Shown here in pieces: positions 1 through 64,000 of a stretch of DNA of 64,000 nucleotides. The stretch is from positions 3,989-67,988 of the forward strand of contig JBDRBG010000116.1 in assembly GCA_043823005.1 (NCBI GenBank), in the 5' to 3' direction. The translations under genes and the position numbers were made by a program. The notes beneath the pieces are model-generated. The model did no database searches and was not told the DNA's origin. It saw nothing but the letters and a program-made list of their open reading frames with translations. How positions within the stretch are numbered: the first letter of the stretch is position 1; each line of letters starts with the position of its first letter. The DNA comes from Candidatus Omnitrophota bacterium (lineage in GTDB: Bacteria > Omnitrophota > Gorgyraeia > Tantalellales > Tantalellaceae).

Positions 1-962
1 TTATTGGCGGTGAAACAGAGAAAATCCAGGGTAATGCTCGATCCGGAAAGAGTGGAATAATAATCGCTGAAGTAGATGAAAGTGACGGATATTTTCGCAA
101 TATTAGTACGGATTGCGGCGTTATTACAAATATAGAACGCGAACATATGGAGTTTTATTCATCCTTTGATGACCTTATCGGCGCGTATGGAGATTTTATT
201 TCCGAAATTTCCCCGGATGGGCTTTTAGTGTTTAACGGTGAAGATGAAAGACTTAAAACTCTGGTTTCAGGAATTGCAAAGAAAAAAATGAGTTTCGGGA
301 TAAACGGAGATTTTGATGTTACTTGCTGTAGGTATTCGTATAAACAGGCGATAGAATTCGATTTGATAATAAAAGGCAGTTTCAGCGGAAGGGTTTCAAG
401 TTCTCTTGCAGGAAAATATAACCTTATGAATATATTGGCGGCTTTAACCGTGTGTACAGCAGGAGGATATGATCTTTCCCGGGTAATTGAGGGGATAAAG
501 ACCTTTAAGGGGGTAAGGAGAAGATTTGACTTGATTGGTACGGAAGGCGGGGTGAAAGTAATAGAAGATTACGCGCATCATCCGACTGAGTTGAGGTGTG
601 TACTAAGAGCGGCTAAGGATTTTTCCGGGCAAGGCAGGGTTGTTGCTGTTTTTCAGCCGCATAAGTATACACGGACATTGGATCTAATGAAGGACTTTGC
701 TGAGTGTTTTTATTCGGCGGATATTCTTATGCTTACGGATATTTATTCGGCGGATGAGAAAATAGGGCAAAAGGTTAATGTTAGAGATTTGTATCGGAAT
801 ATTGATAAATCAAGATTTAAGCACACAGCTATTGTTGAAAAAGCAGATATTCCTGACAGGGTTTTAGATATCAGCGAATATGGAGATATTGTTATGGTGC
901 TTGGGGCAGGAGATATCAGAGATGTTTCAGGACGTATACTTAAAAAACTAGCAAGTCATTAG
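1..962 (+). CDS. murC: UDP-N-acetylmuramate--L-alanine ligase MurC, C-terminal part (5' end outside window)
   Basis: Frame 3 is open from nt 3 with no stop. Translation reads ...IAEVDESDGYF...VITNIEREHMEFY... then EDYAHHPTEL and VFQPHKYTRT, typical of the Mur ligase C-terminal domain. Position upstream of murB-ddl-ftsQ fits. Confidence 0.85.
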   Translation, partial: IGGETEKIQGNARSGKSGIIIAEVDESDGYFRNISTDCGVITNIEREHMEFYSSFDDLIGAYGDFISEISPDGLLVFNGEDERLKTLVSGIAKKKMSFGINGDFDVTCCRYSYKQAIEFDLIIKGSFSGRVSSSLAGKYNLMNILAALTVCTAGGYDLSRVIEGIKTFKGVRRRFDLIGTEGGVKVIEDYAHHPTELRCVLRAAKDFSGQGRVVAVFQPHKYTRTLDLMKDFAECFYSADILMLTDIYSADEKIGQKVNVRDLYRNIDKSRFKHTAIVEKADIPDRVLDISEYGDIVMVLGAGDIRDVSGRILKKLASH

Positions 963-1181
963 TCGTTTGTCGTTAGGAGGAAGAGGTGTCTTGTCCTGAA
1001 AATTAGCCGCCAAGGCACGCGCGTTACTAAGAAAAAGAATTGTTTTCTTTGTCATCCCCGAATCAGCCAAAGGCTGATATCGGGGATCCAGAAAAAAGAG
1101 ATTTTTGAAAATTTTGCGTCTTAGTGATTTAGTGGTGCAGAAAAAGTGTAAACTTTTTTAGGACGAGACAAGGAAAAAAGA

Positions 1182-2105
1182 ATGGTAAGTGAACATATAA
1201 AAACAAAGATTAAGGGAATATGCGGCAAACACGGCGGCAATGTTCTTTTTGACCATTCGCTTTTAAAATACAGTACAATAGGAATCGGGGGCAGGGCTGA
1301 TGTTTTGTATTTTCCTTTTTCTCCGGAGGAATTGCGAGAAACAATGAGTTATTTGCGGGAGCAAAATGTTTCAACTACAGTGATGGGAAGAGGAAGCAAT
1401 ATGTTGATTCCTGACAGCGGGCTGCGTGGTGTAGTTGTCAATTTTAATGTTCCATTTTTTAGAAAAATTTCTATTGAAGGAACAAATGTCACGGCAGGCG
1501 CAGGAGTGTTTTTAGGTAAACTGATCGCGGAATGTTTTGGATATGGACTTGCCGGGATAGAAGGACTGATCGGTATTCCTGGAACTGTCGGGGGTGCCTT
1601 AAAGATCAATGCGTCGTATCAAACGGCTGTTAGCGACAGGCTGCTGCGTCTTATGATTATTAATGGAGATAATGAAATTCAATGGTTAGAAAAAAAAGAT
1701 ATTGAATTTGGCTATAGATATTCGTCTCTTGAAGAAAATGATATTATTCTTCAAGCTGTTTTTTTTCTTGATAAAGATGCGCCTGATAGAATTAGAAAAA
1801 AAATGAAGAGTTTTTTAACCGAGAAATTAAATAAACAGCCTATGGATAAAAGGACTCTTGGTTGTATCTTTAAAAATCCTGTAGATAGCAACTATACAAG
1901 CGCTCAGATGTTAGATAAATGCGGATTAAAGGGGTTTGAGATAGGAGGTGCCCGGATTTCACGAAAACACGCTAATTTTATTATAAATACCGGCAAGGCC
2001 GGGAGCGGGGATGTAGTTGATCTTATGGAGAAGATGAGGCAACAGGTTTTTGAGAAATTTTCAGTTGAACTTGAACCGGAGATTCAGATACTGGATAGTG
2101 AATAG
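1182..2105 (+). CDS. murB: UDP-N-acetylenolpyruvoylglucosamine reductase MurB
   Basis: 307 aa with FAD-binding GIGGRADV...MGRGSNML motifs. AAGGA Shine-Dalgarno 8 nt upstream. Sits in the dcw order. Confidence 0.88.
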   Translation: MVSEHIKTKIKGICGKHGGNVLFDHSLLKYSTIGIGGRADVLYFPFSPEELRETMSYLREQNVSTTVMGRGSNMLIPDSGLRGVVVNFNVPFFRKISIEGTNVTAGAGVFLGKLIAECFGYGLAGIEGLIGIPGTVGGALKINASYQTAVSDRLLRLMIINGDNEIQWLEKKDIEFGYRYSSLEENDIILQAVFFLDKDAPDRIRKKMKSFLTEKLNKQPMDKRTLGCIFKNPVDSNYTSAQMLDKCGLKGFEIGGARISRKHANFIINTGKAGSGDVVDLMEKMRQQVFEKFSVELEPEIQILDSE

Positions 2106-2287
2106 TGGTGTTTGGTGAATAATAGTTGGTGAATGGTTGATGGCGAACAGAATGAAGGGCGGGACAGGTTTACTGTAGTAGTGTAAACCTAGGATTAAAC
2201 CCGTCCCATGTATTTTTATTTCTATTTGTCTTTGCGAGGAGGAACGAAGTGACGACGCGGCAATCTCGGGGAGAATAAGAGTTTTTT

Positions 2288-3214
2288 ATGGAAAAAAATT
2301 TGTTAAAAGATTATAAAATAGGCATACTAGCCGGGGGAAGTTCTCACGAGAGAGCAGTAAGTCTTAAAAGCGGAACTGCTGTTAAGCTTGCGCTGGAAAG
2401 AATAGGGCTTAACGTAATATTTCTTGATGTAAAAGAAGAGACTTTTTGTGCTTTGATAGATGAAAATAATATAGATGTGGCTTTTATTGCTTTACATGGG
2501 AAGTTCGGTGAGGATGGAACGGTTCAGCGGATACTTGAAGCGAAAAACATTTTGTATACAGGATCCGGGCCGGATGCGTCAGGCCTTGCAATGGATAAAC
2601 TGAGGTCTAAAAAGGTATTTGAAACCAGTGCGATTTCTATCCCCGGTTATCAAGCTTTGTCTAAGGATCAAGATATAAATTCGGTTGATATAGGTTATCC
2701 GTGCGTTGTTAAACCTGTAAACGAAGGATCAAGTATAGGCCTTTCAATTGTTCTGTCTGAAAGTGTTATGGCAGACGCTATTGATAAGGCGCGTGTTTTT
2801 GGCGGGGAGGTTATAATTGAAAAATTTATCGAAGGCCGAGAGTTGACCATAGGGGTACTTGATAATGTTCCCCTGCCTGTTGTAGAAATAATAACTGCGT
2901 GCGGCATTTATGATTTTAAAGCTAAGTATGAGTCTTGCAGTACAAGGTATGTTGTTCCGGCCGACTTGAATGAAATATCTTGTAAGTATTTGCAGGGAAT
3001 CGGACTAAAGGCCCATCGAGCGCTTGGATGCAGGGGTTTTTCCAGGGTGGATGTCAGGATGGACGCGGATGGACAAGCGTATGTTCTTGAAGTAAATACT
3101 ATTCCCGGACTTACTGAAAGAAGTTTATTTCCTATGGCGGCAAAAGCAGGCGGATTTGATTTTTCTCGGTTATGTATTAAAATGTTATATGAGGCAGTTA
3201 GTCGGGCTGAGTAG
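2288..3214 (+). CDS. ddl: D-alanine--D-alanine ligase
   Basis: 308 aa ATP-grasp protein: KIGILAGGSSHEREVSLKSG N-terminus and C-terminal EVNTIPGLT. Confidence 0.88.
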   Translation: MEKNLLKDYKIGILAGGSSHERAVSLKSGTAVKLALERIGLNVIFLDVKEETFCALIDENNIDVAFIALHGKFGEDGTVQRILEAKNILYTGSGPDASGLAMDKLRSKKVFETSAISIPGYQALSKDQDINSVDIGYPCVVKPVNEGSSIGLSIVLSESVMADAIDKARVFGGEVIIEKFIEGRELTIGVLDNVPLPVVEIITACGIYDFKAKYESCSTRYVVPADLNEISCKYLQGIGLKAHRALGCRGFSRVDVRMDADGQAYVLEVNTIPGLTERSLFPMAAKAGGFDFSRLCIKMLYEAVSRAE

Positions 3215-3465
3215 AAGGCAATAGATGCAATTCGTTCGTCGTTGGTCGTTCGTCGTTAGTAGGAGCCCTTTGGCGAGGGCGAACAGAATGAAGGGCAGGA
3301 CAGGTTTACTGTAGCAGTGTAACCCTAGGCTTAAACCCGTCCCATGTATTTTTATTTCTATTCGTCATCGCGAGGAAGAACGAAGTCGAAGGGGAGTGCG
3401 GTCCGCCAGAGGCGGATCCGCCTTTGGCGGACAAACTAGGATAGAAGAAATATGAAGGAGGAAAT

Positions 3466-4248
3466 GTGGCGAAAGGCAGAAAAAAAAAGAAAAGAGTGGA
3501 AGCTGAACTTATCGAAGAAAATCCAATAGGAAGGTATATGATGATTTTATTTCTTTGTATTACTTTGATGGCAGGTATTTTTTTCGCGATGCGCCATTTT
3601 TTTCTTAATAGCACTTTTTTTGAAGTGAAAAAAGTTTTTATTAACAATGACCGATACTATCCTTTTATCAAAGAAAATGAGAAGAAACTTCAAGAACTTT
3701 ATGCGGGGCGTAATATTTTCAGTATAAATCTTAATCATGTGAAAATGCTTGCCCGGGAAGATTTTTCCGAATTGAAAAATATAGAAGTAAGTAAGGTTTT
3801 CCCGAATGGAATCAAATTTGATATGGTTACCAGGACGCCTGTTGCGATTATAAGCAGTGCTGATATTGTGATAGATTCGGAAGCAATAGTCTTGGACCGA
3901 CAGGAAAAAAGGGAAGGACTTATAGAAATAAGGGGATTAAACTTTTTTTTGAGAACACCTAAAAAAGGACAAAAGATAAAAAGCAGGGTATTGGATAAAG
4001 TTCTTTTTTTGATAGGAGTTTTGCAGCAGAATATAATAGAGGATAAAACAGTAGTTGAGTATATAGATATTTCGGAAAAGAATAATATTCTTTTCAGTCT
4101 TAATGGTGTAACTATAAAAATGGGTGAAGATGATTTTTTAAGAAAGGCCGGTGTGTTAAGAGAAATTTTAATAGATCCGGATATGGACGTGAATGATATG
4201 AATTATATTGATTTGAGATTTGAAGAGCCGGTAATATCGTTGAAATAG
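3466..4248 (+). CDS. ftsQ: Cell division protein FtsQ/DivIB (POTRA)
   Basis: GTG start 4 nt after AAGGAGG. Lys-rich cytoplasmic N-terminus, one TM helix (MMILFLCITLMAGIFFAM), periplasmic POTRA-like region. Position between ddl and ftsA. Confidence 0.75.
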   Translation: MAKGRKKKKRVEAELIEENPIGRYMMILFLCITLMAGIFFAMRHFFLNSTFFEVKKVFINNDRYYPFIKENEKKLQELYAGRNIFSINLNHVKMLAREDFSELKNIEVSKVFPNGIKFDMVTRTPVAIISSADIVIDSEAIVLDRQEKREGLIEIRGLNFFLRTPKKGQKIKSRVLDKVLFLIGVLQQNIIEDKTVVEYIDISEKNNILFSLNGVTIKMGEDDFLRKAGVLREILIDPDMDVNDMNYIDLRFEEPVISLK

Positions 4249-4453
4249 GATAAAAACAGCTTATTTGGAATAATTTTACAAAAATTAAGTGTTTTGCAAA
4301 ATACAATTTTCACGTCTTTGCGAGGAGCGGAGCGACGCGGCAATCTCAATAAACATAATGTTTTTATTGAAATTGGTTCATTAGTCGCGAGGCTGAATCA
4401 GAGACAAATAAGCTGTTCTGCAGGGGCCATACAAAAATTGTAAAAGGAGGAAA

Positions 4454-5506
4454 ATGGGACGATATTTTGCGGTGCTGGATGCCGGGTGCCAGGGAATAAA
4501 TGCTGTTGCCGCGCAGTGGGGAAAAGATTCGGATTATACGATTGAAGGGTTTTGCCGCGGAGCTTCAAAAGGGTTTAGAAAAGGAAGAGCAATAGATGTT
4601 TCCATGGCAGTTGACAGCATATCAGGGGTTCTTGATATACTGAAAGGGAAAACCGGAAAAAGGATCCAGGATATTTATATGGGAGTAACTTCTGTTTCAA
4701 TAGAAGTTACTCCTTCTTCAGGGATACTTGTTCTTTCAAAATATGGACGGGAAGTTACGTTAAAAGATATCGCGAGATGCAAAAGAATAGCTTCTACGAT
4801 AAAACTTCCGATTAACAGAGAAGTGCTTCATGGCACGGTTAAGGGGTTTTATCTGGATGGGGAAGTAAATATTAAATGGCCGGTTAATTTGGAAGGCGTA
4901 AAATTAGGCGTGGATATGAATGTGATTACTGTTAGTTCGTCTGTTTTGAGCAATTTATCCAAATGTATTTCTCTCGCAGGATATGTTCCTGCCGGTTTTA
5001 TTTTTTCAGGGTTTGCATCCGCATGCAGAGTACTTGATTTCGAGGACAAGGAAGAAGGTACGGCTTTGATTGATATTAGCAGTGATATGACAGAGATTTT
5101 AATCTTTTCTGAAGGACTTTTGGCTGATTGCAAGGTTTTTTCTTCAGGGACGCAGGATTTTTGTCTTAAAAACGACGGTATTAACGGTAATTTAATAGAA
5201 GAATTATGTTCACGTATTACCGGATTACCGTATTGGCAAAAGGTGAATAAGATATCCCTGATAGGAGAAGGAAGCCTTAAAGATAGTTTAATCGAGACGT
5301 TAGAAGAGAGATTTAATATCCCGATTTCTACCGGTGTTTGTAAGGTAAGGCCTTCGGAAGATCTTCCCGCGGACAGGATGGGGTATATCGGAAGTCTTGG
5401 TGTTTTGGATTATTTAACAGAAGAAAGAAGGACAACTCAAACAGACCGAAGCATTATTCCTAGGGGTATTAACGCAGTGATGGGGTTTATTGATAAGTAT
5501 TTTTGA
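4454..5506 (+). CDS. ftsA: Divergent FtsA-like actin-family cell division protein
   Basis: 350 aa, colinear with FtsA (VLDAGCQGI phosphate-1-like; NVITVSSSVLSNLSKCISLAGYVPAGFIFSGFASACRVL matches the FtsA core). The phosphate-2 motif reads DISSDMTE instead of DIGGGTTD. AGGAGG SD upstream. Sits after ftsQ. Confidence 0.7.
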   Translation: MGRYFAVLDAGCQGINAVAAQWGKDSDYTIEGFCRGASKGFRKGRAIDVSMAVDSISGVLDILKGKTGKRIQDIYMGVTSVSIEVTPSSGILVLSKYGREVTLKDIARCKRIASTIKLPINREVLHGTVKGFYLDGEVNIKWPVNLEGVKLGVDMNVITVSSSVLSNLSKCISLAGYVPAGFIFSGFASACRVLDFEDKEEGTALIDISSDMTEILIFSEGLLADCKVFSSGTQDFCLKNDGINGNLIEELCSRITGLPYWQKVNKISLIGEGSLKDSLIETLEERFNIPISTGVCKVRPSEDLPADRMGYIGSLGVLDYLTEERRTTQTDRSIIPRGINAVMGFIDKYF

Positions 5507-5624
5507 TGCTTGATACTTTGTAAAAAATTAATGGGACCTACTTTCAGCCGGGGTTTATACTTTTGCGGGAAACCTGTTGTATATGCTCAGTAAATGGGTA
5601 ACATTTTTAAGATACGATTATTTT

Positions 5625-5753
5625 GTCTTTGCGAGGGAAGAGAAGTAATCTCAATAGAAATAAAAGAGATTGCCGCGCCGTTCGCATGGCTCACGGCTCG
5701 CAAAGACGGGAAAATTGTCTTTGCGAGGGAGCAAGAGCGACCGCGGCAATCTA
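5625..5753. repeat. MITE-like palindromic element, family R1 (GTCTTTGCGAGG...GCGGCAATCTC units in inverted orientation)
   Basis: Forward unit, its reverse complement (GAGATTGCCGCG...CTCGCAAAGACG) and a second forward unit, back to back. Confidence 0.75.
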
Positions 5754-6171
5754 AACAATAATATAGTTTAGTTATAATTAATATTGTTATTATTATTTAA
5801 TATTAATGTGCTCATTTCATGAGTTCGCAAAGACGTTACGACACAGTTTAAATGACGACAGACTGTTTCAAGCAATAAGTTTTCCCTAAAAACTGTTACT
5901 TAATGGTTGAGCACGTACACCTGTCTCGTTTGTGTTTCTGATGCTTACAGGTGAGTTCTCTCTGACCTAAAAAGCCGCCTAAGAGCCAGTTGAAAATCAA
6001 ACTTTTCTTTATTCTTAATGCGTCAATATTCGCCTGAATATTTAAGCTGTTTTTTTTGAAAAAGTTTGCTGGATTATAATTTTAAGCATAACATTGACTT
6101 TACCATTAAAGTGTGATAATTTTAACCAGTAACTATCTCTAAATAATAAGATTATATACAAGGTGTATTTT

Positions 6172-6972
6172 ATGCGGGATATAAGTATCGGTATTATTGG
6201 ATGCGGCAATATGGGGAGTGCTATTGCCGGCGGTATAGTGAAAAAACAAATTATTGAGTTGGATCGTGTCTTTTTATATGACAAAGAAATTAAAAAGGCA
6301 GAAATTTTGTCGCAAAAAATAAAGGCAAAAGTCGTAGAACTCTCTGATTTAGTCAAGTCTTCTGATTTTCTATTGATCGCGGTTAAACCGCAGGATTTTA
6401 GTTCTTTATTAGAAGAACTAGTACAGTATATAGATAAACAGACCATTATTTCTGTTATGGCCGGTATTTCAATGCTGGCAATAAATGATAAAATAAAAAA
6501 AGAAACAGCTATTGCAAGGGTCATGCCTAATATGGCGGCATTTGTCGGAGAAAGTATTACATGTTTGTCATTTAATGATAAAGTTAAAAACCGGCAGGAA
6601 ATAAAAGATATATTTACGGGAATAGGCCAGGTTCTGGAAGTTGATGAAACCTTGTTAGACTCTGTAACGGCATTGGCAGGAAGCGGGCCTGCGTATCTTT
6701 TTTATTTTGCAAAGGCATTGATAGAAGCAGGCGTAGCAATCGGACTTGACGTAAAAACAGCGCAAGAACTTACAATACAAACACTTTACGGAGCGTCATT
6801 GTTATTGAAGGAGACGAAATTTGCTCCGGAAGATCTTATTGAAAAAGTTGCTTCTAAAGGCGGTACTACTGAAGCCGGTCTTAAGGTTTTTGAAGCGGAA
6901 CGAATGAAAGATATTATTAAAACAGCCGTTAAACAAGCTAAAAAACGGGCTGAAGAACTTTGTTTGAGGTGA
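6172..6972 (+). CDS. proC: Pyrroline-5-carboxylate reductase
   Basis: IGIIGCGNMGSAIAGGI Rossmann N-terminus and P5CR C-terminal dimerisation region. ATG at 6172 preferred over the GTG at 6163 (AGGTG 6 nt upstream). Confidence 0.85.
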   Translation: MRDISIGIIGCGNMGSAIAGGIVKKQIIELDRVFLYDKEIKKAEILSQKIKAKVVELSDLVKSSDFLLIAVKPQDFSSLLEELVQYIDKQTIISVMAGISMLAINDKIKKETAIARVMPNMAAFVGESITCLSFNDKVKNRQEIKDIFTGIGQVLEVDETLLDSVTALAGSGPAYLFYFAKALIEAGVAIGLDVKTAQELTIQTLYGASLLLKETKFAPEDLIEKVASKGGTTEAGLKVFEAERMKDIIKTAVKQAKKRAEELCLR

Positions 6973-6976
6973 AGAT

Positions 6977-7273
6977 ATGTTTATTGTCGGGGAATTAATA
7001 AAAAGTTTGGCGTTATTGATCTCATTGCTTTTTAATATTATATATTTTATTCTTGTGATAAGGATTATTTTATCCTGGGTTAACGCGGATCCATATAATG
7101 AAATAGTGCAGATTATTAACAGAATCAGTGATCCTGTTTTAGCTCCGTTTAGAAGATTACCTTTACAGCTTGGCGCGATAGATTTTTCGCCTGTTATTGC
7201 TTTTTTGGTGCTTAGTGTATTGAAAAATTTTATAGTTAATGTGCTTTATCAGATCGCGCAGAGACTGGGATAG
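6977..7273 (+). CDS. yggT: YggT family membrane protein
   Basis: 98 aa, two TM helices, YggT-like sequence. Sits beside proC and DUF167 as in yggS/T/U neighbourhoods. Confidence 0.7.
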   Translation: MFIVGELIKSLALLISLLFNIIYFILVIRIILSWVNADPYNEIVQIINRISDPVLAPFRRLPLQLGAIDFSPVIAFLVLSVLKNFIVNVLYQIAQRLG

Positions 7274-7298
7274 AAAAAGAAGTGTCTTTTGGTGCATA

Positions 7299-7520
7299 AT
7301 GAGAATCAAAATAAGAGTTATTCCAAAATCATCGCGCCAGGAGATTGTTGAAAAAGACGGTATTTTAAAAGTATATGTTAAAGTTGCGCCGGAAAAGGGT
7401 AAAGCAAATAAAGCTGTACAAGGACTTATCGCAAAGAAATACAAGGTAAGAAAAAGCGATGTTACGATTGTTGCCGGCCGGATCGGCAGAGACAAATTAG
7501 TGGAGGTGTCAGCTAGATGA
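7299..7520 (+). CDS. DUF167 (YggU) family protein
   Basis: MRIKIRVIPKSSRQEIVEKDGILKVYVKVAPEKGKANKAV... is a typical DUF167 sequence. The internal ATG at 7299 avoids a long overlap with yggT. Confidence 0.7.
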   Translation: MRIKIRVIPKSSRQEIVEKDGILKVYVKVAPEKGKANKAVQGLIAKKYKVRKSDVTIVAGRIGRDKLVEVSAR

Positions 7521-8380
7521 ACAGGATCGGGATAATCGGGGGACGCGCGCTTTATGATATAGAGGGGATCTCTTTAATCGAAAGAAAACAAATTGAGACT
7601 CCGTTTGGAAAACCGTCGGATGAGTTTGTGATAGGAAAGATAGCAGATAAAGAATGTGTTTTTGTCCCAAGACACGGATCTAAACATTCTCTTTTGCCTA
7701 ATGAAATAAATTATAGAGCTAATATATATGCGTTAAAAGTACTCGGGGTTGACCGGATCTTATCTGTTTCTGCCGTAGGCAGTTTAAAAGAAGAAATACG
7801 GCCTTTAGATGTAGTGCTTGTGGATCAATTTGTGGATAGGACAAATCAGGCAAGAAAGACTACTTTTTTTGGGGACGGAATGGTAGCGCATGTTTCATTC
7901 CGGGATCCGGTCTGTTCCAAACTAAGAGAACTTATTTACAAAAGTAACCGAAAGTTAGACTTAAAGATACATGATGGAGGAACGTACGTAAATATGGAAG
8001 GCCCGGCTTTTTCCACAAAAGCTGAATCGTATCTTTATAAAAGCTGGGGTATGGATATTATAGGCATGACTAATATGCCTGAGGCGCGGTTAGCAAGAGA
8101 AGCCGGTATATGTTATGCTACTATGGCAATGGTTACGGATTATGACTGCTGGTATTTAGGGGCGGAGGTTGAACATGTTTCTGTTGATATGGTAATGGAA
8201 AATCTTAAAAAGAATATAAAAGCGGCTAAACTTATGCTGCGTAATACAATAGCGAATATGCCGGAAAAGTGGGAATGCGGTTGTTCCGAGGCACTTAAGG
8301 ATGCTATTGTAACACGGGCTGAAGCTGTTCCGGCGGAAACAAAAGATAAATTAAGGCCGATTATTAAGGGATTTGTTTGA
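7517..8380 (+). CDS. mtnP: S-methyl-5'-thioadenosine phosphorylase
   Basis: IGIIGG...FGKPSD...FVPRHG...NYRANIYALKVLGV...SVSAVGSL, hallmark MTAP/PNP-family motifs. Confidence 0.85.
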   Translation: MNRIGIIGGRALYDIEGISLIERKQIETPFGKPSDEFVIGKIADKECVFVPRHGSKHSLLPNEINYRANIYALKVLGVDRILSVSAVGSLKEEIRPLDVVLVDQFVDRTNQARKTTFFGDGMVAHVSFRDPVCSKLRELIYKSNRKLDLKIHDGGTYVNMEGPAFSTKAESYLYKSWGMDIIGMTNMPEARLAREAGICYATMAMVTDYDCWYLGAEVEHVSVDMVMENLKKNIKAAKLMLRNTIANMPEKWECGCSEALKDAIVTRAEAVPAETKDKLRPIIKGFV

Positions 8381-8521
8381 TTAGTCGTTGGTTGTTAGTC
8401 GGGAGTCGTTCGTAGCGGCCCTCTTGCAAGGGCGAACGAAAAAGGGAAAAAGGATAAAGGAAAAAGTGAAAAGTCCAGAAAAATGGACCACAGAAACATA
8501 AAAAGAGGTGGAAGGTAGAGA

Positions 8522-11374
8522 GTGGCAGTGAAAGGAAAACGGAAAGATATGGGACAGCAAGAAAAAAAGAAAACATATAAAGATACATTGAACTTACCGA
8601 AAACTTCATTTTCTATGAAGGCTAATCTTCCTCAAAAAGAACCGTTATTATTAAAAAAATGGCAAGAGGATGAAATTTATTCGAAAATAGTTTCTAAAAG
8701 AAAAGGATCTGATAAAGTTTTTATCCTTCATGACGGGCCTCCTTATGCTAACGGACATATTCATATGGGACATGTTCTTAATAAAATGCTTAAGGATATA
8801 TGTGTAAAATTTTTTACTATGAGAGGTTTTTTCTCTCCGTTTGTCCCTGGCTGGGATTGTCATGGTTTGCCCGTGGAGCATCAGCTTTTCAAAGAACTTA
8901 AAATGACCAAGCATGATATTGACCAGGTTGATTTTCGTAAAAAAGCGTATAAATACGCGATGAAATACGTAAAAATACAGGCGGAAGAATTTAAACGTCT
9001 GGGGATATTCGGGGATTGGGAAAATCCGTATTTAACGCTGACTAAAGATTATGAGGCTGATATCTTAACGGTATTGGCTGATCTTTGTGAAAAAGGATAT
9101 ATTTATAAGGATCTTAAACCGGTAAACTGGTGCGCTAAATGTGAGACGGCTTTGGCCGAAGCTGAAGTAGAATATGAGGATAAAATTTCTCCTTCAATTT
9201 ATATCAAATTCAAAGCAGAAGAGGGTTTTAATAGCAAGGAAACCTTTTTTATTATATGGACAACAACTCCATGGACACTTTTAGCTAATGTTGCTCTGGC
9301 GCTTCATCCGGATTTCAAATATGTATTGGTTGATGTTTGCGGAGAAATATGGATCATGGCAAAGGATCTCGTCGGACCGTTAATGGCCAAATTCGGTATA
9401 GACAAATTTGAAATTCTGAAAGAGATGCGGGGTGAAAAAATAGCGGATGTTTTTAAAAAGGCAGTACATCCTTTTATTGAAAGAGAATCAGCGGTTGTTA
9501 CGGCAGATTATGTTACGAAAGAAGAAGGTACAGGATGTGTGCATATTGCTCCGGGTCATGGGCAGGAAGATTACCTTACGGGTAAAAAATATTCTCTTCC
9601 TGTGATTATGCCGGTTAATAGCGAGGGTAAATTTACAACAGAGACAGGTGAATTTGCCGGCCAAAAAGTTTTGGACGCGAATAAAGCGATAATAGAGAAG
9701 ATGAAAGAAAATGGAACTCTTGTTAAAGTCGAAGATGTCAGCCATTCATATCCGCATTGCTGGAGATGTAAAGATCCTATAATATTCCGCGCTACTGAAC
9801 AATGGTTTGTTCGGATAGATCATCTTGATTTGAGAAAAAAAATAGCTGATGTGATCAGTAAAGAAGTGGAATGGATCCCCAGCTTTGGCCGGGAACGTAT
9901 AGGAGCAATGATGGCTGTTCGTCCTGACTGGTGTTTGTCCAGACAAAGATATTGGGGAGTTCCTATTCCTGCGTTTCAATGCCGTTCATGTTCGGAAGCA
10001 TTTACAACACCTGAAATCATAAGAAAAACAGCCGAACTTACGCGCAAGAACGGAGCAGATGTATGGTTTGAAAAAGACAATAGTGAATTTCTAGCCGCAG
10101 GGTTCAAGTGCAGGAAATGCGGGAGTGAGGATTTTATAAAAGAACAGGATATATTAGATGTATGGTTTGATTCAGGGGTAAGTTACAAAGCCGTACTGGA
10201 AGCGAGAGAAGATCTTAGATGTCCCGCGGATCTATATCTTGAGGGGTCGGATCAGCACAGGGGGTGGTTTCAGTCCTCTATTATAACGAGTATGGCGGCA
10301 AAGGAACAAGCTCCTTATAAGAAAGTATTGACTCACGGGTTTGTGGTTGACGGAAAAGGTAAAAAAATGTCAAAATCTGTGGGAAATGTTATAAGCCCCC
10401 AGGATATTATGCCTAAATACGGGGCGGATATTTTAAGGTTGTGGGTAGCTTCCAGTGATTATATGGGAGATGTAAAACTTTCAACCGAGATTCTTGAGAG
10501 ACTTGCTGATGGATATCGTAAAATGAGAAATACTTTTCGGTTTCTTTTAAGTAATCTGTATGATTTTGATGAAAGTAAGGATACTGTTGATGACAGCAAT
10601 ATGCTTTCAGAGCTTGACAGATGGATGTTATCCAGGCTTGGATCTCTGGTAACTGATGTTACCGGACACTATGAAAAATGCGAATTTTATAAAGTATACA
10701 GGGCTATTTATAATTTTTGCGTATATGAAGTAAGCGCTGTTTATTTAGATGTTGTAAAAGATGTTTTATATGTATCCGGGGCCGGATCTTTTGAGCGCAG
10801 ATCCGGTCAGACCGTTATTTTTAACGTTCTTTCGATTCTTTTGAGGCTAGTCGCTCCAATACTTCCATTTACTTCGGAAGAAGCCTGGCAGGAGATTCGG
10901 ATGAAAGATAAGGAAAAGAGCGTTCATATGGCGGATTGGCCGGATACTGAAATATCCGGTTGGAAAGATCAGGATTTGGATGTGAAATGGGAAAAATTGC
11001 TTCATCTTCGAAACTCTGTCATGAAGTTTCTTGAACTAAAAAGAGAAAAGGGATTGATTGGGAGTTCGCTGGAAGCCGCTGTAATATTTTGCCCTGAGGA
11101 AGAAAATATGGCAGAATTTGTGAGAAAAAACATCGATCTTTTTTCAGTTCTTTTTAAAATATCACAGGCAGAGGCCGTAGAGTCAAAAGATCGAGATAAA
11201 TATGAGTTTGAAAAAGTAGAAGATATGCCTCTAAGCATAGCAGTAAACAAAGCGAAAGGTGAAAAATGTCAGAGATGTTGGAACTATAGTGAAACAGTAG
11301 GTAAAAGCGAGGAATTTTTAGATCTATGTAAAAGATGCCAGGATGTAATTCTAGAAAGGAGCCATAATGGTTAA
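8522..11374 (+). CDS. ileS: Isoleucyl-tRNA synthetase (type 1, C-terminal Zn finger)
   Basis: HIGH (PPYANGHIHMGH), KMSKS (KKMSKSVGN) and C-terminal CxxC...CxxC. Alternative start at ATG ~8549 (MGQQEKKKTYKDTLNLPKT is the usual IleRS N-terminus). Confidence 0.9.
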   Translation: MAVKGKRKDMGQQEKKKTYKDTLNLPKTSFSMKANLPQKEPLLLKKWQEDEIYSKIVSKRKGSDKVFILHDGPPYANGHIHMGHVLNKMLKDICVKFFTMRGFFSPFVPGWDCHGLPVEHQLFKELKMTKHDIDQVDFRKKAYKYAMKYVKIQAEEFKRLGIFGDWENPYLTLTKDYEADILTVLADLCEKGYIYKDLKPVNWCAKCETALAEAEVEYEDKISPSIYIKFKAEEGFNSKETFFIIWTTTPWTLLANVALALHPDFKYVLVDVCGEIWIMAKDLVGPLMAKFGIDKFEILKEMRGEKIADVFKKAVHPFIERESAVVTADYVTKEEGTGCVHIAPGHGQEDYLTGKKYSLPVIMPVNSEGKFTTETGEFAGQKVLDANKAIIEKMKENGTLVKVEDVSHSYPHCWRCKDPIIFRATEQWFVRIDHLDLRKKIADVISKEVEWIPSFGRERIGAMMAVRPDWCLSRQRYWGVPIPAFQCRSCSEAFTTPEIIRKTAELTRKNGADVWFEKDNSEFLAAGFKCRKCGSEDFIKEQDILDVWFDSGVSYKAVLEAREDLRCPADLYLEGSDQHRGWFQSSIITSMAAKEQAPYKKVLTHGFVVDGKGKKMSKSVGNVISPQDIMPKYGADILRLWVASSDYMGDVKLSTEILERLADGYRKMRNTFRFLLSNLYDFDESKDTVDDSNMLSELDRWMLSRLGSLVTDVTGHYEKCEFYKVYRAIYNFCVYEVSAVYLDVVKDVLYVSGAGSFERRSGQTVIFNVLSILLRLVAPILPFTSEEAWQEIRMKDKEKSVHMADWPDTEISGWKDQDLDVKWEKLLHLRNSVMKFLELKREKGLIGSSLEAAVIFCPEEENMAEFVRKNIDLFSVLFKISQAEAVESKDRDKYEFEKVEDMPLSIAVNKAKGEKCQRCWNYSETVGKSEEFLDLCKRCQDVILERSHNG

Positions 11375-11783
11375 CAAAAAAACGGATACACAGAAAAGTT
11401 CATTTGCAAAACAGGAACTTGAGGCTATGAGAAAGTACATGCTTAAGAAAAAAGCCGAAATACTCGAAGAGATTGTATCGCTCAAAGGAGAAGGCCTTAA
11501 TAAGTCTTTTAGAGACGCTTCAGGAGATCTTTCGGGGTATTCTTTTCATATGGCAGATATGGCAACGGATCTTTATGATAGGGAATTTTCTCTTGAACTT
11601 GCGGAAGGAGAAAGAGAAAGATTGTATGCTTTTGATGAAGCGATAAAGCGTATTGACGAAGGTGTATATGGAAAATGCGCGTTTTGCGGGGGAGACATAT
11701 CAAAATCAAGGCTTAAGGCTATGCCTCAAGCTGAATATTGTATAAAATGTCAGGAGAAAGAAGAAAAGTCAGCAGGAAAATAG
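11367..11783 (+). CDS. DksA/TraR family C4-type zinc-finger protein
   Basis: 138 aa with a coiled-coil N-terminus and C-terminal CAFCGG...CIKC four-Cys motif. Confidence 0.7.
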   Translation: MVNKKTDTQKSSFAKQELEAMRKYMLKKKAEILEEIVSLKGEGLNKSFRDASGDLSGYSFHMADMATDLYDREFSLELAEGERERLYAFDEAIKRIDEGVYGKCAFCGGDISKSRLKAMPQAEYCIKCQEKEEKSAGK

Positions 11784-12313
11784 TGTTTTTTATTTTTTTG
11801 ATATTCTTCATAGGAATTCTGGATCAAGCTTCTAAATTTTATATAGTGCTTAGGCTTGATGAGGGATCCAGTATTCCGATAATTAAGGGGATCTTCCATT
11901 TAACGCATGTACATAATACAGGCGCTGCGTTTGGTATCTTTAAAGGGTATTCATATTTTTTTATTAGTATTACTGTTTTATTTCTGTTATTTTTCGGATA
12001 TATGCTTATCCTGAGAATATTCAGGCGAAGTTATATGCCGGGTTTGTCCGGCGATATCGATAGTGCGGTACAGGGGAAATCTAAAAAAAAATATTTTATG
12101 GATATCAGTTTAAGGGATTTTAATTTTTCAGAAACAATAGCTTTGAGTTTTATTATAGCCGGAACAATAGGAAACTTGATTGATAGGATACGTTTTGGTT
12201 ATGTTATCGATTTTATTGATTTCAGGGTATGGCCTGTGTTTAATATTGCGGATAGTTTTATTACTATCGGGGCTGTTATTCTAATGGCTAGTTTCCTTAG
12301 AAAAAAGGGATAG
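11738..12313 (+). CDS. lspA: Lipoprotein signal peptidase II
   Basis: VHNTGAAFGIF and NIADSFIT motifs and four TM segments. Follows ileS as in many bacteria. Confidence 0.85.
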   Translation: MYKMSGERRKVSRKIVFFIFLIFFIGILDQASKFYIVLRLDEGSSIPIIKGIFHLTHVHNTGAAFGIFKGYSYFFISITVLFLLFFGYMLILRIFRRSYMPGLSGDIDSAVQGKSKKKYFMDISLRDFNFSETIALSFIIAGTIGNLIDRIRFGYVIDFIDFRVWPVFNIADSFITIGAVILMASFLRKKG

Positions 12314-12315
12314 AA

Positions 12316-13074
12316 ATGCATCGTATCATTTTACAAATAGGGCCGTTTACTTTGTATTCATATGGATTGCTTGTTGCGACTGCTGTTTTTTTAGCTGTAA
12401 CACTTATTATAAGGCAAGCCAGAAAAAGGGAATTAGAGATCAACAGTGTTATGGATTGTCTTTTATCGGTTATTGCGGGCGGAATAATAGGGGGAAGACT
12501 TTTATTTGTTTTTATAAATTTTGAACATTATTTACGCGAGCCTCTCCGGATATTTATGATATATGAGGGCGGATTGGCCTTTCAAGGGGCGCTGGCAGGC
12601 GGTGTTATTGCCGGGATGATAGCTGTAAGATTAAAAAAAATTAATTTTTGGATAATGGCGGATTTGACAGCTCCTTATGTCGCGTTAGCTCAGGCAGTAG
12701 GAAGAATAGGTTGTTTTTTTAACGGGTGTTGTTATGGCAGGGTTATTGAAAAGGGATTTGGCGTTGTTTTTCCCGGAGAGAATGTATTGCGCATACCGAC
12801 ACAGCTATATTCGAGTTTTTCATTATTTGTTATTTTTCTGATTCTTATAACGATCAGGAAAATGAAAAGGTATGATGACGGTTATTTGGCTGGTATGTAT
12901 CTTATTTTATATTCGATTTTTAGATTTTTTCTTGATTTTTTAAGGGGAGATGATTCGTTGCTTTTTTTTGGGATAAGACTTTCGCAGGTGATTAGTATCG
13001 GACTTTTTCTTAGCGGAAGCGTTGTGTTTTTGATTTTGAAGCGTAAAAATGGTATAAAAAAAAATAGCCGTTAA
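12316..13074 (+). CDS. lgt: Prolipoprotein diacylglyceryl transferase
   Basis: GGIIGGRLLFV signature and a multi-TM protein. Adjacent to lspA. Confidence 0.85.
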   Translation: MHRIILQIGPFTLYSYGLLVATAVFLAVTLIIRQARKRELEINSVMDCLLSVIAGGIIGGRLLFVFINFEHYLREPLRIFMIYEGGLAFQGALAGGVIAGMIAVRLKKINFWIMADLTAPYVALAQAVGRIGCFFNGCCYGRVIEKGFGVVFPGENVLRIPTQLYSSFSLFVIFLILITIRKMKRYDDGYLAGMYLILYSIFRFFLDFLRGDDSLLFFGIRLSQVISIGLFLSGSVVFLILKRKNGIKKNSR

Positions 13075-13309
13075 GGTACAAAAACACGGTTGGGACAAAC
13101 AGGTTCTCTGCGGAGGTATACATAGTGGGGGGACACGCTGATAAGCACCTGTTGCCGTGTTGCTCGAAAATAGCGCACGGTTCGCAAAGACAAAAAAAAC
13201 CGTCTTTACGAGGAGAATAGCGGTTCATTCGTCTTTGCGAGGAGCGAAGCGACGAAGCAATCTCAATAAAAGTAAAAAATTTTCAACAGTACGGAGGCCG
13301 GAATACGAT

Positions 13310-14236
13310 ATGAACAAATATAAATTTGTTGTTGCGGAAGAAGAAGCAGGAATGCGGGTGGACAAATATGTCTCAGTTAAAATAGGAGAAGATTATTCAA
13401 GAACATATGTAAAAGCGTTGATTGAAAAAGGATTGGTTCTTCTTAACGGAGACAGGATTAAGCCGTGTAATAGTATACGCGAGAATGATGAGGTTTTTGT
13501 TGAGTTCATAGAATCCCCGGCTTTTATTAATAACCTTGAGGCGGAGAATATTCCTTTAAAAGTTGTTTATGAAGATGAATGGGTGATTGTAGTGGATAAA
13601 CCCGTAGGGATGGTGGTTCATCCCGGAGCCGGAAATAAAAAAGGAACTTTAGTTTCCGCGGTTCTGTATCATTGCGGCAGTCTGCCGGAAACAACGAATA
13701 AATTCAGGCCGGGGATAGTGCACCGGCTGGATAAAGATACTTCAGGAGTTATGGTTGTGGCAAAAAATGATCGGGCATTACGTTCTCTTTCGAAGCAATT
13801 TCAAAACAGAACAGTCACAAAAAAGTATCTGGCGTTGGTAAAAGGCAGAGTAGAAATAGACAATGGAATTGTCGAGGCTCCGATAGCAAGGCATCCGGGA
13901 GACAGAAAAAAAATGAGGGTTGAATTTACTGAAGGTAAAGCCGCAAAGACTATTTATCATGTACTTGGAAGGTTTGAAGGGTTTACGCTTCTCAGGCTTG
14001 AACTTTTGACAGGAAGGACGCATCAGATACGTGTTCATATGCAGCATTTAGGACATCCTGTGATCGGAGATGTGACATACGGGGCGCGGTATGGTATGAA
14101 CCGCCAGGCGCTTCATGCTGAGAGTTTAGGTTTTACTCATCCTGGAACCGGGAAACATGTTGAATTCAGGTCTCCTATGCCGGATGATATAAAATTCTTA
14201 GTGGAGAGAAAAACCCTCAAGGAGAAAAAACAATGA
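13310..14236 (+). CDS. rluD: RluA/RluD-family 23S rRNA pseudouridine synthase (S4 domain)
   Basis: S4 domain (MRVDKYVS...LLNGDRIKP), catalytic HRLDKDTSGVMVVAKN and HQIRVH. The ORF-track start at 13157 runs through repeat DNA; ATG 13310 is preceded by GGAGG. Confidence 0.82.
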   Translation: MNKYKFVVAEEEAGMRVDKYVSVKIGEDYSRTYVKALIEKGLVLLNGDRIKPCNSIRENDEVFVEFIESPAFINNLEAENIPLKVVYEDEWVIVVDKPVGMVVHPGAGNKKGTLVSAVLYHCGSLPETTNKFRPGIVHRLDKDTSGVMVVAKNDRALRSLSKQFQNRTVTKKYLALVKGRVEIDNGIVEAPIARHPGDRKKMRVEFTEGKAAKTIYHVLGRFEGFTLLRLELLTGRTHQIRVHMQHLGHPVIGDVTYGARYGMNRQALHAESLGFTHPGTGKHVEFRSPMPDDIKFLVERKTLKEKKQ

Positions 14237-15522
14237 AATGGACAATCGGAAAAGCTGAACGAGGATTGCGGGGAGAAATTGCGCCGCCTCCGGATAAAAG
14301 CATTTCACATAGAGCCGTGATGTTCGGGTCCATATCTAGAGGGAAAACCCGTATAAAGAATTTTCTTTTTGCCGAAGATTGTATGCGCACTTTTGCGGCT
14401 TTCAAGTTAATGGGGGTAGACATAGAAAGAAAAGGGGATAGTGTATTTATTACAGGTAATGGACTTAGAGGGCTTGATCTTCCGGATAAGGATTTTTACC
14501 TTGGGAATTCAGGGACTACGATGCGTATAATTTCCGGAATCCTTGCCGGCCAGAATTTTACAAGCGTACTTACCGGGGATGAGTCTCTTTCCATAAGGCC
14601 TATGGAAAGAATAATAAAACCTCTTTCTCTGATGGGGGCTGACATAGAGGCAGTAGATGGACATGCTCCTTTAACCATAAGGGGAAAAGGAGTTTTTTTG
14701 ATACCGATCAAGTATACATTGCCGGTGGCAAGCGCTCAGGTAAAATCCTGTATACTTGCGGCAGGCTTATATTCCGAAGGAAAAACAACGGTTATTGAAC
14801 CGTATCAGTCCAGGGATCATACCGAAAGGATGCTGGAATATTTTTCAGCGGAAATACAAAGAAACGGGCTTATTTCGGAGGTGAAAGGAGTGAAAGAGCT
14901 TAACTCTGGAGATATAGATGTTCCCGGAGACATATCAGGCGCGGCTTTTTTTATAGTGGCAGCTCTTCTTGTAAAGGGTTCATTACTTGTTATCCGTAAT
15001 GTAGGAATTAATCCTACTCGTACGGGGCTGATAGATGTTTTGAAAAGGATGGGAGCAAAAATAAGGATACTTGATATGTCTGAAAGAATAGAGCCTGCGG
15101 CAGATCTGGAGATTAAATATTCAGAGCTTAAGAGTACGGTTATAGAGGAAAAAGAAATACCGCTGTTAATCGATGAAATACCTGTATTGATCATAGCCGC
15201 TTTGATGGCAGAGGGACGTACGGTAATAAAAGGCATAAAAGAACTTAAAGTAAAGGAAACAGATCGAATAAAGACAATGAAGCATAACCTGTGTCGTATG
15301 GGGCTTGATATTGCGGAAGAAAACGAGACGTTGATAATTGAGGGTAATTCAAGAAAAATAAAGGCAGCTGAGTTGGAAAGTTTCGGGGATCATCGAATAG
15401 CTATGAGTATGGCTGTAGCCGCTCTTATTAGTGACGGTGAATGCGTGATTAAAAATACGGATTGTACGGAGACCTCTTATCCCGGATTTCTCGGCGATCT
15501 GAAAAAGGTGAGGAGCTTTTAA
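14233..15522 (+). CDS. aroA: 3-phosphoshikimate 1-carboxyvinyltransferase (EPSP synthase)
   Basis: KSISHRAVMFGSIS, LGNSGTTMR and DHRIAMS motifs. ATGA overlap with rluD. Confidence 0.9.
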   Translation: MKWTIGKAERGLRGEIAPPPDKSISHRAVMFGSISRGKTRIKNFLFAEDCMRTFAAFKLMGVDIERKGDSVFITGNGLRGLDLPDKDFYLGNSGTTMRIISGILAGQNFTSVLTGDESLSIRPMERIIKPLSLMGADIEAVDGHAPLTIRGKGVFLIPIKYTLPVASAQVKSCILAAGLYSEGKTTVIEPYQSRDHTERMLEYFSAEIQRNGLISEVKGVKELNSGDIDVPGDISGAAFFIVAALLVKGSLLVIRNVGINPTRTGLIDVLKRMGAKIRILDMSERIEPAADLEIKYSELKSTVIEEKEIPLLIDEIPVLIIAALMAEGRTVIKGIKELKVKETDRIKTMKHNLCRMGLDIAEENETLIIEGNSRKIKAAELESFGDHRIAMSMAVAALISDGECVIKNTDCTETSYPGFLGDLKKVRSF

Positions 15523-15703
15523 GCGCAATCAGGAGGAGGTAGAATTTAAAAGGACGGGCTAAGGGATATTTTTGCTCGGCCTGTTTGTGAAGCTGAAAGC
15601 CTCAGGGGTTTAATCGCGCGCAAAATTTTTAGTATGCACTCAAAATTATAAGTGCTTTATTTCTAGAGTGTTGCAATAAGCTGTTCGTTAGAGGAAAAAA
15701 TGT

Positions 15704-15732
15704 TTGACAAAGATATTTTTCTCTGTTATATT
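15704..15732 (+). promoter_or_regulatory. Sigma70-like promoter upstream of mreB
   Basis: TTGACA, 17-nt spacer, TATATT. About 75 nt upstream of the mreB ATG. Confidence 0.5.
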
Positions 15733-15805
15733 TCTAAAGTTAAGAGGATCTTCCAAACAACATAAATATTAATAATTATAAACATAATAAACCAAAAAAG
15801 GAATT

Positions 15806-16864
15806 ATGCGACAACAACTATCAAAAATATATGATAGTCTTTTAGGGGCTTTTTCCAGTGATATGGGAATAGACTTAGGGACTGCTTCGACTCTTGTATA
15901 TCTGAAGAACGAAGGGATTGTTCTTTGTGAACCTTCAGTAGTAGCGATAGAGTCCGGAACTAATAATGTTTTGGCTGTGGGAGAAGAAGCTAAACGTATG
16001 CTTGGCCGGACCCCGGGAAACATAATTGCTATAAGGCCGATGAGAGACGGAGTAATCGCGGATTTTGATATAACAGAAAGCATGCTGAGATATTTCATAA
16101 AGAAGATCCATAATTCACGCAGTCTTGTAAGGCCTCGTATTGTTGTTGCCGTTCCTTCCGGTATTACTGAAGTCGAACGGCGAGCCGTGAAAGATTCAGC
16201 TTTACACGCCGGCGCGAGGGAAGTATTTATGATTGAAGAGCCTCTTGCGGCGGCTATCGGAGTAGGGCTGCCTATACATGAACCATCCGGTAATATGATC
16301 ATTGATATAGGCGGAGGTACGACGGAAATGGCGGTTATATCTTTAGCCGGAATTGTGTTTGCTAAATCTATCCGTATAGGCGGAGATGAAATGGACGATG
16401 CTATTATTAATTATTTAAAACGGACGTATAATTTAATGGTCGGAGAACGTACTGCTGAAGAGATAAAAATACGCATTGGATCCAGCTATCCTATGAAGGA
16501 AGAAACTACGATGGAAGTCAGGGGCAGGGATATTGTTGCCGGACTTCCCAAAATGATATCAATAACAAGCGAAGAGGTTCGGGAAGCGCTTTCAGAACCA
16601 ATAGCTCAAATAGTCGAAGCCGTAAGAATAACGCTTGAAAGGACTCCTCCTGAATTGTCGGCCGATCTGATAGAAAAAGGATTAATCCTTGCCGGAGGCG
16701 GAGCGCTTCTAAGAGGGCTGGATAAACTTATTGCGGAAGAGACGGGTTTGCCCGTACATCTTGCGGATGATCCTTTAACGGCAGTTGCTTTGGGTACAGG
16801 AAAAGTACTTAGTGAGATGAAATATTTAAAAAAACTGACGGTTTCGCCGAGACTTCAACGATAA
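15806..16864 (+). CDS. mreB: Rod shape-determining protein MreB
   Basis: [27 protein letters not shown] and [12 protein letters not shown] actin-fold motifs. AAGGA SD upstream. Confidence 0.92.
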
Positions 16865-16885
16865 CAAGAGAAAATAGTTTTCGAT

Positions 16886-17653
16886 GTGCAAAAATTTTTC
16901 CTCCGTAAAAGATTCTGGGTATTTGTTTTATGCGTTATTTTTGTAATAACGCTGGTTCCTGCTTTTTTCCCAAAAATCAAAAAAATTTCCCGCGCCATAA
17001 TATTATTTCCCGCAAAAATCGTTTCTAATACAGCACATATTTTTTCCGATAAACGCGGACTTATTAAAGAAAACAAATTGTTGCGTAAAGATATCATGGA
17101 TCTTTCTTTGGAGGTTGAGCATTATAAAGAACTTGATTCTGAGAATAAACGACTTCGGTTTCTCTTAGCTTTAAAAGAAAAAATGTGGTTTGATACTATT
17201 TGCGCTCAGGTAATAGCCGGAGGGCCGAATAATTGGGAAGGAACGCTTATTATTGATAAAGGTTATGTAAACGGCGTAAAAAGTGATTCCGCGGTATGCT
17301 CTGCAAGGGGATTAGTAGGCAAAATCTCGGAGCTTAGCGAAACTACGAGTTCTGTTATGCTAGTGACACATCCCGGATTTAAGACCGGGGGGATGTTAAG
17401 AGATTCGCGTATAAACGGTATAGTAGCAGGTACAGGGGATAATATGGTGAAAATGATGTATCTTCCGATGGATACCAAAGTAAAAAACGGAGATATTGTT
17501 GTGACTTCTAATTACAGCAGAATATTTCCAAAAGGAATAATAATCGGTAAAGTGGTGGCAGTAGGCAGAAGTACGACAGGATTATATAAATACGCGATAA
17601 TCAAGCCTGCTTCTGATCTTTTTAAACTAGAAGAAGTTTTGTGCGCTGTTTAG
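16886..17653 (+). CDS. mreC: Rod shape-determining protein MreC
   Basis: N-terminal TM, coiled coil, C-terminal beta domain. Follows mreB. Confidence 0.8.
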   Translation: MQKFFLRKRFWVFVLCVIFVITLVPAFFPKIKKISRAIILFPAKIVSNTAHIFSDKRGLIKENKLLRKDIMDLSLEVEHYKELDSENKRLRFLLALKEKMWFDTICAQVIAGGPNNWEGTLIIDKGYVNGVKSDSAVCSARGLVGKISELSETTSSVMLVTHPGFKTGGMLRDSRINGIVAGTGDNMVKMMYLPMDTKVKNGDIVVTSNYSRIFPKGIIIGKVVAVGRSTTGLYKYAIIKPASDLFKLEEVLCAV

Positions 17654-17729
17654 CAGAAGTTTTTGGCCGGGGGGCCGGTTTTGAAAAGGCCGGCGCAAAA
17701 ATTTTTTTACTAACATTTGGATTCTTATC

Positions 17730-18212
17730 ATGAAAAGATTTTTAAAACTATTTTTTGTATTTGTTGTTTGCGGCGCGATACAAGTAAAAGCTGTGAAAAA
17801 TATTTCTTTTTTTCCGCATTTAATCTTTCTTGTAGTGATGTATGAAGGTGTTTTTTTAGGAATTAAAGAAGGAATTTTAGCCGGGGTTATGGGAGGTTTT
17901 ATAAACGGGTGTTTTTCCGGCGGAACGTTTTTTTTAGGCCTGGCAAGTTTTCCGATCGCGGCTGTTGCGGCTTTTCTTTTGGCTAAAATGTTGAACAGAC
18001 AAAATCCGGCAGTTCAGATGTTTGCGGTTATGGCCGGTTTGTGCGGTATAGTCATGATGCATATATCTTATTTTTCTATTATTAATGACAGCGCGATAAA
18101 CTTCTTGTCAGTATTTCGTTCTAATATAAGAAACCTGGTGTTTACAGTGCTGGTCGCTCCGTTATTTTTTTGTTTTCTTAATAAATTTTTAAGGATCAGA
18201 AATGCGGATTAA
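17730..18212 (+). CDS. mreD: Rod shape-determining protein MreD
   Basis: 160 aa polytopic membrane protein between mreC and mrdA. Confidence 0.65.
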   Translation: MKRFLKLFFVFVVCGAIQVKAVKNISFFPHLIFLVVMYEGVFLGIKEGILAGVMGGFINGCFSGGTFFLGLASFPIAAVAAFLLAKMLNRQNPAVQMFAVMAGLCGIVMMHISYFSIINDSAINFLSVFRSNIRNLVFTVLVAPLFFCFLNKFLRIRNAD

Positions 18213-18358
18213 TGTTAATGGGGACGGTTCTGAAATTAATTCCGGACCTGTCCCAATCTTAATCCCGGAGGTGTCCCCGCAAAACAAAACTAAAGATTTT
18301 TGTTTTTTGGGAACAGGGTTTATTAATTTTCATTTTTATTTTTGTTTAATCGCGTCAC

Positions 18359-20134
18359 GTGACGCGCGATATGCGAAAAAAATGTTGCGATAATTCTTGC
18401 AGAGTTTATATGATGACGCGGATTAAGATATATAGTTTGATATTGTTCGTAAATTTGTGTGTTCTTCTGTCAGGCCTTGTGTATATTCAAATAGCAATGC
18501 ATGACAGATATAAGGTTATGTCAGAGGAAAACAGGCTTAAAGTGGTTCCTATGATGGCGCCGCGCGGACGCATTTTGGACAGAAAAGGAAATGTTCTGGC
18601 AAAAGATGTTTTATGCTTTAAAGTGTCTGTTATCTACGATCGCATAAAAGATATCGGATCGCTTGCTGATTCATTAAGCGCGGTTTTAGATATTCCGGTC
18701 GATAAAATAATTAAGGACATAAAAGAAGGAAGAAAACAACCTTATTCTCCGCTTTGTATCGTTTCTGATATAGGTCTTAATAAAGCTATTCCAATAGAAG
18801 AACTTACTATGAATCAGCCCGGTCTTTTATTGGAAGTGTCTAGCCGGCGAGAATATCTTAATGGATCGTCCTGCTCGAATGTTCTGGGATACGTAGGATT
18901 CATAAACCGTTCTGAATTTGAGAAAATGCGGCATTATGGTTTTGAAATAAACGATCTGGTTGGAAGGGATGGGATAGAAAAATATTATGATAACTATCTT
19001 CGGGGTAAACACGGTGGAAAACAGGTTGAAGTGGATCATCGCGGACGTAAGATTGCTATTCTGGGATTAAAAGAACCTATTGCCGGAAGGGATGCGTATC
19101 TTACGATAGATCTGGATTTGCAGAAATTTTGTGAAGAATTTCTCAAAGGCAGGAAAGGTGCTATTGTTGCCATGAATCCCGGGACCGGAGAGATACTGGC
19201 GATGGCAAGCGCTCCGGATTATGATCCCGGTATTTTTATTGATAACGATAAAAAAAACGAGAGAGAAAAAATCCTGCGTAGCGCTCAATATCCTTTACTA
19301 AACAGGGCTATAGCAGTGGCGTATCCTCCCGGGTCGGTTTTTAAAGCAGTAGTGGCTGTTGCCGGGCTTGAAAGTAAAATAGTTTCTGAGCAAAAAACTT
19401 TTGTTTGTCCGGGGTATCTTGAATTGGGGAAATGGCGATTCGGGTGTTGGCGTAAAAATGGGCATGGGCCCCAGTCTGTAACCAGCGCTCTTAAAAATTC
19501 ATGTAATGTATACTTTTTTAATCTGGGCCTTTTACTTGGAGTTGACCGGATAGCGCAATTTTCGGAACGTTTTGGTTTTGGTCTTAAGGCAGGAATAGAT
19601 CTGCCCGGGGAGAACAAAGGAAACAGACCTACAGCCGCCTGGAAAAAGAAAAAAATAAAAGAATCCTGGTATAAAGGCGATACAGTTAATTATTCAATCG
19701 GGCAGGGGTATCTTTTAGTTTCGCCTTTACAGATAGCCCGCATGATGTCGGTTTTTGCTAATGGAGGGTATTTGGTAAAGCCCTATCTTGTTACAAGAAT
19801 AGAGGATATTTCTATGAACCGCGCGGAAAAGGTTAATCTGAGAATCTCAGGAGAAAATCTGGAAATAGTAAGACAGGGCTTAAAGAAAGTAGTTAATGAT
19901 TCTCGCGGTACAGGAATGAATGCCAGGTTAAATGAAATAGTAGTTGCAGGGAAAACCGGTACCGCGCAAACTTCAGAGGAAAAAAACCACGGATGGTTTG
20001 CCGGGTTTGCTCCGTATGATAATCCAAGTCTTACTGTTGTTGTTTTTGAAGAATACGGAGGCAGGGGAGGATACTTTCCGGCTGAAACAGCAAGAGATAT
20101 ATTTCAACGGGCCAGGGAGCTGGGAATAATTTAG
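18359..20134 (+). CDS. mrdA: Penicillin-binding protein 2 (elongasome transpeptidase)
   Basis: SxxK (GSVFKAV), SxN (SCNVYF) and KTG (AGKTGTAQ). The ORF-track start is a GTG inside a 16-bp palindrome; the true start is probably a downstream ATG (~18371 or ~18410). Confidence 0.85.
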   Translation: MTRDMRKKCCDNSCRVYMMTRIKIYSLILFVNLCVLLSGLVYIQIAMHDRYKVMSEENRLKVVPMMAPRGRILDRKGNVLAKDVLCFKVSVIYDRIKDIGSLADSLSAVLDIPVDKIIKDIKEGRKQPYSPLCIVSDIGLNKAIPIEELTMNQPGLLLEVSSRREYLNGSSCSNVLGYVGFINRSEFEKMRHYGFEINDLVGRDGIEKYYDNYLRGKHGGKQVEVDHRGRKIAILGLKEPIAGRDAYLTIDLDLQKFCEEFLKGRKGAIVAMNPGTGEILAMASAPDYDPGIFIDNDKKNEREKILRSAQYPLLNRAIAVAYPPGSVFKAVVAVAGLESKIVSEQKTFVCPGYLELGKWRFGCWRKNGHGPQSVTSALKNSCNVYFFNLGLLLGVDRIAQFSERFGFGLKAGIDLPGENKGNRPTAAWKKKKIKESWYKGDTVNYSIGQGYLLVSPLQIARMMSVFANGGYLVKPYLVTRIEDISMNRAEKVNLRISGENLEIVRQGLKKVVNDSRGTGMNARLNEIVVAGKTGTAQTSEEKNHGWFAGFAPYDNPSLTVVVFEEYGGRGGYFPAETARDIFQRARELGII

Positions 20135-20338
20135 CCGTTAGTCGGGGGTCGTTTGTCGTTAGTCCAGAGGAGGGGCGGTTTGCGAACCGCCTTGATAAGA
20201 AAAAAGGATAAAGGGGAAAGTTAGAGTTGTTTGAAATTTGGACAACAAGGTCCCGCCTGAGGCGGGTAGACTGGGACGGGTCTCCTGTGGAAGTGTAAAC
20301 TCTAGCAGAGAGTAAGTCCCATTAATTTTTATTTTTAT

Positions 20339-20600
20339 TCGTCATTGCGAGGAGCGCCCGCCGAAGGACGGGTCCAGTCTACCCGCCTCTGGCGGAAAGC
20401 GACGCGGCAATTTCAAATGGAAAAGCCCCATCCGTCTTTGCGAGGGAGCGAGAGCGACCGCGGCAATCTCAATAATAATATAGTTTCTCACAAAATTTAT
20501 ATTTTTATTGCTACATGAGATTGCTTCGCCCATTCTCGTTTCCTATTCCCCATTTTTATGGGGACAAGCTTCATGGTCTCGCAAAGACGTTGCGACACAG
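20339..20600. repeat. Cluster of R1 units forming a palindromic element
   Basis: CGTCATTGCGAGGAGCG...GCGGCAATTTC, then CGTCTTTGCGAGGGAGCGAGAGCGACCGCGGCAATCTCAATAATAATATAG...GAGATTGCTTCGCC...CTCGCAAAGACG. Confidence 0.75.
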
Positions 20601-20695
20601 CCTGATTGCGAGTCCTGAGTTTGTCGTCCACCGGAGTCGGATTTGCTTAGGCAGAGAGGGCGAAGCAATTTATTGGGAGATACAAAGGTGAAAAT

Positions 20696-21790
20696 ATGAT
20701 CAATTTAGGAAGAGGACGGATAGATAAACTTTTGCTGTTTTCAATGATGATGATATCTGCTTTGGGAATAATTTTTATTTACAGTGCTACATGGAGCAAA
20801 TCAGCCGTGGCTCAAACTGATATGATGGTGATTAAACAAAGTTTATGGGTATTTGTCGGCATGATTTTTCTTATTGTGATTGTGAACATGGATTATCTCA
20901 GGATATTAAATTTTGCTTATATTGTTTATGGATTAAATCTTTTGGCTCTTGTCTTTCTTCTTTTTTTCGGAGGCGAAAGGTATGGCGCAAGGAGGTGGAT
21001 AGCATTAGGGCCGATTTCTCTTCAACCGTCTGAATTTATGAAGATTACGGTAATTCTGGCTTTATCTGCTTTTCTTGGAGACCGCAGGGAAAAGATCGGT
21101 AGTCTTAAAAATTATATCGGCGCTCTTGTTCTAATAGCTCCCGCGGTAATTCTTATTTTTCTTCAGCCTGATCTGGGTACGGCTTTTGTGCTGGTACCGA
21201 TACTTTTTTCCATTTTATTTATATGCGGGGAAAATATAAAACACATTATTTTTACAATTGCCGCGGGGTTAAGTTGTCTGCCGTTTTTTTGGACTCTTTT
21301 GAAGGAGTATCAAAGAAACAGGTTAATGGTTTTTTTAAGGCCTGATTTAGATCCTTTAGGAGCGGGTTACACCATAATGCAGTCCAAAATAGCAATAGGT
21401 TCAGGCGGGTTGTTTGGAAAAGGATGGTTGAATGGGTCACAGTGCTATCTTAGGTTCCTTCCTGAAAGGCATACGGATTTTATATTTTCTGTGATAGGCG
21501 AAGAATGGGGGTTTTTAGGAGCCGTTATTTTAATCGGGCTTTATGTATTATTTATAGCGCGGGGAATAAAGATATTGCATAAGAGTGATGATATTTATGG
21601 TAAAGCTATAGCTGCCGGCGTTGTAACGCTAATAGCTTTTCAGGTAGTAGTGAATATATCCATGACCATAGGTTTAATGCCTGTGGTTGGATTGCCTCTT
21701 CCGGCTATAAGTTACGGAGGGTCAAACACTGTTACTTTTTTTATAGCCGCGGGGTTTTTGTTAAGTATAAGCCGCAGAATTAGTCGTTAG
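20696..21790 (+). CDS. rodA: Peptidoglycan glycosyltransferase RodA (SEDS family)
   Basis: 364 aa FtsW/RodA/SpoVE-family polytopic protein. Follows mrdA. Confidence 0.85.
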   Translation: MINLGRGRIDKLLLFSMMMISALGIIFIYSATWSKSAVAQTDMMVIKQSLWVFVGMIFLIVIVNMDYLRILNFAYIVYGLNLLALVFLLFFGGERYGARRWIALGPISLQPSEFMKITVILALSAFLGDRREKIGSLKNYIGALVLIAPAVILIFLQPDLGTAFVLVPILFSILFICGENIKHIIFTIAAGLSCLPFFWTLLKEYQRNRLMVFLRPDLDPLGAGYTIMQSKIAIGSGGLFGKGWLNGSQCYLRFLPERHTDFIFSVIGEEWGFLGAVILIGLYVLFIARGIKILHKSDDIYGKAIAAGVVTLIAFQVVVNISMTIGLMPVVGLPLPAISYGGSNTVTFFIAAGFLLSISRRISR

Positions 21791-21851
21791 TCGGGAGTCG
21801 TTAGTCGGGAGTTGTTCGTCGTTAGTAGTATATGGGATATATAGCAATATT

Positions 21852-23612
21852 ATGAAAAAAGAAATTACACAATTATTAGATAAAGTCCAAAAACCGGGAC
21901 GATATATAGGCGGGGAGATTAACAGTGTGGTTAAGGCTTTTTCAAAGAAACGGATAAAGATTGCTTTGGCATATCCGGACATTTATGAAATAGGGATGAG
22001 TAATCTTGGTCTTGTGATATTGTATCATCTTTTGAACGAACGTGATGATGTCTTATGTGAACGTGTATTTATGCCTTGGGAAGATATGGAAAAAGAACTT
22101 ATCAGCGCCAAAACACGGCTTTTTAGTCTTGAATCAAAAAAGGCGATAAATCAATTTGATATTGTTGGTTTTTCGCTTTCATATGAACTTACATATACCA
22201 ATGTTTTGCAAATGCTGTACCTCGCCGGTATATCTTTAAGGTCAAAGGATCGAGGCCCTGAAGAGCCTTTGATAATAGCGGGCGGAACATGTTCTTATAA
22301 CCCCGAGCCTATGAGTGATTTTATAGATGTTTTTATAATAGGCGAAGGAGAAGAGTCTATTCTCAGGTTTATCGATAAGTACAAAGAATGCCGGACAAGC
22401 GGGATGGATAGAAGAAAACTGCTGTACGCGTTATCATGTCTGGATAATGTATATGTTCCCGCTCTTTATCGGGCTGAATATGTTGATGACAAATTTTTCA
22501 AACTTTTTTCTTTGCATGAAAACGCCGCGCCTGTTATAAAAAAAGCCGTTGTAGAAGATTTTGAGAATGCGTATTATCCGGTTAAGCAGATAGTGCCTTT
22601 TATAAAAATCATACATGACCGTATGGCTGTTGAGATAATGAGAGGATGTCCTAATGCGTGCCGTTTTTGTCAGGCATGTGTTGTTAATCGTCCCGTAAGA
22701 GTCAGATCTTCTGAAAGGATAAGAAAGATCTGTTCGGATACTTATAAAAACACGGGATATGAAAGGATAGGGCTTCTTTCTCTTTCAAGTGTAAATTATC
22801 CGTATTTATCAAATGTGATGAAGGCCCTGGATCAGGATTTTAAAGGTTTGGGAGTCGGCATATCAATACCTTCTCTTAGAATAGATACAGCGTTCTATGA
22901 GTTGCCTGAGATAATGGCATCAGTACGCAAAAGCGGTTTGACTTTTGCTCCTGAATCTGCTGATAAAAGTATAAACAGGGCCATAGGTAAAGACATTGAC
23001 CGGGATGTTTTGTTTAAGTCAGCTTTAGCCGCTTTTTCGCATGGCTGGCGCAGATTGAAATTATATTTTATGGTAGGTTTTCCTCTGGTAGACAGAAATG
23101 AAATTGAGGGGATAATAATGCTTGCAAGGGAGCTTTCGGTATTAAAAAATAAAGTGTCCCGCGGATCGGCTGAAATAAAAGTAAGTGTGAATCCGTTTAT
23201 CCCAAAACCGCATACGCCTTTACAATGGTATGGTATGGCCGGGATATCTAAAATATCTAATGCTAAAACCTTATTTTTAAATAGTTATTCAAAAAAAATA
23301 AAACATGAGTTTCATGATCCGGAACAGTCTGTCGTGGAAGCATGTCTTTCGCGCGGGGATCGCCGAATAAGTTGCGTGATATATACAGCCTGGAGAAAAG
23401 GCGCGAAAATGGATGGGTGGAGTGATTTTTTTAATTTTAATACATGGAAAAGTTCTTTTCAGGCCCAGGGGATAGATATTTATAACTATGCGGCTCAAGC
23501 ATATTCTATTGACGACCCTTTGCCGTGGCAGCATATACTGGTTTCAATGAAAAAAGAACATCTGATAGAAGAATTTCAGGAATATAACAGACAAATATTG
23601 AACAGTGAATAG
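21852..23612 (+). CDS. B12-binding-domain radical SAM protein (TIGR03960-like)
   Basis: CPNACRFC (Cx3Cx2C) cluster motif, cobalamin-binding-like N-terminal domain, 586 aa. Proteins of this architecture usually pair with DUF2344/TIGR03936. Confidence 0.75.
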   Translation: MKKEITQLLDKVQKPGRYIGGEINSVVKAFSKKRIKIALAYPDIYEIGMSNLGLVILYHLLNERDDVLCERVFMPWEDMEKELISAKTRLFSLESKKAINQFDIVGFSLSYELTYTNVLQMLYLAGISLRSKDRGPEEPLIIAGGTCSYNPEPMSDFIDVFIIGEGEESILRFIDKYKECRTSGMDRRKLLYALSCLDNVYVPALYRAEYVDDKFFKLFSLHENAAPVIKKAVVEDFENAYYPVKQIVPFIKIIHDRMAVEIMRGCPNACRFCQACVVNRPVRVRSSERIRKICSDTYKNTGYERIGLLSLSSVNYPYLSNVMKALDQDFKGLGVGISIPSLRIDTAFYELPEIMASVRKSGLTFAPESADKSINRAIGKDIDRDVLFKSALAAFSHGWRRLKLYFMVGFPLVDRNEIEGIIMLARELSVLKNKVSRGSAEIKVSVNPFIPKPHTPLQWYGMAGISKISNAKTLFLNSYSKKIKHEFHDPEQSVVEACLSRGDRRISCVIYTAWRKGAKMDGWSDFFNFNTWKSSFQAQGIDIYNYAAQAYSIDDPLPWQHILVSMKKEHLIEEFQEYNRQILNSE

Positions 23613-23725
23613 TTATTCGGTTGACAGTTGACGGTTAGTTGGTTGATGGTTAAGGGGAAGGGCTCTTGACGGGTAAACAGTCAACGAACCAACGATCAAC
23701 CGTCAACAAACGGGTGATTTGATAG
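23613..23725. repeat. ~110-bp palindromic element, family R2, abutting the rSAM stop codon
   Basis: TAGTTATTCGGTTGACAGTTGACGGTTAGTTGGTTGATGGTTAAGGGGAAGGGCTCTTGACGGGTAAACAGTCAACGAACCAACGATCAACCGTCAACAAAC. About 90% identical to 36040-36135. Confidence 0.8.
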
Positions 23726-24235
23726 TGAATGAAAAGTGTAAACTTTTTTAGAACGATACAAGGAAGTAGTTGGTTGGTGAATAGTGAATGGTTGATCGAG
23801 GCTTAACCTGAAAACATAAAAAATGAAAAGGAGGGACATGCCTGTAAGCGGCGCAGTTCACAACATATCAACTTAGAGTGTTTCTGCTTTGTCATTGCGC
23901 GAAGGAGCCAAAGGCGACGACGCGGTAATTTCTATTCACCATGTACCAACTACTGTTCGCTTTTTTAAAAACCGATTTCCAGATTTTTCACCACAGAGTC
24001 TCTGAGGCACAGAGCCATTCAAAATCCAAAAATATCTTTTTTTTCTCGTCTCAGTTTATTTCTCCCTCAGTGTCTCTGTGCTCTCTGTGGTTATTTTTTC
24101 TTTTTATTCTATTTCTATTCGAGTTTGCCGCGTCGCTACGCTCCTCGCAATGACGGATGGGAGTTTGCCGCATCGCCCCTTTGGGGCTCCCGCAATGACG
24201 GTCTTCTCCGTCTTTGCGAGCGAAGCGAAGCCCTA

Positions 24236-24305
24236 CCAATGCTCTTATTCATCGCATTTCCAGGATCATTTTTCGTTATTCACAAAAAATGTCAATCTCT
24301 TTTTT
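24236..24305. repeat. Left copy of a ~70-bp inverted-repeat pair bracketing the pilus locus
   Basis: CCAATGCTCTTATTCATCGCATTTCCAGGATCATTTTTCGTTATTCACAAAAAATGTCAATCTCTTTTT. Its reverse complement recurs at 40921-40989 with 2 mismatches. Confidence 0.8.
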
Positions 24306-24567
24306 TCTTCAGCCTTCAACCTTGAACCTTGAACGGCTCCGAAGGAGCCTTAACGCGACCGCGGCAATCTCCCTCAAAAAATGTACAAACCTGTTGTATT
24401 CGATATCCCTTTCTTATAATATATTACTATTTCTCTTCCAATTTTGACTTTTAATTTTTCCTCATGTATTATTAATAATACATTAAGGTTATAACTGTCC
24501 CATACAGTTAATGTTTTATTTAATTTTGGGACAGAAAATTATATTTATAATATATAGGAGGTGTTTT

Positions 24568-25983
24568 GTGGGGTTCCTTCAATCTTTGTCAGTAGAGCAG
24601 AAAGGGCTTCGATATAAATTAATGATAGCATTTTCTTTGATGTCAATCATTCCTTTGCTGATTCTGACCTATTTTGTGACAAATTACATTTTTGAAGCCG
24701 AAGAAAACACATTTCAGCTGGCAGCCGTTGTAATGTTTACTTTATGGATAGCCTTTACAGGATATTTGTTGGCAAAAAACATTATAATGCCTGTTATTGG
24801 TCTTTCGATTGCAGCAAAAAAAATAGCTACAGGAAGTTATGATTCGAAGATTCTGATGGAGAGAGAAGATGAGCTGGGAGAGATAGCTTCAGCAGTCAAT
24901 TCCATGACCGGAAGAATGAGCGGTTATCTCGGAAAATTGCGTGAGTACAGTAAAGAAACAGCATCACTTAACGTGAGAATACACAGAAAAGTGCTTACGC
25001 TTACTAATTTAATGGGATTGGGAGATCTTATTAGCGAAGAAGCGGAGTTTGAGGAGATAGCTGATTATGCGGCGGAAAAAATAGCAGGTGAATTATACGG
25101 CGGGTTTTGCGCTATTTTCACCAAAGAAGGAGAAAACAAAACAAAATATGTTTTAAAATCTTTTACTAATAATTCAGGGAAAGAGTCGATTGTAAAATCT
25201 TTAAAAGAAGAACTTCCTTTGGCAGAAGATCTTTTCAAAAAAAATGAATATCTACTGGTTGACGCACATCCGTTGCGGAAGAGATGGCAAAAAGAACTGC
25301 GGGAAAAACTGGGTCATATAAATGCGGTAATTTTTTCTATGAAACTTAACGCGACTGTAGTAGGAGTCATACTTTTCGGAAATTTCGGGAGAGAATTTAG
25401 TTTTAGCGCCGAGGATATAGAAGTACTAAGAGCCTTTGAAAAAGAGTTAATCCTGGGATATCAGAGCGCGCAAGTCCGGAAAAGGGTAAAAAAGCTGGAA
25501 GTTGTGGATAATCTTACCGGATTGTATACATTTTCCTATTTGCAGGATCGTTTGGATGATGAGATCAAGAGATCCGTTTATTATCAGCGGCCGTGTTCGC
25601 TTATATTGATAGATGTAGATGATTTTGAGAAATATACGGGTTCTTACGGTTCGAAAAAAGCCGAGCAGGTCTTAATAATGGTTGCGAAGCTTTTAAGCGG
25701 TGAAATGCTTCCTGTCGGAAAAGTGGCTCGTTCCGGACGCGATGAGTTTGGAATTCTTTTGCCGGAGATGAACAAAAGAGAGGCTCTTTCCACGGGAGAG
25801 GATATTCGAAAAAAGATCGAAAAAATGGAGCTATCAATGGCTCTGGAAGACAGAATTACGGTGAGTATAGGTATAGGAGAAAATCCTATAGACGGAGCAA
25901 ATGCTAAAGATATTATAGCAAAGGCGCGGCTTAATATAAAGAAAGCAAAGACGCAGGGAAAAAACACAATTGTCGGAGAGTAA
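24568..25983 (+). CDS. Membrane HAMP-GGDEF-domain protein with degenerate motif (GRDEF)
   Basis: Two TM helices, a HAMP-like segment and a C-terminal GGDEF-fold domain in which the motif reads RSGRDEF. The GTG at ~24568 lies 6 nt after AGGAGG; the ORF-track ATG at 24511 has no SD. Confidence 0.7.
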   Translation: MGFLQSLSVEQKGLRYKLMIAFSLMSIIPLLILTYFVTNYIFEAEENTFQLAAVVMFTLWIAFTGYLLAKNIIMPVIGLSIAAKKIATGSYDSKILMEREDELGEIASAVNSMTGRMSGYLGKLREYSKETASLNVRIHRKVLTLTNLMGLGDLISEEAEFEEIADYAAEKIAGELYGGFCAIFTKEGENKTKYVLKSFTNNSGKESIVKSLKEELPLAEDLFKKNEYLLVDAHPLRKRWQKELREKLGHINAVIFSMKLNATVVGVILFGNFGREFSFSAEDIEVLRAFEKELILGYQSAQVRKRVKKLEVVDNLTGLYTFSYLQDRLDDEIKRSVYYQRPCSLILIDVDDFEKYTGSYGSKKAEQVLIMVAKLLSGEMLPVGKVARSGRDEFGILLPEMNKREALSTGEDIRKKIEKMELSMALEDRITVSIGIGENPIDGANAKDIIAKARLNIKKAKTQGKNTIVGE

Positions 25984-26068
25984 GACATGTGTAACGCGTA
26001 AGAAAAATTATTTTTGAACTAAAGTTATGAAAAATGCATTTTTTACGTCATTTAAGCTGTGTCATAAC

Positions 26069-26215
26069 GTCTTTGCGAGCCCATGAAATGGGCGAAGCAA
26101 TCTCAAATAGCAATAAAAATATAAATTTTATGGGTAAACTACATTATTATTGAGATTGCCGCGGTCGCTTTAGCGCCCTCGCAAAGACAGAATTTGAATT
26201 GCGACACAGGCTGAA
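26069..26215. repeat. R1 palindromic element (~125 bp plus conserved tail)
   Basis: CGTCTTTGCGAGCCCATGAAATGGGCGAAGCAATCTCAAATAGCAATAAAAATATAAATTTTATGGG...TTGAGATTGCCGCGGTCGC...CTCGCAAAGAC. Near-identical copy at 43970-44091. Confidence 0.8.
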
Positions 26216-26273
26216 TGACAAATAAGTTATTTTGAAAAAGTCTAATTTTTTAACAAAAAAGGAGAAAAGAAAA

Positions 26274-27338
26274 GTGAGAGAGGATATAAGAAAAATTTTA
26301 GCCGCTATGCCGGAAAGAAAAGCTTCAGATCTTCATATTGGAGTGAATCGTCCCATGCATTATCGTATAGACGAAGATCTTGTGGGTATAGACAGTAACG
26401 TATTATCGGCAAAAGAAGTAAAAGAGATAGTTTACAGTCTTCTTTCTCCTGAACAAATAAAAAGGTTTGAAGAAAACAAAGAGCTTGATTTCTCTTTGGA
26501 GATAGAGAATGTAGGCAGGTACAGGTGTAACGCTTTTTTTCAGCGTCAGCATATAGGATGTGCCGTAAGATTAATACCTATTCACATATGGAGTATTGCT
26601 GATTGCGGATTGCCCGAAGATATTGTCCTTCAGTTTTGCAAAACCTTAAAAGGGTTGATCCTGGTTACCGGCGCTACGGGCAGCGGAAAATCCACTACAC
26701 TTGCCGCTATGCTGGACGAGATAAACCGTACTCGTAAATGCCATATAGTAACAGTTGAAGATCCAATCGAGTTTCTTCATAAAAATAAAAACGCTATTAT
26801 TGAGCAAAGACAGATTCTGGAAGATACTCATTCGTTTTCAAGCGCTTTACGTCATGTTCTGCGTCAGGATCCTGATGTTATTCTTATAGGAGAACTCAGG
26901 GATCTTGATACGATTCAGCAGGCGATGATAATCGCGGATACCGGCCATCTTGTTTTAGCGACTCTGCATACTTCTGACAGCACGCAGACAATAAACAGAA
27001 TAGTTGACGTGTTTCCGGCTCATCAGCAGAGGCAGATAAGGGTTCAGTTATCATTTGTTCTTACGGGTATTTTGGCACAGCAATTGATCCCTCGTAAAAA
27101 TGATAAAGGAAGAGTTCTGGCTTCAGAAATTCTGATAGCTAATTCAGCTATTAGAAGCATGATAAGGGATGCAAAGGAACCGCAGATATATTCTACGATT
27201 CAGACATCTCAAAAGATAGGCATGAAAACCATGAATCAGGCGCTTGTTGAACTGTATTCTTCAGGAGTCATAACTTATGAGGACGCGGTTTTCCGATCTT
27301 CCAATCCGGATGAACTTATTAAACTTATTGAAGGTTGA
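26274..27338 (+). CDS. pilT: Type IV pilus retraction ATPase PilT
   Basis: ASDLHI N-terminus, Walker A GATGSGKSTT, Walker B DPDVILIGELRD, His box ATLHTSDS, ~355 aa. GTG start with GGAG SD (the ORF-track start at 26232 is a TTG with no SD). Confidence 0.85.
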   Translation: MREDIRKILAAMPERKASDLHIGVNRPMHYRIDEDLVGIDSNVLSAKEVKEIVYSLLSPEQIKRFEENKELDFSLEIENVGRYRCNAFFQRQHIGCAVRLIPIHIWSIADCGLPEDIVLQFCKTLKGLILVTGATGSGKSTTLAAMLDEINRTRKCHIVTVEDPIEFLHKNKNAIIEQRQILEDTHSFSSALRHVLRQDPDVILIGELRDLDTIQQAMIIADTGHLVLATLHTSDSTQTINRIVDVFPAHQQRQIRVQLSFVLTGILAQQLIPRKNDKGRVLASEILIANSAIRSMIRDAKEPQIYSTIQTSQKIGMKTMNQALVELYSSGVITYEDAVFRSSNPDELIKLIEG

Positions 27339-27376
27339 GATTTTGAAGAGCATAATTTTTTATAAGCAGGTGTAAA

Positions 27377-27820
27377 GTGACAGAGGGACGTAAAGGGAAA
27401 AAACTTGGTGAAATTCTGATAAAATGTGATGTTATTTCAGCCGATCAACTGGAAAAAGCTCTTAATTTTCAACGCCGGGAAGGCGGCCTTTTGGGAGAGA
27501 TTCTGGTTAAGCTGGGATATTTGCATGAACAGGATATTATTAAAGCCTTAACAGCGCAATACGGTTTTCCGTATATTCCGCTGGAAAGTTATAATCTTAA
27601 AAAAGAAACGGCAAAACTGATTCCGGAAAATGTGGCGAGACAATATTGTATTGTGCCTCTGGATAGTATAGGCGATATTTTGACCATTGCGATGTCAAAT
27701 CCTCTTAACGATAAAGCTATTGAAGATGTAGAGATGATAACAAAAAAGAAAGTTAAAGTTTTTATAAGCACACTTACGTCTATGCATAATGCGCTGGATA
27801 GAATATATGCAAGAGAGTAG
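27377..27820 (+). CDS. Standalone T2SSE_N/MshEN-like domain protein (candidate c-di-GMP receptor)
   Basis: 147 aa with two tandem 24-aa motifs, KLGEILIKCDVISADQLEKALNFQ and LLGEILVKLGYLHEQDIIKALTAQ, separated by 5 residues. This matches the MshEN consensus RLGxxL(V/I)xxG(I/F)(L/V)xxxxLxxxLxxQ. Confidence 0.65.
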   Translation: MTEGRKGKKLGEILIKCDVISADQLEKALNFQRREGGLLGEILVKLGYLHEQDIIKALTAQYGFPYIPLESYNLKKETAKLIPENVARQYCIVPLDSIGDILTIAMSNPLNDKAIEDVEMITKKKVKVFISTLTSMHNALDRIYARE

Positions 27821-27847
27821 AAATATTAAGCGGGTTCAATCTGTACT

Positions 27848-29578
27848 ATGGCTATATCACTTTCAAAAAAAATATGTGACATTCTTATTAAGAAAAAAAT
27901 CGTCACAGAAGAAGCTTTGAATAAAGCAAGGGCGCAGTGCGCCGAGAAAGGCGGCAGTCTAAGCGATATTCTTGTTAAGATGAACGCGGTTCCTAAAGAG
28001 GAACTATTGACAGCTATAAGTGACGAGGCCGGGTTTCCTCCTGTTAATCTTTCCAATTTCAACATTGAAGATGATGTTATCGCTCTTATTCCTAAAAAGT
28101 TCGCGGTTTCTTATAAAATAATTCCGGTATCACGCATGGGCACCCAGCTTACCGTGGCAATGGTCGATCCTCTTAATATATTCGCGATTGATGATCTTAA
28201 GCTTTTGACTCATCTGGAAATAAGTCCGGTCATTGCCTCTGAAGATGACATGGAAGAATCTTTGCGTAAGTATTATGAAAGATCCGCGCATGAAGAAATA
28301 AGTTCAATAGTCGAAGACATTGAAAGCGCTGAAATGGAAATGGTTCCCGAAGGCGAAGACATGTCCTCAACAGAACTTTTCAGGATAACACAGGAAACCC
28401 CGGTTGTGAAACTTGCCAATATGATACTGGGAAAAGCAGTCAAGGTCGGAGCGAGCGATATTTTAATAGAGCCAATGGAGGATGCCTCAAGAGTAAGGTA
28501 TAGGATAGACGGTACTTTGCGGGAGTTTTATTCTCCGCAGAAAAAATATCATCAGGCTATAATATCAAGAATTAAGGTCATGTCGAGTTTAGATATTGCT
28601 GAGCGGCGGTTACCTCAGGACGGACGGTTTTCTGTAAAGGTCGAAGACCGAAAAGTAGATTTTCGGATTTCTATTGTTCCGTCCAGTTTAGGCGAAAAAG
28701 CGGCTTTAAGGGTGCTTGACCAGCAACAGGCTACAATAGATATTGAGCGGCTGGGTTTTAATAAAAGAGACGTTAAAATAATAAAGGAGGCCGGAAGCTG
28801 TCCGCATGGCATGATTCTTATCTGCGGCCCTACCGGATGCGGAAAAACAACTACGCTTTATTCTCTTTTAAAAGATATCGATGATCCGACAAAAAATATT
28901 GTGACTGTTGAAGATCCGGTAGAATATGAACTTAAAGGGATAAACCAGGTAAGTATAAACGCGGAAATCGGGCTTACGTTTGCCGGTTGTTTAAGGTCCA
29001 TTTTGCGTCAGGATCCGGATGTTATAATGGTCGGAGAGATAAGGGATTTTGAGACGCTTGATGTCGCGATAAAATCAGCGTTAACCGGGCATGTTGTTTT
29101 AAGCACGCTTCACACAAACACTGCCGGCGGAGCGATTGTCCGGATGGTGAATATGGGAATAGAACCTTTTTTAATATCAGCTTCTGTCGAGCTAATTGCG
29201 GCTCAAAGATTATTACGGCTTTTGTGTCCGGAATGTAAAGAACCTTATAAGCCTTCGCGTCAGACAGCGGAAAAATACGGTCTCTTGAAAAATGAAGAAA
29301 TAATAAACATTTATAAACCTGTCGGATGTGATAGATGTATGAATAGCGGATATAAGGGCAGGGTAGGAATAATCGAGAGTCTGCGTCTTACTCCGGCGAT
29401 TAAGGATTTAATATTCAGAGGCGCAAGAGAATTTGAAATAGAACAAAAAGCCAGAGAAGAAGGTATGACCATGTTAAGGGAAAACGGGATAGAACATGTT
29501 ATCGCGGGAGAAGCATCACTGGAAGATGTGCTTTGTAGTACGGTTGAAAGTAAAAAAACAGGATCAGCAGAAAAATGA
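27848..29578 (+). CDS. pilB: Type IV pilus assembly ATPase PilB/GspE, paralog 1
   Basis: N-terminal T2SSE_N, Walker A GPTGCGKTTT, Asp box, Walker B DPDVIMVGEIRD, His box LSTLHTN, tetra-Cys Zn motif CPEC...CDRC. Confidence 0.85.
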   Translation: MAISLSKKICDILIKKKIVTEEALNKARAQCAEKGGSLSDILVKMNAVPKEELLTAISDEAGFPPVNLSNFNIEDDVIALIPKKFAVSYKIIPVSRMGTQLTVAMVDPLNIFAIDDLKLLTHLEISPVIASEDDMEESLRKYYERSAHEEISSIVEDIESAEMEMVPEGEDMSSTELFRITQETPVVKLANMILGKAVKVGASDILIEPMEDASRVRYRIDGTLREFYSPQKKYHQAIISRIKVMSSLDIAERRLPQDGRFSVKVEDRKVDFRISIVPSSLGEKAALRVLDQQQATIDIERLGFNKRDVKIIKEAGSCPHGMILICGPTGCGKTTTLYSLLKDIDDPTKNIVTVEDPVEYELKGINQVSINAEIGLTFAGCLRSILRQDPDVIMVGEIRDFETLDVAIKSALTGHVVLSTLHTNTAGGAIVRMVNMGIEPFLISASVELIAAQRLLRLLCPECKEPYKPSRQTAEKYGLLKNEEIINIYKPVGCDRCMNSGYKGRVGIIESLRLTPAIKDLIFRGAREFEIEQKAREEGMTMLRENGIEHVIAGEASLEDVLCSTVESKKTGSAEK

Positions 29579-31284
29579 GAACCTTTTCCAAACAGAAAAT
29601 AGTAGAAGCTCTTATACAAAGCGGGTTTATATCAGAAAAAGAATTAGAGCCTATCTTAGCGGAAGCAATAAAGCAGAGAGAAGTTAGTCTGATAAAACTG
29701 CTTTCAGACAGTAATATTATGTCTGAAATAGATTTATTGACAGTTTTAAGTAAAGAAATGGATATTCCTCCGATCGATATTTTAAATGTAAGATTAAATC
29801 CTAAACTGATGGAAATCGTATCGGAAAGACTTATCAGGCGGCATTGTATTCTTCCGTTGTCAAAAATAGGAGACGAAATAACAATAGTTGCTGCTGATCC
29901 CAGCGATATATTTGCCATTGATGATGTAAGAACGGTTACAGGTTGTGATGTTGAGATTGTGCTGGCGGCAAGAAACGCTATTAATGACGCGATCAATGTG
30001 TTTTATTCTAAAGACGAAGAAGAACTTTCGACTATTATGGAAGAAGCCCGTGAATCAGGGGACGATGTAGAGGTAATGGGAGAAAAAGAGGGGATCGATA
30101 TAACAGGGATAGCGGAAGAGAGTAAAGCGGCTCCGATAGTTAAGATGGTTGATCTTATAATCGGTGAGGCTATAGAAAAAAAGGCAAGTGACATACATAT
30201 CGAACCGCAGGAAAAATCATTAAGGATAAGGTATCGTATAGACGGACAGCTTTATAACGCGTTTGATCTTCCTAAAAAAAATCAAAATGCTATACTCGCA
30301 AGGCTTAAGATTATGTCAAATCTTGATATTACAGAGACAAGGGTTCCGCAGGACGGCCGGTTTCGGATACGGCTGGGAGAAAAAGAAATAGATTTTAGGG
30401 TATCTTCACTGCCTCTTAATTATGGGAACAAGATGGTTTTACGAGCTCTGGATAAAGCTAATCTTTCTGTGGGGTTGGAAACCCTGGGTTTTTTGCCGGA
30501 ACCGCTTGCTGATTTCAAAGAGGCGCTTTCAAGGCCTTTTGGAATAATCCTGGTTACAGGCCCTACCGGAAGCGGAAAATCTACTACACTATATTCAATT
30601 CTTAATTCGATGAATGTTCCCGGAAGAAATATAGTGACTGTGGAGGATCCTGTTGAATATCAGGTCCAGGGTATAACGCAGATCGCGGCGCGTCCTGAAA
30701 TAGGTCTTGATTTTGCCAGCGGATTAAGAGCGATTTTAAGACAGAGCCCTGATACTATACTTGTAGGCGAGATAAGGGATTTTGAGACCGCTGATATAGC
30801 GATAAAAGCGTCGCTTACCGGTCAGATGGTACTTAGTACTCTTCATACGAATAACGCTGTGGGCGCGATAACAAGGCTCGTAAATATGGGTATAGAACCT
30901 TTTCTTGTAGCTTCCAGCCTTGTTATGGCATGCGCGCAAAGACTGTTAAGAAAGATATGTTCTAATTGTAAGGCGGAAGAAGACATCCCTGCAGATGTGT
31001 TGAAAAAAATAAGAAGCAAATATTCGGAAGCAGTCGGGGTTAATAAATTTTATCACGGAACGGGTTGTGAGCAGTGCCATAATACCGGGTATAAAGGAAG
31101 ATTAGGGACCCTGGAGACTCTTCTGATAGATGACGAGATAAAAGAAATGATAATAGCCCGCAAATCAGAAGAAGATATAAACGTTTATCTGAAAAAACAG
31201 GGAGCAATGACTCTTCGGGATAATGCTATGCGGAAATTTATAAGAGGATGGACAAGCCTGGAGGAAGTGTATCGGGTAACTTAA
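29575..31284 (+). CDS. Type IV pilus/T2SS assembly ATPase PilB/GspE, paralog 2
   Basis: Same architecture (GPTGSGKSTT, SPDTILVGEIRD, LSTLHTN, CSNC...CEQC). Its start codon overlaps the paralog-1 stop (ATGA). Confidence 0.85.
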   Translation: MRTFSKQKIVEALIQSGFISEKELEPILAEAIKQREVSLIKLLSDSNIMSEIDLLTVLSKEMDIPPIDILNVRLNPKLMEIVSERLIRRHCILPLSKIGDEITIVAADPSDIFAIDDVRTVTGCDVEIVLAARNAINDAINVFYSKDEEELSTIMEEARESGDDVEVMGEKEGIDITGIAEESKAAPIVKMVDLIIGEAIEKKASDIHIEPQEKSLRIRYRIDGQLYNAFDLPKKNQNAILARLKIMSNLDITETRVPQDGRFRIRLGEKEIDFRVSSLPLNYGNKMVLRALDKANLSVGLETLGFLPEPLADFKEALSRPFGIILVTGPTGSGKSTTLYSILNSMNVPGRNIVTVEDPVEYQVQGITQIAARPEIGLDFASGLRAILRQSPDTILVGEIRDFETADIAIKASLTGQMVLSTLHTNNAVGAITRLVNMGIEPFLVASSLVMACAQRLLRKICSNCKAEEDIPADVLKKIRSKYSEAVGVNKFYHGTGCEQCHNTGYKGRLGTLETLLIDDEIKEMIIARKSEEDINVYLKKQGAMTLRDNAMRKFIRGWTSLEEVYRVT

Positions 31285-31462
31285 TTAGTTGATAGTTGAT
31301 GGTTAGTTGGTTGATGGTTGTAAAATGGCGCGTAGGAGGGGTCTCCCGACCCCGAACAGGAATGTAATCGGTTTGTCGTCAGGAGACCCGCCAGAGGCGG
31401 GCAGGCTCCTATAGGGAATATTTAGACTGCTTGTACTAGGACATGTAAAAGAAGGGAAATAT

Positions 31463-32683
31463 ATGGGAAAATTTGTTTATACAGCAAAAGACAGTACAGG
31501 ACATACTCTTAAAGGCGAGCTTTTAGCGGCTGACAAGAAAAAAGCGCTTGATATTTTAAGAGAAAAAGGGCTTTTGGTCCTTAACCTTGAAGCGTTTAAG
31601 GAAAAATCAGCCATGTTTTCTTTTCTTAGCCTCACCTCAAAAAAAAAGATCGCAATGGAGGAACTTGTTATCTTTAGCCGGCAGATGGCGACAATGACAG
31701 GCGCGGGCATTACTATTGTGGATTCGCTTGATACACTGGCTGATCAAGTGGATAACCCTTCTTTACAGAAGATTCTTAAAGATATCAGAGATTCCGTAAA
31801 TACAGGAGCAAGCCTTTCTGAAGCCATGAGTAAATATACGGTAGTTTTTTCCGCGTATTTTGTTAATATGATCAAGGCCGGAGAATCCAGCGGTATGCTT
31901 GATGAAGTGCTTGAAAGAATATCTTCCTATATGGAAAAGACAAACGCTTTACAGAAAAAGATTAAAACAGCTATGGTCTATCCTTCGATTGTTTCATTAA
32001 TGGCTGTAGGAATAACGCTTGTTATGATTTTAAAAGTTATTCCTGTTTTTAAGGATATGTTCTCCGGGTTTGGCGCAGCGCTGCCTGCTCCGACTATGTT
32101 TTTAATAAATCTAAGTGACGCGATGAGGCATTATTTTGTTTTTTTTGTCGTCGGATTTGTTATATTCGGAGTGATTGTTAAGCGATATACCCGGACTGAA
32201 AAGGGCCAAACAGTTATTGATGGCTTGAAACTAAAGATGCCTGTTTTTGGGGAATTATTTAAAAGGGTCGCGATAAGTAAATTTACAAGGACATTAAGTA
32301 CCTTAATGAAAAGCGGTGTTCCCATTCTTACTGCTCTTGAAATAGTCGCGAAAACAGCGGGCAATCGGGTTGTCGAGAAGTCCATTAATACAGTAAGAGA
32401 CAGTGTGCGTGAAGGGGAAAGCATTTCAAGTCCTATGGCAAAAAGCGGTATTTTTCCGCCTCTTGTTACCCGTATGGTAGCAGTAGGTGAAAAAAGCGGC
32501 GAACTTGAAACCATGCTTATAAAAATAGCTGATTTTTATGATGAACAGGTTGATGCCATTGTAGACGGGCTTACAAGTCTTATTGAACCTCTTATTATAG
32601 CTTTTTTAGGTATTGTGATAGGAGGTATAGTTATTTCTATGTTTTTGCCGATATTTCAGATATCGAGTCTAGTCAATATGTAA
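31463..32683 (+). CDS. pilC: Type IV pilus platform protein PilC (GspF family)
   Basis: 406 aa with two GspF-type repeats and three TM helices. Confidence 0.85.
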   Translation: MGKFVYTAKDSTGHTLKGELLAADKKKALDILREKGLLVLNLEAFKEKSAMFSFLSLTSKKKIAMEELVIFSRQMATMTGAGITIVDSLDTLADQVDNPSLQKILKDIRDSVNTGASLSEAMSKYTVVFSAYFVNMIKAGESSGMLDEVLERISSYMEKTNALQKKIKTAMVYPSIVSLMAVGITLVMILKVIPVFKDMFSGFGAALPAPTMFLINLSDAMRHYFVFFVVGFVIFGVIVKRYTRTEKGQTVIDGLKLKMPVFGELFKRVAISKFTRTLSTLMKSGVPILTALEIVAKTAGNRVVEKSINTVRDSVREGESISSPMAKSGIFPPLVTRMVAVGEKSGELETMLIKIADFYDEQVDAIVDGLTSLIEPLIIAFLGIVIGGIVISMFLPIFQISSLVNM

Positions 32684-32773
32684 AAAAGGTTCTATGGGAT
32701 TATATGGACGTGGATATGTAAAAAGCCAGAAATGCCTGTTTTTTTAACTTTAAAAAAGAGACGTTTTAAATAT

Positions 32774-32802
32774 TTGCTCTTAAGGAAAATGATGGGTATA
32801 CT
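32774..32802 (+). promoter_or_regulatory. Sigma70-like promoter upstream of the pilin gene
   Basis: TTGCTC, 17-nt spacer, TATACT. About 60 nt upstream of the pilin start. Confidence 0.4.
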
Positions 32803-32862
32803 TAAAGTGGAAGGGTATAAGAAGATCTTTCCAAAAATATTACAAAAAAGGAGGTGAGAACA

Positions 32863-33225
32863 ATGAAGATACAAAAATTATTGGGTAAAAAGGGTTTCAC
32901 GCTTGTTGAAATAATGATAGTTGTGGCAATTATAGGTCTATTGGCTGCTATAGCCATTCCAAATTTCGTGAAGGCCCAGGCAACAGCCCAGGAAAAAGCA
33001 TGTATAGCGAATCTAAAGCAAATAGACGGAGCTAAAACTTTATATGCGCTGGATAACAACGTGGCTTCAGGAGGTGCCTGTGCAATGTCGAATCTGGTCA
33101 CAGACTATATAAAGTCAACTCCGCAATGTCCTGCCGGAGGCGCTGATACTGACTATACTCCGGGTGTGATTGGAACAACAGATCCGGTATGTACAATTAA
33201 CGGAACGGATCATGTATTGCCATAA
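32863..33225 (+). CDS. pilA: Type IV pilin (PilA-like)
   Basis: Leader MKIQKLLGKKG then FTLVEIMIVVAIIGLLAAIAIPNF (class III signal, Glu at +5). ~110-aa mature protein with Cys pairs. A sigma70-like promoter lies upstream and a strong terminator downstream. Confidence 0.85.
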   Translation: MKIQKLLGKKGFTLVEIMIVVAIIGLLAAIAIPNFVKAQATAQEKACIANLKQIDGAKTLYALDNNVASGGACAMSNLVTDYIKSTPQCPAGGADTDYTPGVIGTTDPVCTINGTDHVLP

Positions 33226-33251
33226 TAAGTAGCGGGCATTTCAACAAGAAT

Positions 33252-33296
33252 GACAAAAAGAGGCAAATATGTTTAATAATTGCCTCTTTTTTGTCA
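33252..33296 (+). terminator. Rho-independent terminator after the pilin gene
   Basis: GACAAAAAGAGGCAA, loop, TTGCCTCTTTTTTGTC. About 15-bp stem followed by a T-run. Confidence 0.65.
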
Positions 33297-33349
33297 TTAG
33301 GAATAAGAAGTAAAATGACATTTTACTGTGCCGTTCAGGCTGTGTTGCA

Positions 33350-33555
33350 ACGTCTTTGTGAGGGTAGCGAAGCGACCGCGGCAATCTCTCCCGCGTCTTT
33401 GCGGAGGAGTGAAACGACTGAAGCATCTCTATAATATGGTTCCCCCATAACATTTATATTATTACTGCTATCAAGATTGCTTCGCTATGCTCGCAAAGAC
33501 GAAGAGAAATTGAGATTATCCAGTCTGTTGCGGACAAAGTGAAGCAATCCGGCTT
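33350..33555. repeat. R1 units (direct plus inverted) between the two pilin genes
   Basis: CGTCTTTGTGAGGGTAGCGAAGCGACCGCGGCAATCTC, GCGTCTTTGCGGAGG...AAGCATCTC, then AAGATTGCTTCGC...CTCGCAAAGACG and further arm fragments. Confidence 0.7.
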
Positions 33556-33738
33556 CTCTTAAAGACCTAGTAGCGGCTTTTTTATAGCTGAACTATTACG
33601 ATAACAAAGAGATAAATATTTTTCATAAGAATCTTTTTTGTATTTATTTTGATTTAATTGGATTTTTTTGAAATAATATGGCATATATTGTTTAGTAAAT
33701 AATATTATTGGCTCTAAAATTCAACAAGGAGAATTTCA

Positions 33739-34074
33739 ATGAAGGGTAGGGGATTTACTCTGGTTGAGATCATGATCGTTACTGCTATTATTGGGATAGT
33801 AGCGGCAGTGGTTGTTTTTAACACGACAAAAGCGGCTGAAATAGCGCAATCCAAGACATGTATAGCAAATCTCAGACAGCTTTACGGTGCAAAGATGATG
33901 TGGGCAGCGGATAACGGCAAGATTTCGGGGGATGTCTGTATTATGTCAGACATAGTTTCTGATTATTTAAAATCTACGCCTTCTTGTCCTTCCGGAGGCA
34001 ATTATACTATCGGCAATGTGGGGACAACGCCTGCTTGCAGTTTAGAATCAGGAGATGATCATAAAGTCTTTTGA
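33739..34074 (+). CDS. Type IV pilin paralog
   Basis: MKGRG then FTLVEIMIVTAIIGIVAAVVVF. Shares the CIANL(K/R)Q...DN motif with the first pilin. Confidence 0.8.
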   Translation: MKGRGFTLVEIMIVTAIIGIVAAVVVFNTTKAAEIAQSKTCIANLRQLYGAKMMWAADNGKISGDVCIMSDIVSDYLKSTPSCPSGGNYTIGNVGTTPACSLESGDDHKVF

Positions 34075-34173
34075 TGCTGTCGGCTTTTTATATCCAATTA
34101 AAGAAAATGATATTAGATTTTTATGTTTCATTTGCATTCGGAGTTAACCGGGGAATGAAAGATCGGTTTGATT

Positions 34174-36039
34174 ATGTATAGACAAAAAACTGTTTTTTTG
34201 ATCATATTACTTTTGTTCGCGGCATCATTTGTATGTTATTCAAATATGCTTCATGCGGACTTTGTCTGGGATGATGAATTTTTAGTTGTGAGAAATTCGT
34301 TGATACGCGTTCCTTTGTGGTCATTTCAATTTTTTAAACAGGATATTTTAAATACAGGATTTACTCATTCTCTTTATTACCGCCCTGTACAGATCTTAAG
34401 TTACGCGATAGATTACCGTTTATGGGGACTTAACCCTTTTGGTTTTCATCTCTCAAATATAATACTTCATTTTATTAACGGAGTATTATTATTTTTTTTG
34501 GTTTTCAAACTTACGCGGAGTGAGTTTACAGCGTTTTTTTCTTCTCTTTTTTTTATAATCCATCCGATACAAACAGGCGCGGTTTCTTATGTTTCAGGCA
34601 GGGGTGAACTTCTGTTTTTTCTGTTTGGTTTTCTGTATATGCGGTTATATCTTTGTTTTAAAGATAAAAAGAATTATTTCCTTTTTGTTTTAAGTTTGTT
34701 TTTTCTCACGCTTTCTTTTCTTTGCAAAGAAGCCGCTATTATTTTTCCTGTACTACTTTTTTTGATCGGCAGACTTTTTTTAAAAGAAAAAAAATTAAGA
34801 GCTATGAAGTTTCAGGCGCCCGGATTTATTCTTGCGGGATTATATGTGATCGCTCGTTATTTTTTTGGACACGGACAATTGCGATTTTTAAAGGGTATTG
34901 ACATTAAAGAGGTTTTGTTTAAATATTTTATAATGGTTAAAGAACTTTGGGGCCTTATTCTTTATCCCGGAGATCTTCACATGAGAAGGGAGCTTATCTT
35001 TAACAATATTTATACGATAATTTTTTTCTGTTTTTTTCTTTTTAGCGGGATTGTTTTTTATAGACAAAAAAAAGAAAGAAACATATTGTTGTTTTCATTC
35101 ATTTTTTATCTTACAGGTCTTGTTCCATTCGTGTTTTCATTCGGAAGTTTTAATGTTTTTGCCGAACACTGGGCTTATTTGCCCGGATGCGGAATATTTT
35201 TATTTATAGCCTTTGAGATCTCAAAGATGCTTGAGAAGAATAGACGTTTCTATAAAATTTTTGCCGCTACGGGTATATTTTTTATAGTTTTTTTATCAGC
35301 ATTAAGCACAAGGGAATATAATGAATTCTGGAAAGACGACAGTTCTCTCAGTAATAGGATTTTAAGTTTTTCTGATCAGGACGATTCCGCGATGTATTAT
35401 AGGATATTGTCTGCGCGGGATAGCGGCAAAAAGGACGAGGTTTTCGAAAGGATGCGGGAATACGCGGAGAGTTATCCCGATGATCCGGCAGTCTGGTATA
35501 TAAAAGGAAGAAATACTCTTGCAATGGGAGATGTCGATGCCGCGGAAAAAGATTTTGAAAAAGTTTTTAATATAGCGCCGGGATATGTTGAAGGCTATAT
35601 GGGGCTTGCTTTGATCGAGTTTGCGCGAGGCCGTAACAGTGAAGGTATCTGTTATCTTGAAAAGCTGGTAAGCGTAAATTCAAAAAACAGTGAAGCGTTG
35701 CTTCGGTTAGGAACAGCTTATTATTCGGAAGGAAAAACAGAAGAAGCGTTTAAAGCTATGCGTAAAGCCGGTGAAATTAACGCGTATGATTATAATTATC
35801 TGGTAAACATGGGGTCTCTGCGCGCTAGAGAAGGAGAGCTTCAAGAAGCAATAAAATTGTTTTTACGGGCTATAAAGATATATCCGAATGTTCCCCTGGT
35901 TCATTATAATATGGGGGAAGTTTTTCGTTCTGTCGGAGAAAAAAAAGAAGCGAAAAAATGGTTTCAAAAAACAATAATGATAGACGCGAATTTTTCTCCG
36001 GCAATACAGGCGCTTCAGGAAATGGCAAACAGTGAATAG
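34174..36039 (+). CDS. TMTC-like GT-C-fold membrane protein with C-terminal TPR repeats (candidate protein O-glycosyltransferase)
   Basis: About 11 TM helices, an N-terminal loop motif ADFVWDDEF (resembles the DFVxDD loop of TMTC/PMT-family GT-C enzymes) and at least 5 C-terminal TPR repeats. Confidence 0.55.
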   Translation: MYRQKTVFLIILLLFAASFVCYSNMLHADFVWDDEFLVVRNSLIRVPLWSFQFFKQDILNTGFTHSLYYRPVQILSYAIDYRLWGLNPFGFHLSNIILHFINGVLLFFLVFKLTRSEFTAFFSSLFFIIHPIQTGAVSYVSGRGELLFFLFGFLYMRLYLCFKDKKNYFLFVLSLFFLTLSFLCKEAAIIFPVLLFLIGRLFLKEKKLRAMKFQAPGFILAGLYVIARYFFGHGQLRFLKGIDIKEVLFKYFIMVKELWGLILYPGDLHMRRELIFNNIYTIIFFCFFLFSGIVFYRQKKERNILLFSFIFYLTGLVPFVFSFGSFNVFAEHWAYLPGCGIFLFIAFEISKMLEKNRRFYKIFAATGIFFIVFLSALSTREYNEFWKDDSSLSNRILSFSDQDDSAMYYRILSARDSGKKDEVFERMREYAESYPDDPAVWYIKGRNTLAMGDVDAAEKDFEKVFNIAPGYVEGYMGLALIEFARGRNSEGICYLEKLVSVNSKNSEALLRLGTAYYSEGKTEEAFKAMRKAGEINAYDYNYLVNMGSLRAREGELQEAIKLFLRAIKIYPNVPLVHYNMGEVFRSVGEKKEAKKWFQKTIMIDANFSPAIQALQEMANSE

Positions 36040-36135
36040 GGTTGACAGTTGACGGTTAGTTGGTTGATGTTTAAGGGGAAAGGTTCTTGACGGGTAAACA
36101 GTCAACGAACCAACGGTCAACCGTCAACAAACCGG
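36040..36135. repeat. R2 palindromic element abutting the TMTC-like gene stop codon
   Basis: TAGGGTTGACAGTTGACGGTTAGTTGGTTGATGTTTAAGGGGAAAGGTTCTTGACGGGTAAACAGTCAACGAACCAACGGTCAACCGTCAACAAAC. Confidence 0.8.
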
Positions 36136-36340
36136 TGAATAGGGAATAGTGTCTTGTCCTAAAAATAGAGGAAGGGAGATTGCCGGCTTGTAGCCCGCAA
36201 TGACAGAAGGGGGTCGTCATTGCGAAGGCCGAGCCAGCCGAGGCCTGTGGCAATCTGTTATGTAAAAGTGTTTAATTTTTAATAACGATACAAGGTGCAA
36301 AGATGCTTGATTTTTTTTAACATCTAATCCAGTCTTAACC

Positions 36341-36369
36341 TTGACAACGTTAAATGGATATGATAATCT
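36341..36369 (+). promoter_or_regulatory. Sigma70-like promoter upstream of pilM
   Basis: TTGACA, 17-nt spacer, TAATCT. The 13-mer TGACAACGTTAAA recurs at ~43893 upstream of the first pilV-like cassette. Confidence 0.4.
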
Positions 36370-36440
36370 CTCATTAAGATTAATATATATATAACTATAT
36401 TATTAATTTAAACTTATAAATATTTAGCTCGGCATTAATT

Positions 36441-37460
36441 ATGATAAAATTGGGCAATATAAAACAATCTTCAGTAGGGCTTGATATCGGCACTAATTCA
36501 GTCAAAATTGCTTGTTTGCGGAAAAATGCTGATAAAAATACGCTTCTTGGGTATAACATAAAAAATCTGCCGTTTGATATTAAACCTGATCATGTAATAG
36601 ATGTTGTGAGGGAGGCTTTTGAGGAAATCGAGCTTAGTCCCGATGAGATAAATCTGTCCATATCAGGGCCGGAAGTTATTGTGAGATTTGTTGATCTTCC
36701 TAAAATGACCAAAGAACAGCTTGAAAGCGCGCTTGTGTTTGAAGCTGAAAAATATATTCCTTTTAATATTAACGACGTTATGCTTGATTTTATCATTCTC
36801 GGGGATTCAAGTGAACCCGGACAAATGAAAGTGCTTTTGGCGGCCGCGAAAAAGGAAGCTATAAATTCACGTTTATCAATGGCGGAAAATCTGGGGATGG
36901 CAGTAAATCTTCTTGATATTAACTCTTTCGCGATGTTTAACGCGTTTCTCGCGTCTAATCAGGAGGATTTAGATGGAAAAGGTATAGCGTTTTTTGACCT
37001 GGGATATTCAGATACAAATGTTATTATATCAACGGGTAAAGTCCCGAGTTTTATGAGGTTAATACAAATAGGGACTAAGGATATAATTTCCGCGATGAGC
37101 CGTAATTTGTCTATTCCGATTGATCAGGTTGATGCTTTGATGATGGGGAAAGATGAAGCTTCAAATAATTCAATAAGGGAAGGGGCTGGTTCTATTTTAG
37201 ATGATCTGGTAAATGAGATGCAGCTTTCTTTTGGATATTTTGAGAATAGAAGTAATATCGCGGTTAAAGAGGTTTTTTGTTCCGGAGGAATGGTACATCA
37301 ACAGGTTGCGCTGGATTATTTGAGTCAGAAATTAGAGGTAACACTTAAAAAGTGGAACCCGTTGGAAGGACTTATATTGTCGGAAAGTCTTTCCGGCGAA
37401 GATCTGGAAAAAGCTGCTTCACAACTTGCTGTAGCTGTGGGGTTAGCTCTAAGGGATTGA
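36441..37460 (+). CDS. pilM: Type IV pilus assembly protein PilM (actin-like)
   Basis: GLDIGTNSVKIA N-terminus and PilM architecture. Followed by pilN/O/P/Q. Confidence 0.85.
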   Translation: MIKLGNIKQSSVGLDIGTNSVKIACLRKNADKNTLLGYNIKNLPFDIKPDHVIDVVREAFEEIELSPDEINLSISGPEVIVRFVDLPKMTKEQLESALVFEAEKYIPFNINDVMLDFIILGDSSEPGQMKVLLAAAKKEAINSRLSMAENLGMAVNLLDINSFAMFNAFLASNQEDLDGKGIAFFDLGYSDTNVIISTGKVPSFMRLIQIGTKDIISAMSRNLSIPIDQVDALMMGKDEASNNSIREGAGSILDDLVNEMQLSFGYFENRSNIAVKEVFCSGGMVHQQVALDYLSQKLEVTLKKWNPLEGLILSESLSGEDLEKAASQLAVAVGLALRD

Positions 37461-37486
37461 TATTTTTTATAATTTTATAATATTCA

Positions 37487-38119
37487 ATGATAGAACTTAA
37501 TCTGCTTCCAAAAGAGTTTCGCAAAAAAAAACAGGCTTCCAATCAGTTGACTGAGATACCTGTAGTTGTCATATCCGCGTGTATAGTAGTTTTTGTTGTG
37601 TTGATTCATATTCTATTGGTTTTTTTTGACGCAAGGAACAATGCTGTCTTGAAAAAACTGGAGCAAAGATGGGATCAAATACAGCCTCAAAGTAAAGAAA
37701 CAGAAGAACTATCCAGAAATATTGTCTCTATTGAAAAAAAAGTTATTGCTATTCGGGAAATAGCAAAACCCGGTTTTAGTTGGGCGCGGGTATTAAGCGG
37801 GTTGAATGAGAGTATAATTGACGATATATGGCTTTCAGGATTTGATCTTAGTTTTTCAAGAGGAAAAGGATCAGCTCAGGACCTGCCAAGCGCAGTTAAT
37901 CTTACAGGGTACGCGTTTAGTGAAACGGAAAAAGCTACTTCCCGTGTCGCGAAATTTATTGCCAGTTTGAAAAACAATGAAGATTTTTCGCGATATTTTG
38001 AAGATATTGAAGTGCAGAACATAAGGAATACTGAATTTGCTAAGACCGAGGTTATGATATTCAGGTTGATTTGCCGGGTTAAATCAATAGATATTGTTTC
38101 GATTAAAGGTGAAAAATAA
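37487..38119 (+). CDS. pilN: Type IV pilus assembly protein PilN
   Basis: MIELNLLPKEF (INLLP motif), single TM, coiled coil. Confidence 0.75.
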   Translation: MIELNLLPKEFRKKKQASNQLTEIPVVVISACIVVFVVLIHILLVFFDARNNAVLKKLEQRWDQIQPQSKETEELSRNIVSIEKKVIAIREIAKPGFSWARVLSGLNESIIDDIWLSGFDLSFSRGKGSAQDLPSAVNLTGYAFSETEKATSRVAKFIASLKNNEDFSRYFEDIEVQNIRNTEFAKTEVMIFRLICRVKSIDIVSIKGEK

Positions 38120-38128
38120 AAAGTAAAA

Positions 38129-38719
38129 ATGATAGATATTAAAAATATAACTGTTGAACAGATTAAAGAGTTTTTAAAAGACGAGCAATACCGGAAATAT
38201 ATCATTTCCGGCGGAGTTGTACTTTTTTCCGTGGCTTATTTGGTCTTGCTGGTTGTTCCAAGGTTTTTAAATCTCGGAGACCTGGCTTCTCAAATAAAGG
38301 ATACACGCAATAAGGTTGAAATGCTTGAAACCAGAATAAACCGCAGCGATAAGATGAAGATAAAATTAGCTGAACTTGAGAAAGAACTTACAGATTCTTC
38401 CGAAGGATTATCCGAAGACACCGAGATTCCCGTATTTTTGGAGGAATTATCTTCTGTTGCCGAAATTGCCGGGGTAACAATTTTAAGTATTACGCCTCAG
38501 GAATCCAGAGCTGTTGATAAAAATAACGATATTTTTTACAGTGAAAGCTCGATAATTATAACGGCCAAAAGCGGATATCATCAGCTTCGGCATTTTGTAA
38601 GTAACATAGAAATAGCAAAAAGGTTTATTTCTATCGGAGATCTAAAGATACAATACAATGATAGAACTCCCAGAAAGCATGACATAAAAATGGTATTAAA
38701 AACTTATGTTTCAGAATAA
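38129..38719 (+). CDS. pilO: Type IV pilus assembly protein PilO
   Basis: Single TM plus coiled coil plus C-terminal ferredoxin-like region. Position between pilN and pilP. Confidence 0.65.
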   Translation: MIDIKNITVEQIKEFLKDEQYRKYIISGGVVLFSVAYLVLLVVPRFLNLGDLASQIKDTRNKVEMLETRINRSDKMKIKLAELEKELTDSSEGLSEDTEIPVFLEELSSVAEIAGVTILSITPQESRAVDKNNDIFYSESSIIITAKSGYHQLRHFVSNIEIAKRFISIGDLKIQYNDRTPRKHDIKMVLKTYVSE

Positions 38720-39101
38720 GGCAAATAAAAAGAAAAGAGACTGTTGTTTGTTTCCGCAGACAGCTGTAATATTAATTTTGTTGTTATTGTCAGCAAAGTT
38801 AGTCTGCGCGGAGGGAGATCAGCCTGTAGAGAAGAGAGATCCTTTTGTTCCGCTTGTTGGTGTAGCTCCGGAAAAAAGTCATGAAGAAACAGTAAGTGGT
38901 GAGGGAATTTTTATTTTGCCCGAAGAGATGAAGCTGCAGGGAATTGTGACCGGCGTTAACGGAGAATTCAACGCTTTTATCAACGGAGAGATAGTTAAAA
39001 AAGGCGATAAATTGGGAAATATTCTGATTGAGGATATTGCTAAAAATACAGTTGTTGTGAATGTTAATGATAAAAGGTATATTTTAAAATTGTATGAATG
39101 A
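38706..39101 (+). CDS. pilP: Type IV pilus assembly protein PilP
   Basis: Signal peptide then an RDPFVP motif characteristic of PilP. Immediately upstream of the secretin. Confidence 0.65.
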   Translation: MFQNKANKKKRDCCLFPQTAVILILLLLSAKLVCAEGDQPVEKRDPFVPLVGVAPEKSHEETVSGEGIFILPEEMKLQGIVTGVNGEFNAFINGEIVKKGDKLGNILIEDIAKNTVVVNVNDKRYILKLYE

Positions 39102-39120
39102 AAACAAGGAGATTATAAGA

Positions 39121-40863
39121 ATGAGAAATACTAGTAAAATACGGAAGCTGTTTATACTCGTTCTAATTATGGCATTTTTAAATTTATCTCTCAGCGTGTC
39201 AGCGTTTTGTCAGGTTGGAGGAGCTGTTTCTTCGCCTGAGATAAGCTCTTCAATAGTTACAGACCCTGTGGACGAGACTGTCGAGGAGATTATTCCTTCA
39301 AAATCCGGCAATGTCACTATAAATTTCAAAGATGTTGATATTCAGACAGTACTTCATTATTTGTCGGAAGTCAGCGGGGTAGATATTGTTCCTACTTATG
39401 ATGTAGTAGGTAATGTAACTGTTCGGTTGAGGGATAAACCCTGGGAAGTGGCTTTAGATGTTATTACAAGAAACTCGGATTATGCTTATACAAGAGAAGA
39501 TACTATTATCAGGGTAATGCCAAAGGCTAAGCTTAATACAGAAGAGCCTGTAACAGCGGTTATTCCTTTAAATTATATTATCCAGGATACAGAGGAGTCC
39601 AACCAGAACGTGGCAAAACTTCTGGAAGCAATTACTTCGGTGCTAAAAGTTGATGCAGGCGAAAGCGTGACTTATCTGCCGAGCGCTAACTCGATAGTCG
39701 TAGCCGCGGTACCGGCAAGGCTTAACGCGATAAAGGACATGGTGAAAAGGATAGATGTTAAAATACCTCAGGTCATGCTTGAGGCTAAAATAATAGAGGT
39801 GCGGTTAGATAAGAACGATCAGTTTGGGATTGACTGGAACGCGGTAGTAAGTATCTCCGGATCAAAGCGTCCGACAACACTGCCTTTTGAGCGGACGGGC
39901 GCGTTCGGGTTTTTACCCGGAGAACAGAGAAAGTATCTTCCGTATAGCACAAATATCGCCGGAACTACTATTTCGGAAGAATCGGATTTTCCTTATGTTG
40001 ATTTTACCGCGGCAGTTGATCCGACGGCCGTAGCTACCACAGGCTCGGTTTTTAGTTACGGAACCCTGGATTTTAGCGCTTTTTCAGCGGTACTCAGATT
40101 TATTGATGAATGGGATGATACTAATATTTTGTCAAGCCCGCGAATAACAACATTAAACAATCAGCCCGCGGTTATCAAGGTGATAACGAATGTTTTTCTT
40201 CAAAAACAGCAGACAGCAACTGATACAGCTTCTGTTGTTACCGTTGAATTTGAAGATGAACCCAGAGAAGTAGGAGTTATTTTAGAAGTAACGCCTCATG
40301 TTAATGATAACGGCGAGATAACCGTTAATCTAAAACCGCAGGTTTCCACCAATCTTACTTTTTCGGAACTGGAAGTAAGCGGCGCTACGAATACAGTGGC
40401 AATGACATACAATTCAAGAGAAGCCGAGACGCAGGTAATGGTAAGAGACGGTGAAACCGTTTTTATCGGAGGGCTTATAACGGAGACAAACACAAAAGAA
40501 GATCATAAGTTTCCTATTCTCGGAGATATGACCAAAGGTTTGCCGTTTTTGGGCCCTTTGTTTAATTATGAGCAGGATAATGTCGATAAGACTGAAGTGG
40601 TGTTTTTTATTACGGTTCATCTTTTGAAAGATGGACCGCATTCAGTCGATGTTTCAAATACAGAAGACGAATACGCGAAGTATTTTGAAGAGGAAATAAA
40701 CGAAGCTGAAATTGAAGCAGATAAAGCTGCAGTAAGATCCGAAGAACGAAATAAAACTAAAACAAAAGTTATTGTAAGTAAAGACCAGGCAAAAGAAGGG
40801 TATAAAGCTTTTCTTGATTTCAGGAAAAAACAGGGAGTTAAAAAGACGAAAGATAGAAGATGA
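39121..40863 (+). CDS. pilQ: Type IV pilus secretin PilQ
   Basis: Signal peptide, STN/N0-like domain (VTINFKDVDIQTVLHYLSEV), C-terminal secretin motif FPILGDMTKGLPFLGPLF. ATG 39121 has AAGGAG 8 nt upstream. Confidence 0.85.
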   Translation: MRNTSKIRKLFILVLIMAFLNLSLSVSAFCQVGGAVSSPEISSSIVTDPVDETVEEIIPSKSGNVTINFKDVDIQTVLHYLSEVSGVDIVPTYDVVGNVTVRLRDKPWEVALDVITRNSDYAYTREDTIIRVMPKAKLNTEEPVTAVIPLNYIIQDTEESNQNVAKLLEAITSVLKVDAGESVTYLPSANSIVVAAVPARLNAIKDMVKRIDVKIPQVMLEAKIIEVRLDKNDQFGIDWNAVVSISGSKRPTTLPFERTGAFGFLPGEQRKYLPYSTNIAGTTISEESDFPYVDFTAAVDPTAVATTGSVFSYGTLDFSAFSAVLRFIDEWDDTNILSSPRITTLNNQPAVIKVITNVFLQKQQTATDTASVVTVEFEDEPREVGVILEVTPHVNDNGEITVNLKPQVSTNLTFSELEVSGATNTVAMTYNSREAETQVMVRDGETVFIGGLITETNTKEDHKFPILGDMTKGLPFLGPLFNYEQDNVDKTEVVFFITVHLLKDGPHSVDVSNTEDEYAKYFEEEINEAEIEADKAAVRSEERNKTKTKVIVSKDQAKEGYKAFLDFRKKQGVKKTKDRR

Positions 40864-40920
40864 ATTGATGAGAAGAAAAAAATAAACCACAGAGATACGG
40901 AGAGAAAAAAGGAAAAGAGT

Positions 40921-40989
40921 AAAAAGAGATTGACATTTTTTGTGAATAACGAAAAATGATCCTGGAAATGCGACGAATAGGAGCATTGG
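40921..40989. repeat. Right copy (inverted) of the ~70-bp repeat pair bracketing the pilus locus
   Basis: AAAAAGAGATTGACATTTTTTGTGAATAACGAAAAATGATCCTGGAAATGCGACGAATAGGAGCATTGG is the reverse complement of the 24236-24305 element. Confidence 0.8.
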
Positions 40990-41137
40990 GATGGTCATGC
41001 TTCTCGCATGGCTCGAAGCTCGCAAAGACAAACTTTCGTCATTGCGAGGAGCGTAAGCGGCGCGGCAATCTCGAAAAAAATGTATATAGACCTGTTGTAC
41101 ACGATGTACGACATTTTATACACGATATACGATAAAT

Positions 41138-41437
41138 ATGATAAGATACAACGCAATGTTTGAAAAAAAAGGTGATATAAGATATATTTCGCATCTTGAT
41201 CTAATGACAGTGTTACGCAGGGCTATTCGAAGATCCGGGCTTCCATTTGTGACTACAGCGGGGTTTACTCCCAGAGTTAAGATAAGTATTCCAATGGCAT
41301 TAAAACTAGGCAAAGAAAGTGTTGATGAACAGATGTCTTTTTGGCTGATGGAAAAGGTAGAGTTGGATAAGGCTGTTAAGGCAATAAATAATAATTTGCC
41401 TAAAGGAGTTAAAATATTAAAAGTGAATGGGAGTTAG
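41138..41437 (+). CDS. DUF2344 (radical SAM-linked, TIGR03936-like) protein, possibly 3'-truncated
   Basis: RYISHLDLMTVLRRAIRRSGLPFVTTAGFTPRVKISIPMAL... matches the family's N-terminal half. It is only 99 aa and the stop abuts a ~250 bp repeat element. Confidence 0.6.
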   Translation: MIRYNAMFEKKGDIRYISHLDLMTVLRRAIRRSGLPFVTTAGFTPRVKISIPMALKLGKESVDEQMSFWLMEKVELDKAVKAINNNLPKGVKILKVNGS

Positions 41438-41439
41438 TG

Positions 41440-41700
41440 AATAGTGTCATTTGTTCCGTCCTGAAAAAGGTAGGATGAGAGTTGCAAGGTATTTTGCTGG
41501 AAGGGCAAGCATTCCGTGCTCAAACAATTTGCCCTCACTTGGTTCGGGCAAAAACTGCGCTCAGAACGCTCGCCCTTCCAGCAAAATAGCGGTTGGTGAA
41601 TAGGAAAAGGGGAAAATATCCCATCTGTCTTTGCGAGGAGGAACGAAGTGACGACGCGGCAATCTCGGATAAAAAAAGATAAAAAAAGTGACAACTGTTT
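41440..41700 (+). repeat. ~250-bp composite repeat R3, copy 1 (long conserved hairpin plus R1 unit plus TAGGACGATACAAG tail)
   Basis: Colinear with 59757-60010 at about 90% identity. Core hairpin CTGGAAGGGCAAGCATTCCGTGCTCAAACAATTTGCCCTCACTTGGTTCGGGCAAAAACTGCGCTCAGAACGCTCGCCCTTCCAG. Confidence 0.8.
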
Positions 41701-41732
41701 TAGGACGATACAAGCGGCAGAGTTGTTAGTAG

Positions 41733-41752
41733 GGGCGAAAAATTTTTCGCCC
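41733..41752 (+). promoter_or_regulatory. Perfect 20-nt palindrome/hairpin in the rne leader
   Basis: GGGCGAAAAATTTTTCGCCC. A second imperfect hairpin, GGGCAGACCGTATGTCCGCCC, lies ~20 nt downstream and 60-90 nt upstream of the rne ATG. Confidence 0.4.
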
Positions 41753-41820
41753 TGATAAAAATAAAAGATGTAAGGGCAGACCGTATGTCCGCCCGAAAAA
41801 GTATAAACTAAAGGAATGTA

Positions 41821-43365
41821 ATGGAACGTAAAAACATAAAGCGAGAGAAACAGGAAAAACAGGGAAAAGAAATATTGATGAATATAGGCCCTGTTGAGAA
41901 TAGGGTTGCTGTTTTGGATAACGGTGAATTAGCTGATTTTTTTATGGAACGGGAAAGCGGCGAACATTATGCCGGTACAATTTATAAAGGGCGTGTTGAT
42001 TCTATTGTTCCCGGAATAGAGGCCGCGTTTGTTAATATCGGGATGGAGAAAAATGGTTTTTTGCATGTGAGTGATGTTCTCGATAAAGGGGCAGTACTTA
42101 AGGCTATGCTTGGTGAAGACGCGGCGTCTTTTAAACCGGCAAAAAAAGAAAAAGTTCCTCAGATAAAGGATATTTTGCGGGTTGGCCAGGAAATTATGGT
42201 TCAGGTTGTAAAAGAAGCCATAGGCACTAAAGGGCCAAGGATTACCACTTACATAAGCATACCGGGGAGATTTTTAGTGCTTACTCCATATGATAAAGGG
42301 ATAGGAATATCACGGCGCATAAATGACAGGGTAGAAAGAAAAAGGATACGCGAGATTATTGATGGTATGGGGCTTTTAGGAAAGGTCGGATGTATAGTAC
42401 GTACTGTGGCTCAAAACAGTTCAGAAGAGGAGTTTCGGCGGGAACTTAAATATCTGATGAAGCTCTGGGAAAGGATAAAAGAACGGAGTGAAAAGGAAAA
42501 AGCTCCGGTTGCTGTATATGAAGAATACGGCCTTATTTTACGTTTAATCAGAGATGTGTTTAGCGAAGATATGGCGCGGCTTATTGTTGATTCTAAAGAT
42601 GAATATAACCGCATATCAAAATTTTTAAAATCATTTATGCCGTCTTTAATATCAAAAATAAAGCTGTATAACGGGCATATGTCTTTATTTCAAAAATATA
42701 ATCTGGAAAAAAAGATAGAAGAAATATTTGAAAGAAAGGTTATGTTGAAAAGCGGAGGATATCTTGTGATCGAGCCTACAGAAGGCGTTGTTGTAATAGA
42801 TATTAATACAGGGAGTTTTGTCGGGAAAAGAAGCCTTGAGGAGACGGCTTTTAAGACAAATATGGAGGCGGCCGAAGAGATACCGCGTCAACTGATTTTA
42901 AGAGATATGGGAGGTATTATTATAATAGATTTTATCGATATGGAGGTCAGGGATCATAGGGATAAAATATATAATCGGCTTCAGCAAAGACTTAAAGGTG
43001 ATAAAGCGCGTATAAGCCTGCGCGCGATGTCGCAATTCGGGGTGGTAGAGATGACACGTCAAAGAATGCGCAAAAGCCTTGAAGGCGCTTCATATGGAGA
43101 CTGTCCGTATTGCGGTGGAAAGGGTAAAATAAAAAATGTTGAGACAATAGCGATTGAAACCGCGCGCAGGATAGACCGGATGCTTTCGAATAGGGATAAG
43201 AAACGGCGGCAGATAAATATATCCGCGCATCCTAAGGTTTTAGAAACGCTTGTTTCTGATCAGGCGCGTATCTTGAGCGGTATTCAGCGGAAATATAGAT
43301 GTAAGATAGATCTTAAAGAAGATAAATCGCTTCATATCGAGGATGTTATTATTGACGATATTTAG
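41821..43365 (+). CDS. rng: Ribonuclease E/G family endoribonuclease
   Basis: S1 domain (YAGTIYKGRVDSIVPGIEAAFVNIG), RNase E/G catalytic core, Zn-link CPYC, 514 aa (RNase G-sized). Confidence 0.85.
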   Translation: MERKNIKREKQEKQGKEILMNIGPVENRVAVLDNGELADFFMERESGEHYAGTIYKGRVDSIVPGIEAAFVNIGMEKNGFLHVSDVLDKGAVLKAMLGEDAASFKPAKKEKVPQIKDILRVGQEIMVQVVKEAIGTKGPRITTYISIPGRFLVLTPYDKGIGISRRINDRVERKRIREIIDGMGLLGKVGCIVRTVAQNSSEEEFRRELKYLMKLWERIKERSEKEKAPVAVYEEYGLILRLIRDVFSEDMARLIVDSKDEYNRISKFLKSFMPSLISKIKLYNGHMSLFQKYNLEKKIEEIFERKVMLKSGGYLVIEPTEGVVVIDINTGSFVGKRSLEETAFKTNMEAAEEIPRQLILRDMGGIIIIDFIDMEVRDHRDKIYNRLQQRLKGDKARISLRAMSQFGVVEMTRQRMRKSLEGASYGDCPYCGGKGKIKNVETIAIETARRIDRMLSNRDKKRRQINISAHPKVLETLVSDQARILSGIQRKYRCKIDLKEDKSLHIEDVIIDDI

Positions 43366-43373
43366 GAGGAGGT

Positions 43374-43853
43374 ATGAAAATTATTTTCAACAATAAAGGT
43401 ATAAGTTTTATCGAAGTCATGGTTTCTGCCGTCCTGGTAGCGTTAGGAACAACAGCTTTAATATCCGCGGTTATGCAGAGCTCTGTTTTTTCGAAAAACG
43501 TGGATACAGCTTATACGTCATCCTATATAGCGGAAAGGCGATTAGAAGTGCTTAGAAGTATTGATTTTGATCTTTTATCAGAAACCGCTGAAACAGAAGC
43601 GCGCGTAGCCGCTGACGGTACAATTGATTCAGCGGGTGAATATTTTAGAACAACGGGTATAGAAACAGGGTATGACAGTAATGTACATCTTGTTAGAGCA
43701 AAGATAACAGTAAAAAGGGTCAAAACAGGTATGGATGGCAGCCTTCTTAAAGGGGCTGGCGGCCAGCTAGAGCTTGCCGCTCAGCCGGTAATAATGGAAA
43801 CATTATTTTCAGATGTTGATCACAATGCGGGATCAGGAATAGTTGAAGAATAG
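43374..43853 (+). CDS. Minor pilin/pseudopilin (PilV-like), cassette 1
   Basis: MKIIFNNKG then ISFIEVMVSAVLVALGTTALI prepilin-type N-methylation site. 159 aa. GGAGGAGG SD. Starts 8 nt after rne. Confidence 0.75.
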   Translation: MKIIFNNKGISFIEVMVSAVLVALGTTALISAVMQSSVFSKNVDTAYTSSYIAERRLEVLRSIDFDLLSETAETEARVAADGTIDSAGEYFRTTGIETGYDSNVHLVRAKITVKRVKTGMDGSLLKGAGGQLELAAQPVIMETLFSDVDHNAGSGIVEE

Positions 43854-43969
43854 GCTTCGCAATGTCTTTGCGCGTACACGCAACTGACTAGTACCCTGAC
43901 AACGTTAAAATGAAGAATAATTTTGTCAGTTATCTTACTCTGTCATTCTCGCGAACAGACTGTATTATA

Positions 43970-44110
43970 ACGTCTTTGAGAGCCCATGAAATGGGCGAAG
44001 CAATCTCAAATAGCAATAAAAATATAAACTTTATGGGTAATCCCTATTATTATCGAGATTGCCGCGGTCGCTCTTGCTCCCTCGCAAAGACGAAATTTGA
44101 ATTAAGATAC
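43970..44110. repeat. R1 palindromic element (paralog of 26069-26215)
   Basis: Same sequence with a few substitutions. Creates the spurious ORF 43910..44134. Confidence 0.8.
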
Positions 44111-44214
44111 AGCCTAGAAAACGGGAATCTATAGAATGGTACTTTTCATTTTTAGATTGTCGAGGTGCTAGTGTCATGGCAGCAGTAAACAAAGAAAACG
44201 AATCAGGGGTAGTA

Positions 44215-46401
44215 ATGAATAAAAAAAAGATATTCGCGAACATTAAAGGCTTCAGCCTTATGGAAGTAATGTTTGTGGCTGTTGTTTCTTTAATGGTAAT
44301 AGGCGCTATAGTTTCTGTGTGGACATATACATATAAAACATGGACCGGGGAGAATGTTCATACGCAATTAAGGGTTCAGATAATGGAAGCTTTAGAAACC
44401 ATAAAACGGGATATGCGTCTTTCCAGCGCTACTTATATGTCATTTTATCCTGAAAATAGTGATGTATATACCGCGGCAAGTCTTCCTGTAGCTGAAACTG
44501 ACGCGAATGGACTGCTTACTCTTGATAGTAATGGGAAAATAAGCTGGGCTAAGACTGTTATATATCATCTTTATTCCGAAAGCGACGGTACTCAAACTTT
44601 GCGCAGGACTGTTTATGATCCGCGGGACAATACAATGACAGAGGATGAACGGTATTCGCAGTTAGGAAGTGTTGTAACCGGAGGTACAGGCGGGAGTTCT
44701 TCGACTACGGATACGGAGTTTTTGAAAAACGTGGATGTTTTTGAAATATCCTCATCAGCCGCTATGATAGATTTTTATGATGATTCTAGTACTCCTGTTC
44801 GTGTGGGGAAGGTTATTTTAGGATGGGTTCAGCTTGATTCAGGAAACCATACTGTACGGATGGAAGTAACCGGTAAAAATGACAATTCTACCGGATATGA
44901 TTTTGGAATAGACAGTCTGATCTTAGACCCGGGCGCGAGTGTCCGCGAGTTTGAATATTATGATTCTTCGTATGCTCCGGGCGGTATGTTGTCGCTTAGC
45001 GGCGGATCAGTAAGTTTGCAAAACAGTTCAGTCTGGGGAAATAATAATTATCTCGAATTCATCGCCGGAGGTGAAGGGTCATACATGCAAGTAACTGATG
45101 CTTATGACCTTTGGAGAGAGTCATCTTTTGAGAGTGTTGCTCTTGATAATACAGGAACAACAGGCGATGAAATGCGTATTGAACTGGATATTCCGGAAGA
45201 AGACGAAGAAGGTTTGATTTCTTGGTTTGTTCATGCCGAGGCCAATGATCTTGAAGCAGCAGGCAGAGACGGTGCTTTTCCGGCTGTTGAGCCTTTGACC
45301 ATACGCACTATTGTTACTGCTGATAATGTTGGAAAGGAAGGTGCTTTGGTACAAGTTAAATTTTCATCTTCCGTAAATAATGATCTGGTAATAGCTAATG
45401 CTTATATAACAAAACGGGACGGGATAACCGGGTCCAACGGTTTGGCAAACCAGGCTCCGGGGAGTTTAACTGTTGAGGAATATCATCGGCATCAACAGCT
45501 TTTTTTTAAAGCCGCTGATGGTACTATTAATTCCGGGATTACAATAAGCGCTGATTCTTTTGTTTGGAGCGAATGGACGGCTTTTCCTTTAAGAACAGAC
45601 AGTGATTATTTTATAACTTTTCATGTCTCGGATATTTCCACTGTTGACTGCAGATATTGGGAAGATTCTGTCGGGACTGTGCACACATATTATGTGACAG
45701 GAAGTACTTCTGATCTGGCAGGCACTCCTGATTGGACAGCAGAAACCGTAAATCCTTCGGCTAATATTTTTGTTACATCAGCGATATCAGTCGCAGATAC
45801 CGAAGGTACTGTTGAATCCCAGGCATTTGATACGACTCTTTCCGCTCCTAATTATAATAAGATCAAATGGTCGGAAAACAAACCTCTAGGTACAACTATT
45901 TTTTTTAAGACAAGATCATCAGCGGATCAATACATGACAGGAGCTACGGATTGGGATCTTATTGCCGGTTCAAGTTCTAATCCGCATTCGTTAGCTATGG
46001 GCAGCGGACGATATGTTCAATTCTTAGCGGAACTTTCTACTGAGCTTTTTTGGAAAAGCGCGGCCAGTCAGTTAAGTTATGCTGATTATATAGAAGCACA
46101 GGTTGATTTTCCTTCGGACGATCAATTTCCCAGAGACAGTACGGGCGACTTTTTAGTAACTGATTATAATGTTCCATGGATAGACGATGTAGAGATCGAT
46201 TGGCCCGGATTAAACAGGATGGCCGCTATTGAGGCTTATATTGCTAAAAAAGACAGTTATGGACAGGCAAAAGTTACTGTTGACGGGAAAGACCTTGTTA
46301 AAACCCTTAGTGTTCATATAAACGTATCAGATGAAGTAAGCGGCAGGACATTGGAAGAAGATCATTGTTTGGAAATAGAACCAAGGAATACAGGAAAATG
46401 A
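44215..46401 (+). CDS. Large (~730 aa) prepilin-leader protein (PilW-like N-terminus plus large beta-rich C-terminal region), cassette 1
   Basis: Leader MNKKKIFANIKG then FSLMEVMFVAVVSLMVIGAIV (Glu+5). The rest has no recognisable domain. Roughly 55-60% identical to the 48569..50758 paralog. Confidence 0.7.
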   Translation: MNKKKIFANIKGFSLMEVMFVAVVSLMVIGAIVSVWTYTYKTWTGENVHTQLRVQIMEALETIKRDMRLSSATYMSFYPENSDVYTAASLPVAETDANGLLTLDSNGKISWAKTVIYHLYSESDGTQTLRRTVYDPRDNTMTEDERYSQLGSVVTGGTGGSSSTTDTEFLKNVDVFEISSSAAMIDFYDDSSTPVRVGKVILGWVQLDSGNHTVRMEVTGKNDNSTGYDFGIDSLILDPGASVREFEYYDSSYAPGGMLSLSGGSVSLQNSSVWGNNNYLEFIAGGEGSYMQVTDAYDLWRESSFESVALDNTGTTGDEMRIELDIPEEDEEGLISWFVHAEANDLEAAGRDGAFPAVEPLTIRTIVTADNVGKEGALVQVKFSSSVNNDLVIANAYITKRDGITGSNGLANQAPGSLTVEEYHRHQQLFFKAADGTINSGITISADSFVWSEWTAFPLRTDSDYFITFHVSDISTVDCRYWEDSVGTVHTYYVTGSTSDLAGTPDWTAETVNPSANIFVTSAISVADTEGTVESQAFDTTLSAPNYNKIKWSENKPLGTTIFFKTRSSADQYMTGATDWDLIAGSSSNPHSLAMGSGRYVQFLAELSTELFWKSAASQLSYADYIEAQVDFPSDDQFPRDSTGDFLVTDYNVPWIDDVEIDWPGLNRMAAIEAYIAKKDSYGQAKVTVDGKDLVKTLSVHINVSDEVSGRTLEEDHCLEIEPRNTGK

Positions 46402-47594
46402 AGAAAACATTTTTAAAAAATTATGACGGATTATCCGGATCCGGGATAAAGGGAAAAGAAAAGGGTGTAGTTCTGGTAATAGTCATGTTTTTTATGTCGC
46501 TTATGGTATTGAGCGCGGTCTCGCTTTCAAATATGATTCAGCAGGATATAAGGCTTGTAGAACATGTAAGAGAAAGAACACAGGCCAAGTTTATAGCGGA
46601 AGCCGGGATTAATCACGCGTTAGCTAAGATACAAGCCGATGGTTTTGATTCGCGTCAGAATTTTAACGGAGCATTGGATATCGGAAGCTATACAGTTACG
46701 CATAGTACTTTTTCTGTCAGCGGGCTGGCCAGGCATCGTATTACTTCGGTTGGTACAATCTCCGGTGTTTCTGAGACAGCAATCGTTGAGGTTAAGGATT
46801 CTGTTCCTACGGCTTTATATTGTTTTTCAGGCGCCGGCAATGATATCAACATTAAAGTTCACACACATATAGAAAATGCTGTTATTAACGGGAACATGCA
46901 TGCTAATAATAATTTATCTCTTACGGCGAATAAGATGCATTCGAAATTGACTGTTACCGGAGATGTTTCAGCAACAGGTATAGTCGTGGAAGGAACACTA
47001 CATAACCAGTCAGATAAGCAGGATAATAATGTGTATATAAACGGTTTTGCTAATGATCAGGCGGTTGTTACTGAAGGCAGTGCGAATATAACTTTCCCCG
47101 TATTTGATTATACCGCTTATAAACAGGCGGCTCAGGATGACGGATTGTATTACAGTACTGATAAAACATTTTCAGGTACGCCTTTAAGCCCGGATAACGG
47201 TATTGTATATGTGGATGGAGATGTTATTATAACAGGTGAGGTTACACTTTATGGCGGACTTATCGCTGAGACAATAACAATAGCGCCAAACAGCACTCTT
47301 TATCAAAAAAAGACTGCTGATGCGGATAATCGAAATGTTATTATTGCCAAAAATGGAGATATCTCAATCGCGGGATATCTTGATGCTGAAGAGGCTCTGA
47401 TATACGCGTCTCAGGATATTTTATCATCTGCCGGGGGTAGCTTGGAACCTCATGTTATTGTCAATGGAACAATGCTTGCGGCAAGGGACATTACTATGTG
47501 GAACACAAAAACTCATATTATCTACAATCATGTTCAAATGAGTCCCGAAGATATGGAAGCCGGAGGGTTTGAAGTGGTAAGCTGGAATAAGTAA
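46398..47594 (+). CDS. PilX/GspK-like minor pilin with C-terminal beta-helix-like repeats, cassette 1
   Basis: N-terminal GVVLVIVMFFMSLMVLSAVSLSNMIQQDIRLVEHVRERTQAKFIAEAGINHA resembles the PilX_N/GspK N-terminal segment. C-terminal Gly/Asn-rich repeats (GDVSATG, GDVIITGEV). ATGA overlap with the previous gene. Confidence 0.65.
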   Translation: MKKTFLKNYDGLSGSGIKGKEKGVVLVIVMFFMSLMVLSAVSLSNMIQQDIRLVEHVRERTQAKFIAEAGINHALAKIQADGFDSRQNFNGALDIGSYTVTHSTFSVSGLARHRITSVGTISGVSETAIVEVKDSVPTALYCFSGAGNDINIKVHTHIENAVINGNMHANNNLSLTANKMHSKLTVTGDVSATGIVVEGTLHNQSDKQDNNVYINGFANDQAVVTEGSANITFPVFDYTAYKQAAQDDGLYYSTDKTFSGTPLSPDNGIVYVDGDVIITGEVTLYGGLIAETITIAPNSTLYQKKTADADNRNVIIAKNGDISIAGYLDAEEALIYASQDILSSAGGSLEPHVIVNGTMLAARDITMWNTKTHIIYNHVQMSPEDMEAGGFEVVSWNK

Positions 47595-47992
47595 TGGGAC
47601 ATTATTAAGAGTGTACATGTCATAATAAGAGGAGCGCTTAGTCTCAGAGAGACAAAAAGCATTATTTAATTTCTAAATTTTTTCAAATTATGTTAAATCA
47701 TATTTTCAAAAAAGTCAGATCTAATATTTGGCAAATCTGCTAGTTTTTCAAATTTTTCTGTCAGTGCAAAAAAATTCATTTCAATCGCAAATCTTTTCAT
47801 TTAAAGACTTTATATTGCAAGAAAAAAAAGAGGGAATTAGCGCGCCTTGTTAGCTGAAAAAAAATTCAGTTTTTTTTAAACTAAGAATCTTTTAGAATTA
47901 TTAGTGTGATATACTTATTAATACGAAAACTTTTTAATGGACTAATGCTCGCAGTAGAGCGGGGTAACAGGAACAGCATAAGTGAGGACAAC

Positions 47993-48493
47993 ATGAAGAT
48001 CAAAGAAAAGAAAACAATAGTGCAGAGAATTGGCTGTAAATTATCAAAATTATGCGAAAATTCCAAAGGAATGTGTTTGATAGAAGCGATTGTTTCTACC
48101 GGACTGGTCGGGATAGTAACGATGTCCATGGTTGGCGCGGTTTCGCAGAGTACGGTATTTACTAAAAGTGTAGATGTTTTTTATCTTGGCACGCATATTG
48201 CTCAAAGGCGTGTGGAGGTTTTAAAACGTATGGATTTTGATCTTTTAGAGTCAAATGCCGAGACTGATATTCGTGTCAGTTCTGACGGAAATATTGATCC
48301 GAACGGAAAGTATTTTCGGACAACTGAAATAACAGCTAATTATGATAATAATACAGATCTAAAAAAGGTAAAAGTTACTGTAAAGAGAATTAGGCTGGAT
48401 ATGTGCGGAACCATTGCTAAAAAGGATACAGATGAATTGGATCTTGTTCATGATCCTATTGTTATGGAAACATTATTTGTTAATTTTGAATAG
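47993..48493 (+). CDS. Minor pilin/pseudopilin (PilV-like), cassette 2
   Basis: ...NSKG then MCLIEAIVSTGLVGIVTMSMV methylation motif. Paralog of 43374..43853 (shared ...TETLFxxxD C-terminus). ATG 47993 follows GAGG. Confidence 0.7.
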   Translation: MKIKEKKTIVQRIGCKLSKLCENSKGMCLIEAIVSTGLVGIVTMSMVGAVSQSTVFTKSVDVFYLGTHIAQRRVEVLKRMDFDLLESNAETDIRVSSDGNIDPNGKYFRTTEITANYDNNTDLKKVKVTVKRIRLDMCGTIAKKDTDELDLVHDPIVMETLFVNFE

Positions 48494-48568
48494 TTTTTCA
48501 ACAGTAGTTAGTTGGTTTTAGTTCGTAATTGGTGTGGACAAACAACGAATTTGAATTGGGAGCTTTTT

Positions 48569-50758
48569 ATGAATATAAAATTTTTACGGAACATAAAAGG
48601 AACAACCCTTGTTGAGACTATGTTTGTGGTGATAATATACGCTATGATCATAGTAGCTATTTTATCAATATGGACATATACTTCAAGATCATGGAATACG
48701 GAAAATGAACGAACGTGTTTAAGAATAGATCTTCTTAAAGCTTTGGAAACTTTAAAAGAAGATCTTAGAGTATCAAGCCTTACTTATATGAGTTTTTATC
48801 CTGAAGGAGGAGAGCCGTATACAGCATTTAGTTTGCCTGTGCCAAAGATAGATGCAAGCGGTTTTTTGGTCCTTAATGCAAATGACGAAATAGTTTGGGA
48901 CAAAACTGTAGTCTATCATATTTATTCGGAAACAGACGAAACTCAGACTTTAAGACGCACGGTTTTGAGCCCAAGGAACAATGCTCTTTCAGATTTGCAA
49001 AGAAAACAGCAATTAGAGTGTATAGTGGCCGGAGGTACCGGAGGAGGAACAGCTGTTACAGATGAAGAGTTTCTTAAAAATCTAGAAGTTTTTGATATTT
49101 CTTCTTTATCTTCAATAATAGATTTTTATTATAATGCCGAGAGTCCGGTAAAAGCCGGAAAGATCATGTTCGGACGCGTTAAATTGGATCCCGGGGATCA
49201 TATTATACGGTTTGAAGTGACTGGAAAAAATACCGATTCTTTGGGGTATGACCTGGGTATTGACAGTATATCGATTGAACCGAGCGGTAGTACAAGGGAA
49301 ATGGAATATTACAACTCGGGTTTTGCTCCTTCGGGTATTCTTTCTTTAAGCGGAGGAAGTGTTCAAAGAATAAACGATCCTTTATGGGGAAATAATAATT
49401 ATCTGAAATTTACTGCTTCAGCAATAGGAAGCTATTTAGAGATAACCGATTATTATGACTTATGGCGAGAATCTTCGTTTGATAATGCCATTTTAAATAA
49501 CTCAGAGACAACAGGCGAAGAAGTTTGTGTTGAAATAGATTTTCCCGAAGGTGATCGGGAAGAAAGGATCACCTGGTATGCTTTTTCAGAGGCAGAGGAT
49601 GATGTTATGGAAGGCAATAATGGGGCTATTTTAGGAGGGATAATACCGCCTGTTACTATACGTACGGTTATTACGCGGGACAATATCGATGTTGAAGGAG
49701 ATATGGTCAGTGTTAAAATTTTGGCTTCGGATAATAACGATCTGGTTATAGACAGGGCATATATAACAAAAAGGGACGGTATTAGCGGGGCTAATGGTTT
49801 GGCTAATCAGGATCCCGGAGTTTTAAGTGTGGAAGAATATCACAGGCATCAACAGTTGTTTTTTGAAGACGGTGACGGGGAAATAAAAGAAGGGGTCACT
49901 GTGCCTGCAGGACAAGAAGTCTGGTGCGAGTGGACTGCTTTTCCGTTAAGGATCGATAGCGATTATTTTGTTACGATTTATTTGTCTGATGCCGTTTCTT
50001 TGGAAGGTAAATACTGGTCGGGAACAGAAGGAGAGGAGCGTAGTTATTATGTAGCAGGCGCGGATAATACAATTGCCGGAACTCCTGATTGGAGCGGGAA
50101 GGGCCCGGTTGCTTTAAAGGATATATATCTAGTCGGGAAGATTGATCTTAAATCCGGCAAAGGTACTGTTGAGTCTCAGATATTTGACTCAACATTAAGC
50201 GCGCCTTCATATGACAAGATAAAGTGGTCGGAAAATAAACCCGCAGGCACAAATATTACATTAAAAGCGCGTTCTTCCGGTAATGAATATATGCAAGATG
50301 CCGCGGATTGGGATTCAATAACAGGTTCAGCAGTAAATCCTCATACGATTAGTATCGGTAATGGCCGATATGTCCAGTTTTTTGCGGAATTATCAGCTAA
50401 TCTTTTTTGGATAAATTCCAGCGGAACAGGGCAACTTAGTTATGAAGCTTATATAAGGGATCAAATAACCCGTCCTGTATATGAATTTCCACAGAATAGC
50501 GGAGAATTTTTAGTTACTTCATATTTTTCTCCGAGCATAGATGATGTTGAGATAAACTGGCCCGGACAGAGTAGGATCTGCGCTATTACAGGATATATAG
50601 CTAAAAAAAAGGACTATGGACAGGCAAAGATCACGGTTGACGGCAGTGAACTTATACAGACCTTAAATATTCATGTGAAAGTATCAAAAGAAATAAGCGG
50701 AATGATGGTTGAAGAAGAAAACTATGTGGAAATAGAGCCAAAGAACACGGGAAAATAA
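48569..50758 (+). CDS. Large (~730 aa) prepilin-leader protein, cassette 2
   Basis: Leader MNIKFLRNIKG then TTLVETMFVVIIYAMIIVAIL. Colinear paralog of 44215..46401 (shared blocks TYMSFYPE, TQTLRRTV, YITKRDGI, EEYHRHQQLFF, KIKWSENKP). Confidence 0.7.
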   Translation: MNIKFLRNIKGTTLVETMFVVIIYAMIIVAILSIWTYTSRSWNTENERTCLRIDLLKALETLKEDLRVSSLTYMSFYPEGGEPYTAFSLPVPKIDASGFLVLNANDEIVWDKTVVYHIYSETDETQTLRRTVLSPRNNALSDLQRKQQLECIVAGGTGGGTAVTDEEFLKNLEVFDISSLSSIIDFYYNAESPVKAGKIMFGRVKLDPGDHIIRFEVTGKNTDSLGYDLGIDSISIEPSGSTREMEYYNSGFAPSGILSLSGGSVQRINDPLWGNNNYLKFTASAIGSYLEITDYYDLWRESSFDNAILNNSETTGEEVCVEIDFPEGDREERITWYAFSEAEDDVMEGNNGAILGGIIPPVTIRTVITRDNIDVEGDMVSVKILASDNNDLVIDRAYITKRDGISGANGLANQDPGVLSVEEYHRHQQLFFEDGDGEIKEGVTVPAGQEVWCEWTAFPLRIDSDYFVTIYLSDAVSLEGKYWSGTEGEERSYYVAGADNTIAGTPDWSGKGPVALKDIYLVGKIDLKSGKGTVESQIFDSTLSAPSYDKIKWSENKPAGTNITLKARSSGNEYMQDAADWDSITGSAVNPHTISIGNGRYVQFFAELSANLFWINSSGTGQLSYEAYIRDQITRPVYEFPQNSGEFLVTSYFSPSIDDVEINWPGQSRICAITGYIAKKKDYGQAKITVDGSELIQTLNIHVKVSKEISGMMVEEENYVEIEPKNTGK

Positions 50759-50759
50759 A

Positions 50760-51971
50760 ATGATGTCAAAGAATCCGAAAAATAAAAGAACTGAAAAGCG
50801 TCAAAAAGGAACCATACTTATTTTGGTCATGGCGTTTTTGGCGTTAATGGCTTTGACTACGATCTCTTTAGCGACTTTAGTTCAGCAGGATGTTAAACTT
50901 ATCCAGTGTGTCAGAGATACAGAGCAAGCCCGTTTTATGGCAGAGGCGGGCATAAACCACGCTATTGCAAATCTTAAAAAAAATAATTTTAGTTCGCGTT
51001 CAGCTTTTAGCGGGACAATGGATACCGGCAGTTATTCTGTGGAATACGGGGCATTGAACTCAAGCGGAAGATTAATAGTGTCGTCTACCGGGACGGCTTC
51101 AGGAGTGTCAAAGACTGTTTGTATGGAAATAAGCAGTAATATGCCTACAGCTTTGTATTATTTCGCGGGCGCCGGAAATGATATTTATATTAATTCTATA
51201 TTATCTCATTCGGTTATAAACGGGGATATTCATGCCAATGGGAGCGTATTTTTAAAATCAAATCGTTTCTTGTCAAGTTTGACTATTGCAGGAGATGTTT
51301 CTGCGTCCGGGACTGTCAAAGAAGGGACCAGGTATAATACAGGAGATAATGATAACTGGGATAATAAGGTGACAATAAATGAAAACGCTAATGATACAGC
51401 TGAAGTATATGAAGGAGAAGAACAAATAACGTTTCCTGTTTTTGATTATCAAAAATATAAAGACGCGGCAATAGCGTCAGGGGATTATTATGCTTCGGAT
51501 CAGGAGTTTGACAATAGTACTCTTTCTCCTGCTAATGGAATAGTTTATGTTGACGGAGATGTGACGTTTTTTGGGACGTGTACATTAAACGGAGGTATAA
51601 TTGCGAAAAATATATATGTCGGAGGATTTGAAATGGTTAAAGTTCTCTGGTGGTGGGTATCCGTATATAAATATGGAAGATTGGATCAACAGAAGACTCA
51701 AAACAACAGAAACGTAATTATTTCTAAAGAGGGAAATATTTTAATATACGGCCCTTTAAACGTCCAGGAAGCATTGGTTTACTCGTCAGGAGATATTGAA
51801 ACTATGAACGCAGGCGCGGATGTAAATATTAATGGTATTATATTGGCAGGCACGGATATATCAATGTGGAATTTTGTTTGTCAATTAGATTATAATTATA
51901 TTTATTTAGAACCGGAGGATATGCAGGGCGGAGGAGGCGATGATACCTTTAGTATTGTAGGTTGGACATAA
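50760..51971 (+). CDS. PilX/GspK-like minor pilin, cassette 2
   Basis: KGTILILVMAFLALMALTTISLATLVQQDVKLIQCVRDTEQARFMAEAGINHA. Paralog of 46398..47594. Confidence 0.65.
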   Translation: MMSKNPKNKRTEKRQKGTILILVMAFLALMALTTISLATLVQQDVKLIQCVRDTEQARFMAEAGINHAIANLKKNNFSSRSAFSGTMDTGSYSVEYGALNSSGRLIVSSTGTASGVSKTVCMEISSNMPTALYYFAGAGNDIYINSILSHSVINGDIHANGSVFLKSNRFLSSLTIAGDVSASGTVKEGTRYNTGDNDNWDNKVTINENANDTAEVYEGEEQITFPVFDYQKYKDAAIASGDYYASDQEFDNSTLSPANGIVYVDGDVTFFGTCTLNGGIIAKNIYVGGFEMVKVLWWWVSVYKYGRLDQQKTQNNRNVIISKEGNILIYGPLNVQEALVYSSGDIETMNAGADVNINGIILAGTDISMWNFVCQLDYNYIYLEPEDMQGGGGDDTFSIVGWT

Positions 51972-52022
51972 TTTCTGGTCAAACAGCCGGTGTTTGAGAA
52001 AAATGTGTGTTTTATATTTAAA

Positions 52023-52058
52023 GGGCGTATTTACTATAATACGCCTTTATTTTTGATT
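52023..52058 (+). terminator. Rho-independent terminator after the second minor-pilin cassette
   Basis: GGCGTAT, loop, ATACGCC followed by TTTATTTTTGATTT. Confidence 0.6.
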
Positions 52059-52084
52059 TATTTACAAAGCAAGCGCATTTGCTC

Positions 52085-52113
52085 TTGACAATACCGGGGT
52101 AGTCTGCTAATAT
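52085..52113 (+). promoter_or_regulatory. Sigma70-like promoter upstream of rplU-rpmA-obg
   Basis: TTGACA, 17-nt spacer, TAATAT. Confidence 0.5.
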
Positions 52114-52198
52114 TATTAAACATTTAAGGATATGTAAAAGGCACTATTTGCATAAACTTGTATTTTTAAAAGACTTATAGAACAATAGGAGAATAAAT

Positions 52199-52528
52199 AT
52201 GTATGCTGTAATCGAATTGCAAGGAACTCAGGTGCTTGTTCAAAAAGACGGAAGAATAGAAGTAAACCGGATGGAAGAACAAAAATCAAAAACAATTAAG
52301 ATAGAAAAGGTGCTGTTTGGTAAAAAAGGGGCTTCATATTTTGTAGGAACGCCGTATATAGAAGACGCGTATGTTGAATGTGAAATAATCGGAGACAAAA
52401 GGTCAAAAAAAGTAATAGCTTTTAAATACAGAGACAGGAAGAGTTCTCAATCTAAAAAAGGGCACAGGCAGGATTTAACTGAGTTAAAGGTAAAAAATAT
52501 TCATTTTGAGCCGCAAGAAAAGAAGTAA
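52199..52528 (+). CDS. rplU: 50S ribosomal protein L21
   Basis: MYAVIELQGTQVLV... is typical of L21. A sigma70-like promoter lies upstream. Confidence 0.9.
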   Translation: MYAVIELQGTQVLVQKDGRIEVNRMEEQKSKTIKIEKVLFGKKGASYFVGTPYIEDAYVECEIIGDKRSKKVIAFKYRDRKSSQSKKGHRQDLTELKVKNIHFEPQEKK

Positions 52529-52645
52529 TCAGGGAATTATGATTCGTGATCTGTAGAAAGTAGGGGTTTGATTCATCAAACCCGAGATTAGTTGAAGAAA
52601 AAAATAAAACGACAATAATAACAATTTTTATAATAGGAGAATATT

Positions 52646-52885
52646 ATGGCACATAAAAAAGGACAAGGATCATCACGTAACGGACGTGATTCCAATTCGC
52701 AAAGACTTGGAGTCAAAAGGTCCGGAGGACAGGCAGTAACTGCCGGTAGTATTATTGTTAGACAAAGAGGGACTCGTTATAAACCCGGACTTAATGTCGG
52801 AAAAGGTAGCGATGATACACTTTTTGCTAAGTGTGAGGGGATAGTTTCTTTTACCGGCAAAAGGGTCGTAAATATTATTTCCTGA
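52646..52885 (+). CDS. rpmA: 50S ribosomal protein L27
   Basis: [24 protein letters not shown]... is typical of L27. Confidence 0.92.
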
Positions 52886-52889
52886 TAAT

Positions 52890-53909
52890 ATGCTTATAGA
52901 CCAAGCAAAGATTTATGTCTTTGGCGGCAAAGGCGGGGATGGTTGTCAGAGCCTGTATAAGGATCTGTTTAATCGTAAAGGGATTCCGGACGGCGGAGAC
53001 GGCGGAGCGGGTGGGGATGTCATAGCTATAAGCGAATCTAATCTACATACACTTCTGGATTTTAAATATAATCAACATTATAAAGGCGGTAAAGGTACGC
53101 ACGGAGGTTCCAATAAAAAATTCGGCAAAAGAGGCGATGATTTTTTATTTAAGGTGCCGGTAGGAACAGTGATCAAAGATGCTGAAACCGGTATGGTTAT
53201 AAGGGATCTCAATGTTAACGGGGAACAGGTAATAGTCGTTAAAGGCGGCTCAGGAGGCAAAGGTAGTGCCAAATTGCGTGCGGCCACAATGGGCCGGGAC
53301 GGGGAAAAACGCACACTATTATTGGAACTGAAACTTGTGGCAGATGCCGGGCTTATAGGTTTTCCTAACGTGGGAAAGTCTACTCTGATCTCCCGAATAT
53401 CAAAATCTCATTCAAAAATAGCGGCATATCCGTTTACGACTAAAAGTCCCAGATTGGGCGTAGTTCAGGTTTATGACGGATCATTTGTGGCCGCGGACAT
53501 GCCCGGCCTTATTGAAGGCGCTCATAGCGGAAAAGGGCTTGGTGACAGATTTTTGCGTCACATAGAAAGGACTATGGTTTTAGTTCATGTTGTAGATATA
53601 GTTCCTATGGATGGGGCAGATCCTGTTGACAATTTTTTCAAGCTGGAAAAAGAACTTAAATTGTATAGCAGTGAAGTGTTTAAAAAACCAAGGATAATCG
53701 TCGCGAATAAAATGGATATGCCGGTAGCGGAACTAAATTTAAAAAAATTTATTAAAGCAATCGGTAAGAATAAAAAAGTTGTGCCTATCTCTGCTTTAAC
53801 CGGAAAGGGGCTTGACGAACTCGTTAAAATTCTTTACAGGAAGATAACAAATGTCAAAAAAAAGAATCAAGAGGATAACAGTAAAAGTAGGATCCCGGGT
53901 ACTTACTGA
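52890..53909 (+). CDS. obg: GTPase Obg/CgtA
   Basis: Gly-rich Obg fold (GGKGGDGC...GGDGGAGGDV) plus G domain (GFPNVGKSTLIS, DMPGLIEGA, NKMD). Confidence 0.9.
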   Translation: MLIDQAKIYVFGGKGGDGCQSLYKDLFNRKGIPDGGDGGAGGDVIAISESNLHTLLDFKYNQHYKGGKGTHGGSNKKFGKRGDDFLFKVPVGTVIKDAETGMVIRDLNVNGEQVIVVKGGSGGKGSAKLRAATMGRDGEKRTLLLELKLVADAGLIGFPNVGKSTLISRISKSHSKIAAYPFTTKSPRLGVVQVYDGSFVAADMPGLIEGAHSGKGLGDRFLRHIERTMVLVHVVDIVPMDGADPVDNFFKLEKELKLYSSEVFKKPRIIVANKMDMPVAELNLKKFIKAIGKNKKVVPISALTGKGLDELVKILYRKITNVKKKNQEDNSKSRIPGTY

Positions 53910-54954
53910 TGAGAGTAACAGGATCAATCGAATGGTTATAAAAGCGCTGACAGATCAGATTGTTACTCTCAGAGAGCGCGGGATAGAAGTCATTGTTGTT
54001 TCTTCCGGCGCTATAGCTTCAGGATTAGGACTTTTAAATATTAAGAAAACAGGCAGATCTCTTTCAGAACTTCAGGCTATTGCCAGTATAGGGCAGAACT
54101 ATCTTATGGATCTTTACAACAATCAATTAAGGAAAAAAGGATATATCGCGGGACAGCTTTTGCTTACGCAGGAAGATTTGAATGATCGAAAACGGTTTTT
54201 AAACATACGTTATACGCTTAATACTCTTTTTAAATATAATGCTATTCCGATTGTTAACGAGAATGATTCTGTTTCTACGGAAGAGATAAAGTGCGGTGAT
54301 AATGACAGGCTTTCTTCGCTTGTCGCGGACATTTCAGATTCAAATATGCTTATCATTCTTACTGATGTGGAAGGGGTGTACGGAGAAGAAGGAGCCATTA
54401 TCAAATATGTGGAAACTGTTACAGATGATATAAGATCTTTATGTAAAGGTAAAGGCTGTGAAGAAAGCTCGGGAGGGATGATCTCAAAGCTGGATGCCGC
54501 GAATAATGCGGCTTTAGCGGGAATAGAAAGCGTGATCGCGCGGGGAAAAACCAAAAATATTATTTTAAAAATAATAGACGGACAAGAGGTAGGCACGCGG
54601 TTCTCTTCATGTAAAAAACCTTTACAGGCGCGTAAACGCTGGATAGCTTTTAGTTTAAAACCAAAGGGAAAGATAATCGTAGACCGGGGCGCGATAAAAG
54701 CTCTTGTTGAGAAGCATAAAAGCCTGCTTCCCGGAGGGATATTGGAAGTCTGCGGAAAGTTTTCTGAGGGTGCTTTGATCGAAATTGCTTCTGCGGGTAA
54801 AAAAGTAATAGCAAGAGGCTTATCTAATTATTCATCAGAAGAGATCGAAAAAATAAAAGGAAAACGGACAGATCAAATAGAGATCGAATTAGGTTACAAG
54901 GATTATGATGAGGTTGTTCATCGGGATAATCTTGTTGTGATTAATAGTGAATAG
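53851..54954 (+). CDS. proB: Glutamate 5-kinase (with PUA domain)
   Basis: VKVGSRVLTD amino-acid-kinase N-terminus and a C-terminal PUA-like region. Overlaps the obg 3' end. Confidence 0.85.
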   Translation: MSKKRIKRITVKVGSRVLTDESNRINRMVIKALTDQIVTLRERGIEVIVVSSGAIASGLGLLNIKKTGRSLSELQAIASIGQNYLMDLYNNQLRKKGYIAGQLLLTQEDLNDRKRFLNIRYTLNTLFKYNAIPIVNENDSVSTEEIKCGDNDRLSSLVADISDSNMLIILTDVEGVYGEEGAIIKYVETVTDDIRSLCKGKGCEESSGGMISKLDAANNAALAGIESVIARGKTKNIILKIIDGQEVGTRFSSCKKPLQARKRWIAFSLKPKGKIIVDRGAIKALVEKHKSLLPGGILEVCGKFSEGALIEIASAGKKVIARGLSNYSSEEIEKIKGKRTDQIEIELGYKDYDEVVHRDNLVVINSE

Positions 54955-55152
54955 TTGTTGGTGTCGTTAGTCAGTTAGTCGTTAGTCGGGAGTCGTTAGT
55001 CAGAGATTGCTTCGCTTCGCTCGCAAAGACGGACTTTCGTCATTGCGAGGCCTGAGGGAGAGGCGGATCCGCATATTAAAGCGGAAAGGCCGCGGCAATC
55101 TCAGTGAAAGTGATCGATTATAAGGAAATTATAGATAAAGGGGAACTAAGAT

Positions 55153-56412
55153 ATGGATTATAGGAAAATAATGAAAGAAATTACAAATAAGGCAAAAAAA
55201 GCGACAGCTAGTCTTAGCGCAATGTCTGCTGAAGATAAAAATAGGGTTTTAAGGGAAATGGCAGATGAGCTCAGAGCGCAAAGTGAAAATCTTAAAAAAG
55301 CTAACAAGCTGGATCTCGTCCGGGCAGAAAAAGACGGTAAAAGCAAAGCATTTATTGACAGGTTAACTTTGGATGACAATAGGATCAATGCTATGGTAAA
55401 AATGATGGAGGATGTGGCTGCGCTTAAAGATCCAATAGGCACAGTTATTGAAGACATAAAAAGGCCCAATGGGCTGGAAATACGGAAAGTAAGAGTGCCT
55501 ATAGGAGTTATAGGTATAATTTACGAGGCCAGGCCCAATGTAACCGCGGATAGTGTCGCGTTGTGTTTTAAAGCCGGCAATTCTGTTATTTTAAGGGGCG
55601 GTACAGGCGCGATAAACTCGAACAAAGCGATAGCGGACATTTTAAAAAAAGCAGCGGATAAAAACGGAGTTGTGGACGGAGCGTTTGTTCTTTTGGAGGA
55701 TACTTCCAGAGAGCTTGTAGACGCGATGTTGGAATCATCGGAAGGTATGGATCTTATCATGCCCCGCGGAGGTGAATCTCTGATAAGGGAAGTAGTGTCA
55801 AAAAGTAAAGTGCCTGTTATTAAGCATTATAAAGGTATATGTCATGTTTACGTCGATGATAATGCGGATTTGGATATGGCGCAAAAGATTTGTTTTAATG
55901 CTAAAGTTCAGCGTCCCGGTGTATGTAATGCTATGGAAACAATGCTTGTGCACGAAGCAATAGCTGAAAAATTTTTGCCAAGCATCGCGGATAAGTTGAC
56001 AAAAAAAGGTGTTCGTTTAAAAGGCTGTAAACGGACTCTTCAAGTATTGGGAAACATTGCTGAATCAGCTGATGATAAGGACTATGCTACAGAATGGCTG
56101 GATCTTGTGCTTAATGTAAGAGTTGTGGATTCTATGGCGCAAGCGATTGCGCATATAGCGAAATTCGGATCTCATCATTCAGACGCGATTGTGACGCAAC
56201 AAGATACTAAAGCGGAAGAATTTGTCAAAATAGTTGATTCTGCCGCGGTATATGTAAATGCGTCAACTCGTTTTACTGACGGAGGAGAATTTGGAAAAGG
56301 CGCTGAGATAGGGATATCAACAGATAAGATTCATGCGCGCGGTCCTATGGGGCTTGAAGAACTGACTTCGTATAAGTATATTGTGTTTGGGAAAGGACAG
56401 ATCAGGGAGTAA
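55153..56412 (+). CDS. proA: Gamma-glutamyl phosphate reductase
   Basis: 419 aa aldehyde-dehydrogenase fold; C-terminal GPMGLEELTSYKY is typical of ProA. Confidence 0.88.
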   Translation: MDYRKIMKEITNKAKKATASLSAMSAEDKNRVLREMADELRAQSENLKKANKLDLVRAEKDGKSKAFIDRLTLDDNRINAMVKMMEDVAALKDPIGTVIEDIKRPNGLEIRKVRVPIGVIGIIYEARPNVTADSVALCFKAGNSVILRGGTGAINSNKAIADILKKAADKNGVVDGAFVLLEDTSRELVDAMLESSEGMDLIMPRGGESLIREVVSKSKVPVIKHYKGICHVYVDDNADLDMAQKICFNAKVQRPGVCNAMETMLVHEAIAEKFLPSIADKLTKKGVRLKGCKRTLQVLGNIAESADDKDYATEWLDLVLNVRVVDSMAQAIAHIAKFGSHHSDAIVTQQDTKAEEFVKIVDSAAVYVNASTRFTDGGEFGKGAEIGISTDKIHARGPMGLEELTSYKYIVFGKGQIRE

Positions 56413-56518
56413 CTAGTCGTTAGTCGTTTGTCGTTAGTCGTTAGTTGGTCGTTTGTAGTTACAATGGAGCGGTCTCCCGACCGCGAACAAAAAGAAGTAA
56501 AAAGGAAAAAGAGAAACA

Positions 56519-56567
56519 CTAAACTCTAAACTCTAAACTCTAAACTCTAAACTCTAAATCCTAAATA
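56519..56567. repeat. Heptanucleotide microsatellite (CTAAACT)5 plus 2 degenerate units
   Basis: CTAAACTCTAAACTCTAAACTCTAAACTCTAAACTCTAAATCCTAAAT in the proA-nadD spacer. Confidence 0.8.
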
Positions 56568-56790
56568 AAACTAAAGGACCAAAACTAAAAATATAAAACT
56601 AGGAAAGAGATGCTTTTTTAGATTTGGAGCTTTGAGGATTAGGATTTTTTTTATTTCGTCATTCAGGTTGTGCCGCAATTCAAATTCTGTCTTTGCGCGG
56701 GAGCAAGAACGACCGTGGCAATCTCAATAAAAGGAAAAGGGAAGAGGAAAGGGATAACGGGCAACCGTCAACTAAACAACCGGGGGTAAA

Positions 56791-57363
56791 ATGAAAATCG
56801 GGCTTTTAGGAGGAACTTTTAATCCGATTCATGCCGGGCATTTGATCTTAGCTCAGGAGTGCTGGTACAGATTAAAACTCGATAAAGTTATATTTATTCC
56901 GGCATATGCTCCGCCTCATAAACAAGTAGAAGGGGACATTTCCGTTCCTGACAGACTTAACATGCTGCGGTTGGCATTACACGGGGATACAAGATTTGAA
57001 ATATCTACTTATGAGATAGATCAAAACAAGATAGTTTATTCAGTAGATACGATACGGTTTTTTATAGATAAATATGGAGATTCTGCTGAGATTTTTTTTC
57101 TGACAGGGTCGGATTCCAGCCAGGATCTTTTTGCGTGGAAAAACATAGAGAAGATTCTGGATCTTACAACTTTTATAATAGCTGTACGTCCGGGATGGGA
57201 AAAACAGAGTTTGTATGAACAGAAAGTAAAGAGGACAGAGATGCCGCTTATTGATATATCATCCAGTATGATCAGGGATCGCATAAGAAAATGTGAGCCG
57301 ATAGATTATTTTGTTCCGTCAACAGTTGTTCAATATATAAGAGATAAGGGGTTGTACCGGTAG
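56791..57363 (+). CDS. nadD: Nicotinate-nucleotide adenylyltransferase
   Basis: MKIGLLGGTFNPIHAGHL ((H/T)xGH motif) and an ISSSMIRDR-type SxT motif. Confidence 0.88.
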   Translation: MKIGLLGGTFNPIHAGHLILAQECWYRLKLDKVIFIPAYAPPHKQVEGDISVPDRLNMLRLALHGDTRFEISTYEIDQNKIVYSVDTIRFFIDKYGDSAEIFFLTGSDSSQDLFAWKNIEKILDLTTFIIAVRPGWEKQSLYEQKVKRTEMPLIDISSSMIRDRIRKCEPIDYFVPSTVVQYIRDKGLYR

Positions 57364-57544
57364 GATATAAGCGCTAAATCCCGGGGGCTATATATTTTTT
57401 TGTCCTATTGAGGAGTCTAATTTTCTTGACTTTTAGGTTTGGTATGATAAACTTACTTGCGTAAATAGAAGGCGCTAGAAAGAAAGCTAACCCATTAGAT
57501 TGTGCCTGGGTTAGAAAAATTGTAAAAAAATCAGGGAGGCTCTT

Positions 57545-57688
57545 ATGGCAGAAGCATATTGCGTGAAATGTAAGGCGAAGAAAGAAATGAAGGACGCAAA
57601 AGAAGTTACTATGAAGAACGGAAGAAAAGCATTGAAAGGTTGTTGTCCTGATTGTGGTACCGGGATGTATCGCATAATGGGTAAATAA
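57545..57688 (+). CDS. Small zinc-ribbon protein (DUF5679-like), absent from the ORF track because it is under 60 aa
   Basis: MAEAYCVKCKAKKEMKDAKEVTMKNGRKALKGCCPDCGTGMYRIMGK: CxxC...CxxC. GGGAGG SD 6 nt upstream. Sits between nadD and rsfS on the coding strand. Confidence 0.6.
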   Translation: MAEAYCVKCKAKKEMKDAKEVTMKNGRKALKGCCPDCGTGMYRIMGK

Positions 57689-57720
57689 GCTATTTTTGGT
57701 CAAAGGGAAGATATACAACT

Positions 57721-58101
57721 TTGGATAAAGCAAAATTAATAGCACAATGTGCCGCGGAGAAAAAGGGTGATAATATTGTCCTTATGGACATGCGTAAAGC
57801 AGCAACAGAATATGAATGGTTTGTTGTTGTAAGCGCAGGCTCGACTCGGCGTATGAATGCGATAGTAAAAGCAACGGAAAGAACACTTTCAAAAAACAAG
57901 ATGTCTTTTTTGAGAGTTGAGGGTAAGAATAATCCTCATTGGATATTGATGGATTGTAATGACGTAATAGTACATGTTTTTCACGAAGAAATACGGGAAT
58001 TTTATGGACTGGAAAGACTCTGGTCCGATGTTCCCATAGAAAGATTTAACAACAAATGCTTGGAAAAGACCTCACAAAAAAAATATCAACGATCCTCTTA
58101 A
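57721..58101 (+). CDS. rsfS: Ribosomal silencing factor RsfS (Iojap)
   Basis: DKKGDNIVLMDMRK...VVSAGSTRRMNAI...HWILMDCNDVIVHVFHEEIREFYGLERLW, a typical RsfS sequence. TTG start. Confidence 0.82.
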   Translation: MDKAKLIAQCAAEKKGDNIVLMDMRKAATEYEWFVVVSAGSTRRMNAIVKATERTLSKNKMSFLRVEGKNNPHWILMDCNDVIVHVFHEEIREFYGLERLWSDVPIERFNNKCLEKTSQKKYQRSS

Positions 58102-59756
58102 AAGCCTGTAAATCGTATTTTAAAAAAAATCTACCCGAGGTAATGTTTCCGGAAAATATTGATCCGGGGTTGCAGATTACTCGAGACCAGGCACATGGCG
58201 ATCTTTCTTCAAATATCGCTATGTGCCTGGCTTCAAGCGCGCGCAAGTCACCGTTAAACCTGGGAACCGGGATTGTATCGGTTTTGGAGGAGCTTGTAGC
58301 AGTCTCTGAGTTAAAGCCGTTAATAAGCGGGATAGAGCTTAAAGGCGGTTTTATAAATTTCAGTCTGTCTGAAATCTATTATCACACGCTTCTTTTTGAT
58401 GCTTTTTCTCAAAAAGAAAAATTCGGAAGATCCGATGACGGACAGGGAGAACATATAAATCTTGAGTTTGTAAGCGCTAATCCTACCGGCCCGCTTACTG
58501 TTGCTCATGGAAGACAGGCCGCTATAGGTGACGCTCTTTCCCGAATACTTCGGTTTAGCGGATATACTGTTACTAATGAGTATTATCTTAATGATATAGG
58601 ACGTCAGATCCGTTTGCTCGGAGAATCCGTAAGGATAAGGTATAGAAATCTTTTTGATTTGAATGATCCTATGCCTGAAGATGGTTATATGGGAGAATAT
58701 ATTGTCGATATAGCCGAAGAAATAAAGAAGCAAAAAGGGGAGAGTCTACTGGCGCAAGAGACTCTAAAGCCCGGATCCGGGTTTTTTCAGCAGTATGCCA
58801 TTGATTATATGATGAAGGATATCAAAAAGGATCTGGCTGATTTCGGGGTAAATTTTGATGTTTGGACCTCACAGGGGCGTTTGGAGAAAAGGCGAGAGGT
58901 AGAAAAAGTTTTAGGCGTACTGGAGAAAAAAGGGTGGCTTTATGACTGTGATGGAGCTAAATGGTTTGCATCAACACGGTTAGGGGATGACAAGGACAGA
59001 GTGGTAATAAAGAGCGATGGTTCTTACACATATTTAGCTCCGGATATCGCGTACCATTTTGATAAATATCGAAGGAAATATACGAAATTGATTGATCTCT
59101 TAGGGCCGGATCACCACGGGTATATAAAAAGGATGAAAGCCGCGGTAAAGGCTTTAGGTCATGAGGCAGGTTCGCTTAATATTTTGATTGTTCAACTTGT
59201 TTCGCTTTTGCGTAATGGCCGGACTTTGTCCATGTCAACCAGGAGAGGTGAATTTATCAGTCTTAGAGAGATTATGGATGAATTGGGAAAGGATGTAACA
59301 AGGTTTTTCTTTCTTTCCCGCAGGCTTGACAGTCATTTGGATTTTGATATTGAACTTGCCAAAAAAGAATCATCAGATAATCCTGTTTTTTATATTCAAT
59401 ACGCGCATGCAAGGATATGTAGTATAAAAAAATACAGCGGAAAAGATTTTAACCGTTTATTTTCCGGAAAAGCCAGGCTGAATCTTTTGTCTAGCCGTCA
59501 GGAGAAACAGCTTATGCGTAAGTTAAGTGAATTTCCTATTATGGTTAAAGCTAGCGCAGATGCGCTTGAACCTAACAGGATCATTGTTTATCTTAACGAA
59601 TTGGCGCGTAGTTTTCATTCATTTTATACTGAGTGTCGGGTAGTTTCTGAAGATCAGGTACTGTCTGAAGCAAGACTATTTTTAGTCGAATGTGTGAGAA
59701 TAGTGCTTGCTAATGGTTTGGGTCTTTTAAATATTACTTTTCCTGAGAAAATGTAA
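58056..59756 (+). CDS. argS: Arginyl-tRNA synthetase
   Basis: Add-1 N-domain, HIGH-region (PTGPLTVAHGR), MSTRRG, DALR anticodon-binding C-terminus ending ...PEKM. Confidence 0.88.
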   Translation: MLGKDLTKKISTILLKACKSYFKKNLPEVMFPENIDPGLQITRDQAHGDLSSNIAMCLASSARKSPLNLGTGIVSVLEELVAVSELKPLISGIELKGGFINFSLSEIYYHTLLFDAFSQKEKFGRSDDGQGEHINLEFVSANPTGPLTVAHGRQAAIGDALSRILRFSGYTVTNEYYLNDIGRQIRLLGESVRIRYRNLFDLNDPMPEDGYMGEYIVDIAEEIKKQKGESLLAQETLKPGSGFFQQYAIDYMMKDIKKDLADFGVNFDVWTSQGRLEKRREVEKVLGVLEKKGWLYDCDGAKWFASTRLGDDKDRVVIKSDGSYTYLAPDIAYHFDKYRRKYTKLIDLLGPDHHGYIKRMKAAVKALGHEAGSLNILIVQLVSLLRNGRTLSMSTRRGEFISLREIMDELGKDVTRFFFLSRRLDSHLDFDIELAKKESSDNPVFYIQYAHARICSIKKYSGKDFNRLFSGKARLNLLSSRQEKQLMRKLSEFPIMVKASADALEPNRIIVYLNELARSFHSFYTECRVVSEDQVLSEARLFLVECVRIVLANGLGLLNITFPEKM

Positions 59757-60010
59757 ATAGTGAATGGTGTCTTGTCCTGACATAGCTTGGGGGAGAAAAA
59801 GCAAAGTATTTTGCTGGAATGGCAAGCATTCCGTGCTCAAACAATTTGCCCTCACTTGGTTCGGGCAAAAACTGCGCTCAGAACGCTCGCCCGTCCAGCA
59901 AAATAGAGGTTGGTGAATAGGAAAAAGGGAAAACATCCCATCCGTCTTTGCGAGGAGGAACGAAGTGACGACGCGGCAATCTCGGATAAAAATAGATAAA
60001 AAAACTGTCA
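59757..60010 (+). repeat. R3 composite repeat, copy 2 (between argS and mfd)
   Basis: See copy 1; same module order. Confidence 0.8.
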
Positions 60011-60138
60011 ACTTTTTCAGGACGAAACGTAGCTATGATCGTCCTATTTACTATTCACCATTCACTAAGAAATTCCACACCTGTTTCCTGAGCAGTGAGT
60101 TTTTTCAAGCGGACAGCAGGTAAATTTTATAACAGACT

Positions 60139-62046
60139 ATGTTTAATTCCATTAAGTTTTATGTGGACGAACAAGCGGATCCGGATGAAATAATCGCGGC
60201 CTTGGATGATTTCGGATATTCCAGATGTTCAAAAGTATCTGTTTGCGGAGATTACAGCCTAATCGGAGAAACTCTTATAATCTATCCGGTTACTTTTGAA
60301 TATCCTGTCAGGATAGACATTTTTGACGCTAAGATCCAATCGATAAAAAGTATTGATGTTGTATCTTTCAAGACTATTATGCCGCATAAAGGCGTAATGA
60401 TTTTGCCTGTTGGGGCATTAAGGCGAAAAAAGGTAAAAAAGCATCTTGAAGGTATTGAAGAGCAGCCGATCGACTCTTTTGTAGATATAGAACCCGGTGA
60501 TTTTACCGTTCACATAGATTATGGTATCGGTAAATATTTAGGTATGCAGAGGATGCGACGCAACAGCGGGTTAAAAGATTATTTTGTAATAGAATATAAA
60601 GACGGCGATAAACTTTATGTAGATAGTAAGGATCTCGATAAACTTCAAAGATATATATCATTTCACAGAAGGCCTCCGACTCTTAATAAGCTAAGAGGTA
60701 AAAAATGGCATCAGACTAAAGTAAAAGCTTTTAAGGGCGCCGCTTCCGCGGCAGAAGAAATACTTTCAATGCAGGCAAAAAGAGAAAGATGCAAAGGGTT
60801 TGCTTTTAGCCGGGATGCGGAATGGCAGAAACAAGTAGAAGAAGAATTTCCATATCGGGAGACTCCTGATCAGCTGAGAGCTACACAGGAAGTTAAAAAC
60901 GATATGGAGAAATTAAAACCTATGGACAGACTTTTGTGCGGAGATGTCGGTTATGGAAAAACCGAAGTTGCTTTAAGAGCCGCTTTTAAGGCGGTTATGG
61001 ACGGTAAACAGGTTGCTTTTTTAGTGCCTACGACGATTCTTGCCGAACAGCATACCAATACTTTTCGCAATCGATTGAAATCTTTTCCCGTAAAGATAGA
61101 AATGCTTAATCGGTTTAGGACGCAGAGCGAACAAAAGCGTGTGCTTGCTGATATTAAGAACGGTAAGGTGGATATAGTTATCGGAACTCACCGGATTCTT
61201 TCCGGTGATGTTGAATTTAAGGATCTGGGGCTTTTGATAATAGATGAAGAACAGCGTTTCGGGGTTAAACATAAAGAAAAAATCAAAAAAATGAGGATAA
61301 ATGTAGATGTGCTTACGCTTACAGCTACACCGATTCCCCGGACTTTATATTTGGCGCTGATGGGGGGTAAGGATATTTCCATAATAGAAACGCCTCCGCT
61401 ACAAAGACTTCCGGTTAAAACAGAAATTATTGAGTATGACAGAGAAGAAATACGTGACGCGATTAAGCAAGAAATAGAACGAGGCGGACAGGTATATTAT
61501 GTCCACAATAGAGTAGAAACAATAGACAAAATAGCTGATGAAGTAAAAAAACTGGTTCCTGAAGCGGATCTCATAGTAGGGCACGGACAAATGAGTTCAA
61601 AGGTTTTGGAAAAAAACATGATAAAGTTTATAAAAGGAGAGACAGATATATTAGTCTGTACTACAATAATCGAGTCAGGAATAGATATTCCTAACGCGAA
61701 TACAATAATAATAGATAATGCCGATAAATTTGGGTTGGCCGGGTTGTATCAACTTAGAGGAAGAATCGGAAGGTTTGATAAAGAGGCGTATGCTTATTTA
61801 GTTGTAAGGGATTTTTCTATTCTTACTCATGAGATTCAAAAAAGATTGCATGCAATAAAAAAATACCAGGAATTAGGATCCGGGCTTAAAATCGCGATGC
61901 GGGATCTGGAAATGAGAGGCGCGGGAAATCTTCTTGGGTTTGAGCAGAGCGGGTTTATAGATCAAATAGGGTTTGATCTATATTGCAGGCTTTTAAAAAT
62001 GGAGATACAAAGACAGCGTAATTCGTCTTTGCGAGGAGCCCCATAG
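60139..62046 (+). CDS. mfd: Mfd-like transcription-repair coupling factor, short form (635 aa; lacks N-terminal D1a/D1b/D3 and C-terminal D7 equivalents)
   Basis: UvrB-homology segment (LIGETLIIYP...PVRIDIFDAKIQSIKSID), RNAP-interacting-like segment, SF2 motifs GDVGYGKTEV, DEEQRFG, TATPIPRT, QLRGRIGR and TRG-like LEMRGAGNLLGFEQSG. In-frame stop immediately upstream; the stop codon lies inside a repeat unit. Confidence 0.75.
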   Translation: MFNSIKFYVDEQADPDEIIAALDDFGYSRCSKVSVCGDYSLIGETLIIYPVTFEYPVRIDIFDAKIQSIKSIDVVSFKTIMPHKGVMILPVGALRRKKVKKHLEGIEEQPIDSFVDIEPGDFTVHIDYGIGKYLGMQRMRRNSGLKDYFVIEYKDGDKLYVDSKDLDKLQRYISFHRRPPTLNKLRGKKWHQTKVKAFKGAASAAEEILSMQAKRERCKGFAFSRDAEWQKQVEEEFPYRETPDQLRATQEVKNDMEKLKPMDRLLCGDVGYGKTEVALRAAFKAVMDGKQVAFLVPTTILAEQHTNTFRNRLKSFPVKIEMLNRFRTQSEQKRVLADIKNGKVDIVIGTHRILSGDVEFKDLGLLIIDEEQRFGVKHKEKIKKMRINVDVLTLTATPIPRTLYLALMGGKDISIIETPPLQRLPVKTEIIEYDREEIRDAIKQEIERGGQVYYVHNRVETIDKIADEVKKLVPEADLIVGHGQMSSKVLEKNMIKFIKGETDILVCTTIIESGIDIPNANTIIIDNADKFGLAGLYQLRGRIGRFDKEAYAYLVVRDFSILTHEIQKRLHAIKKYQELGSGLKIAMRDLEMRGAGNLLGFEQSGFIDQIGFDLYCRLLKMEIQRQRNSSLRGAP

Positions 62047-62240
62047 GCTGACGCGGCAATCTGTTTGGTGAATAGCGTTTTGTTCTAAAAATAGACAGTA
62101 GAGAAAAAGATATAACGGCGCACCTGGAAGGGCAAACATTCCGTGCTCAAACAGTTTGCCTTCACTTGGTTCAGGCAAAAACTGCGCTCAGAACGCTTGC
62201 CCTTCCAGATGAAAAGTGTAAACTTTTTTAGGACGACACG
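62047..62240 (+). repeat. R3 composite repeat, copy 3 (between mfd and the PPIase gene; modules permuted)
   Basis: Same hairpin core with a compensatory change (TTTGCCT...AGGCAAA versus TTTGCCC...GGGCAAA in copy 1). The R1 unit precedes it and overlaps the mfd stop. Confidence 0.75.
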
Positions 62241-62311
62241 GGGAAGAAGGATACGTTTACTAAAAAATATTTGCTGGAATGGGGGGATTCTGCTATATTA
62301 ATATATATATT

Positions 62312-63148
62312 ATGAAAAACAAGGTGAATGGGATAATTTTTAGTATAATTGTTGCAGGATCTTTTTTGGGGTGCTCAAAAGCTTCAGAAAAAGAAGTAGT
62401 GATAGTTTCTATTGGCAAAACAAAAGTGACTATTTCTGATTTTAATGAAAGATTGGCAAATCTTCCTCAAAAGTACCGTGAAATCATACAAAAAAGGAAA
62501 AACGAGTATCTTCAGGAATTGATTAATGATACATTGCTTTATCAGGAAGCTGTTCGGCAGAATATCCATAAAGATAAAGACGTTCTGAAAGTTTTAGATG
62601 AAGCCAGAAAAAAGATATTGATAGCCAGACTTTTAAAAGACAACATAGATGATGTGGTTGAGATTACTGAAGATGATGTTAAGGAATACTACGGCCGGAA
62701 CAAAATGAAATACATGACGCCCAGATACTTGAGGGTAGCACATGTTTTAAGTTCTTCGAGAGAAGATTCTGAAAATATTTTAGCGGAACTTCAAAACGGA
62801 GCTGATTTTGCTGATATGGCCCGGGCTAAATCTATTGACCCGACTGCTCAGAATGGCGGAGATATAGGCTATTTTCCGATAGGACAATTGATGCCGGAAT
62901 TTGAAAACGCCTGTGTTGGTTTAGCGATAGGCGAAACAAGTGATGTTGTCAGGACAAAACTGGGGTATCATATAATCAAATTAACCGGACGGAGAGAACC
63001 GGAATTAAAGTCGGTTCAGAAGGTAAGGGATACCATAAGATCAGAATTACATACCAAAAAGAGGCAGAAGATTTTTAATGAGCTTTTAGCGAGGCTCAGA
63101 GATAATCCTGAAATACAGATCAATAAGGAAGCTTTGTCTTCACAATAA
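62312..63148 (+). CDS. PpiC-type peptidyl-prolyl cis-trans isomerase (SurA/PrsA-like), secreted or lipoprotein
   Basis: Signal peptide MKNKVNGIIFSIIVAGSFLGC, SurA-N-like region and a parvulin domain (GGDIGYF...GYHIIKL). Confidence 0.75.
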   Translation: MKNKVNGIIFSIIVAGSFLGCSKASEKEVVIVSIGKTKVTISDFNERLANLPQKYREIIQKRKNEYLQELINDTLLYQEAVRQNIHKDKDVLKVLDEARKKILIARLLKDNIDDVVEITEDDVKEYYGRNKMKYMTPRYLRVAHVLSSSREDSENILAELQNGADFADMARAKSIDPTAQNGGDIGYFPIGQLMPEFENACVGLAIGETSDVVRTKLGYHIIKLTGRREPELKSVQKVRDTIRSELHTKKRQKIFNELLARLRDNPEIQINKEALSSQ

Positions 63149-63379
63149 AAGACTATGGTGTAAAAGGATAAACCACAGAGGACACAGGGGAAAAGGATAT
63201 TTAGAAGAAAATGTTACTCTGTGATCTCCAAAAGTTTATAATTTATATAAGCTATTTAGAGAAAGGTTTAAGCTAAAGAGTATCTAGAAAGTGAAGCGGA
63301 AAATAAGTGTTTATCTAAGAATAAAGAATATCTCTGTGAACTCTGTGGTTAAAACTTAAATATTTCAAGGAGGAAACCA

Positions 63380-64000
63380 ATGGGATATAGACCGAAGATC
63401 AAGACAATTTTAGCTTTTATTTTAGTGTTGTGCTGCCTGGGATTTTTTAATGCCGGAGTTTATGCTGATGTGTTTGATAAAGTCATTGCTGTGGTCAATG
63501 AGGAGGTTGTAACGCAAAGAGATTTTGATAAGATGTTTTTGCCGTTAAAACAGGATTATATGAACCGGTTTAAGGGCGGAGAATTAGAGCAGCGCCTTGA
63601 GGCCGCCAGAGGCGGATTGCTTGAACAATTAGTTAACGCCAAGCTTACCGTGAGTCTGGCTAAAAAAGAGAAGATAGAAGTTGATGAAGAAGAACTCCAG
63701 GGTCGTATTGATAAAATAAAAACTTATTATAAATCCGAAGAAGAGTTTTTAGGTGTGTTGGATGAGAAGGGAACTACTTTAACTGAATTTAATCAGGAGA
63801 TCAGGGATCAGATGCTGGCGCAAAAACTTGTAGAGCAGGAGGTTGCGTCAAAAATTATTATATCTCCGGCAGAGATAAAAGATCTTTATGAAAAAAACAA
63901 AAAAAACTTTGTTTCTCCGGTTAAGTCTAAGGTAAGAAATCTGATGCTGAGAAAAAAGAAAAACGCGGAAGAAAATGAAGTGATAAAGTCTAACATGGAA
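63380..64000 (+). CDS. SurA-N-domain chaperone-like protein (3' end outside window)
   Basis: AGGAGG SD, signal peptide, SurA N-terminal-domain-like sequence (VIAVVNEEVVTQRDFDK...). No stop before the window end. Confidence 0.6.
   Translation, partial: MGYRPKIKTILAFILVLCCLGFFNAGVYADVFDKVIAVVNEEVVTQRDFDKMFLPLKQDYMNRFKGGELEQRLEAARGGLLEQLVNAKLTVSLAKKEKIEVDEEELQGRIDKIKTYYKSEEEFLGVLDEKGTTLTEFNQEIRDQMLAQKLVEQEVASKIIISPAEIKDLYEKNKKNFVSPVKSKVRNLMLRKKKNAEENEVIKSNME

Follow-up and report, generated by a model that had tools for sequence, protein, structure and literature searches.

A dispersed, structurally conserved hairpin repeat in operon spacers of a Candidatus Omnitrophota genome

Our analysis of a 64-kb stretch of DNA from a metagenome-assembled genome (MAG) of the uncultured phylum Candidatus Omnitrophota (hereafter the window) has identified a repeated hairpin of ~85–100 nt, termed R3, which is located in three spacers between conserved housekeeping genes. 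Alignment with a homologue from another genus indicates that substitutions in the R3 helix covary, which maintains its pairing, and that the sequences of its loops and internal loops are preserved; comparison with sampled relatives, which lack R3 at the corresponding junctions, indicates that it is a dispersed element. We consider the chances about even that R3 is a new dispersed structured repeat of ~90–100 nt, similar in kind to the REP, REPIN, ERIC and Correia elements and specific to some Omnitrophota. Much is known of the small palindromic repeats of Proteobacteria, Neisseria and pneumococci; to our knowledge, those of the Omnitrophota are essentially undescribed.

Copies of R3 and their gene junctions

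R3 consists of an 85-nt core that is present three times in the window, in hairpins assigned here to the minus strand, which is the strand that pairs fully. Copy 1 (41490–41588; recorded as repeat family D7, I17, and by folding and a covariance model) has stem arms at 41490–41522 and 41556–41588, its core at 41497–41581 and its loop at 41535–41545. Copy 2 is located at 59807–59905 (core 59814–59898; loop 59852–59862) and copy 3 at 62121–62211 (core 62124–62208; loop 62162–62172). A reading made from the sequence only had described these as three copies of one hairpin element, and the element is real, its cores being 92–98% identical (98% is given for copy 2 and 94% for copy 3) with 0 occurrences expected by chance. 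A 61-nt degenerate pattern recovered exactly the three R3 sites and had 0 matches in 100 shuffles, and two covariance models, one of them run with filters off, detected no further or degenerate copies in the 64 kb. The three copies lie within 21 kb, differ from each other by 2–7 substitutions and have unique, syntenic flanks. In each of them the core is nested in a 16–19 nt inverted-repeat frame (left arm, module A; right arm, the tail) and adjoins an abundant third repeat, R1. The sequence shared by copies 1 and 2 extends over 228 nt and takes in R1 and the tail; copy 3 has only the core in common with them.

The R3 copies occupy the DUF2344|RNase E/G, ArgRS|Mfd-like and Mfd-like|PPIase spacers, and all of the flanking genes are on the plus strand; these co-directional pairs (DUF2344|rne, argS|mfd and mfd|PPIase) had been correctly named from the sequence. 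Our synteny comparison covered loci of conserved gene order in 9 relatives, and the R3 hairpin was found in none of their corresponding junctions. The DUF2344|rne junction measures 383 nt in the window vs. -4, -4, 6, 42 and 98 nt in the relatives, the argS|mfd junction 382 nt vs. 26, 39, 40, 140, 177 and 494 nt, and the mfd|PPIase junction 232 nt vs. -4, 94, 94, 100 and 195 nt. Housekeeping junctions have grown from ~0–100 nt to 230–380 nt by at least three repeat families, with the operons left intact. The earlier suggestion of a gene-specific leader is not upheld, in view of the absence of R3 from the relatives' junctions, nearly all of which are far shorter, and of the lack of an Rfam match. 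L012 and L007 have other palindromes at these junctions. The density of R3 copies is 3 per 64 kb in the window and 1 per ~290 kb of relatives.

Conservation of the helix and loops

Every copy of R3 folds into a single long hairpin, with energies for copies 1, 2 and 3 of -51.6, -40.7 and -37.7 kcal/mol on the plus strand (z -7.4, -4.2 and -3.4) and of -64.1, -56.4 and -55.5 kcal/mol on the minus strand (z -10.1, -8.5 and -6.9). The inner stem and conserved loop are as first described, being TTTGCCC/GGGCAAA at 41528–34/41546–52 and TCACTTGGTTC (41535–45), respectively, in copy 1. The unpaired features of the hairpin are an apical loop of 11–12 nt and a 1x5 internal loop, both of which are conserved; a K-turn reading of the internal loop was rejected by inspection, the required GA being missing from the non-bulged strand. 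Copy 3 differs from copy 1 by five transitions (62136, 62154, 62161, 62173 and 62198), which break 0 minus-strand pairs. Two of these, C>T at 62161 and G>A at 62173, replace a C-G pair of the inner stem by T-A, and because both sides have changed the pair is retained. The compensatory change that the sequence-only reading had put forward is present, and on the strength of three copies alone it is weak evidence; in a simulation of five random transitions the probability of 0 broken pairs together with at least one double change was ~0.024. In copy 2, the substitutions at 59820 and 59893 break two adjacent pairs and produce a 2x2 internal loop, a correction to the earlier description.

One true homologue of R3 was found (L015:924–1024), which scores 55 bits (E ~1e-9) with a model built from the window copies alone. 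It is located in a TPR|pilM spacer, different from those occupied in the window, and its host belongs to another genus and another metagenome and is not the closest relative but a more distant one. The stop codon of the gene upstream of it lies partly within its stem, the base of which reads TTAAGG...CCTTAA, compared with TATTTTGCTGG...CCAGCAAAATA in the window; the similarity ends at the stem ends, beyond which the flanks are unrelated. In the four-sequence alignment, which for the purposes of covariation and wobble comparison represents only two independent lineages (the window and L015), 9 pairs are changed on both sides vs. 2.7 ± 1.4 in shuffles (0/500), and slid controls gave 0–2 doubly changed pairs. 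Pairing is retained in 97.2% of the cells of this alignment on the minus strand and in 87.4% on the plus strand, and identical columns make up 18 of the 21 unpaired and 50 of the 69 paired positions. The view that R3 is under selection for structure is supported, but became so only once this homologue from another genus was found. R3 has the same orientation in 4/4 copies (the three in the window and that of L015), which is a small sample. A hairpin located between argS and mfd in Makaraimicrobium (L007:11730–11813) was also considered and is not a homologue of R3, since its alignment score was reached by 174 of 2000 shuffles and its model score was 14.9 bits (E 0.64).

Strand asymmetry and possible RNA functions

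The gene-sense strand had previously been assumed to be the folded form, but the opposite strand pairs better. Each of the 7 distinct wobble sites is G·U when read on the antisense strand of the genes and 0 favour the plus strand (two-sided binomial ~0.016), the minus strand is 11–18 kcal/mol more stable in all four copies, and every copy has 4 A·C mismatches on the sense strand, the positions of which have switched between mismatch and pair in evolution. The minus strand is also more stable as single-stranded DNA, and the asymmetry therefore does not single out RNA. Mutational bias was rejected as its cause: the local skew is G>C (+0.14 to +0.30), which would tend to produce G·T in the plus strand, the R3 core is instead C>G so that the asymmetry runs against the skew, and no asymmetry is seen in the A/tail arms or in the 99-nt D15 hairpins. 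The strand antisense to the genes is here the leading-strand template. The leading-strand template is not known to be used by single-strand transposases of the IS200/IS605 type. No sigma-70-like promoter common to the R3 copies was detected on either strand, with a consensus that may not be that of Omnitrophota, and neither strand has a U tract directly after the hairpin, as an intrinsic terminator would; the terminator scan flags only a weak 5-bp sub-hairpin within the element.

An unlikely, but the most probable, alternative to a mobile repeat is that R3 acts as an antisense structured RNA, either on its own as a minus-sense small RNA or as a segment of an antisense transcript, with loops that bind a partner and a helix that is under selection. 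The superior folding of the minus strand in four copies (by 11–18 kcal/mol), the division of the G·U sites (7 vs. 0), the pairing of 97.2% vs. 87.4%, a bias that runs against the skew and is missing from other palindromes of the window, and the greater conservation of the loops than of the stems are all consistent with this possibility. However, the copies have no promoter-like or terminator-like signal in common on the minus strand, sequence similarity of the window copies to L015 does not extend beyond the stem, the greater stability of the minus strand holds for single-stranded DNA as well, and the comparison involves only two independent lineages.

Next in order of probability, and doubtful in our judgement, is a cis-acting role in the sense RNA, in which the hairpin, transcribed as part of the operon mRNA and closed further by A/tail pairing, would be a site of processing or would block 3' exonucleases and so set the relative stability of adjacent cistrons; such roles have been described for REP, ERIC and Correia elements. 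The location of all copies, in one orientation, between co-directional genes of conserved operons points in this direction, as do the overlap of the L015 stem with the upstream stop codon and the folding energies of -38 to -52 kcal/mol that the plus-strand RNA still attains; the A/tail helix is also predicted in both the MFE and the centroid structures of copies 1 and 3. ERIC repeats have been reported to alter mRNA decay via RNase E (PMC3184786). However, each copy has 4 A·C mismatches on the sense strand, at positions that alternate between mismatch and pair during evolution, a pattern that would not be expected of a sense RNA under selection. The relatives also manage without R3 at the same junctions, some of them with overlapping genes.

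We attach a similarly low probability to a broader reading, in which R3 is a new structured motif of the Omnitrophota that is active, as antisense RNA or as folded single-stranded DNA, in the sense opposite to the operons. A dedicated protein, e.g. an unknown recombinase or nuclease that uses the motif as substrate or guide, would recognise its apical and 1x5 loops, and R3 would then be a module that is both mobile and functional, and not junk.

The mosaic of frames and R1 units

The left arm (module A) of the copy 1 frame is a 19-nt segment at 41451–41469 (+), which is 79% complementary to 41695–41713, the right arm within the tail at 41684–41715 (+). The corresponding left arms are 59769–59785 (+) for copy 2 (17 nt, 76% complementary to 60012–60028) and 62076–62091 (+) for copy 3 (16 nt, 81% complementary to 62225–62240), with tails at 60001–60032 (+) and 62212–62243 (+); all three tails belong to family D9, and the composite A...tail units are 145–265 bp in length. 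Frames without R3 are present at 986–1171 (+), with other cargo, and at 36149–36293 (+), with an R1-type doublet, and a tail module at 23736–23763 (+) has no recognisable left arm. R1 units (GTCTTTGCGAGG...GCGGCAATCTC; family D14) are found inside the frames of copy 1 (41627–41666, +) and copy 2 (59944–59983, +), and an R1 variant that overlaps the end of mfd (62025–62063, +) lies upstream of the copy 3 frame. The assertion that each copy carries R1 is accurate for copies 1 and 2, where R1 is downstream of the hairpin, but in copy 3 it is upstream and outside the frame. The tail was also said to end near the ribosome-binding site of the next gene; it ends 106, 106 and 35–68 nt before the next start codon and hence is not at that site. 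A role of the tail as a donor of promoters or ribosome-binding sites was rejected, there being no consensus promoter and only the 986–1171 frame abutting a start codon.

The arrangement is modular, as had been suggested, in that the frame also carries other cargo and R1 is combined with the hairpin in different orders. The framing sequences are 52–81% identical vs. 92–98% for the R3 core, and A/tail frames are absent both from the L015 homologue and from the relatives. Because the frames are more diverged, and are missing in L015 and the relatives, the R3 core spreads or is conserved independently of them. No consistent direct repeat indicative of a target-site duplication was found at the frames, whose boundaries are blurred so that short duplications are possible. 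The reading as a clean MITE is not supported: target-site duplications are lacking, the shared extents are unequal, and the centre rather than the ends is conserved.

It is quite improbable that R3 is the cargo of a classical MITE bounded by terminal inverted repeats, the whole A...tail composite being moved by a cut-and-paste transposase that binds these repeats. The terminal inverted repeats of such elements are present (16–19 nt, 76–81% complementary, around the three copies and in two further frames), and the size and absence of an ORF agree with the definition of a MITE (PMC3184786), but the flanking direct repeats are missing, the frames are far more diverged than the core (52–81% vs. 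92–98%), the L015 homologue has no frame and the relatives have none either. That R3 reflects chance similarity or an assembly artefact has a negligible probability even for a window taken from a MAG, there being 0 matches expected by chance, 2–7 substitutions between copies, unique syntenic flanks and an independent homologue in another metagenome.

Searches for known families and enzymes

The Rfam search that the sequence-only reading had proposed gave no match to a curated model, with no R3 match at gathering thresholds and otherwise only noise of E>2. R3 had no blastn match among plasmids and phages and 0 matches in viral contigs, a 19-mer search of genome contigs gave 5 matches, all due to chance, and metagenome contigs gave 0 matches in a 21-mer search and 1 partial match (L006) in a loop-pattern search. 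The ORF translated across R3 has no homologue among 5.8 billion proteins, and because of this, and of indels relative to L015 that are not multiples of three, R3 is not coding. No transposase or RAYT was present among the proteins scanned, and our search of the literature on Omnitrophota repeats and on the R1 motif found nothing relevant.

Relation to known repeat systems

In the reading that we favour, R3 has been copied into the intercistronic spacers of conserved housekeeping operons of this MAG, where it forms mosaics with R1 and with the A/tail inverted-repeat frame. It would be propagated by an enzyme that acts in trans and recognises the single strand in its folded form, and this recognition may be what keeps its structure. 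R3 would be passively co-transcribed with the operons, any influence on mRNA processing or stability being a side effect. Its apparently low copy number, single orientation, non-uniform ends and conserved centre count against a mobile repeat, as do the lack of a transposase or RAYT among the proteins scanned and of a target-site duplication, and the shared orientation and the strand bias of the wobbles fit an RNA function at least as well.

REP and REPIN elements are mobilised by RAYT (Y1 HUH) transposases (PMC3116915, PMC3337134), and in a REPIN a less conserved spacer lies between two REP ends, which are inverted and highly conserved (PMC3116915). R3 resembles REPINs in being non-coding, dispersed and clustered with other repeats, and in forming an extragenic hairpin of ~90–110 nt, predicted in single-stranded DNA or RNA, with compensatory changes in its stem. 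All copies of R3 are intergenic and have the long single-strand hairpin, but they lack the conserved inverted ends; instead it is the centre that is conserved, with covariation in the outer stem, which is the reverse of the REPIN layout. A genome with a REP-RAYT system has tens to hundreds of the repeats and one RAYT gene flanked by them; the copy number of R3 looks low in the 64-kb window, and this MAG has no known RAYT. The ERIC and Correia elements are likewise imperfect palindromes of ~100–150 bp in transcribed intergenic regions of operons, with long RNA hairpins and possible changes in mRNA decay (PMC3184786), and the R3 composite is like them in having terminal inverted repeats. However, they occur in both orientations with TA flanks, whereas R3 has one orientation (4/4, a small sample), no TA duplication and is separable from its inverted-repeat frame; they also belong to an unrelated phylum and have no sequence similarity to R3.

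The BIMEs of E. coli and the BOX elements of S. pneumoniae are intergenic mosaics of a few short modules in variable order and number. BOX elements are mentioned in PMC3184786. The R3 region shares this mosaic layout, but its modules are unrelated and include a hairpin of 90 nt that is conserved across genera. The attC sites of integrons are imperfect hairpins located 3' of stop codons in one orientation, with one folded active strand and key unpaired bases. Their hairpin type, position after stop codons, single orientation, preferential folding of one strand and conserved unpaired bases all have parallels in R3. However, no attC core sites (RYYYAAC/GTTRRRY) are present at the base of the R3 stem, no integrase was found, and the neighbours of R3 are syntenic housekeeping genes rather than cassettes.

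Should the strand asymmetry be confirmed by more copies, R3 could provide an entry to a new structured RNA or to a repeat-copying enzyme. For annotation, R3 mosaics explain the long gaps and the repeat-derived C-terminus of the Mfd-like protein. Truncation of the neighbouring genes by the repeats was considered and rejected, the DUF2344 protein (~100 aa) and the Mfd-like protein (~630 aa) having lengths that are normal for Omnitrophota. The R1-derived part of mfd is limited to the last 7 codons (SSLRGAP), which together with the stop codon come from the R1 variant, in contrast to the native C-termini of the relatives.

Identification of the R3 Core and Its Fold

The R3 core represents a new family of palindromic repeats that are small, dispersed and structured; in this Omnitrophota genome it is nested among other repeats. 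Repeat detection located three copies, viz. copy 1 (85 nt) at 41497-41581, copy 2 at 59814-59898 (98% identical) and copy 3 at 62124-62208 (94% identical). A 61-nt degenerate pattern matched these three sites only and gave 0 matches in 100 shuffles, and no degenerate copies were detected in the window by a four-sequence model with filters off. Each of the three copies is predicted to form a single long hairpin with an outer stem (~23-27 bp), a middle box interrupted by two single mismatches and followed by an internal loop, and a 7-bp inner stem (TTTGCCC/GGGCAAA) that carries an 11-nt apical loop, TCACTTGGTTC. The ORF spanning the element has no protein homologue in a protein search. The GC content of the core (54%) is like that of relatives (51-53%) and unlike that of the host MAG (37-41%); the same difference separates this MAG from the relatives sharing its gene order (loci L007, L014-L016, and L018).

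The sequence-only reading had reported a compensatory change in copy 3, and it is indeed present (C>T at 62161 and G>A at 62173, with the inner pair kept). In copy 2, two substitutions break two adjacent pairs. Selection on structure, proposed from the three copies, is only weakly indicated by these alone (simulation, P ~0.024), but the helix is conserved in a homologue from another genome. We give about even chances to a selfish or neutral dispersed repeat that is kept through recognition of its fold.

Conservation of the Structure in a Homologue

A sliding local alignment of all fetched loci singled out L015:924-1024, which lies between TPR and pilM on a metagenome contig of 237 kb and scored 55 bits (E ~1e-9) with a model made from the three window copies only. 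Locus L014 comes from a closer relative (RNase G 69.5% identical vs 65.6% for L015). The L015 copy lacks both the inverted-repeat frame described below and a nearby R1, a separate short repeat, and the stem overlaps with the stop codon of the preceding gene. In a structure-aware alignment of the four sequences, which was made by hand, fitted to the structure, compared with the real sequences and covers two independent lineages only, standard pairs occupy 97.2% of cells, both sides have changed at nine pairs (vs 2.7 +/- 1.4 in shuffles, 0/500, and 0-2 with slid partners), there are two paired 2-bp insertions, and 18/21 unpaired and 50/69 paired columns are identical. The R3 structure is genuinely conserved. 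A model scan of ~290 kb of relatives revealed no further members. At L006:5575-5700 (Ga0302250_1000055, GC 46.5%, 3' of tRNA-Ser), a 25-nt inner hairpin, TTTGCCCTCACTTGGTTCGGGCAAA, equals that of copies 1 and 2 and is accompanied by 13 nt (TTTGTTCCGTCCT) that match copy 1's module A, with the outer stem absent; this locus may hold a relative of R3 that has been rearranged.

Comparison with Known Repeat Families

No Rfam model matched at gathering thresholds, permissive searches gave only noise (E>2), and plasmid and phage collections contained no R3 similarity. REPINs resemble R3 in their long single-strand hairpin and compensatory changes, but their ends are conserved and their centre is variable (PMC3116915), the reverse of the R3 pattern. 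A classical MITE must have uniform ends and duplicate its target site (PMC3184786); R3 shows neither feature. The ERIC/Correia elements are closest in size, transcribed intergenic location and possible mRNA effect (PMC3184786), and they occur in both orientations. The attC sites likewise have one active strand, but R3 is without their core sites or cassette context.

Strand Asymmetry of the Hairpin

Wherever a stem pair departs from Watson-Crick, it is a G·U in the minus-strand sequence and an A·C in that of the plus strand. There are 7 distinct sites of this kind and 0 of the opposite one, which is suggestive but not conclusive (two-sided binomial ~0.016, assuming independence of the 7 sites). 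The minus and plus strands fold as RNA at -64.1 and -51.6 kcal/mol for copy 1, -56.4 and -40.7 for copy 2, -55.5 and -37.7 for copy 3, and -60.7 and -49.2 for the L015 copy, and as DNA at -34.5 and -29.3 (copy 1), -27.2 and -18.1 (copy 3), and -34.0 and -26.6 kcal/mol (L015). Mutational bias is an unlikely cause, because C exceeds G on the + strand of the core, opposed to the local skew (+0.14 to +0.30 in the window), and because the G·U asymmetry is not seen in the arms of the frame or in the D15 hairpins (99-nt hairpin repeats of the window). All genes of the 64-kb window are on the + strand, so the strand that folds better runs antisense to the operons; gene orientation and skew together suggest that it is the leading-strand template, and not the strand exposed by transcription or lagging-strand synthesis. 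An antisense RNA would have the sequence of this better-folding strand and a sense-mRNA element that of the other; we consider both explanations improbable, to a similar degree. No sigma-70-like promoter or hairpin-plus-U-tract terminator belonging to the element was found. The minus-strand preference could reflect an RNA or a DNA intermediate.

Gene Context and Junctions in Relatives

The 26 real proteins of the window covered by the Pfam scan are housekeeping (mur, ddl, ftsA, IleRS, mreBC, PBP2, rodA, secretin, DUF2344, RNase E/G, ArgRS, Mfd-like helicase, and PPIase), with no transposase among them; outside this set, 11-13 large ORFs at ~26.2-39.1 and ~43.4-58.1 kb agree in gene order with the relatives' loci. 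No tRNA genes were found in the window, and its ArgRS is ~70% identical to the next relatives. The orders pilM...secretin-DUF2344-rne and rsfS-argS-mfd-PPIase-surA are kept in relatives, with junctions of -4, -4, 6, 42, and 98 nt (window 383 nt) for DUF2344/rne, 26, 39, 40, 140, 177, and 494 nt (window 382 nt) for argS/mfd, and -4, 94, 94, 100, and 195 nt (window 232 nt) for mfd/PPIase. The hairpin is absent from all of the relatives' junctions, which speaks against a gene-specific leader. Two of the relatives' junctions hold unrelated palindromes, hence these are merely permissive sites. The tails, formerly placed near the next ribosome-binding site, stop 35-106 nt ahead of the next start codon.

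Long unrelated palindromes occur at argS|mfd and mfd|PPIase in other Omnitrophota (L012:7238-7731 and 9621-9815; L007:11730-11813), and the mfd-like gene of L012 is split into three separate ORFs. Truncation of DUF2344 and Mfd by R3 was rejected, as ~100 aa and ~630 aa are usual lengths in the phylum. The Radical_SAM_N2 gene (21852-23612) and the DUF2344/TIGR03936 "radical SAM-associated" gene (41138-41437), whose counterparts are commonly neighbours or fused in other bacteria, are 17.5 kb apart. A two-gene unit (repeat families D3/D4; 741/748 aa plus 409/403 aa) is tandemly duplicated at 44176-47594 and 48512-51971, with ~71-72% DNA identity across aligned parts.

The Surrounding Repeat Mosaic

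Imperfect inverted repeats, 16-19 nt long, frame all 3 R3 copies; module A forms the left arm and the tail the right arm. The frame also encloses different cargo at two places, 986-1171 and 36149-36293, and at 23736 there is a tail only; 6/6 tails are on the + strand. Between copies, identity is 92-98% in the core, 52-64% in the left frame and 76-81% in the tail; copies 1 and 2 have 228 nt in common at 94%. No direct repeats flanking the frames were found.

The third family, R1 (GTCTTTGCGAGG...GCGGCAATCTC, or GTC[T/A]TTGCGAGG ... GCGGCAATCTC for the family), is far commoner: the two strands of the window together carry ~20-25 units (e.g., 2228-2267, 4314-4347, 5625-5753, 13202-13264, 20434-20470, 26152-26188, 33352-33388, 44055-44091, and 56689-56725), frequently as inverted doublets bounded by another inverted repeat (CAGNCTGTGT...). 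A related doublet in Makaraimicrobium (L007:18700-18818) indicates that R1 is older and wider than R3. R1 does accompany every window copy, as the sequence-only reading stated, but copies 1 and 2 have it on the downstream side of the hairpin and copy 3 on the upstream side. The Mfd-like ORF terminates at 62020-62046 (…NSSLRGAP*), inside an R1 unit, which gives its last seven codons and stop only; the C-termini of relatives (…LLKEEI(x)nK*) are without R1, so the original end of mfd, stop codon included, has been replaced through insertion of a repeat. The R3 hairpin loop is complementary at 10/11 positions to the interior of the adjoining R1 (GAACGAAGTGA) on the same strand (41535-41545 vs 41641-41651; 59852-62 vs 59958-68), a post hoc observation with ~0.01 matches expected so near a hairpin, in which copies 1 and 2 together represent a single event.

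Small G+C-rich hairpins lie between the copy 1 tail and the RNase E/G start, at 41733-41752 (GGGCGAAAAATTTTTCGCCC) and 41774-41795 (GGGCAGACCGTATGTCCGCCC). A second intergenic hairpin type with 7-nt periodic motifs (GTTGACA/GTTGACG...) occurs at 23619-23717 and 36040-36138. Heptamer tracts (AGTCGTT, GTGAATA) are found immediately 3' of stop codons (949-976, 21777-21840, 54972-55021, and 56397-56459), and relatives carry analogous tracts of other sequences (GTAAACA, GGTGTAA/CCTGAAA; L015:5830-5930 and 6296-6320).

What the first reader, a model, noticed from the sequence alone, without database searches (positions are those of the whole stretch)
43374..51971. Two tandem, diverged copies of a three-gene minor-pilin cassette (PilV-like, ~730-aa prepilin-leader giant protein, PilX/GspK-like), candidate modular pilus-tip adhesin system
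Seen directly: genes 43374-47594 and 47993-51971 are colinear paralogous triplets. Each middle gene has a class III signal (MNKKKIFANIKG|FSLMEVMFV and MNIKFLRNIKG|TTLVETMFV, Glu at +5) but is about 5x longer than a normal minor pilin; I recognise no domain in its ~680-aa C-terminal part. The third genes have a PilX_N/GspK-like N-terminal helix followed by ~300 aa of Gly/Asn-rich beta-helix-like repeats. The paralogs keep blocks (TYMSFYPE, YITKRDGI, EEYHRHQQLFF, KIKWSENKP) but differ by ~40-45% elsewhere. Inference: these extended proteins take over PilY1-like tip-adhesin roles (no separate PilY1 present), and the duplication gives two alternative or co-expressed tips, plausibly for host/prey or surface attachment. 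Cassette 1 starts 8 nt after rne, suggesting read-through from the RNase gene.
Basis: partly seen in the sequence, partly recalled or inferred. Interest (0 to 1): 0.85.

Follow-up and report, generated by a model that had tools for sequence, protein, structure and literature searches.

The report
Duplicated modular pilus-tip gene cassette
An uncultured Omnitrophota bacterium carries two diverged copies of a three-gene set that most likely builds the tip of its type IV pilus, with two of the three tip proteins enlarged by probable binding domains; it is a new variant of a known design and a testable candidate for how these tiny bacteria grip a host or surface.

Summary
Genes 43374-47594 and 47993-51971 are two colinear paralogous triplets, with 48%, 55% and 46% protein identity. 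They lie at the end of a complete type IVa pilus operon in a Candidatus Omnitrophota MAG.

Profile and fold searches assign the three genes to the canonical minor-pilin order:
- A is PilV/GspI-type.
- B is GspJ/PilW-type. Its pilin module is followed by about 550 aa of beta-sandwich modules. [quoted passage not shown]

The A-B-C unit is conserved between rng and rplU across Omnitrophota. It extends at about 27% identity into Kiritimatiellia, Lentisphaerae and Verrucomicrobiota. Copy number varies: one triplet is usual, some genomes have two or three, and some amplify only C.

The best reading is two alternative I-J-K tip/priming complexes that display adhesive modules and substitute for PilY1. 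The tip role, the ligand and the use of the two copies as alternatives are inferred, not shown.

C has published counterparts (ComZ, cyanobacterial PilX). B is an uncharacterised family with no Pfam model. I rate this a new variant of a known kind, of moderate interest.

The parts
43374..43853 (+). A1: small I-type (PilV/GspI/ComGE-like) minor pilin, 159 aa. Leader MKIIFNNKG|ISFIE, with Glu at +5.
   Evidence: N_methyl and TIGR02523 PilV E 5e-4. Across the family, PilV is hit by 22 of 28 members and GspI by 20 of 28. The start lies 8 nt after the rng stop, with an SD sequence.
43950..44095 (.). MITE-like palindromic repeat of about 145 nt inserted in the A1-B1 intergenic gap. Terminal inverted repeats: CGTCTTTGAGAG ... 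CTCGCAAAGACG.
   Evidence: The 38-nt core occurs 3 times in the window against 0 expected. Related loci have only short A-B gaps.
44176..46401 (+). B1: large J-type (GspJ/PilW-like) modular minor pilin, 741 aa from ATG 44176 or 728 aa from ATG 44215. Numbering from 44215: leader ...NIKG|FSLME; helix 15-68; pilin beta-sheet; then all-beta jelly-roll modules to residue 728. Hypervariable, indel-prone segment at about residues 476-520.
46398..47594 (+). C1: K-type (GspK/PilX/ComZ-like) tip pilin, 398 aa, without Glu5. Helix 22-81, four-stranded sheet 89-134, beta-solenoid about 144-377, C-terminal strand 391-397. Its ATG overlaps the B1 stop (ATGA).
47595..47992 (+). 398-nt AT-rich spacer between the cassettes; possible separate promoter region for cassette 2.
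   Evidence: Sequence. No terminator-like site was found in it. The promoter role is inferred only.
47993..48493 (+). A2: paralog of A1, 166 aa from ATG 47993. Site ...NSKG|MCLIE.
   Evidence: 48% identical to A1. ComGE-like N-terminus.
48569..50758 (+). B2: paralog of B1, 729 aa. Leader MNIKFLRNIKG|TTLVE.
   Evidence: 55% identical to B1 over its full length. It retains all 36 invariant columns of the 46-sequence family alignment.
50760..51971 (+). C2: paralog of C1, 403 aa, without Glu5. Carries a unique 15-aa Trp-rich insertion (FEMVKVLWWWVSVYK).
   Evidence: 46% identical to C1. PilX_N is below cutoff at 16.1 bits. GspK N-terminus E 2.9e-5. The insertion is absent from 49 homologs.
52021..52048 (+). 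Intrinsic-terminator-like hairpin (11-bp stem plus T run) after C2 and before rplU.
41821..43365 (+). RNase G/E-family gene immediately upstream; its junction with the cassette is conserved.
   Evidence: PF10150 E 4e-101. rng is followed by A in most Omnitrophota loci.
26232..40863 (+). Type IVa pilus machinery that would assemble these pilins: PilT 26232; MshEN ORF 27377; PilB x2 at 27848 and 29575; PilC 31463; two major-pilin-like genes at 32854 and 33739; TPR protein 34168; PilM/N/O 36441-38719; small ORF 38706; secretin PilQ 39094.
   Evidence: PilT TIGR01420 scores 448.6 bits against a cutoff of 319.

Best explanation
Each cassette encodes the three core minor pilins of a type IVa pilus, in the canonical order I (PilV/GspI-like A), J (PilW/GspJ-like B), K (PilX/GspK-like C).

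Proposed mechanism, by analogy with the GspI-J-K and FimU-PilVWX complexes. The three proteins are processed by the prepilin peptidase. They assemble in the inner membrane into a quasi-helical complex that primes pilus polymerisation, and so end up at the distal tip. K has no Glu5 and sits on top.

In this family two subunits are enlarged. B carries about 550 aa of beta-sandwich (CBM-like) modules after its pilin module. C carries an ice-binding-protein-like beta-solenoid inserted in its pilin fold, as in Thermus ComZ and cyanobacterial PilX. These bulky modules can only fit at the tip. They would cap the filament, which is the job of PilY1 in proteobacteria, and bind a ligand. The most likely ligand is a surface glycan or polymer of a host, prey cell or substrate. 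PilT-driven retraction would then pull the cell onto it.

The two old, diverged but intact cassettes would give two alternative tip complexes with different specificities. Cassette 1 would be read through from rng. Cassette 2 may be transcribed from the 398-nt spacer.

Shown: gene identities, folds, conservation, synteny and copy-number variation. Inferred: complex formation, tip location, ligand binding, alternative use and the transcription pattern.
For: - Paralogy of the two triplets.
- Class III signals, with G-1 and E+5 at least 90% conserved in B; E+5 found in most A and B homologs and in none of 74 C homologs.
- A is I-type.
- The surrounding machinery is a complete T4aP with PilT, PilB, PilC, PilMNO and PilQ.
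- A-B-C is an invariant unit in 77 loci from Omnitrophota and PVC phyla.
- B-C start/stop coupling: ATGA overlap in cassette 1, 1-nt gap in cassette 2.
- Copy number varies and duplications are independent in several lineages.
- The least conserved block between the paralogs (residues 481-520, 35% identity) is also the family's indel hot spot, as expected for an exposed specificity region.
- Both copies keep all family-invariant residues, and dN is well below dS.
- No PilY1 in the window.
- Published precedents for each element: PMC9934059, PMC8179133, PMC6561018, bioRxiv 10.64898/2026.02.12.705559.
Against: - There is no experimental or expression evidence for any step.
- No H-type (FimU/GspH) minor pilin was found next to the cassettes, so the complex differs from the canonical four-subunit set.
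- B does not match the curated GspJ or PilW sequence models, and its J assignment rests on a predicted structure.
- No curated CBM family is hit by sequence. The best-matching esterase domain is itself only 'CBM-like', with no open binding pocket of its own (PMC9105624). Ligand binding is therefore a guess.
- PilY1, PilD and further minor pilins may lie outside the window.
- The MITE-like insertion between A1 and B1 could disturb expression of cassette 1.
Confidence: 0.6

Rival explanations
1. The cassettes encode only a priming or 'plug' complex. The large modules of B and C are structural: they cap the filament and stop it passing back through the secretin. They bind no specific ligand, and the second cassette is simple redundancy.
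For: The I-J-K core is known to initiate assembly (PMC9934059, PMC10191384). The cyanobacterial PilX solenoid has been proposed as a PilY1-like plug (bioRxiv 10.64898/2026.02.12.705559). The esterase CBM-like domain that B resembles has no evident binding pocket of its own (PMC9105624). No curated lectin or CBM model is hit.
Against: About 550 aa of conserved multi-module beta-sandwich is far more than a plug needs. A hypervariable, indel-prone segment sits inside otherwise conserved modules. Cassette and C-gene amplification recurs. Both features fit diversifying specificity better than a purely structural role.
Confidence: 0.15
2. The tip complex is a DNA receptor of a competence pilus, as for Thermus ComZ/PilA2, used for DNA uptake by a small-genome organism.
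Against: All six proteins are acidic or neutral: B pI 4.4-4.5, C pI 4.7-5.2. The ComGE and ComGD hits cover only the N-terminal helix. The solenoid resembles ice-binding proteins more than ComZ. ComZ has no partner with a B-like CBM array. No comEA or comEC was seen in the window.
Confidence: 0.12
3. The genes are pseudopilins of a type II secretion or polysaccharide-secretion (Hps-like) system, not pilus subunits. The I-J-K tip pushes substrates or EPS through the secretin.
For: Database names given to homologs include 'type II secretion system protein J' and PulG. C hits the GspK N-terminus and A hits GspI. B has a weak N-terminal hit to the HpsC pseudopilin.
Against: The adjacent machinery is T4aP-type: a PilT retraction ATPase above its curated cutoff, PilM/N/O and a PilQ-type secretin, with no GspC, GspL or GspM. 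Bulky modules on the tip subunits are hard to reconcile with a short periplasmic piston.
Confidence: 0.08
4. One cassette is a decaying duplicate with no function of its own.
For: The MITE-like insertion between A1 and B1. The unusually long predicted leader of A2. The odd Trp-rich insertion in C2.
Against: All six ORFs are intact. Both B and both C copies keep every family-invariant residue. Synonymous sites are saturated while dN is about 0.37-0.45, which indicates long-term purifying selection on both copies.
Confidence: 0.05

Closest known systems
GspI-GspJ-GspK pseudopilus tip complex (PDB 3CI0, 5VTM) and its T4aP equivalent PilV-PilW-PilX
   Different: B is about 3-4 times larger than GspJ or PilW because of roughly 550 aa of beta-sandwich modules. 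C has a beta-solenoid where GspK has an alpha-domain. No adjacent H-type (GspH/FimU) gene. Curated GspJ, GspK and PilW sequence models are not met beyond the N-terminus.
Thermus thermophilus ComZ (PDB 6QVI) and cyanobacterial PilX/HpsA-type beta-solenoid tip pilins
   Same: C has the same overall design: a GspK-like pilin fold plus an ice-binding-protein-like triangular beta-solenoid. It is predicted to be tip-only. In cyanobacteria this type is proposed to replace PilY1, and two priming sets give two kinds of pili.
   Different: No detectable sequence similarity: a profile search against PDB found nothing. C is smaller, at about 400 aa against 554 aa for ComZ. It is acidic. Its partner here is the giant B protein, which has no counterpart in those systems.
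Modular minor pilins of Streptococcus sanguinis (PilB with vWA, PilC with Ig plus lectin) forming the PilA-PilB-PilC tip complex
   Different: Different modules (CBM-like jelly rolls and a solenoid, against vWA and ConA-lectin). Diderm T4aP with a secretin. No sequence relationship. Tandem duplication of the whole set.
CBM-like N-terminal domain of FjoAcXE/PbeAcXE acetyl-xylan esterases and of polyvinyl-alcohol esterase (PDB 7TOK, 7TOG, 9KQZ)
   Different: B has no SGNH catalytic domain. In the esterases this domain contributes to the active-site cleft rather than acting as a free-standing lectin (PMC9105624).
PilY1/PilC tip adhesin
   Same: The proposed role: a bulky tip-located plug and adhesin presented by the minor-pilin complex.
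   Different: PilY1 is not a pilin and is defined by a C-terminal beta-propeller (PF05567). Neither B nor C has it, and both have class III signal peptides.

Membership tests
Type IV pilin / pseudopilin superfamily (class III signal peptide) | Short basic leader ending in Gly, followed by a hydrophobic stretch of about 20 residues with Glu at +5 | tested here: met
   A1, A2, B1 and B2 all have G|xxxxE. G12 and E17 are at least 90% conserved in 46 B homologs. N_methyl is hit by 42 of 46 B homologs. C1 and C2 have the Gly and the hydrophobic helix but no Glu5, as expected for K-type.
Type IV pilin / pseudopilin superfamily (class III signal peptide) | Long N-terminal alpha-helix packed on an antiparallel beta-sheet | tested here: met
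Type IV pilin / pseudopilin superfamily (class III signal peptide) | Cleavage and N-methylation by the prepilin peptidase PilD | not testable with these tools
   No PilD (Peptidase_A24) was found among the window ORFs scanned. The rest of the genome was not available.
GspJ / PilW (J-type minor pilin), for B | Match to curated sequence models (TIGR01711 gspJ, PilW models) | tested here: not met
   NCBIfam and Pfam scans of B1 and B2 at E up to 1 give only N-terminal-helix hits (ComGE, ComGD, HpsC); there is no gspJ or PilW hit.
GspJ / PilW (J-type minor pilin), for B | J-type fold and a position between the I and K genes | tested here: met
GspK / PilX (K-type tip pilin), for C | PilX_N / GspK N-terminal segment; no Glu5 | tested here: met
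   C1 scores 26.8 bits on PilX_N, above the 25.5 cutoff; C2 scores only 16.1 bits. GspK N-terminus E 7e-9 and 3e-5. None of 74 C homologs has Glu at +5.
GspK / PilX (K-type tip pilin), for C | Full-length match to GspK, including its inserted alpha-domain | tested here: not met
   NF037980 covers only profile positions 1-67 of 307 and scores 35.6 bits against a cutoff of 130. The model shows a beta-solenoid instead.
ComZ / cyanobacterial PilX class (pilin with inserted ice-binding-like beta-solenoid), for C | GspK-like pilin core plus a triangular beta-solenoid resembling DUF3494 ice-binding proteins | tested here: met
ComZ / cyanobacterial PilX class (pilin with inserted ice-binding-like beta-solenoid), for C | [quoted passage not shown] | tested here: inconclusive
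   The secondary-structure order fits: sheet 89-134, solenoid 144-377, conserved terminal strand 391-397. I could not inspect 3D contacts of the last strand.
ComZ / cyanobacterial PilX class (pilin with inserted ice-binding-like beta-solenoid), for C | DNA binding (ComZ) or EPS-linked function (HpsA) | not testable with these tools
   This needs biochemistry. C1 and C2 are acidic, pI 5.2 and 4.7.
PilV / GspI (I-type minor pilin), for A | Match to PilV or GspI models; small size; position before J | tested here: inconclusive
   A1 scores 20.6 bits on TIGR02523, below the 52.2 cutoff. Across the family, 22 of 28 members hit PilV (best 2e-12) and 20 of 28 hit GspI. No structure was predicted for A.
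Modular pilins (sensu Raynaud et al. 2021, PMC8179133) | N-terminal pilin module fused to one or more extra modules not specific to pilus biology | tested here: met
   B is a pilin module plus beta-sandwich modules. C is a pilin module plus a beta-solenoid.
Carbohydrate-binding modules (CAZy CBM families), for the B extension | Sequence membership in a curated CBM family | tested here: not met
   Only 1 of 46 homologs gives a marginal CBM_6 hit (E 0.078). One short profile match to the xanthan-binding module MiXBM (7EHG, E 4.5e-5, 41 residues).
Carbohydrate-binding modules (CAZy CBM families), for the B extension | Demonstrated glycan binding | not testable with these tools
   Only fold resemblance is available: CBM-like esterase domain and CBM6/35/36/61 hits.
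PilY1 / PilC tip adhesin | C-terminal beta-propeller domain (PF05567 / IPR008707); not a pilin | tested here: not met
Verru_Chthon cassette (TIGR02596-02600; repeated pilin-like cassettes of Verrucomicrobia) | Match to the cassette protein A-D models | tested here: not met
   No hits for B or C from the window or from PVC homologs. There are only weak N-terminal hits for a few A-family members (models B and C) and for the two major-pilin-like proteins (model D).

The most novel reading that the evidence does not exclude
The giant J-type pilin, a GspJ/PilW core carrying an array of CBM-like beta-sandwiches with a hypervariable insert at about residues 476-520, is the host- or prey-recognition determinant of the type IV pili that nearly all Omnitrophota carry. 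It would also serve related Kiritimatiellia, Lentisphaerae and Verrucomicrobiota. Tandem amplification of the I-J-K cassette, or of C alone, would be how these ultra-small, probably host-dependent bacteria diversify or switch attachment specificity. One pilus machine, here with two PilB motors and two major pilins, would build two functionally distinct pili.
Probability: 0.3. Interest if true: 0.7.

Novelty: new variant of a known kind. Interest (0 to 1): 0.5.

Why it matters
Omnitrophota are widespread, uncultured, ultra-small bacteria. They are suspected to live as predators, parasites or symbionts. Type IVa pili are among the few conserved 'symbiosis' traits reported for them (PMC10066038), but what the pili bind is unknown.

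This analysis gives a concrete, phylum-wide candidate for the pilus tip. It is an I-J-K set in which the J and K subunits carry binding-type modules. It has a defined hypervariable segment and natural copy-number variation. Cultured relatives such as Pontiella sulfatireligans carry homologs in which the idea can be tested.

It also defines a protein family with no Pfam model. At 50% identity clustering, about 280 clusters match at E<1e-30.

It adds a third lineage, after Thermus and cyanobacteria, in which enlarged minor pilins rather than PilY1 appear to form the tip. It would be the first in which the J subunit is the main carrier of extra modules.

Tried and rejected
- Sequence profiles. 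Pfam and NCBIfam scans of B (single sequences and all 46 homologs) found nothing beyond the N-terminal methylation motif. Profile searches of A, B and C against PDB sequences gave only N-terminal helix hits and one 41-residue MiXBM match.
- Internal repeats in B. hhalign of seven segments against each other found no significant similarity (best probability below 5%). The beta-sandwich modules are therefore not recent internal duplications.
Synonymous sites are saturated (pS 0.68-0.80; dS 1.8, 2.35 or undefined). The ratio of about 0.2 shows only purifying selection and cannot detect diversifying selection.
- Allelic variation. The closest non-self homologs are only about 55% identical, so no strain-level comparison was possible.
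- Rfam scan of the region. Only sub-threshold chance hits.
- Verru_Chthon cassette membership. Rejected.
- Enzyme hypothesis for B. Rejected, because the esterase hits align only with the non-catalytic CBM-like domain. The isolated domain 7TOK_B aligns over 128 of 130 residues, while 7TOG_A aligns over 172 of 378.
- Recent insertion or mobile-island hypothesis for the cassettes. Rejected, because the rng-ABC-rplU arrangement is conserved across the phylum.
- Annotated record for Pontiella. The accession is not in the annotated collections.

Full report
**1. What is in the sequence**

The window is about 39% G+C. Almost every substantial ORF is on the + strand, and GC skew is positive throughout.

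Between 43374 and 51971 there are six + strand ORFs forming two colinear triplets:
- A1 43374-43853
- B1 44176/44215-46401
- C1 46398-47594
- A2 47993-48493
- B2 48569-50758
- C2 50760-51971

BLASTP gives 48% identity for A1/A2 (E 4e-50), 55% for B1/B2 over 728 residues, and 46% for C1/C2 (E 3e-118). At the DNA level only patches reach about 71-72% identity.

Synonymous sites between the paralogs are saturated (pS 0.68-0.80), while dN is 0.37-0.45. The duplication is therefore old and both copies have been kept under purifying selection. Both B copies and both C copies retain every invariant column of their family alignments.

**2. Local anatomy**

The rng stop codon (TAG 43363-43365) is followed by GAGGAGG and the A1 start at 43374. 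The B1 stop overlaps the C1 start (ATGA at 46398-46401). One nucleotide separates the B2 stop from the C2 start. These spacings suggest translational coupling of B and C.

The A1-B1 gap is about 320-360 nt, depending on the B1 start. It contains a palindromic repeat element of about 145 nt. Its 38-nt core occurs three times in the window against none expected. Related genomes have short A-B gaps, so this is a secondary insertion.

A 398-nt AT-rich spacer separates C1 from A2. A strong terminator-like hairpin at 52021-52048 follows C2.

**3. Genomic setting**

Upstream is a full type IVa pilus gene set:
- a HAMP-GGDEF protein
- PilT (TIGR01420, 448.6 bits against a cutoff of 319)
- a stand-alone MshEN protein
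- two PilB paralogs, each with an MshEN domain
- PilC
- two small major-pilin-like genes
- a membrane TPR protein
- PilM, PilN, PilO and a small ORF
- a PilQ secretin
- a short DUF2344 ORF
- an RNase E/G-family gene

Downstream are rplU, obg, proB, proA and nadD. No ORF of 500 aa or more in the window is a PilY1. No prepilin peptidase was seen in the ORFs scanned.

The proteins are identical to entries from a Candidatus Omnitrophota MAG (locus tags ABH869_07700, _07705 and _07715; contig of 74 kb).

**4. What the three proteins are**

*A.* A has a class III signal (KG|ISFIE). The window copy scores below the curated cutoffs. Across 28 family members, however, 22 hit the PilV model (best E 2e-12), 20 hit GspI and 24 hit ComGE. 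A is an I-type minor pilin.

*B: signal and model.* B has a class III signal whose Gly-1 and Glu+5 are at least 90% conserved among 46 full-length homologs. Nothing else is recognised by Pfam or NCBIfam, in the window proteins or in any of the 46 homologs. An AlphaFold2 model built on that alignment is confident (pLDDT 87.7, pTM 0.72). It shows a 54-residue N-terminal helix followed by an all-beta protein.

Foldseek returns the same esterase domains at probability 1.00.

*B: not an enzyme.* Only the non-catalytic domain of the esterases is matched, so B is not an enzyme. The authors of those structures note that the domain fits no CBM family and contributes to substrate binding at the domain interface (PMC9105624). 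B is thus a J-type pilin module followed by roughly 550 residues of binding-type beta-sandwich modules.

*B: internal structure and variability.* The modules are not detectable internal repeats. The most variable part of the family is at about residues 476-520. There, 25 of 46 homologs carry insertions of up to 45 residues. The same block has the lowest B1/B2 identity, 35%.

*C.* C matches PilX_N (26.8 bits, above the cutoff, for C1; 16.1 bits for C2) and the first 67 positions of the GspK model. None of 74 homologs has Glu at +5, which is the hallmark of the K-type tip subunit.

ComZ is described in just these terms: a GspK-like pilin core with an inserted solenoid that resembles an ice-binding protein. 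On steric grounds it is argued to fit only at the pilus tip (PMC6561018).

**5. Distribution**

The B family is found almost only in Omnitrophota at 33-56% identity over its full length. A scan of one genome per species retrieved 77 loci. These extend the family at about 25-28% identity, still full length, into Kiritimatiellia, Lentisphaerae and Verrucomicrobiota, including the cultured Pontiella sulfatireligans. An exhaustive profile search counted 280 clusters at 50% identity with E<1e-30.

In these loci A, B and C occur together and in that order almost without exception. In Omnitrophota the string is pilC ... pilM ... pilQ - rng - A - B - C - rplU - obg. The position next to rng is therefore ancestral, not a local insertion. 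In the PVC relatives, A-B-C precedes pilM ... pilQ.

Among the 25 intervals complete from rng to rplU (this window and 24 related loci), the counts are:

| Arrangement | Intervals |
|---|---|
| ABC | 19 |
| ABC with C split by a frameshift | 1 |
| ABCC | 2 |
| ABCCC | 1 |
| ABCABC (this window and L013) | 2 |

Several truncated contigs show two or more cassettes (L014, L015, L025, L030, L034).

Neighbour-joining trees place B1 and B2 of this window as weak sisters. The pairs in L015 and L034 are also sisters, while the two copies in L013 and L025 fall in different clades. Duplication has therefore happened repeatedly.

**6. Most likely mechanism**

The gene order I-J-K, the absence of Glu5 in K, the J-like and K-like cores, and the T4aP machinery next door all point one way. 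These are the core minor pilins that prime pilus assembly and stay at its tip, as established for GspI-J-K and FimU-PilVWX (summarised in PMC9934059).

Bulky modules on pilins are thought to be tolerated only at the tip (PMC8179133, PMC6561018). I therefore read each cassette as a tip complex. The solenoid of C caps the filament. The beta-sandwich array of B reaches out to bind a ligand, probably a glycan or other surface polymer. PilT retraction then pulls the cell to it.

The two cassettes would give two tips with different specificity. In cyanobacteria, two minor-pilin sets prime two distinct pili on one machine, and the PilX solenoid is proposed to replace the PilY1 plug (bioRxiv 10.64898/2026.02.12.705559).

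What is shown here is identity, fold, conservation, synteny and copy-number variation. Complex formation, tip location, ligand, alternative use and transcription are inferred. I put this reading at about 0.6.

**7. Rivals**

- *Structural plug or primer without a specific ligand (0.15).* This fits the lack of any curated lectin signature. It does not explain the size of B, its hypervariable insert, or the recurrent amplification.
- *ComZ-like DNA receptor (0.12).* This is suggested by C's fold. Against it, B and C are acidic (pI 4.4-5.2), and nothing else in the window points to competence.
- *T2SS or Hps-like pseudopilus (0.08).* This is suggested by database names and weak GspI, GspK and HpsC hits. 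It is contradicted by PilT, PilMNO and PilQ.
- *Decaying duplicate (0.05).* This is contradicted by intact ORFs, retained invariant residues and dN well below dS.

**8. Comparison with what is known, and novelty**

C belongs functionally and structurally with ComZ and the cyanobacterial PilX proteins, although without detectable sequence similarity.

The general principle is published: modular pilins, tip complexes of minor pilins, alternative priming sets, and enlarged pilins in place of PilY1.

What I found no description of is the following:
- the B family, a J-type pilin carrying a conserved array of CBM-like modules of about 550 residues, with no Pfam model;
- its strict association with A and C across Omnitrophota and PVC phyla;
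- its fixed place beside rng in Omnitrophota;
- the tandem amplification of the set.

The Omnitrophota papers I could read report type IVa pili as a near-universal 'symbiosis' trait but say nothing about minor pilins. I therefore class it as a new variant of a known kind.

**9. Verdict**

Interest is moderate (0.5). It is not a new kind of system. It does provide a concrete, testable candidate for the attachment determinant of a major uncultured phylum, and it defines an unannotated protein family.

Noticed in passing
window 43950-44095 (+); about 20433-20580 (-); about 5716-5860 (-); related debris at 40956-41163 and 41440-41760: A family of MITE-like palindromic intergenic repeats of about 145 nt. 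Terminal inverted repeats are CGTCTTTG(A/C)GAG ... CTCGCAAAGACG, with an inner GAGATTGC ... GCAATCTC pair. Spurious ORFs across them read like '...CEERSDEAI...' and '...LLAMT...'. One copy sits between A1 and B1 and may affect expression of cassette 1.
   Followed up: partly
window 21852-53909: The pilus genes are interleaved into a housekeeping string that I recall, from my own knowledge, as conserved elsewhere: radical-SAM (21852) - DUF2344 (41138) - rng (41821) - rplU (52199) - obg - proB - proA - nadD. The machinery genes lie between the radical-SAM gene and DUF2344. The minor pilins lie between rng and rplU. The rng-A junction is conserved across Omnitrophota loci, which suggests RNase G is co-transcribed with pilus-tip genes.
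   Followed up: partly
window 41138-41437: The DUF2344 ORF is only 99 aa and covers profile positions 1-95 of 176. The following 380 nt or so hold no matching ORF but do hold repeat debris. The gene may be truncated or disrupted.
   Followed up: no
window 24511-34074: Several pilus components come in pairs, like the tip cassettes: two PilB ATPases (27848, 29575), each with a c-di-GMP-binding MshEN domain, and two major-pilin-like genes (32854, 33739). There is also a stand-alone MshEN ORF (27377) and a HAMP-GGDEF protein (24511). This could mean two c-di-GMP-controlled pilus types on one machine. I did not test whether single-cassette genomes also have two PilB genes.
   Followed up: no
window 50760-51971 (C2), about residues 286-300: C2 has a 15-aa Trp-rich insertion (FEMVKVLWWWVSVYK) in its beta-solenoid. 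None of 49 other family members has it.
   Followed up: partly
L009 12268-16066; L012 5426-7869; L021 12335-15010: In some Omnitrophota genomes only the K-type solenoid pilin (C) is amplified, to two or three tandem copies behind a single A-B pair. This suggests C can be exchanged independently on the same I-J base.
   Followed up: partly
L053 (Pontiella sulfatireligans F21, NZ_CAAHFH010000001.1, 1740455-1743800): A cultured Kiritimatiellota strain carries full-length B and C homologs at about 27% and 24% identity. It is a possible experimental system for this family.
   Followed up: no
window 34168-36039: A 623-aa protein sits between the pilin genes and pilM. Its N-terminal half looks hydrophobic and multi-pass by eye and has no family hit. 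Its C-terminal half has TPR repeats with weak similarity to the PilW/Tgl-type pilus biogenesis proteins. It could be a fused secretin pilotin or a pilin-modifying protein.
   Followed up: no
whole window: GC skew is uniformly positive (0.13-0.31 in every 2-kb bin) and nearly all genes are on the + strand over 64 kb. This is consistent with a single replichore with extreme gene-strand bias.
   Followed up: no
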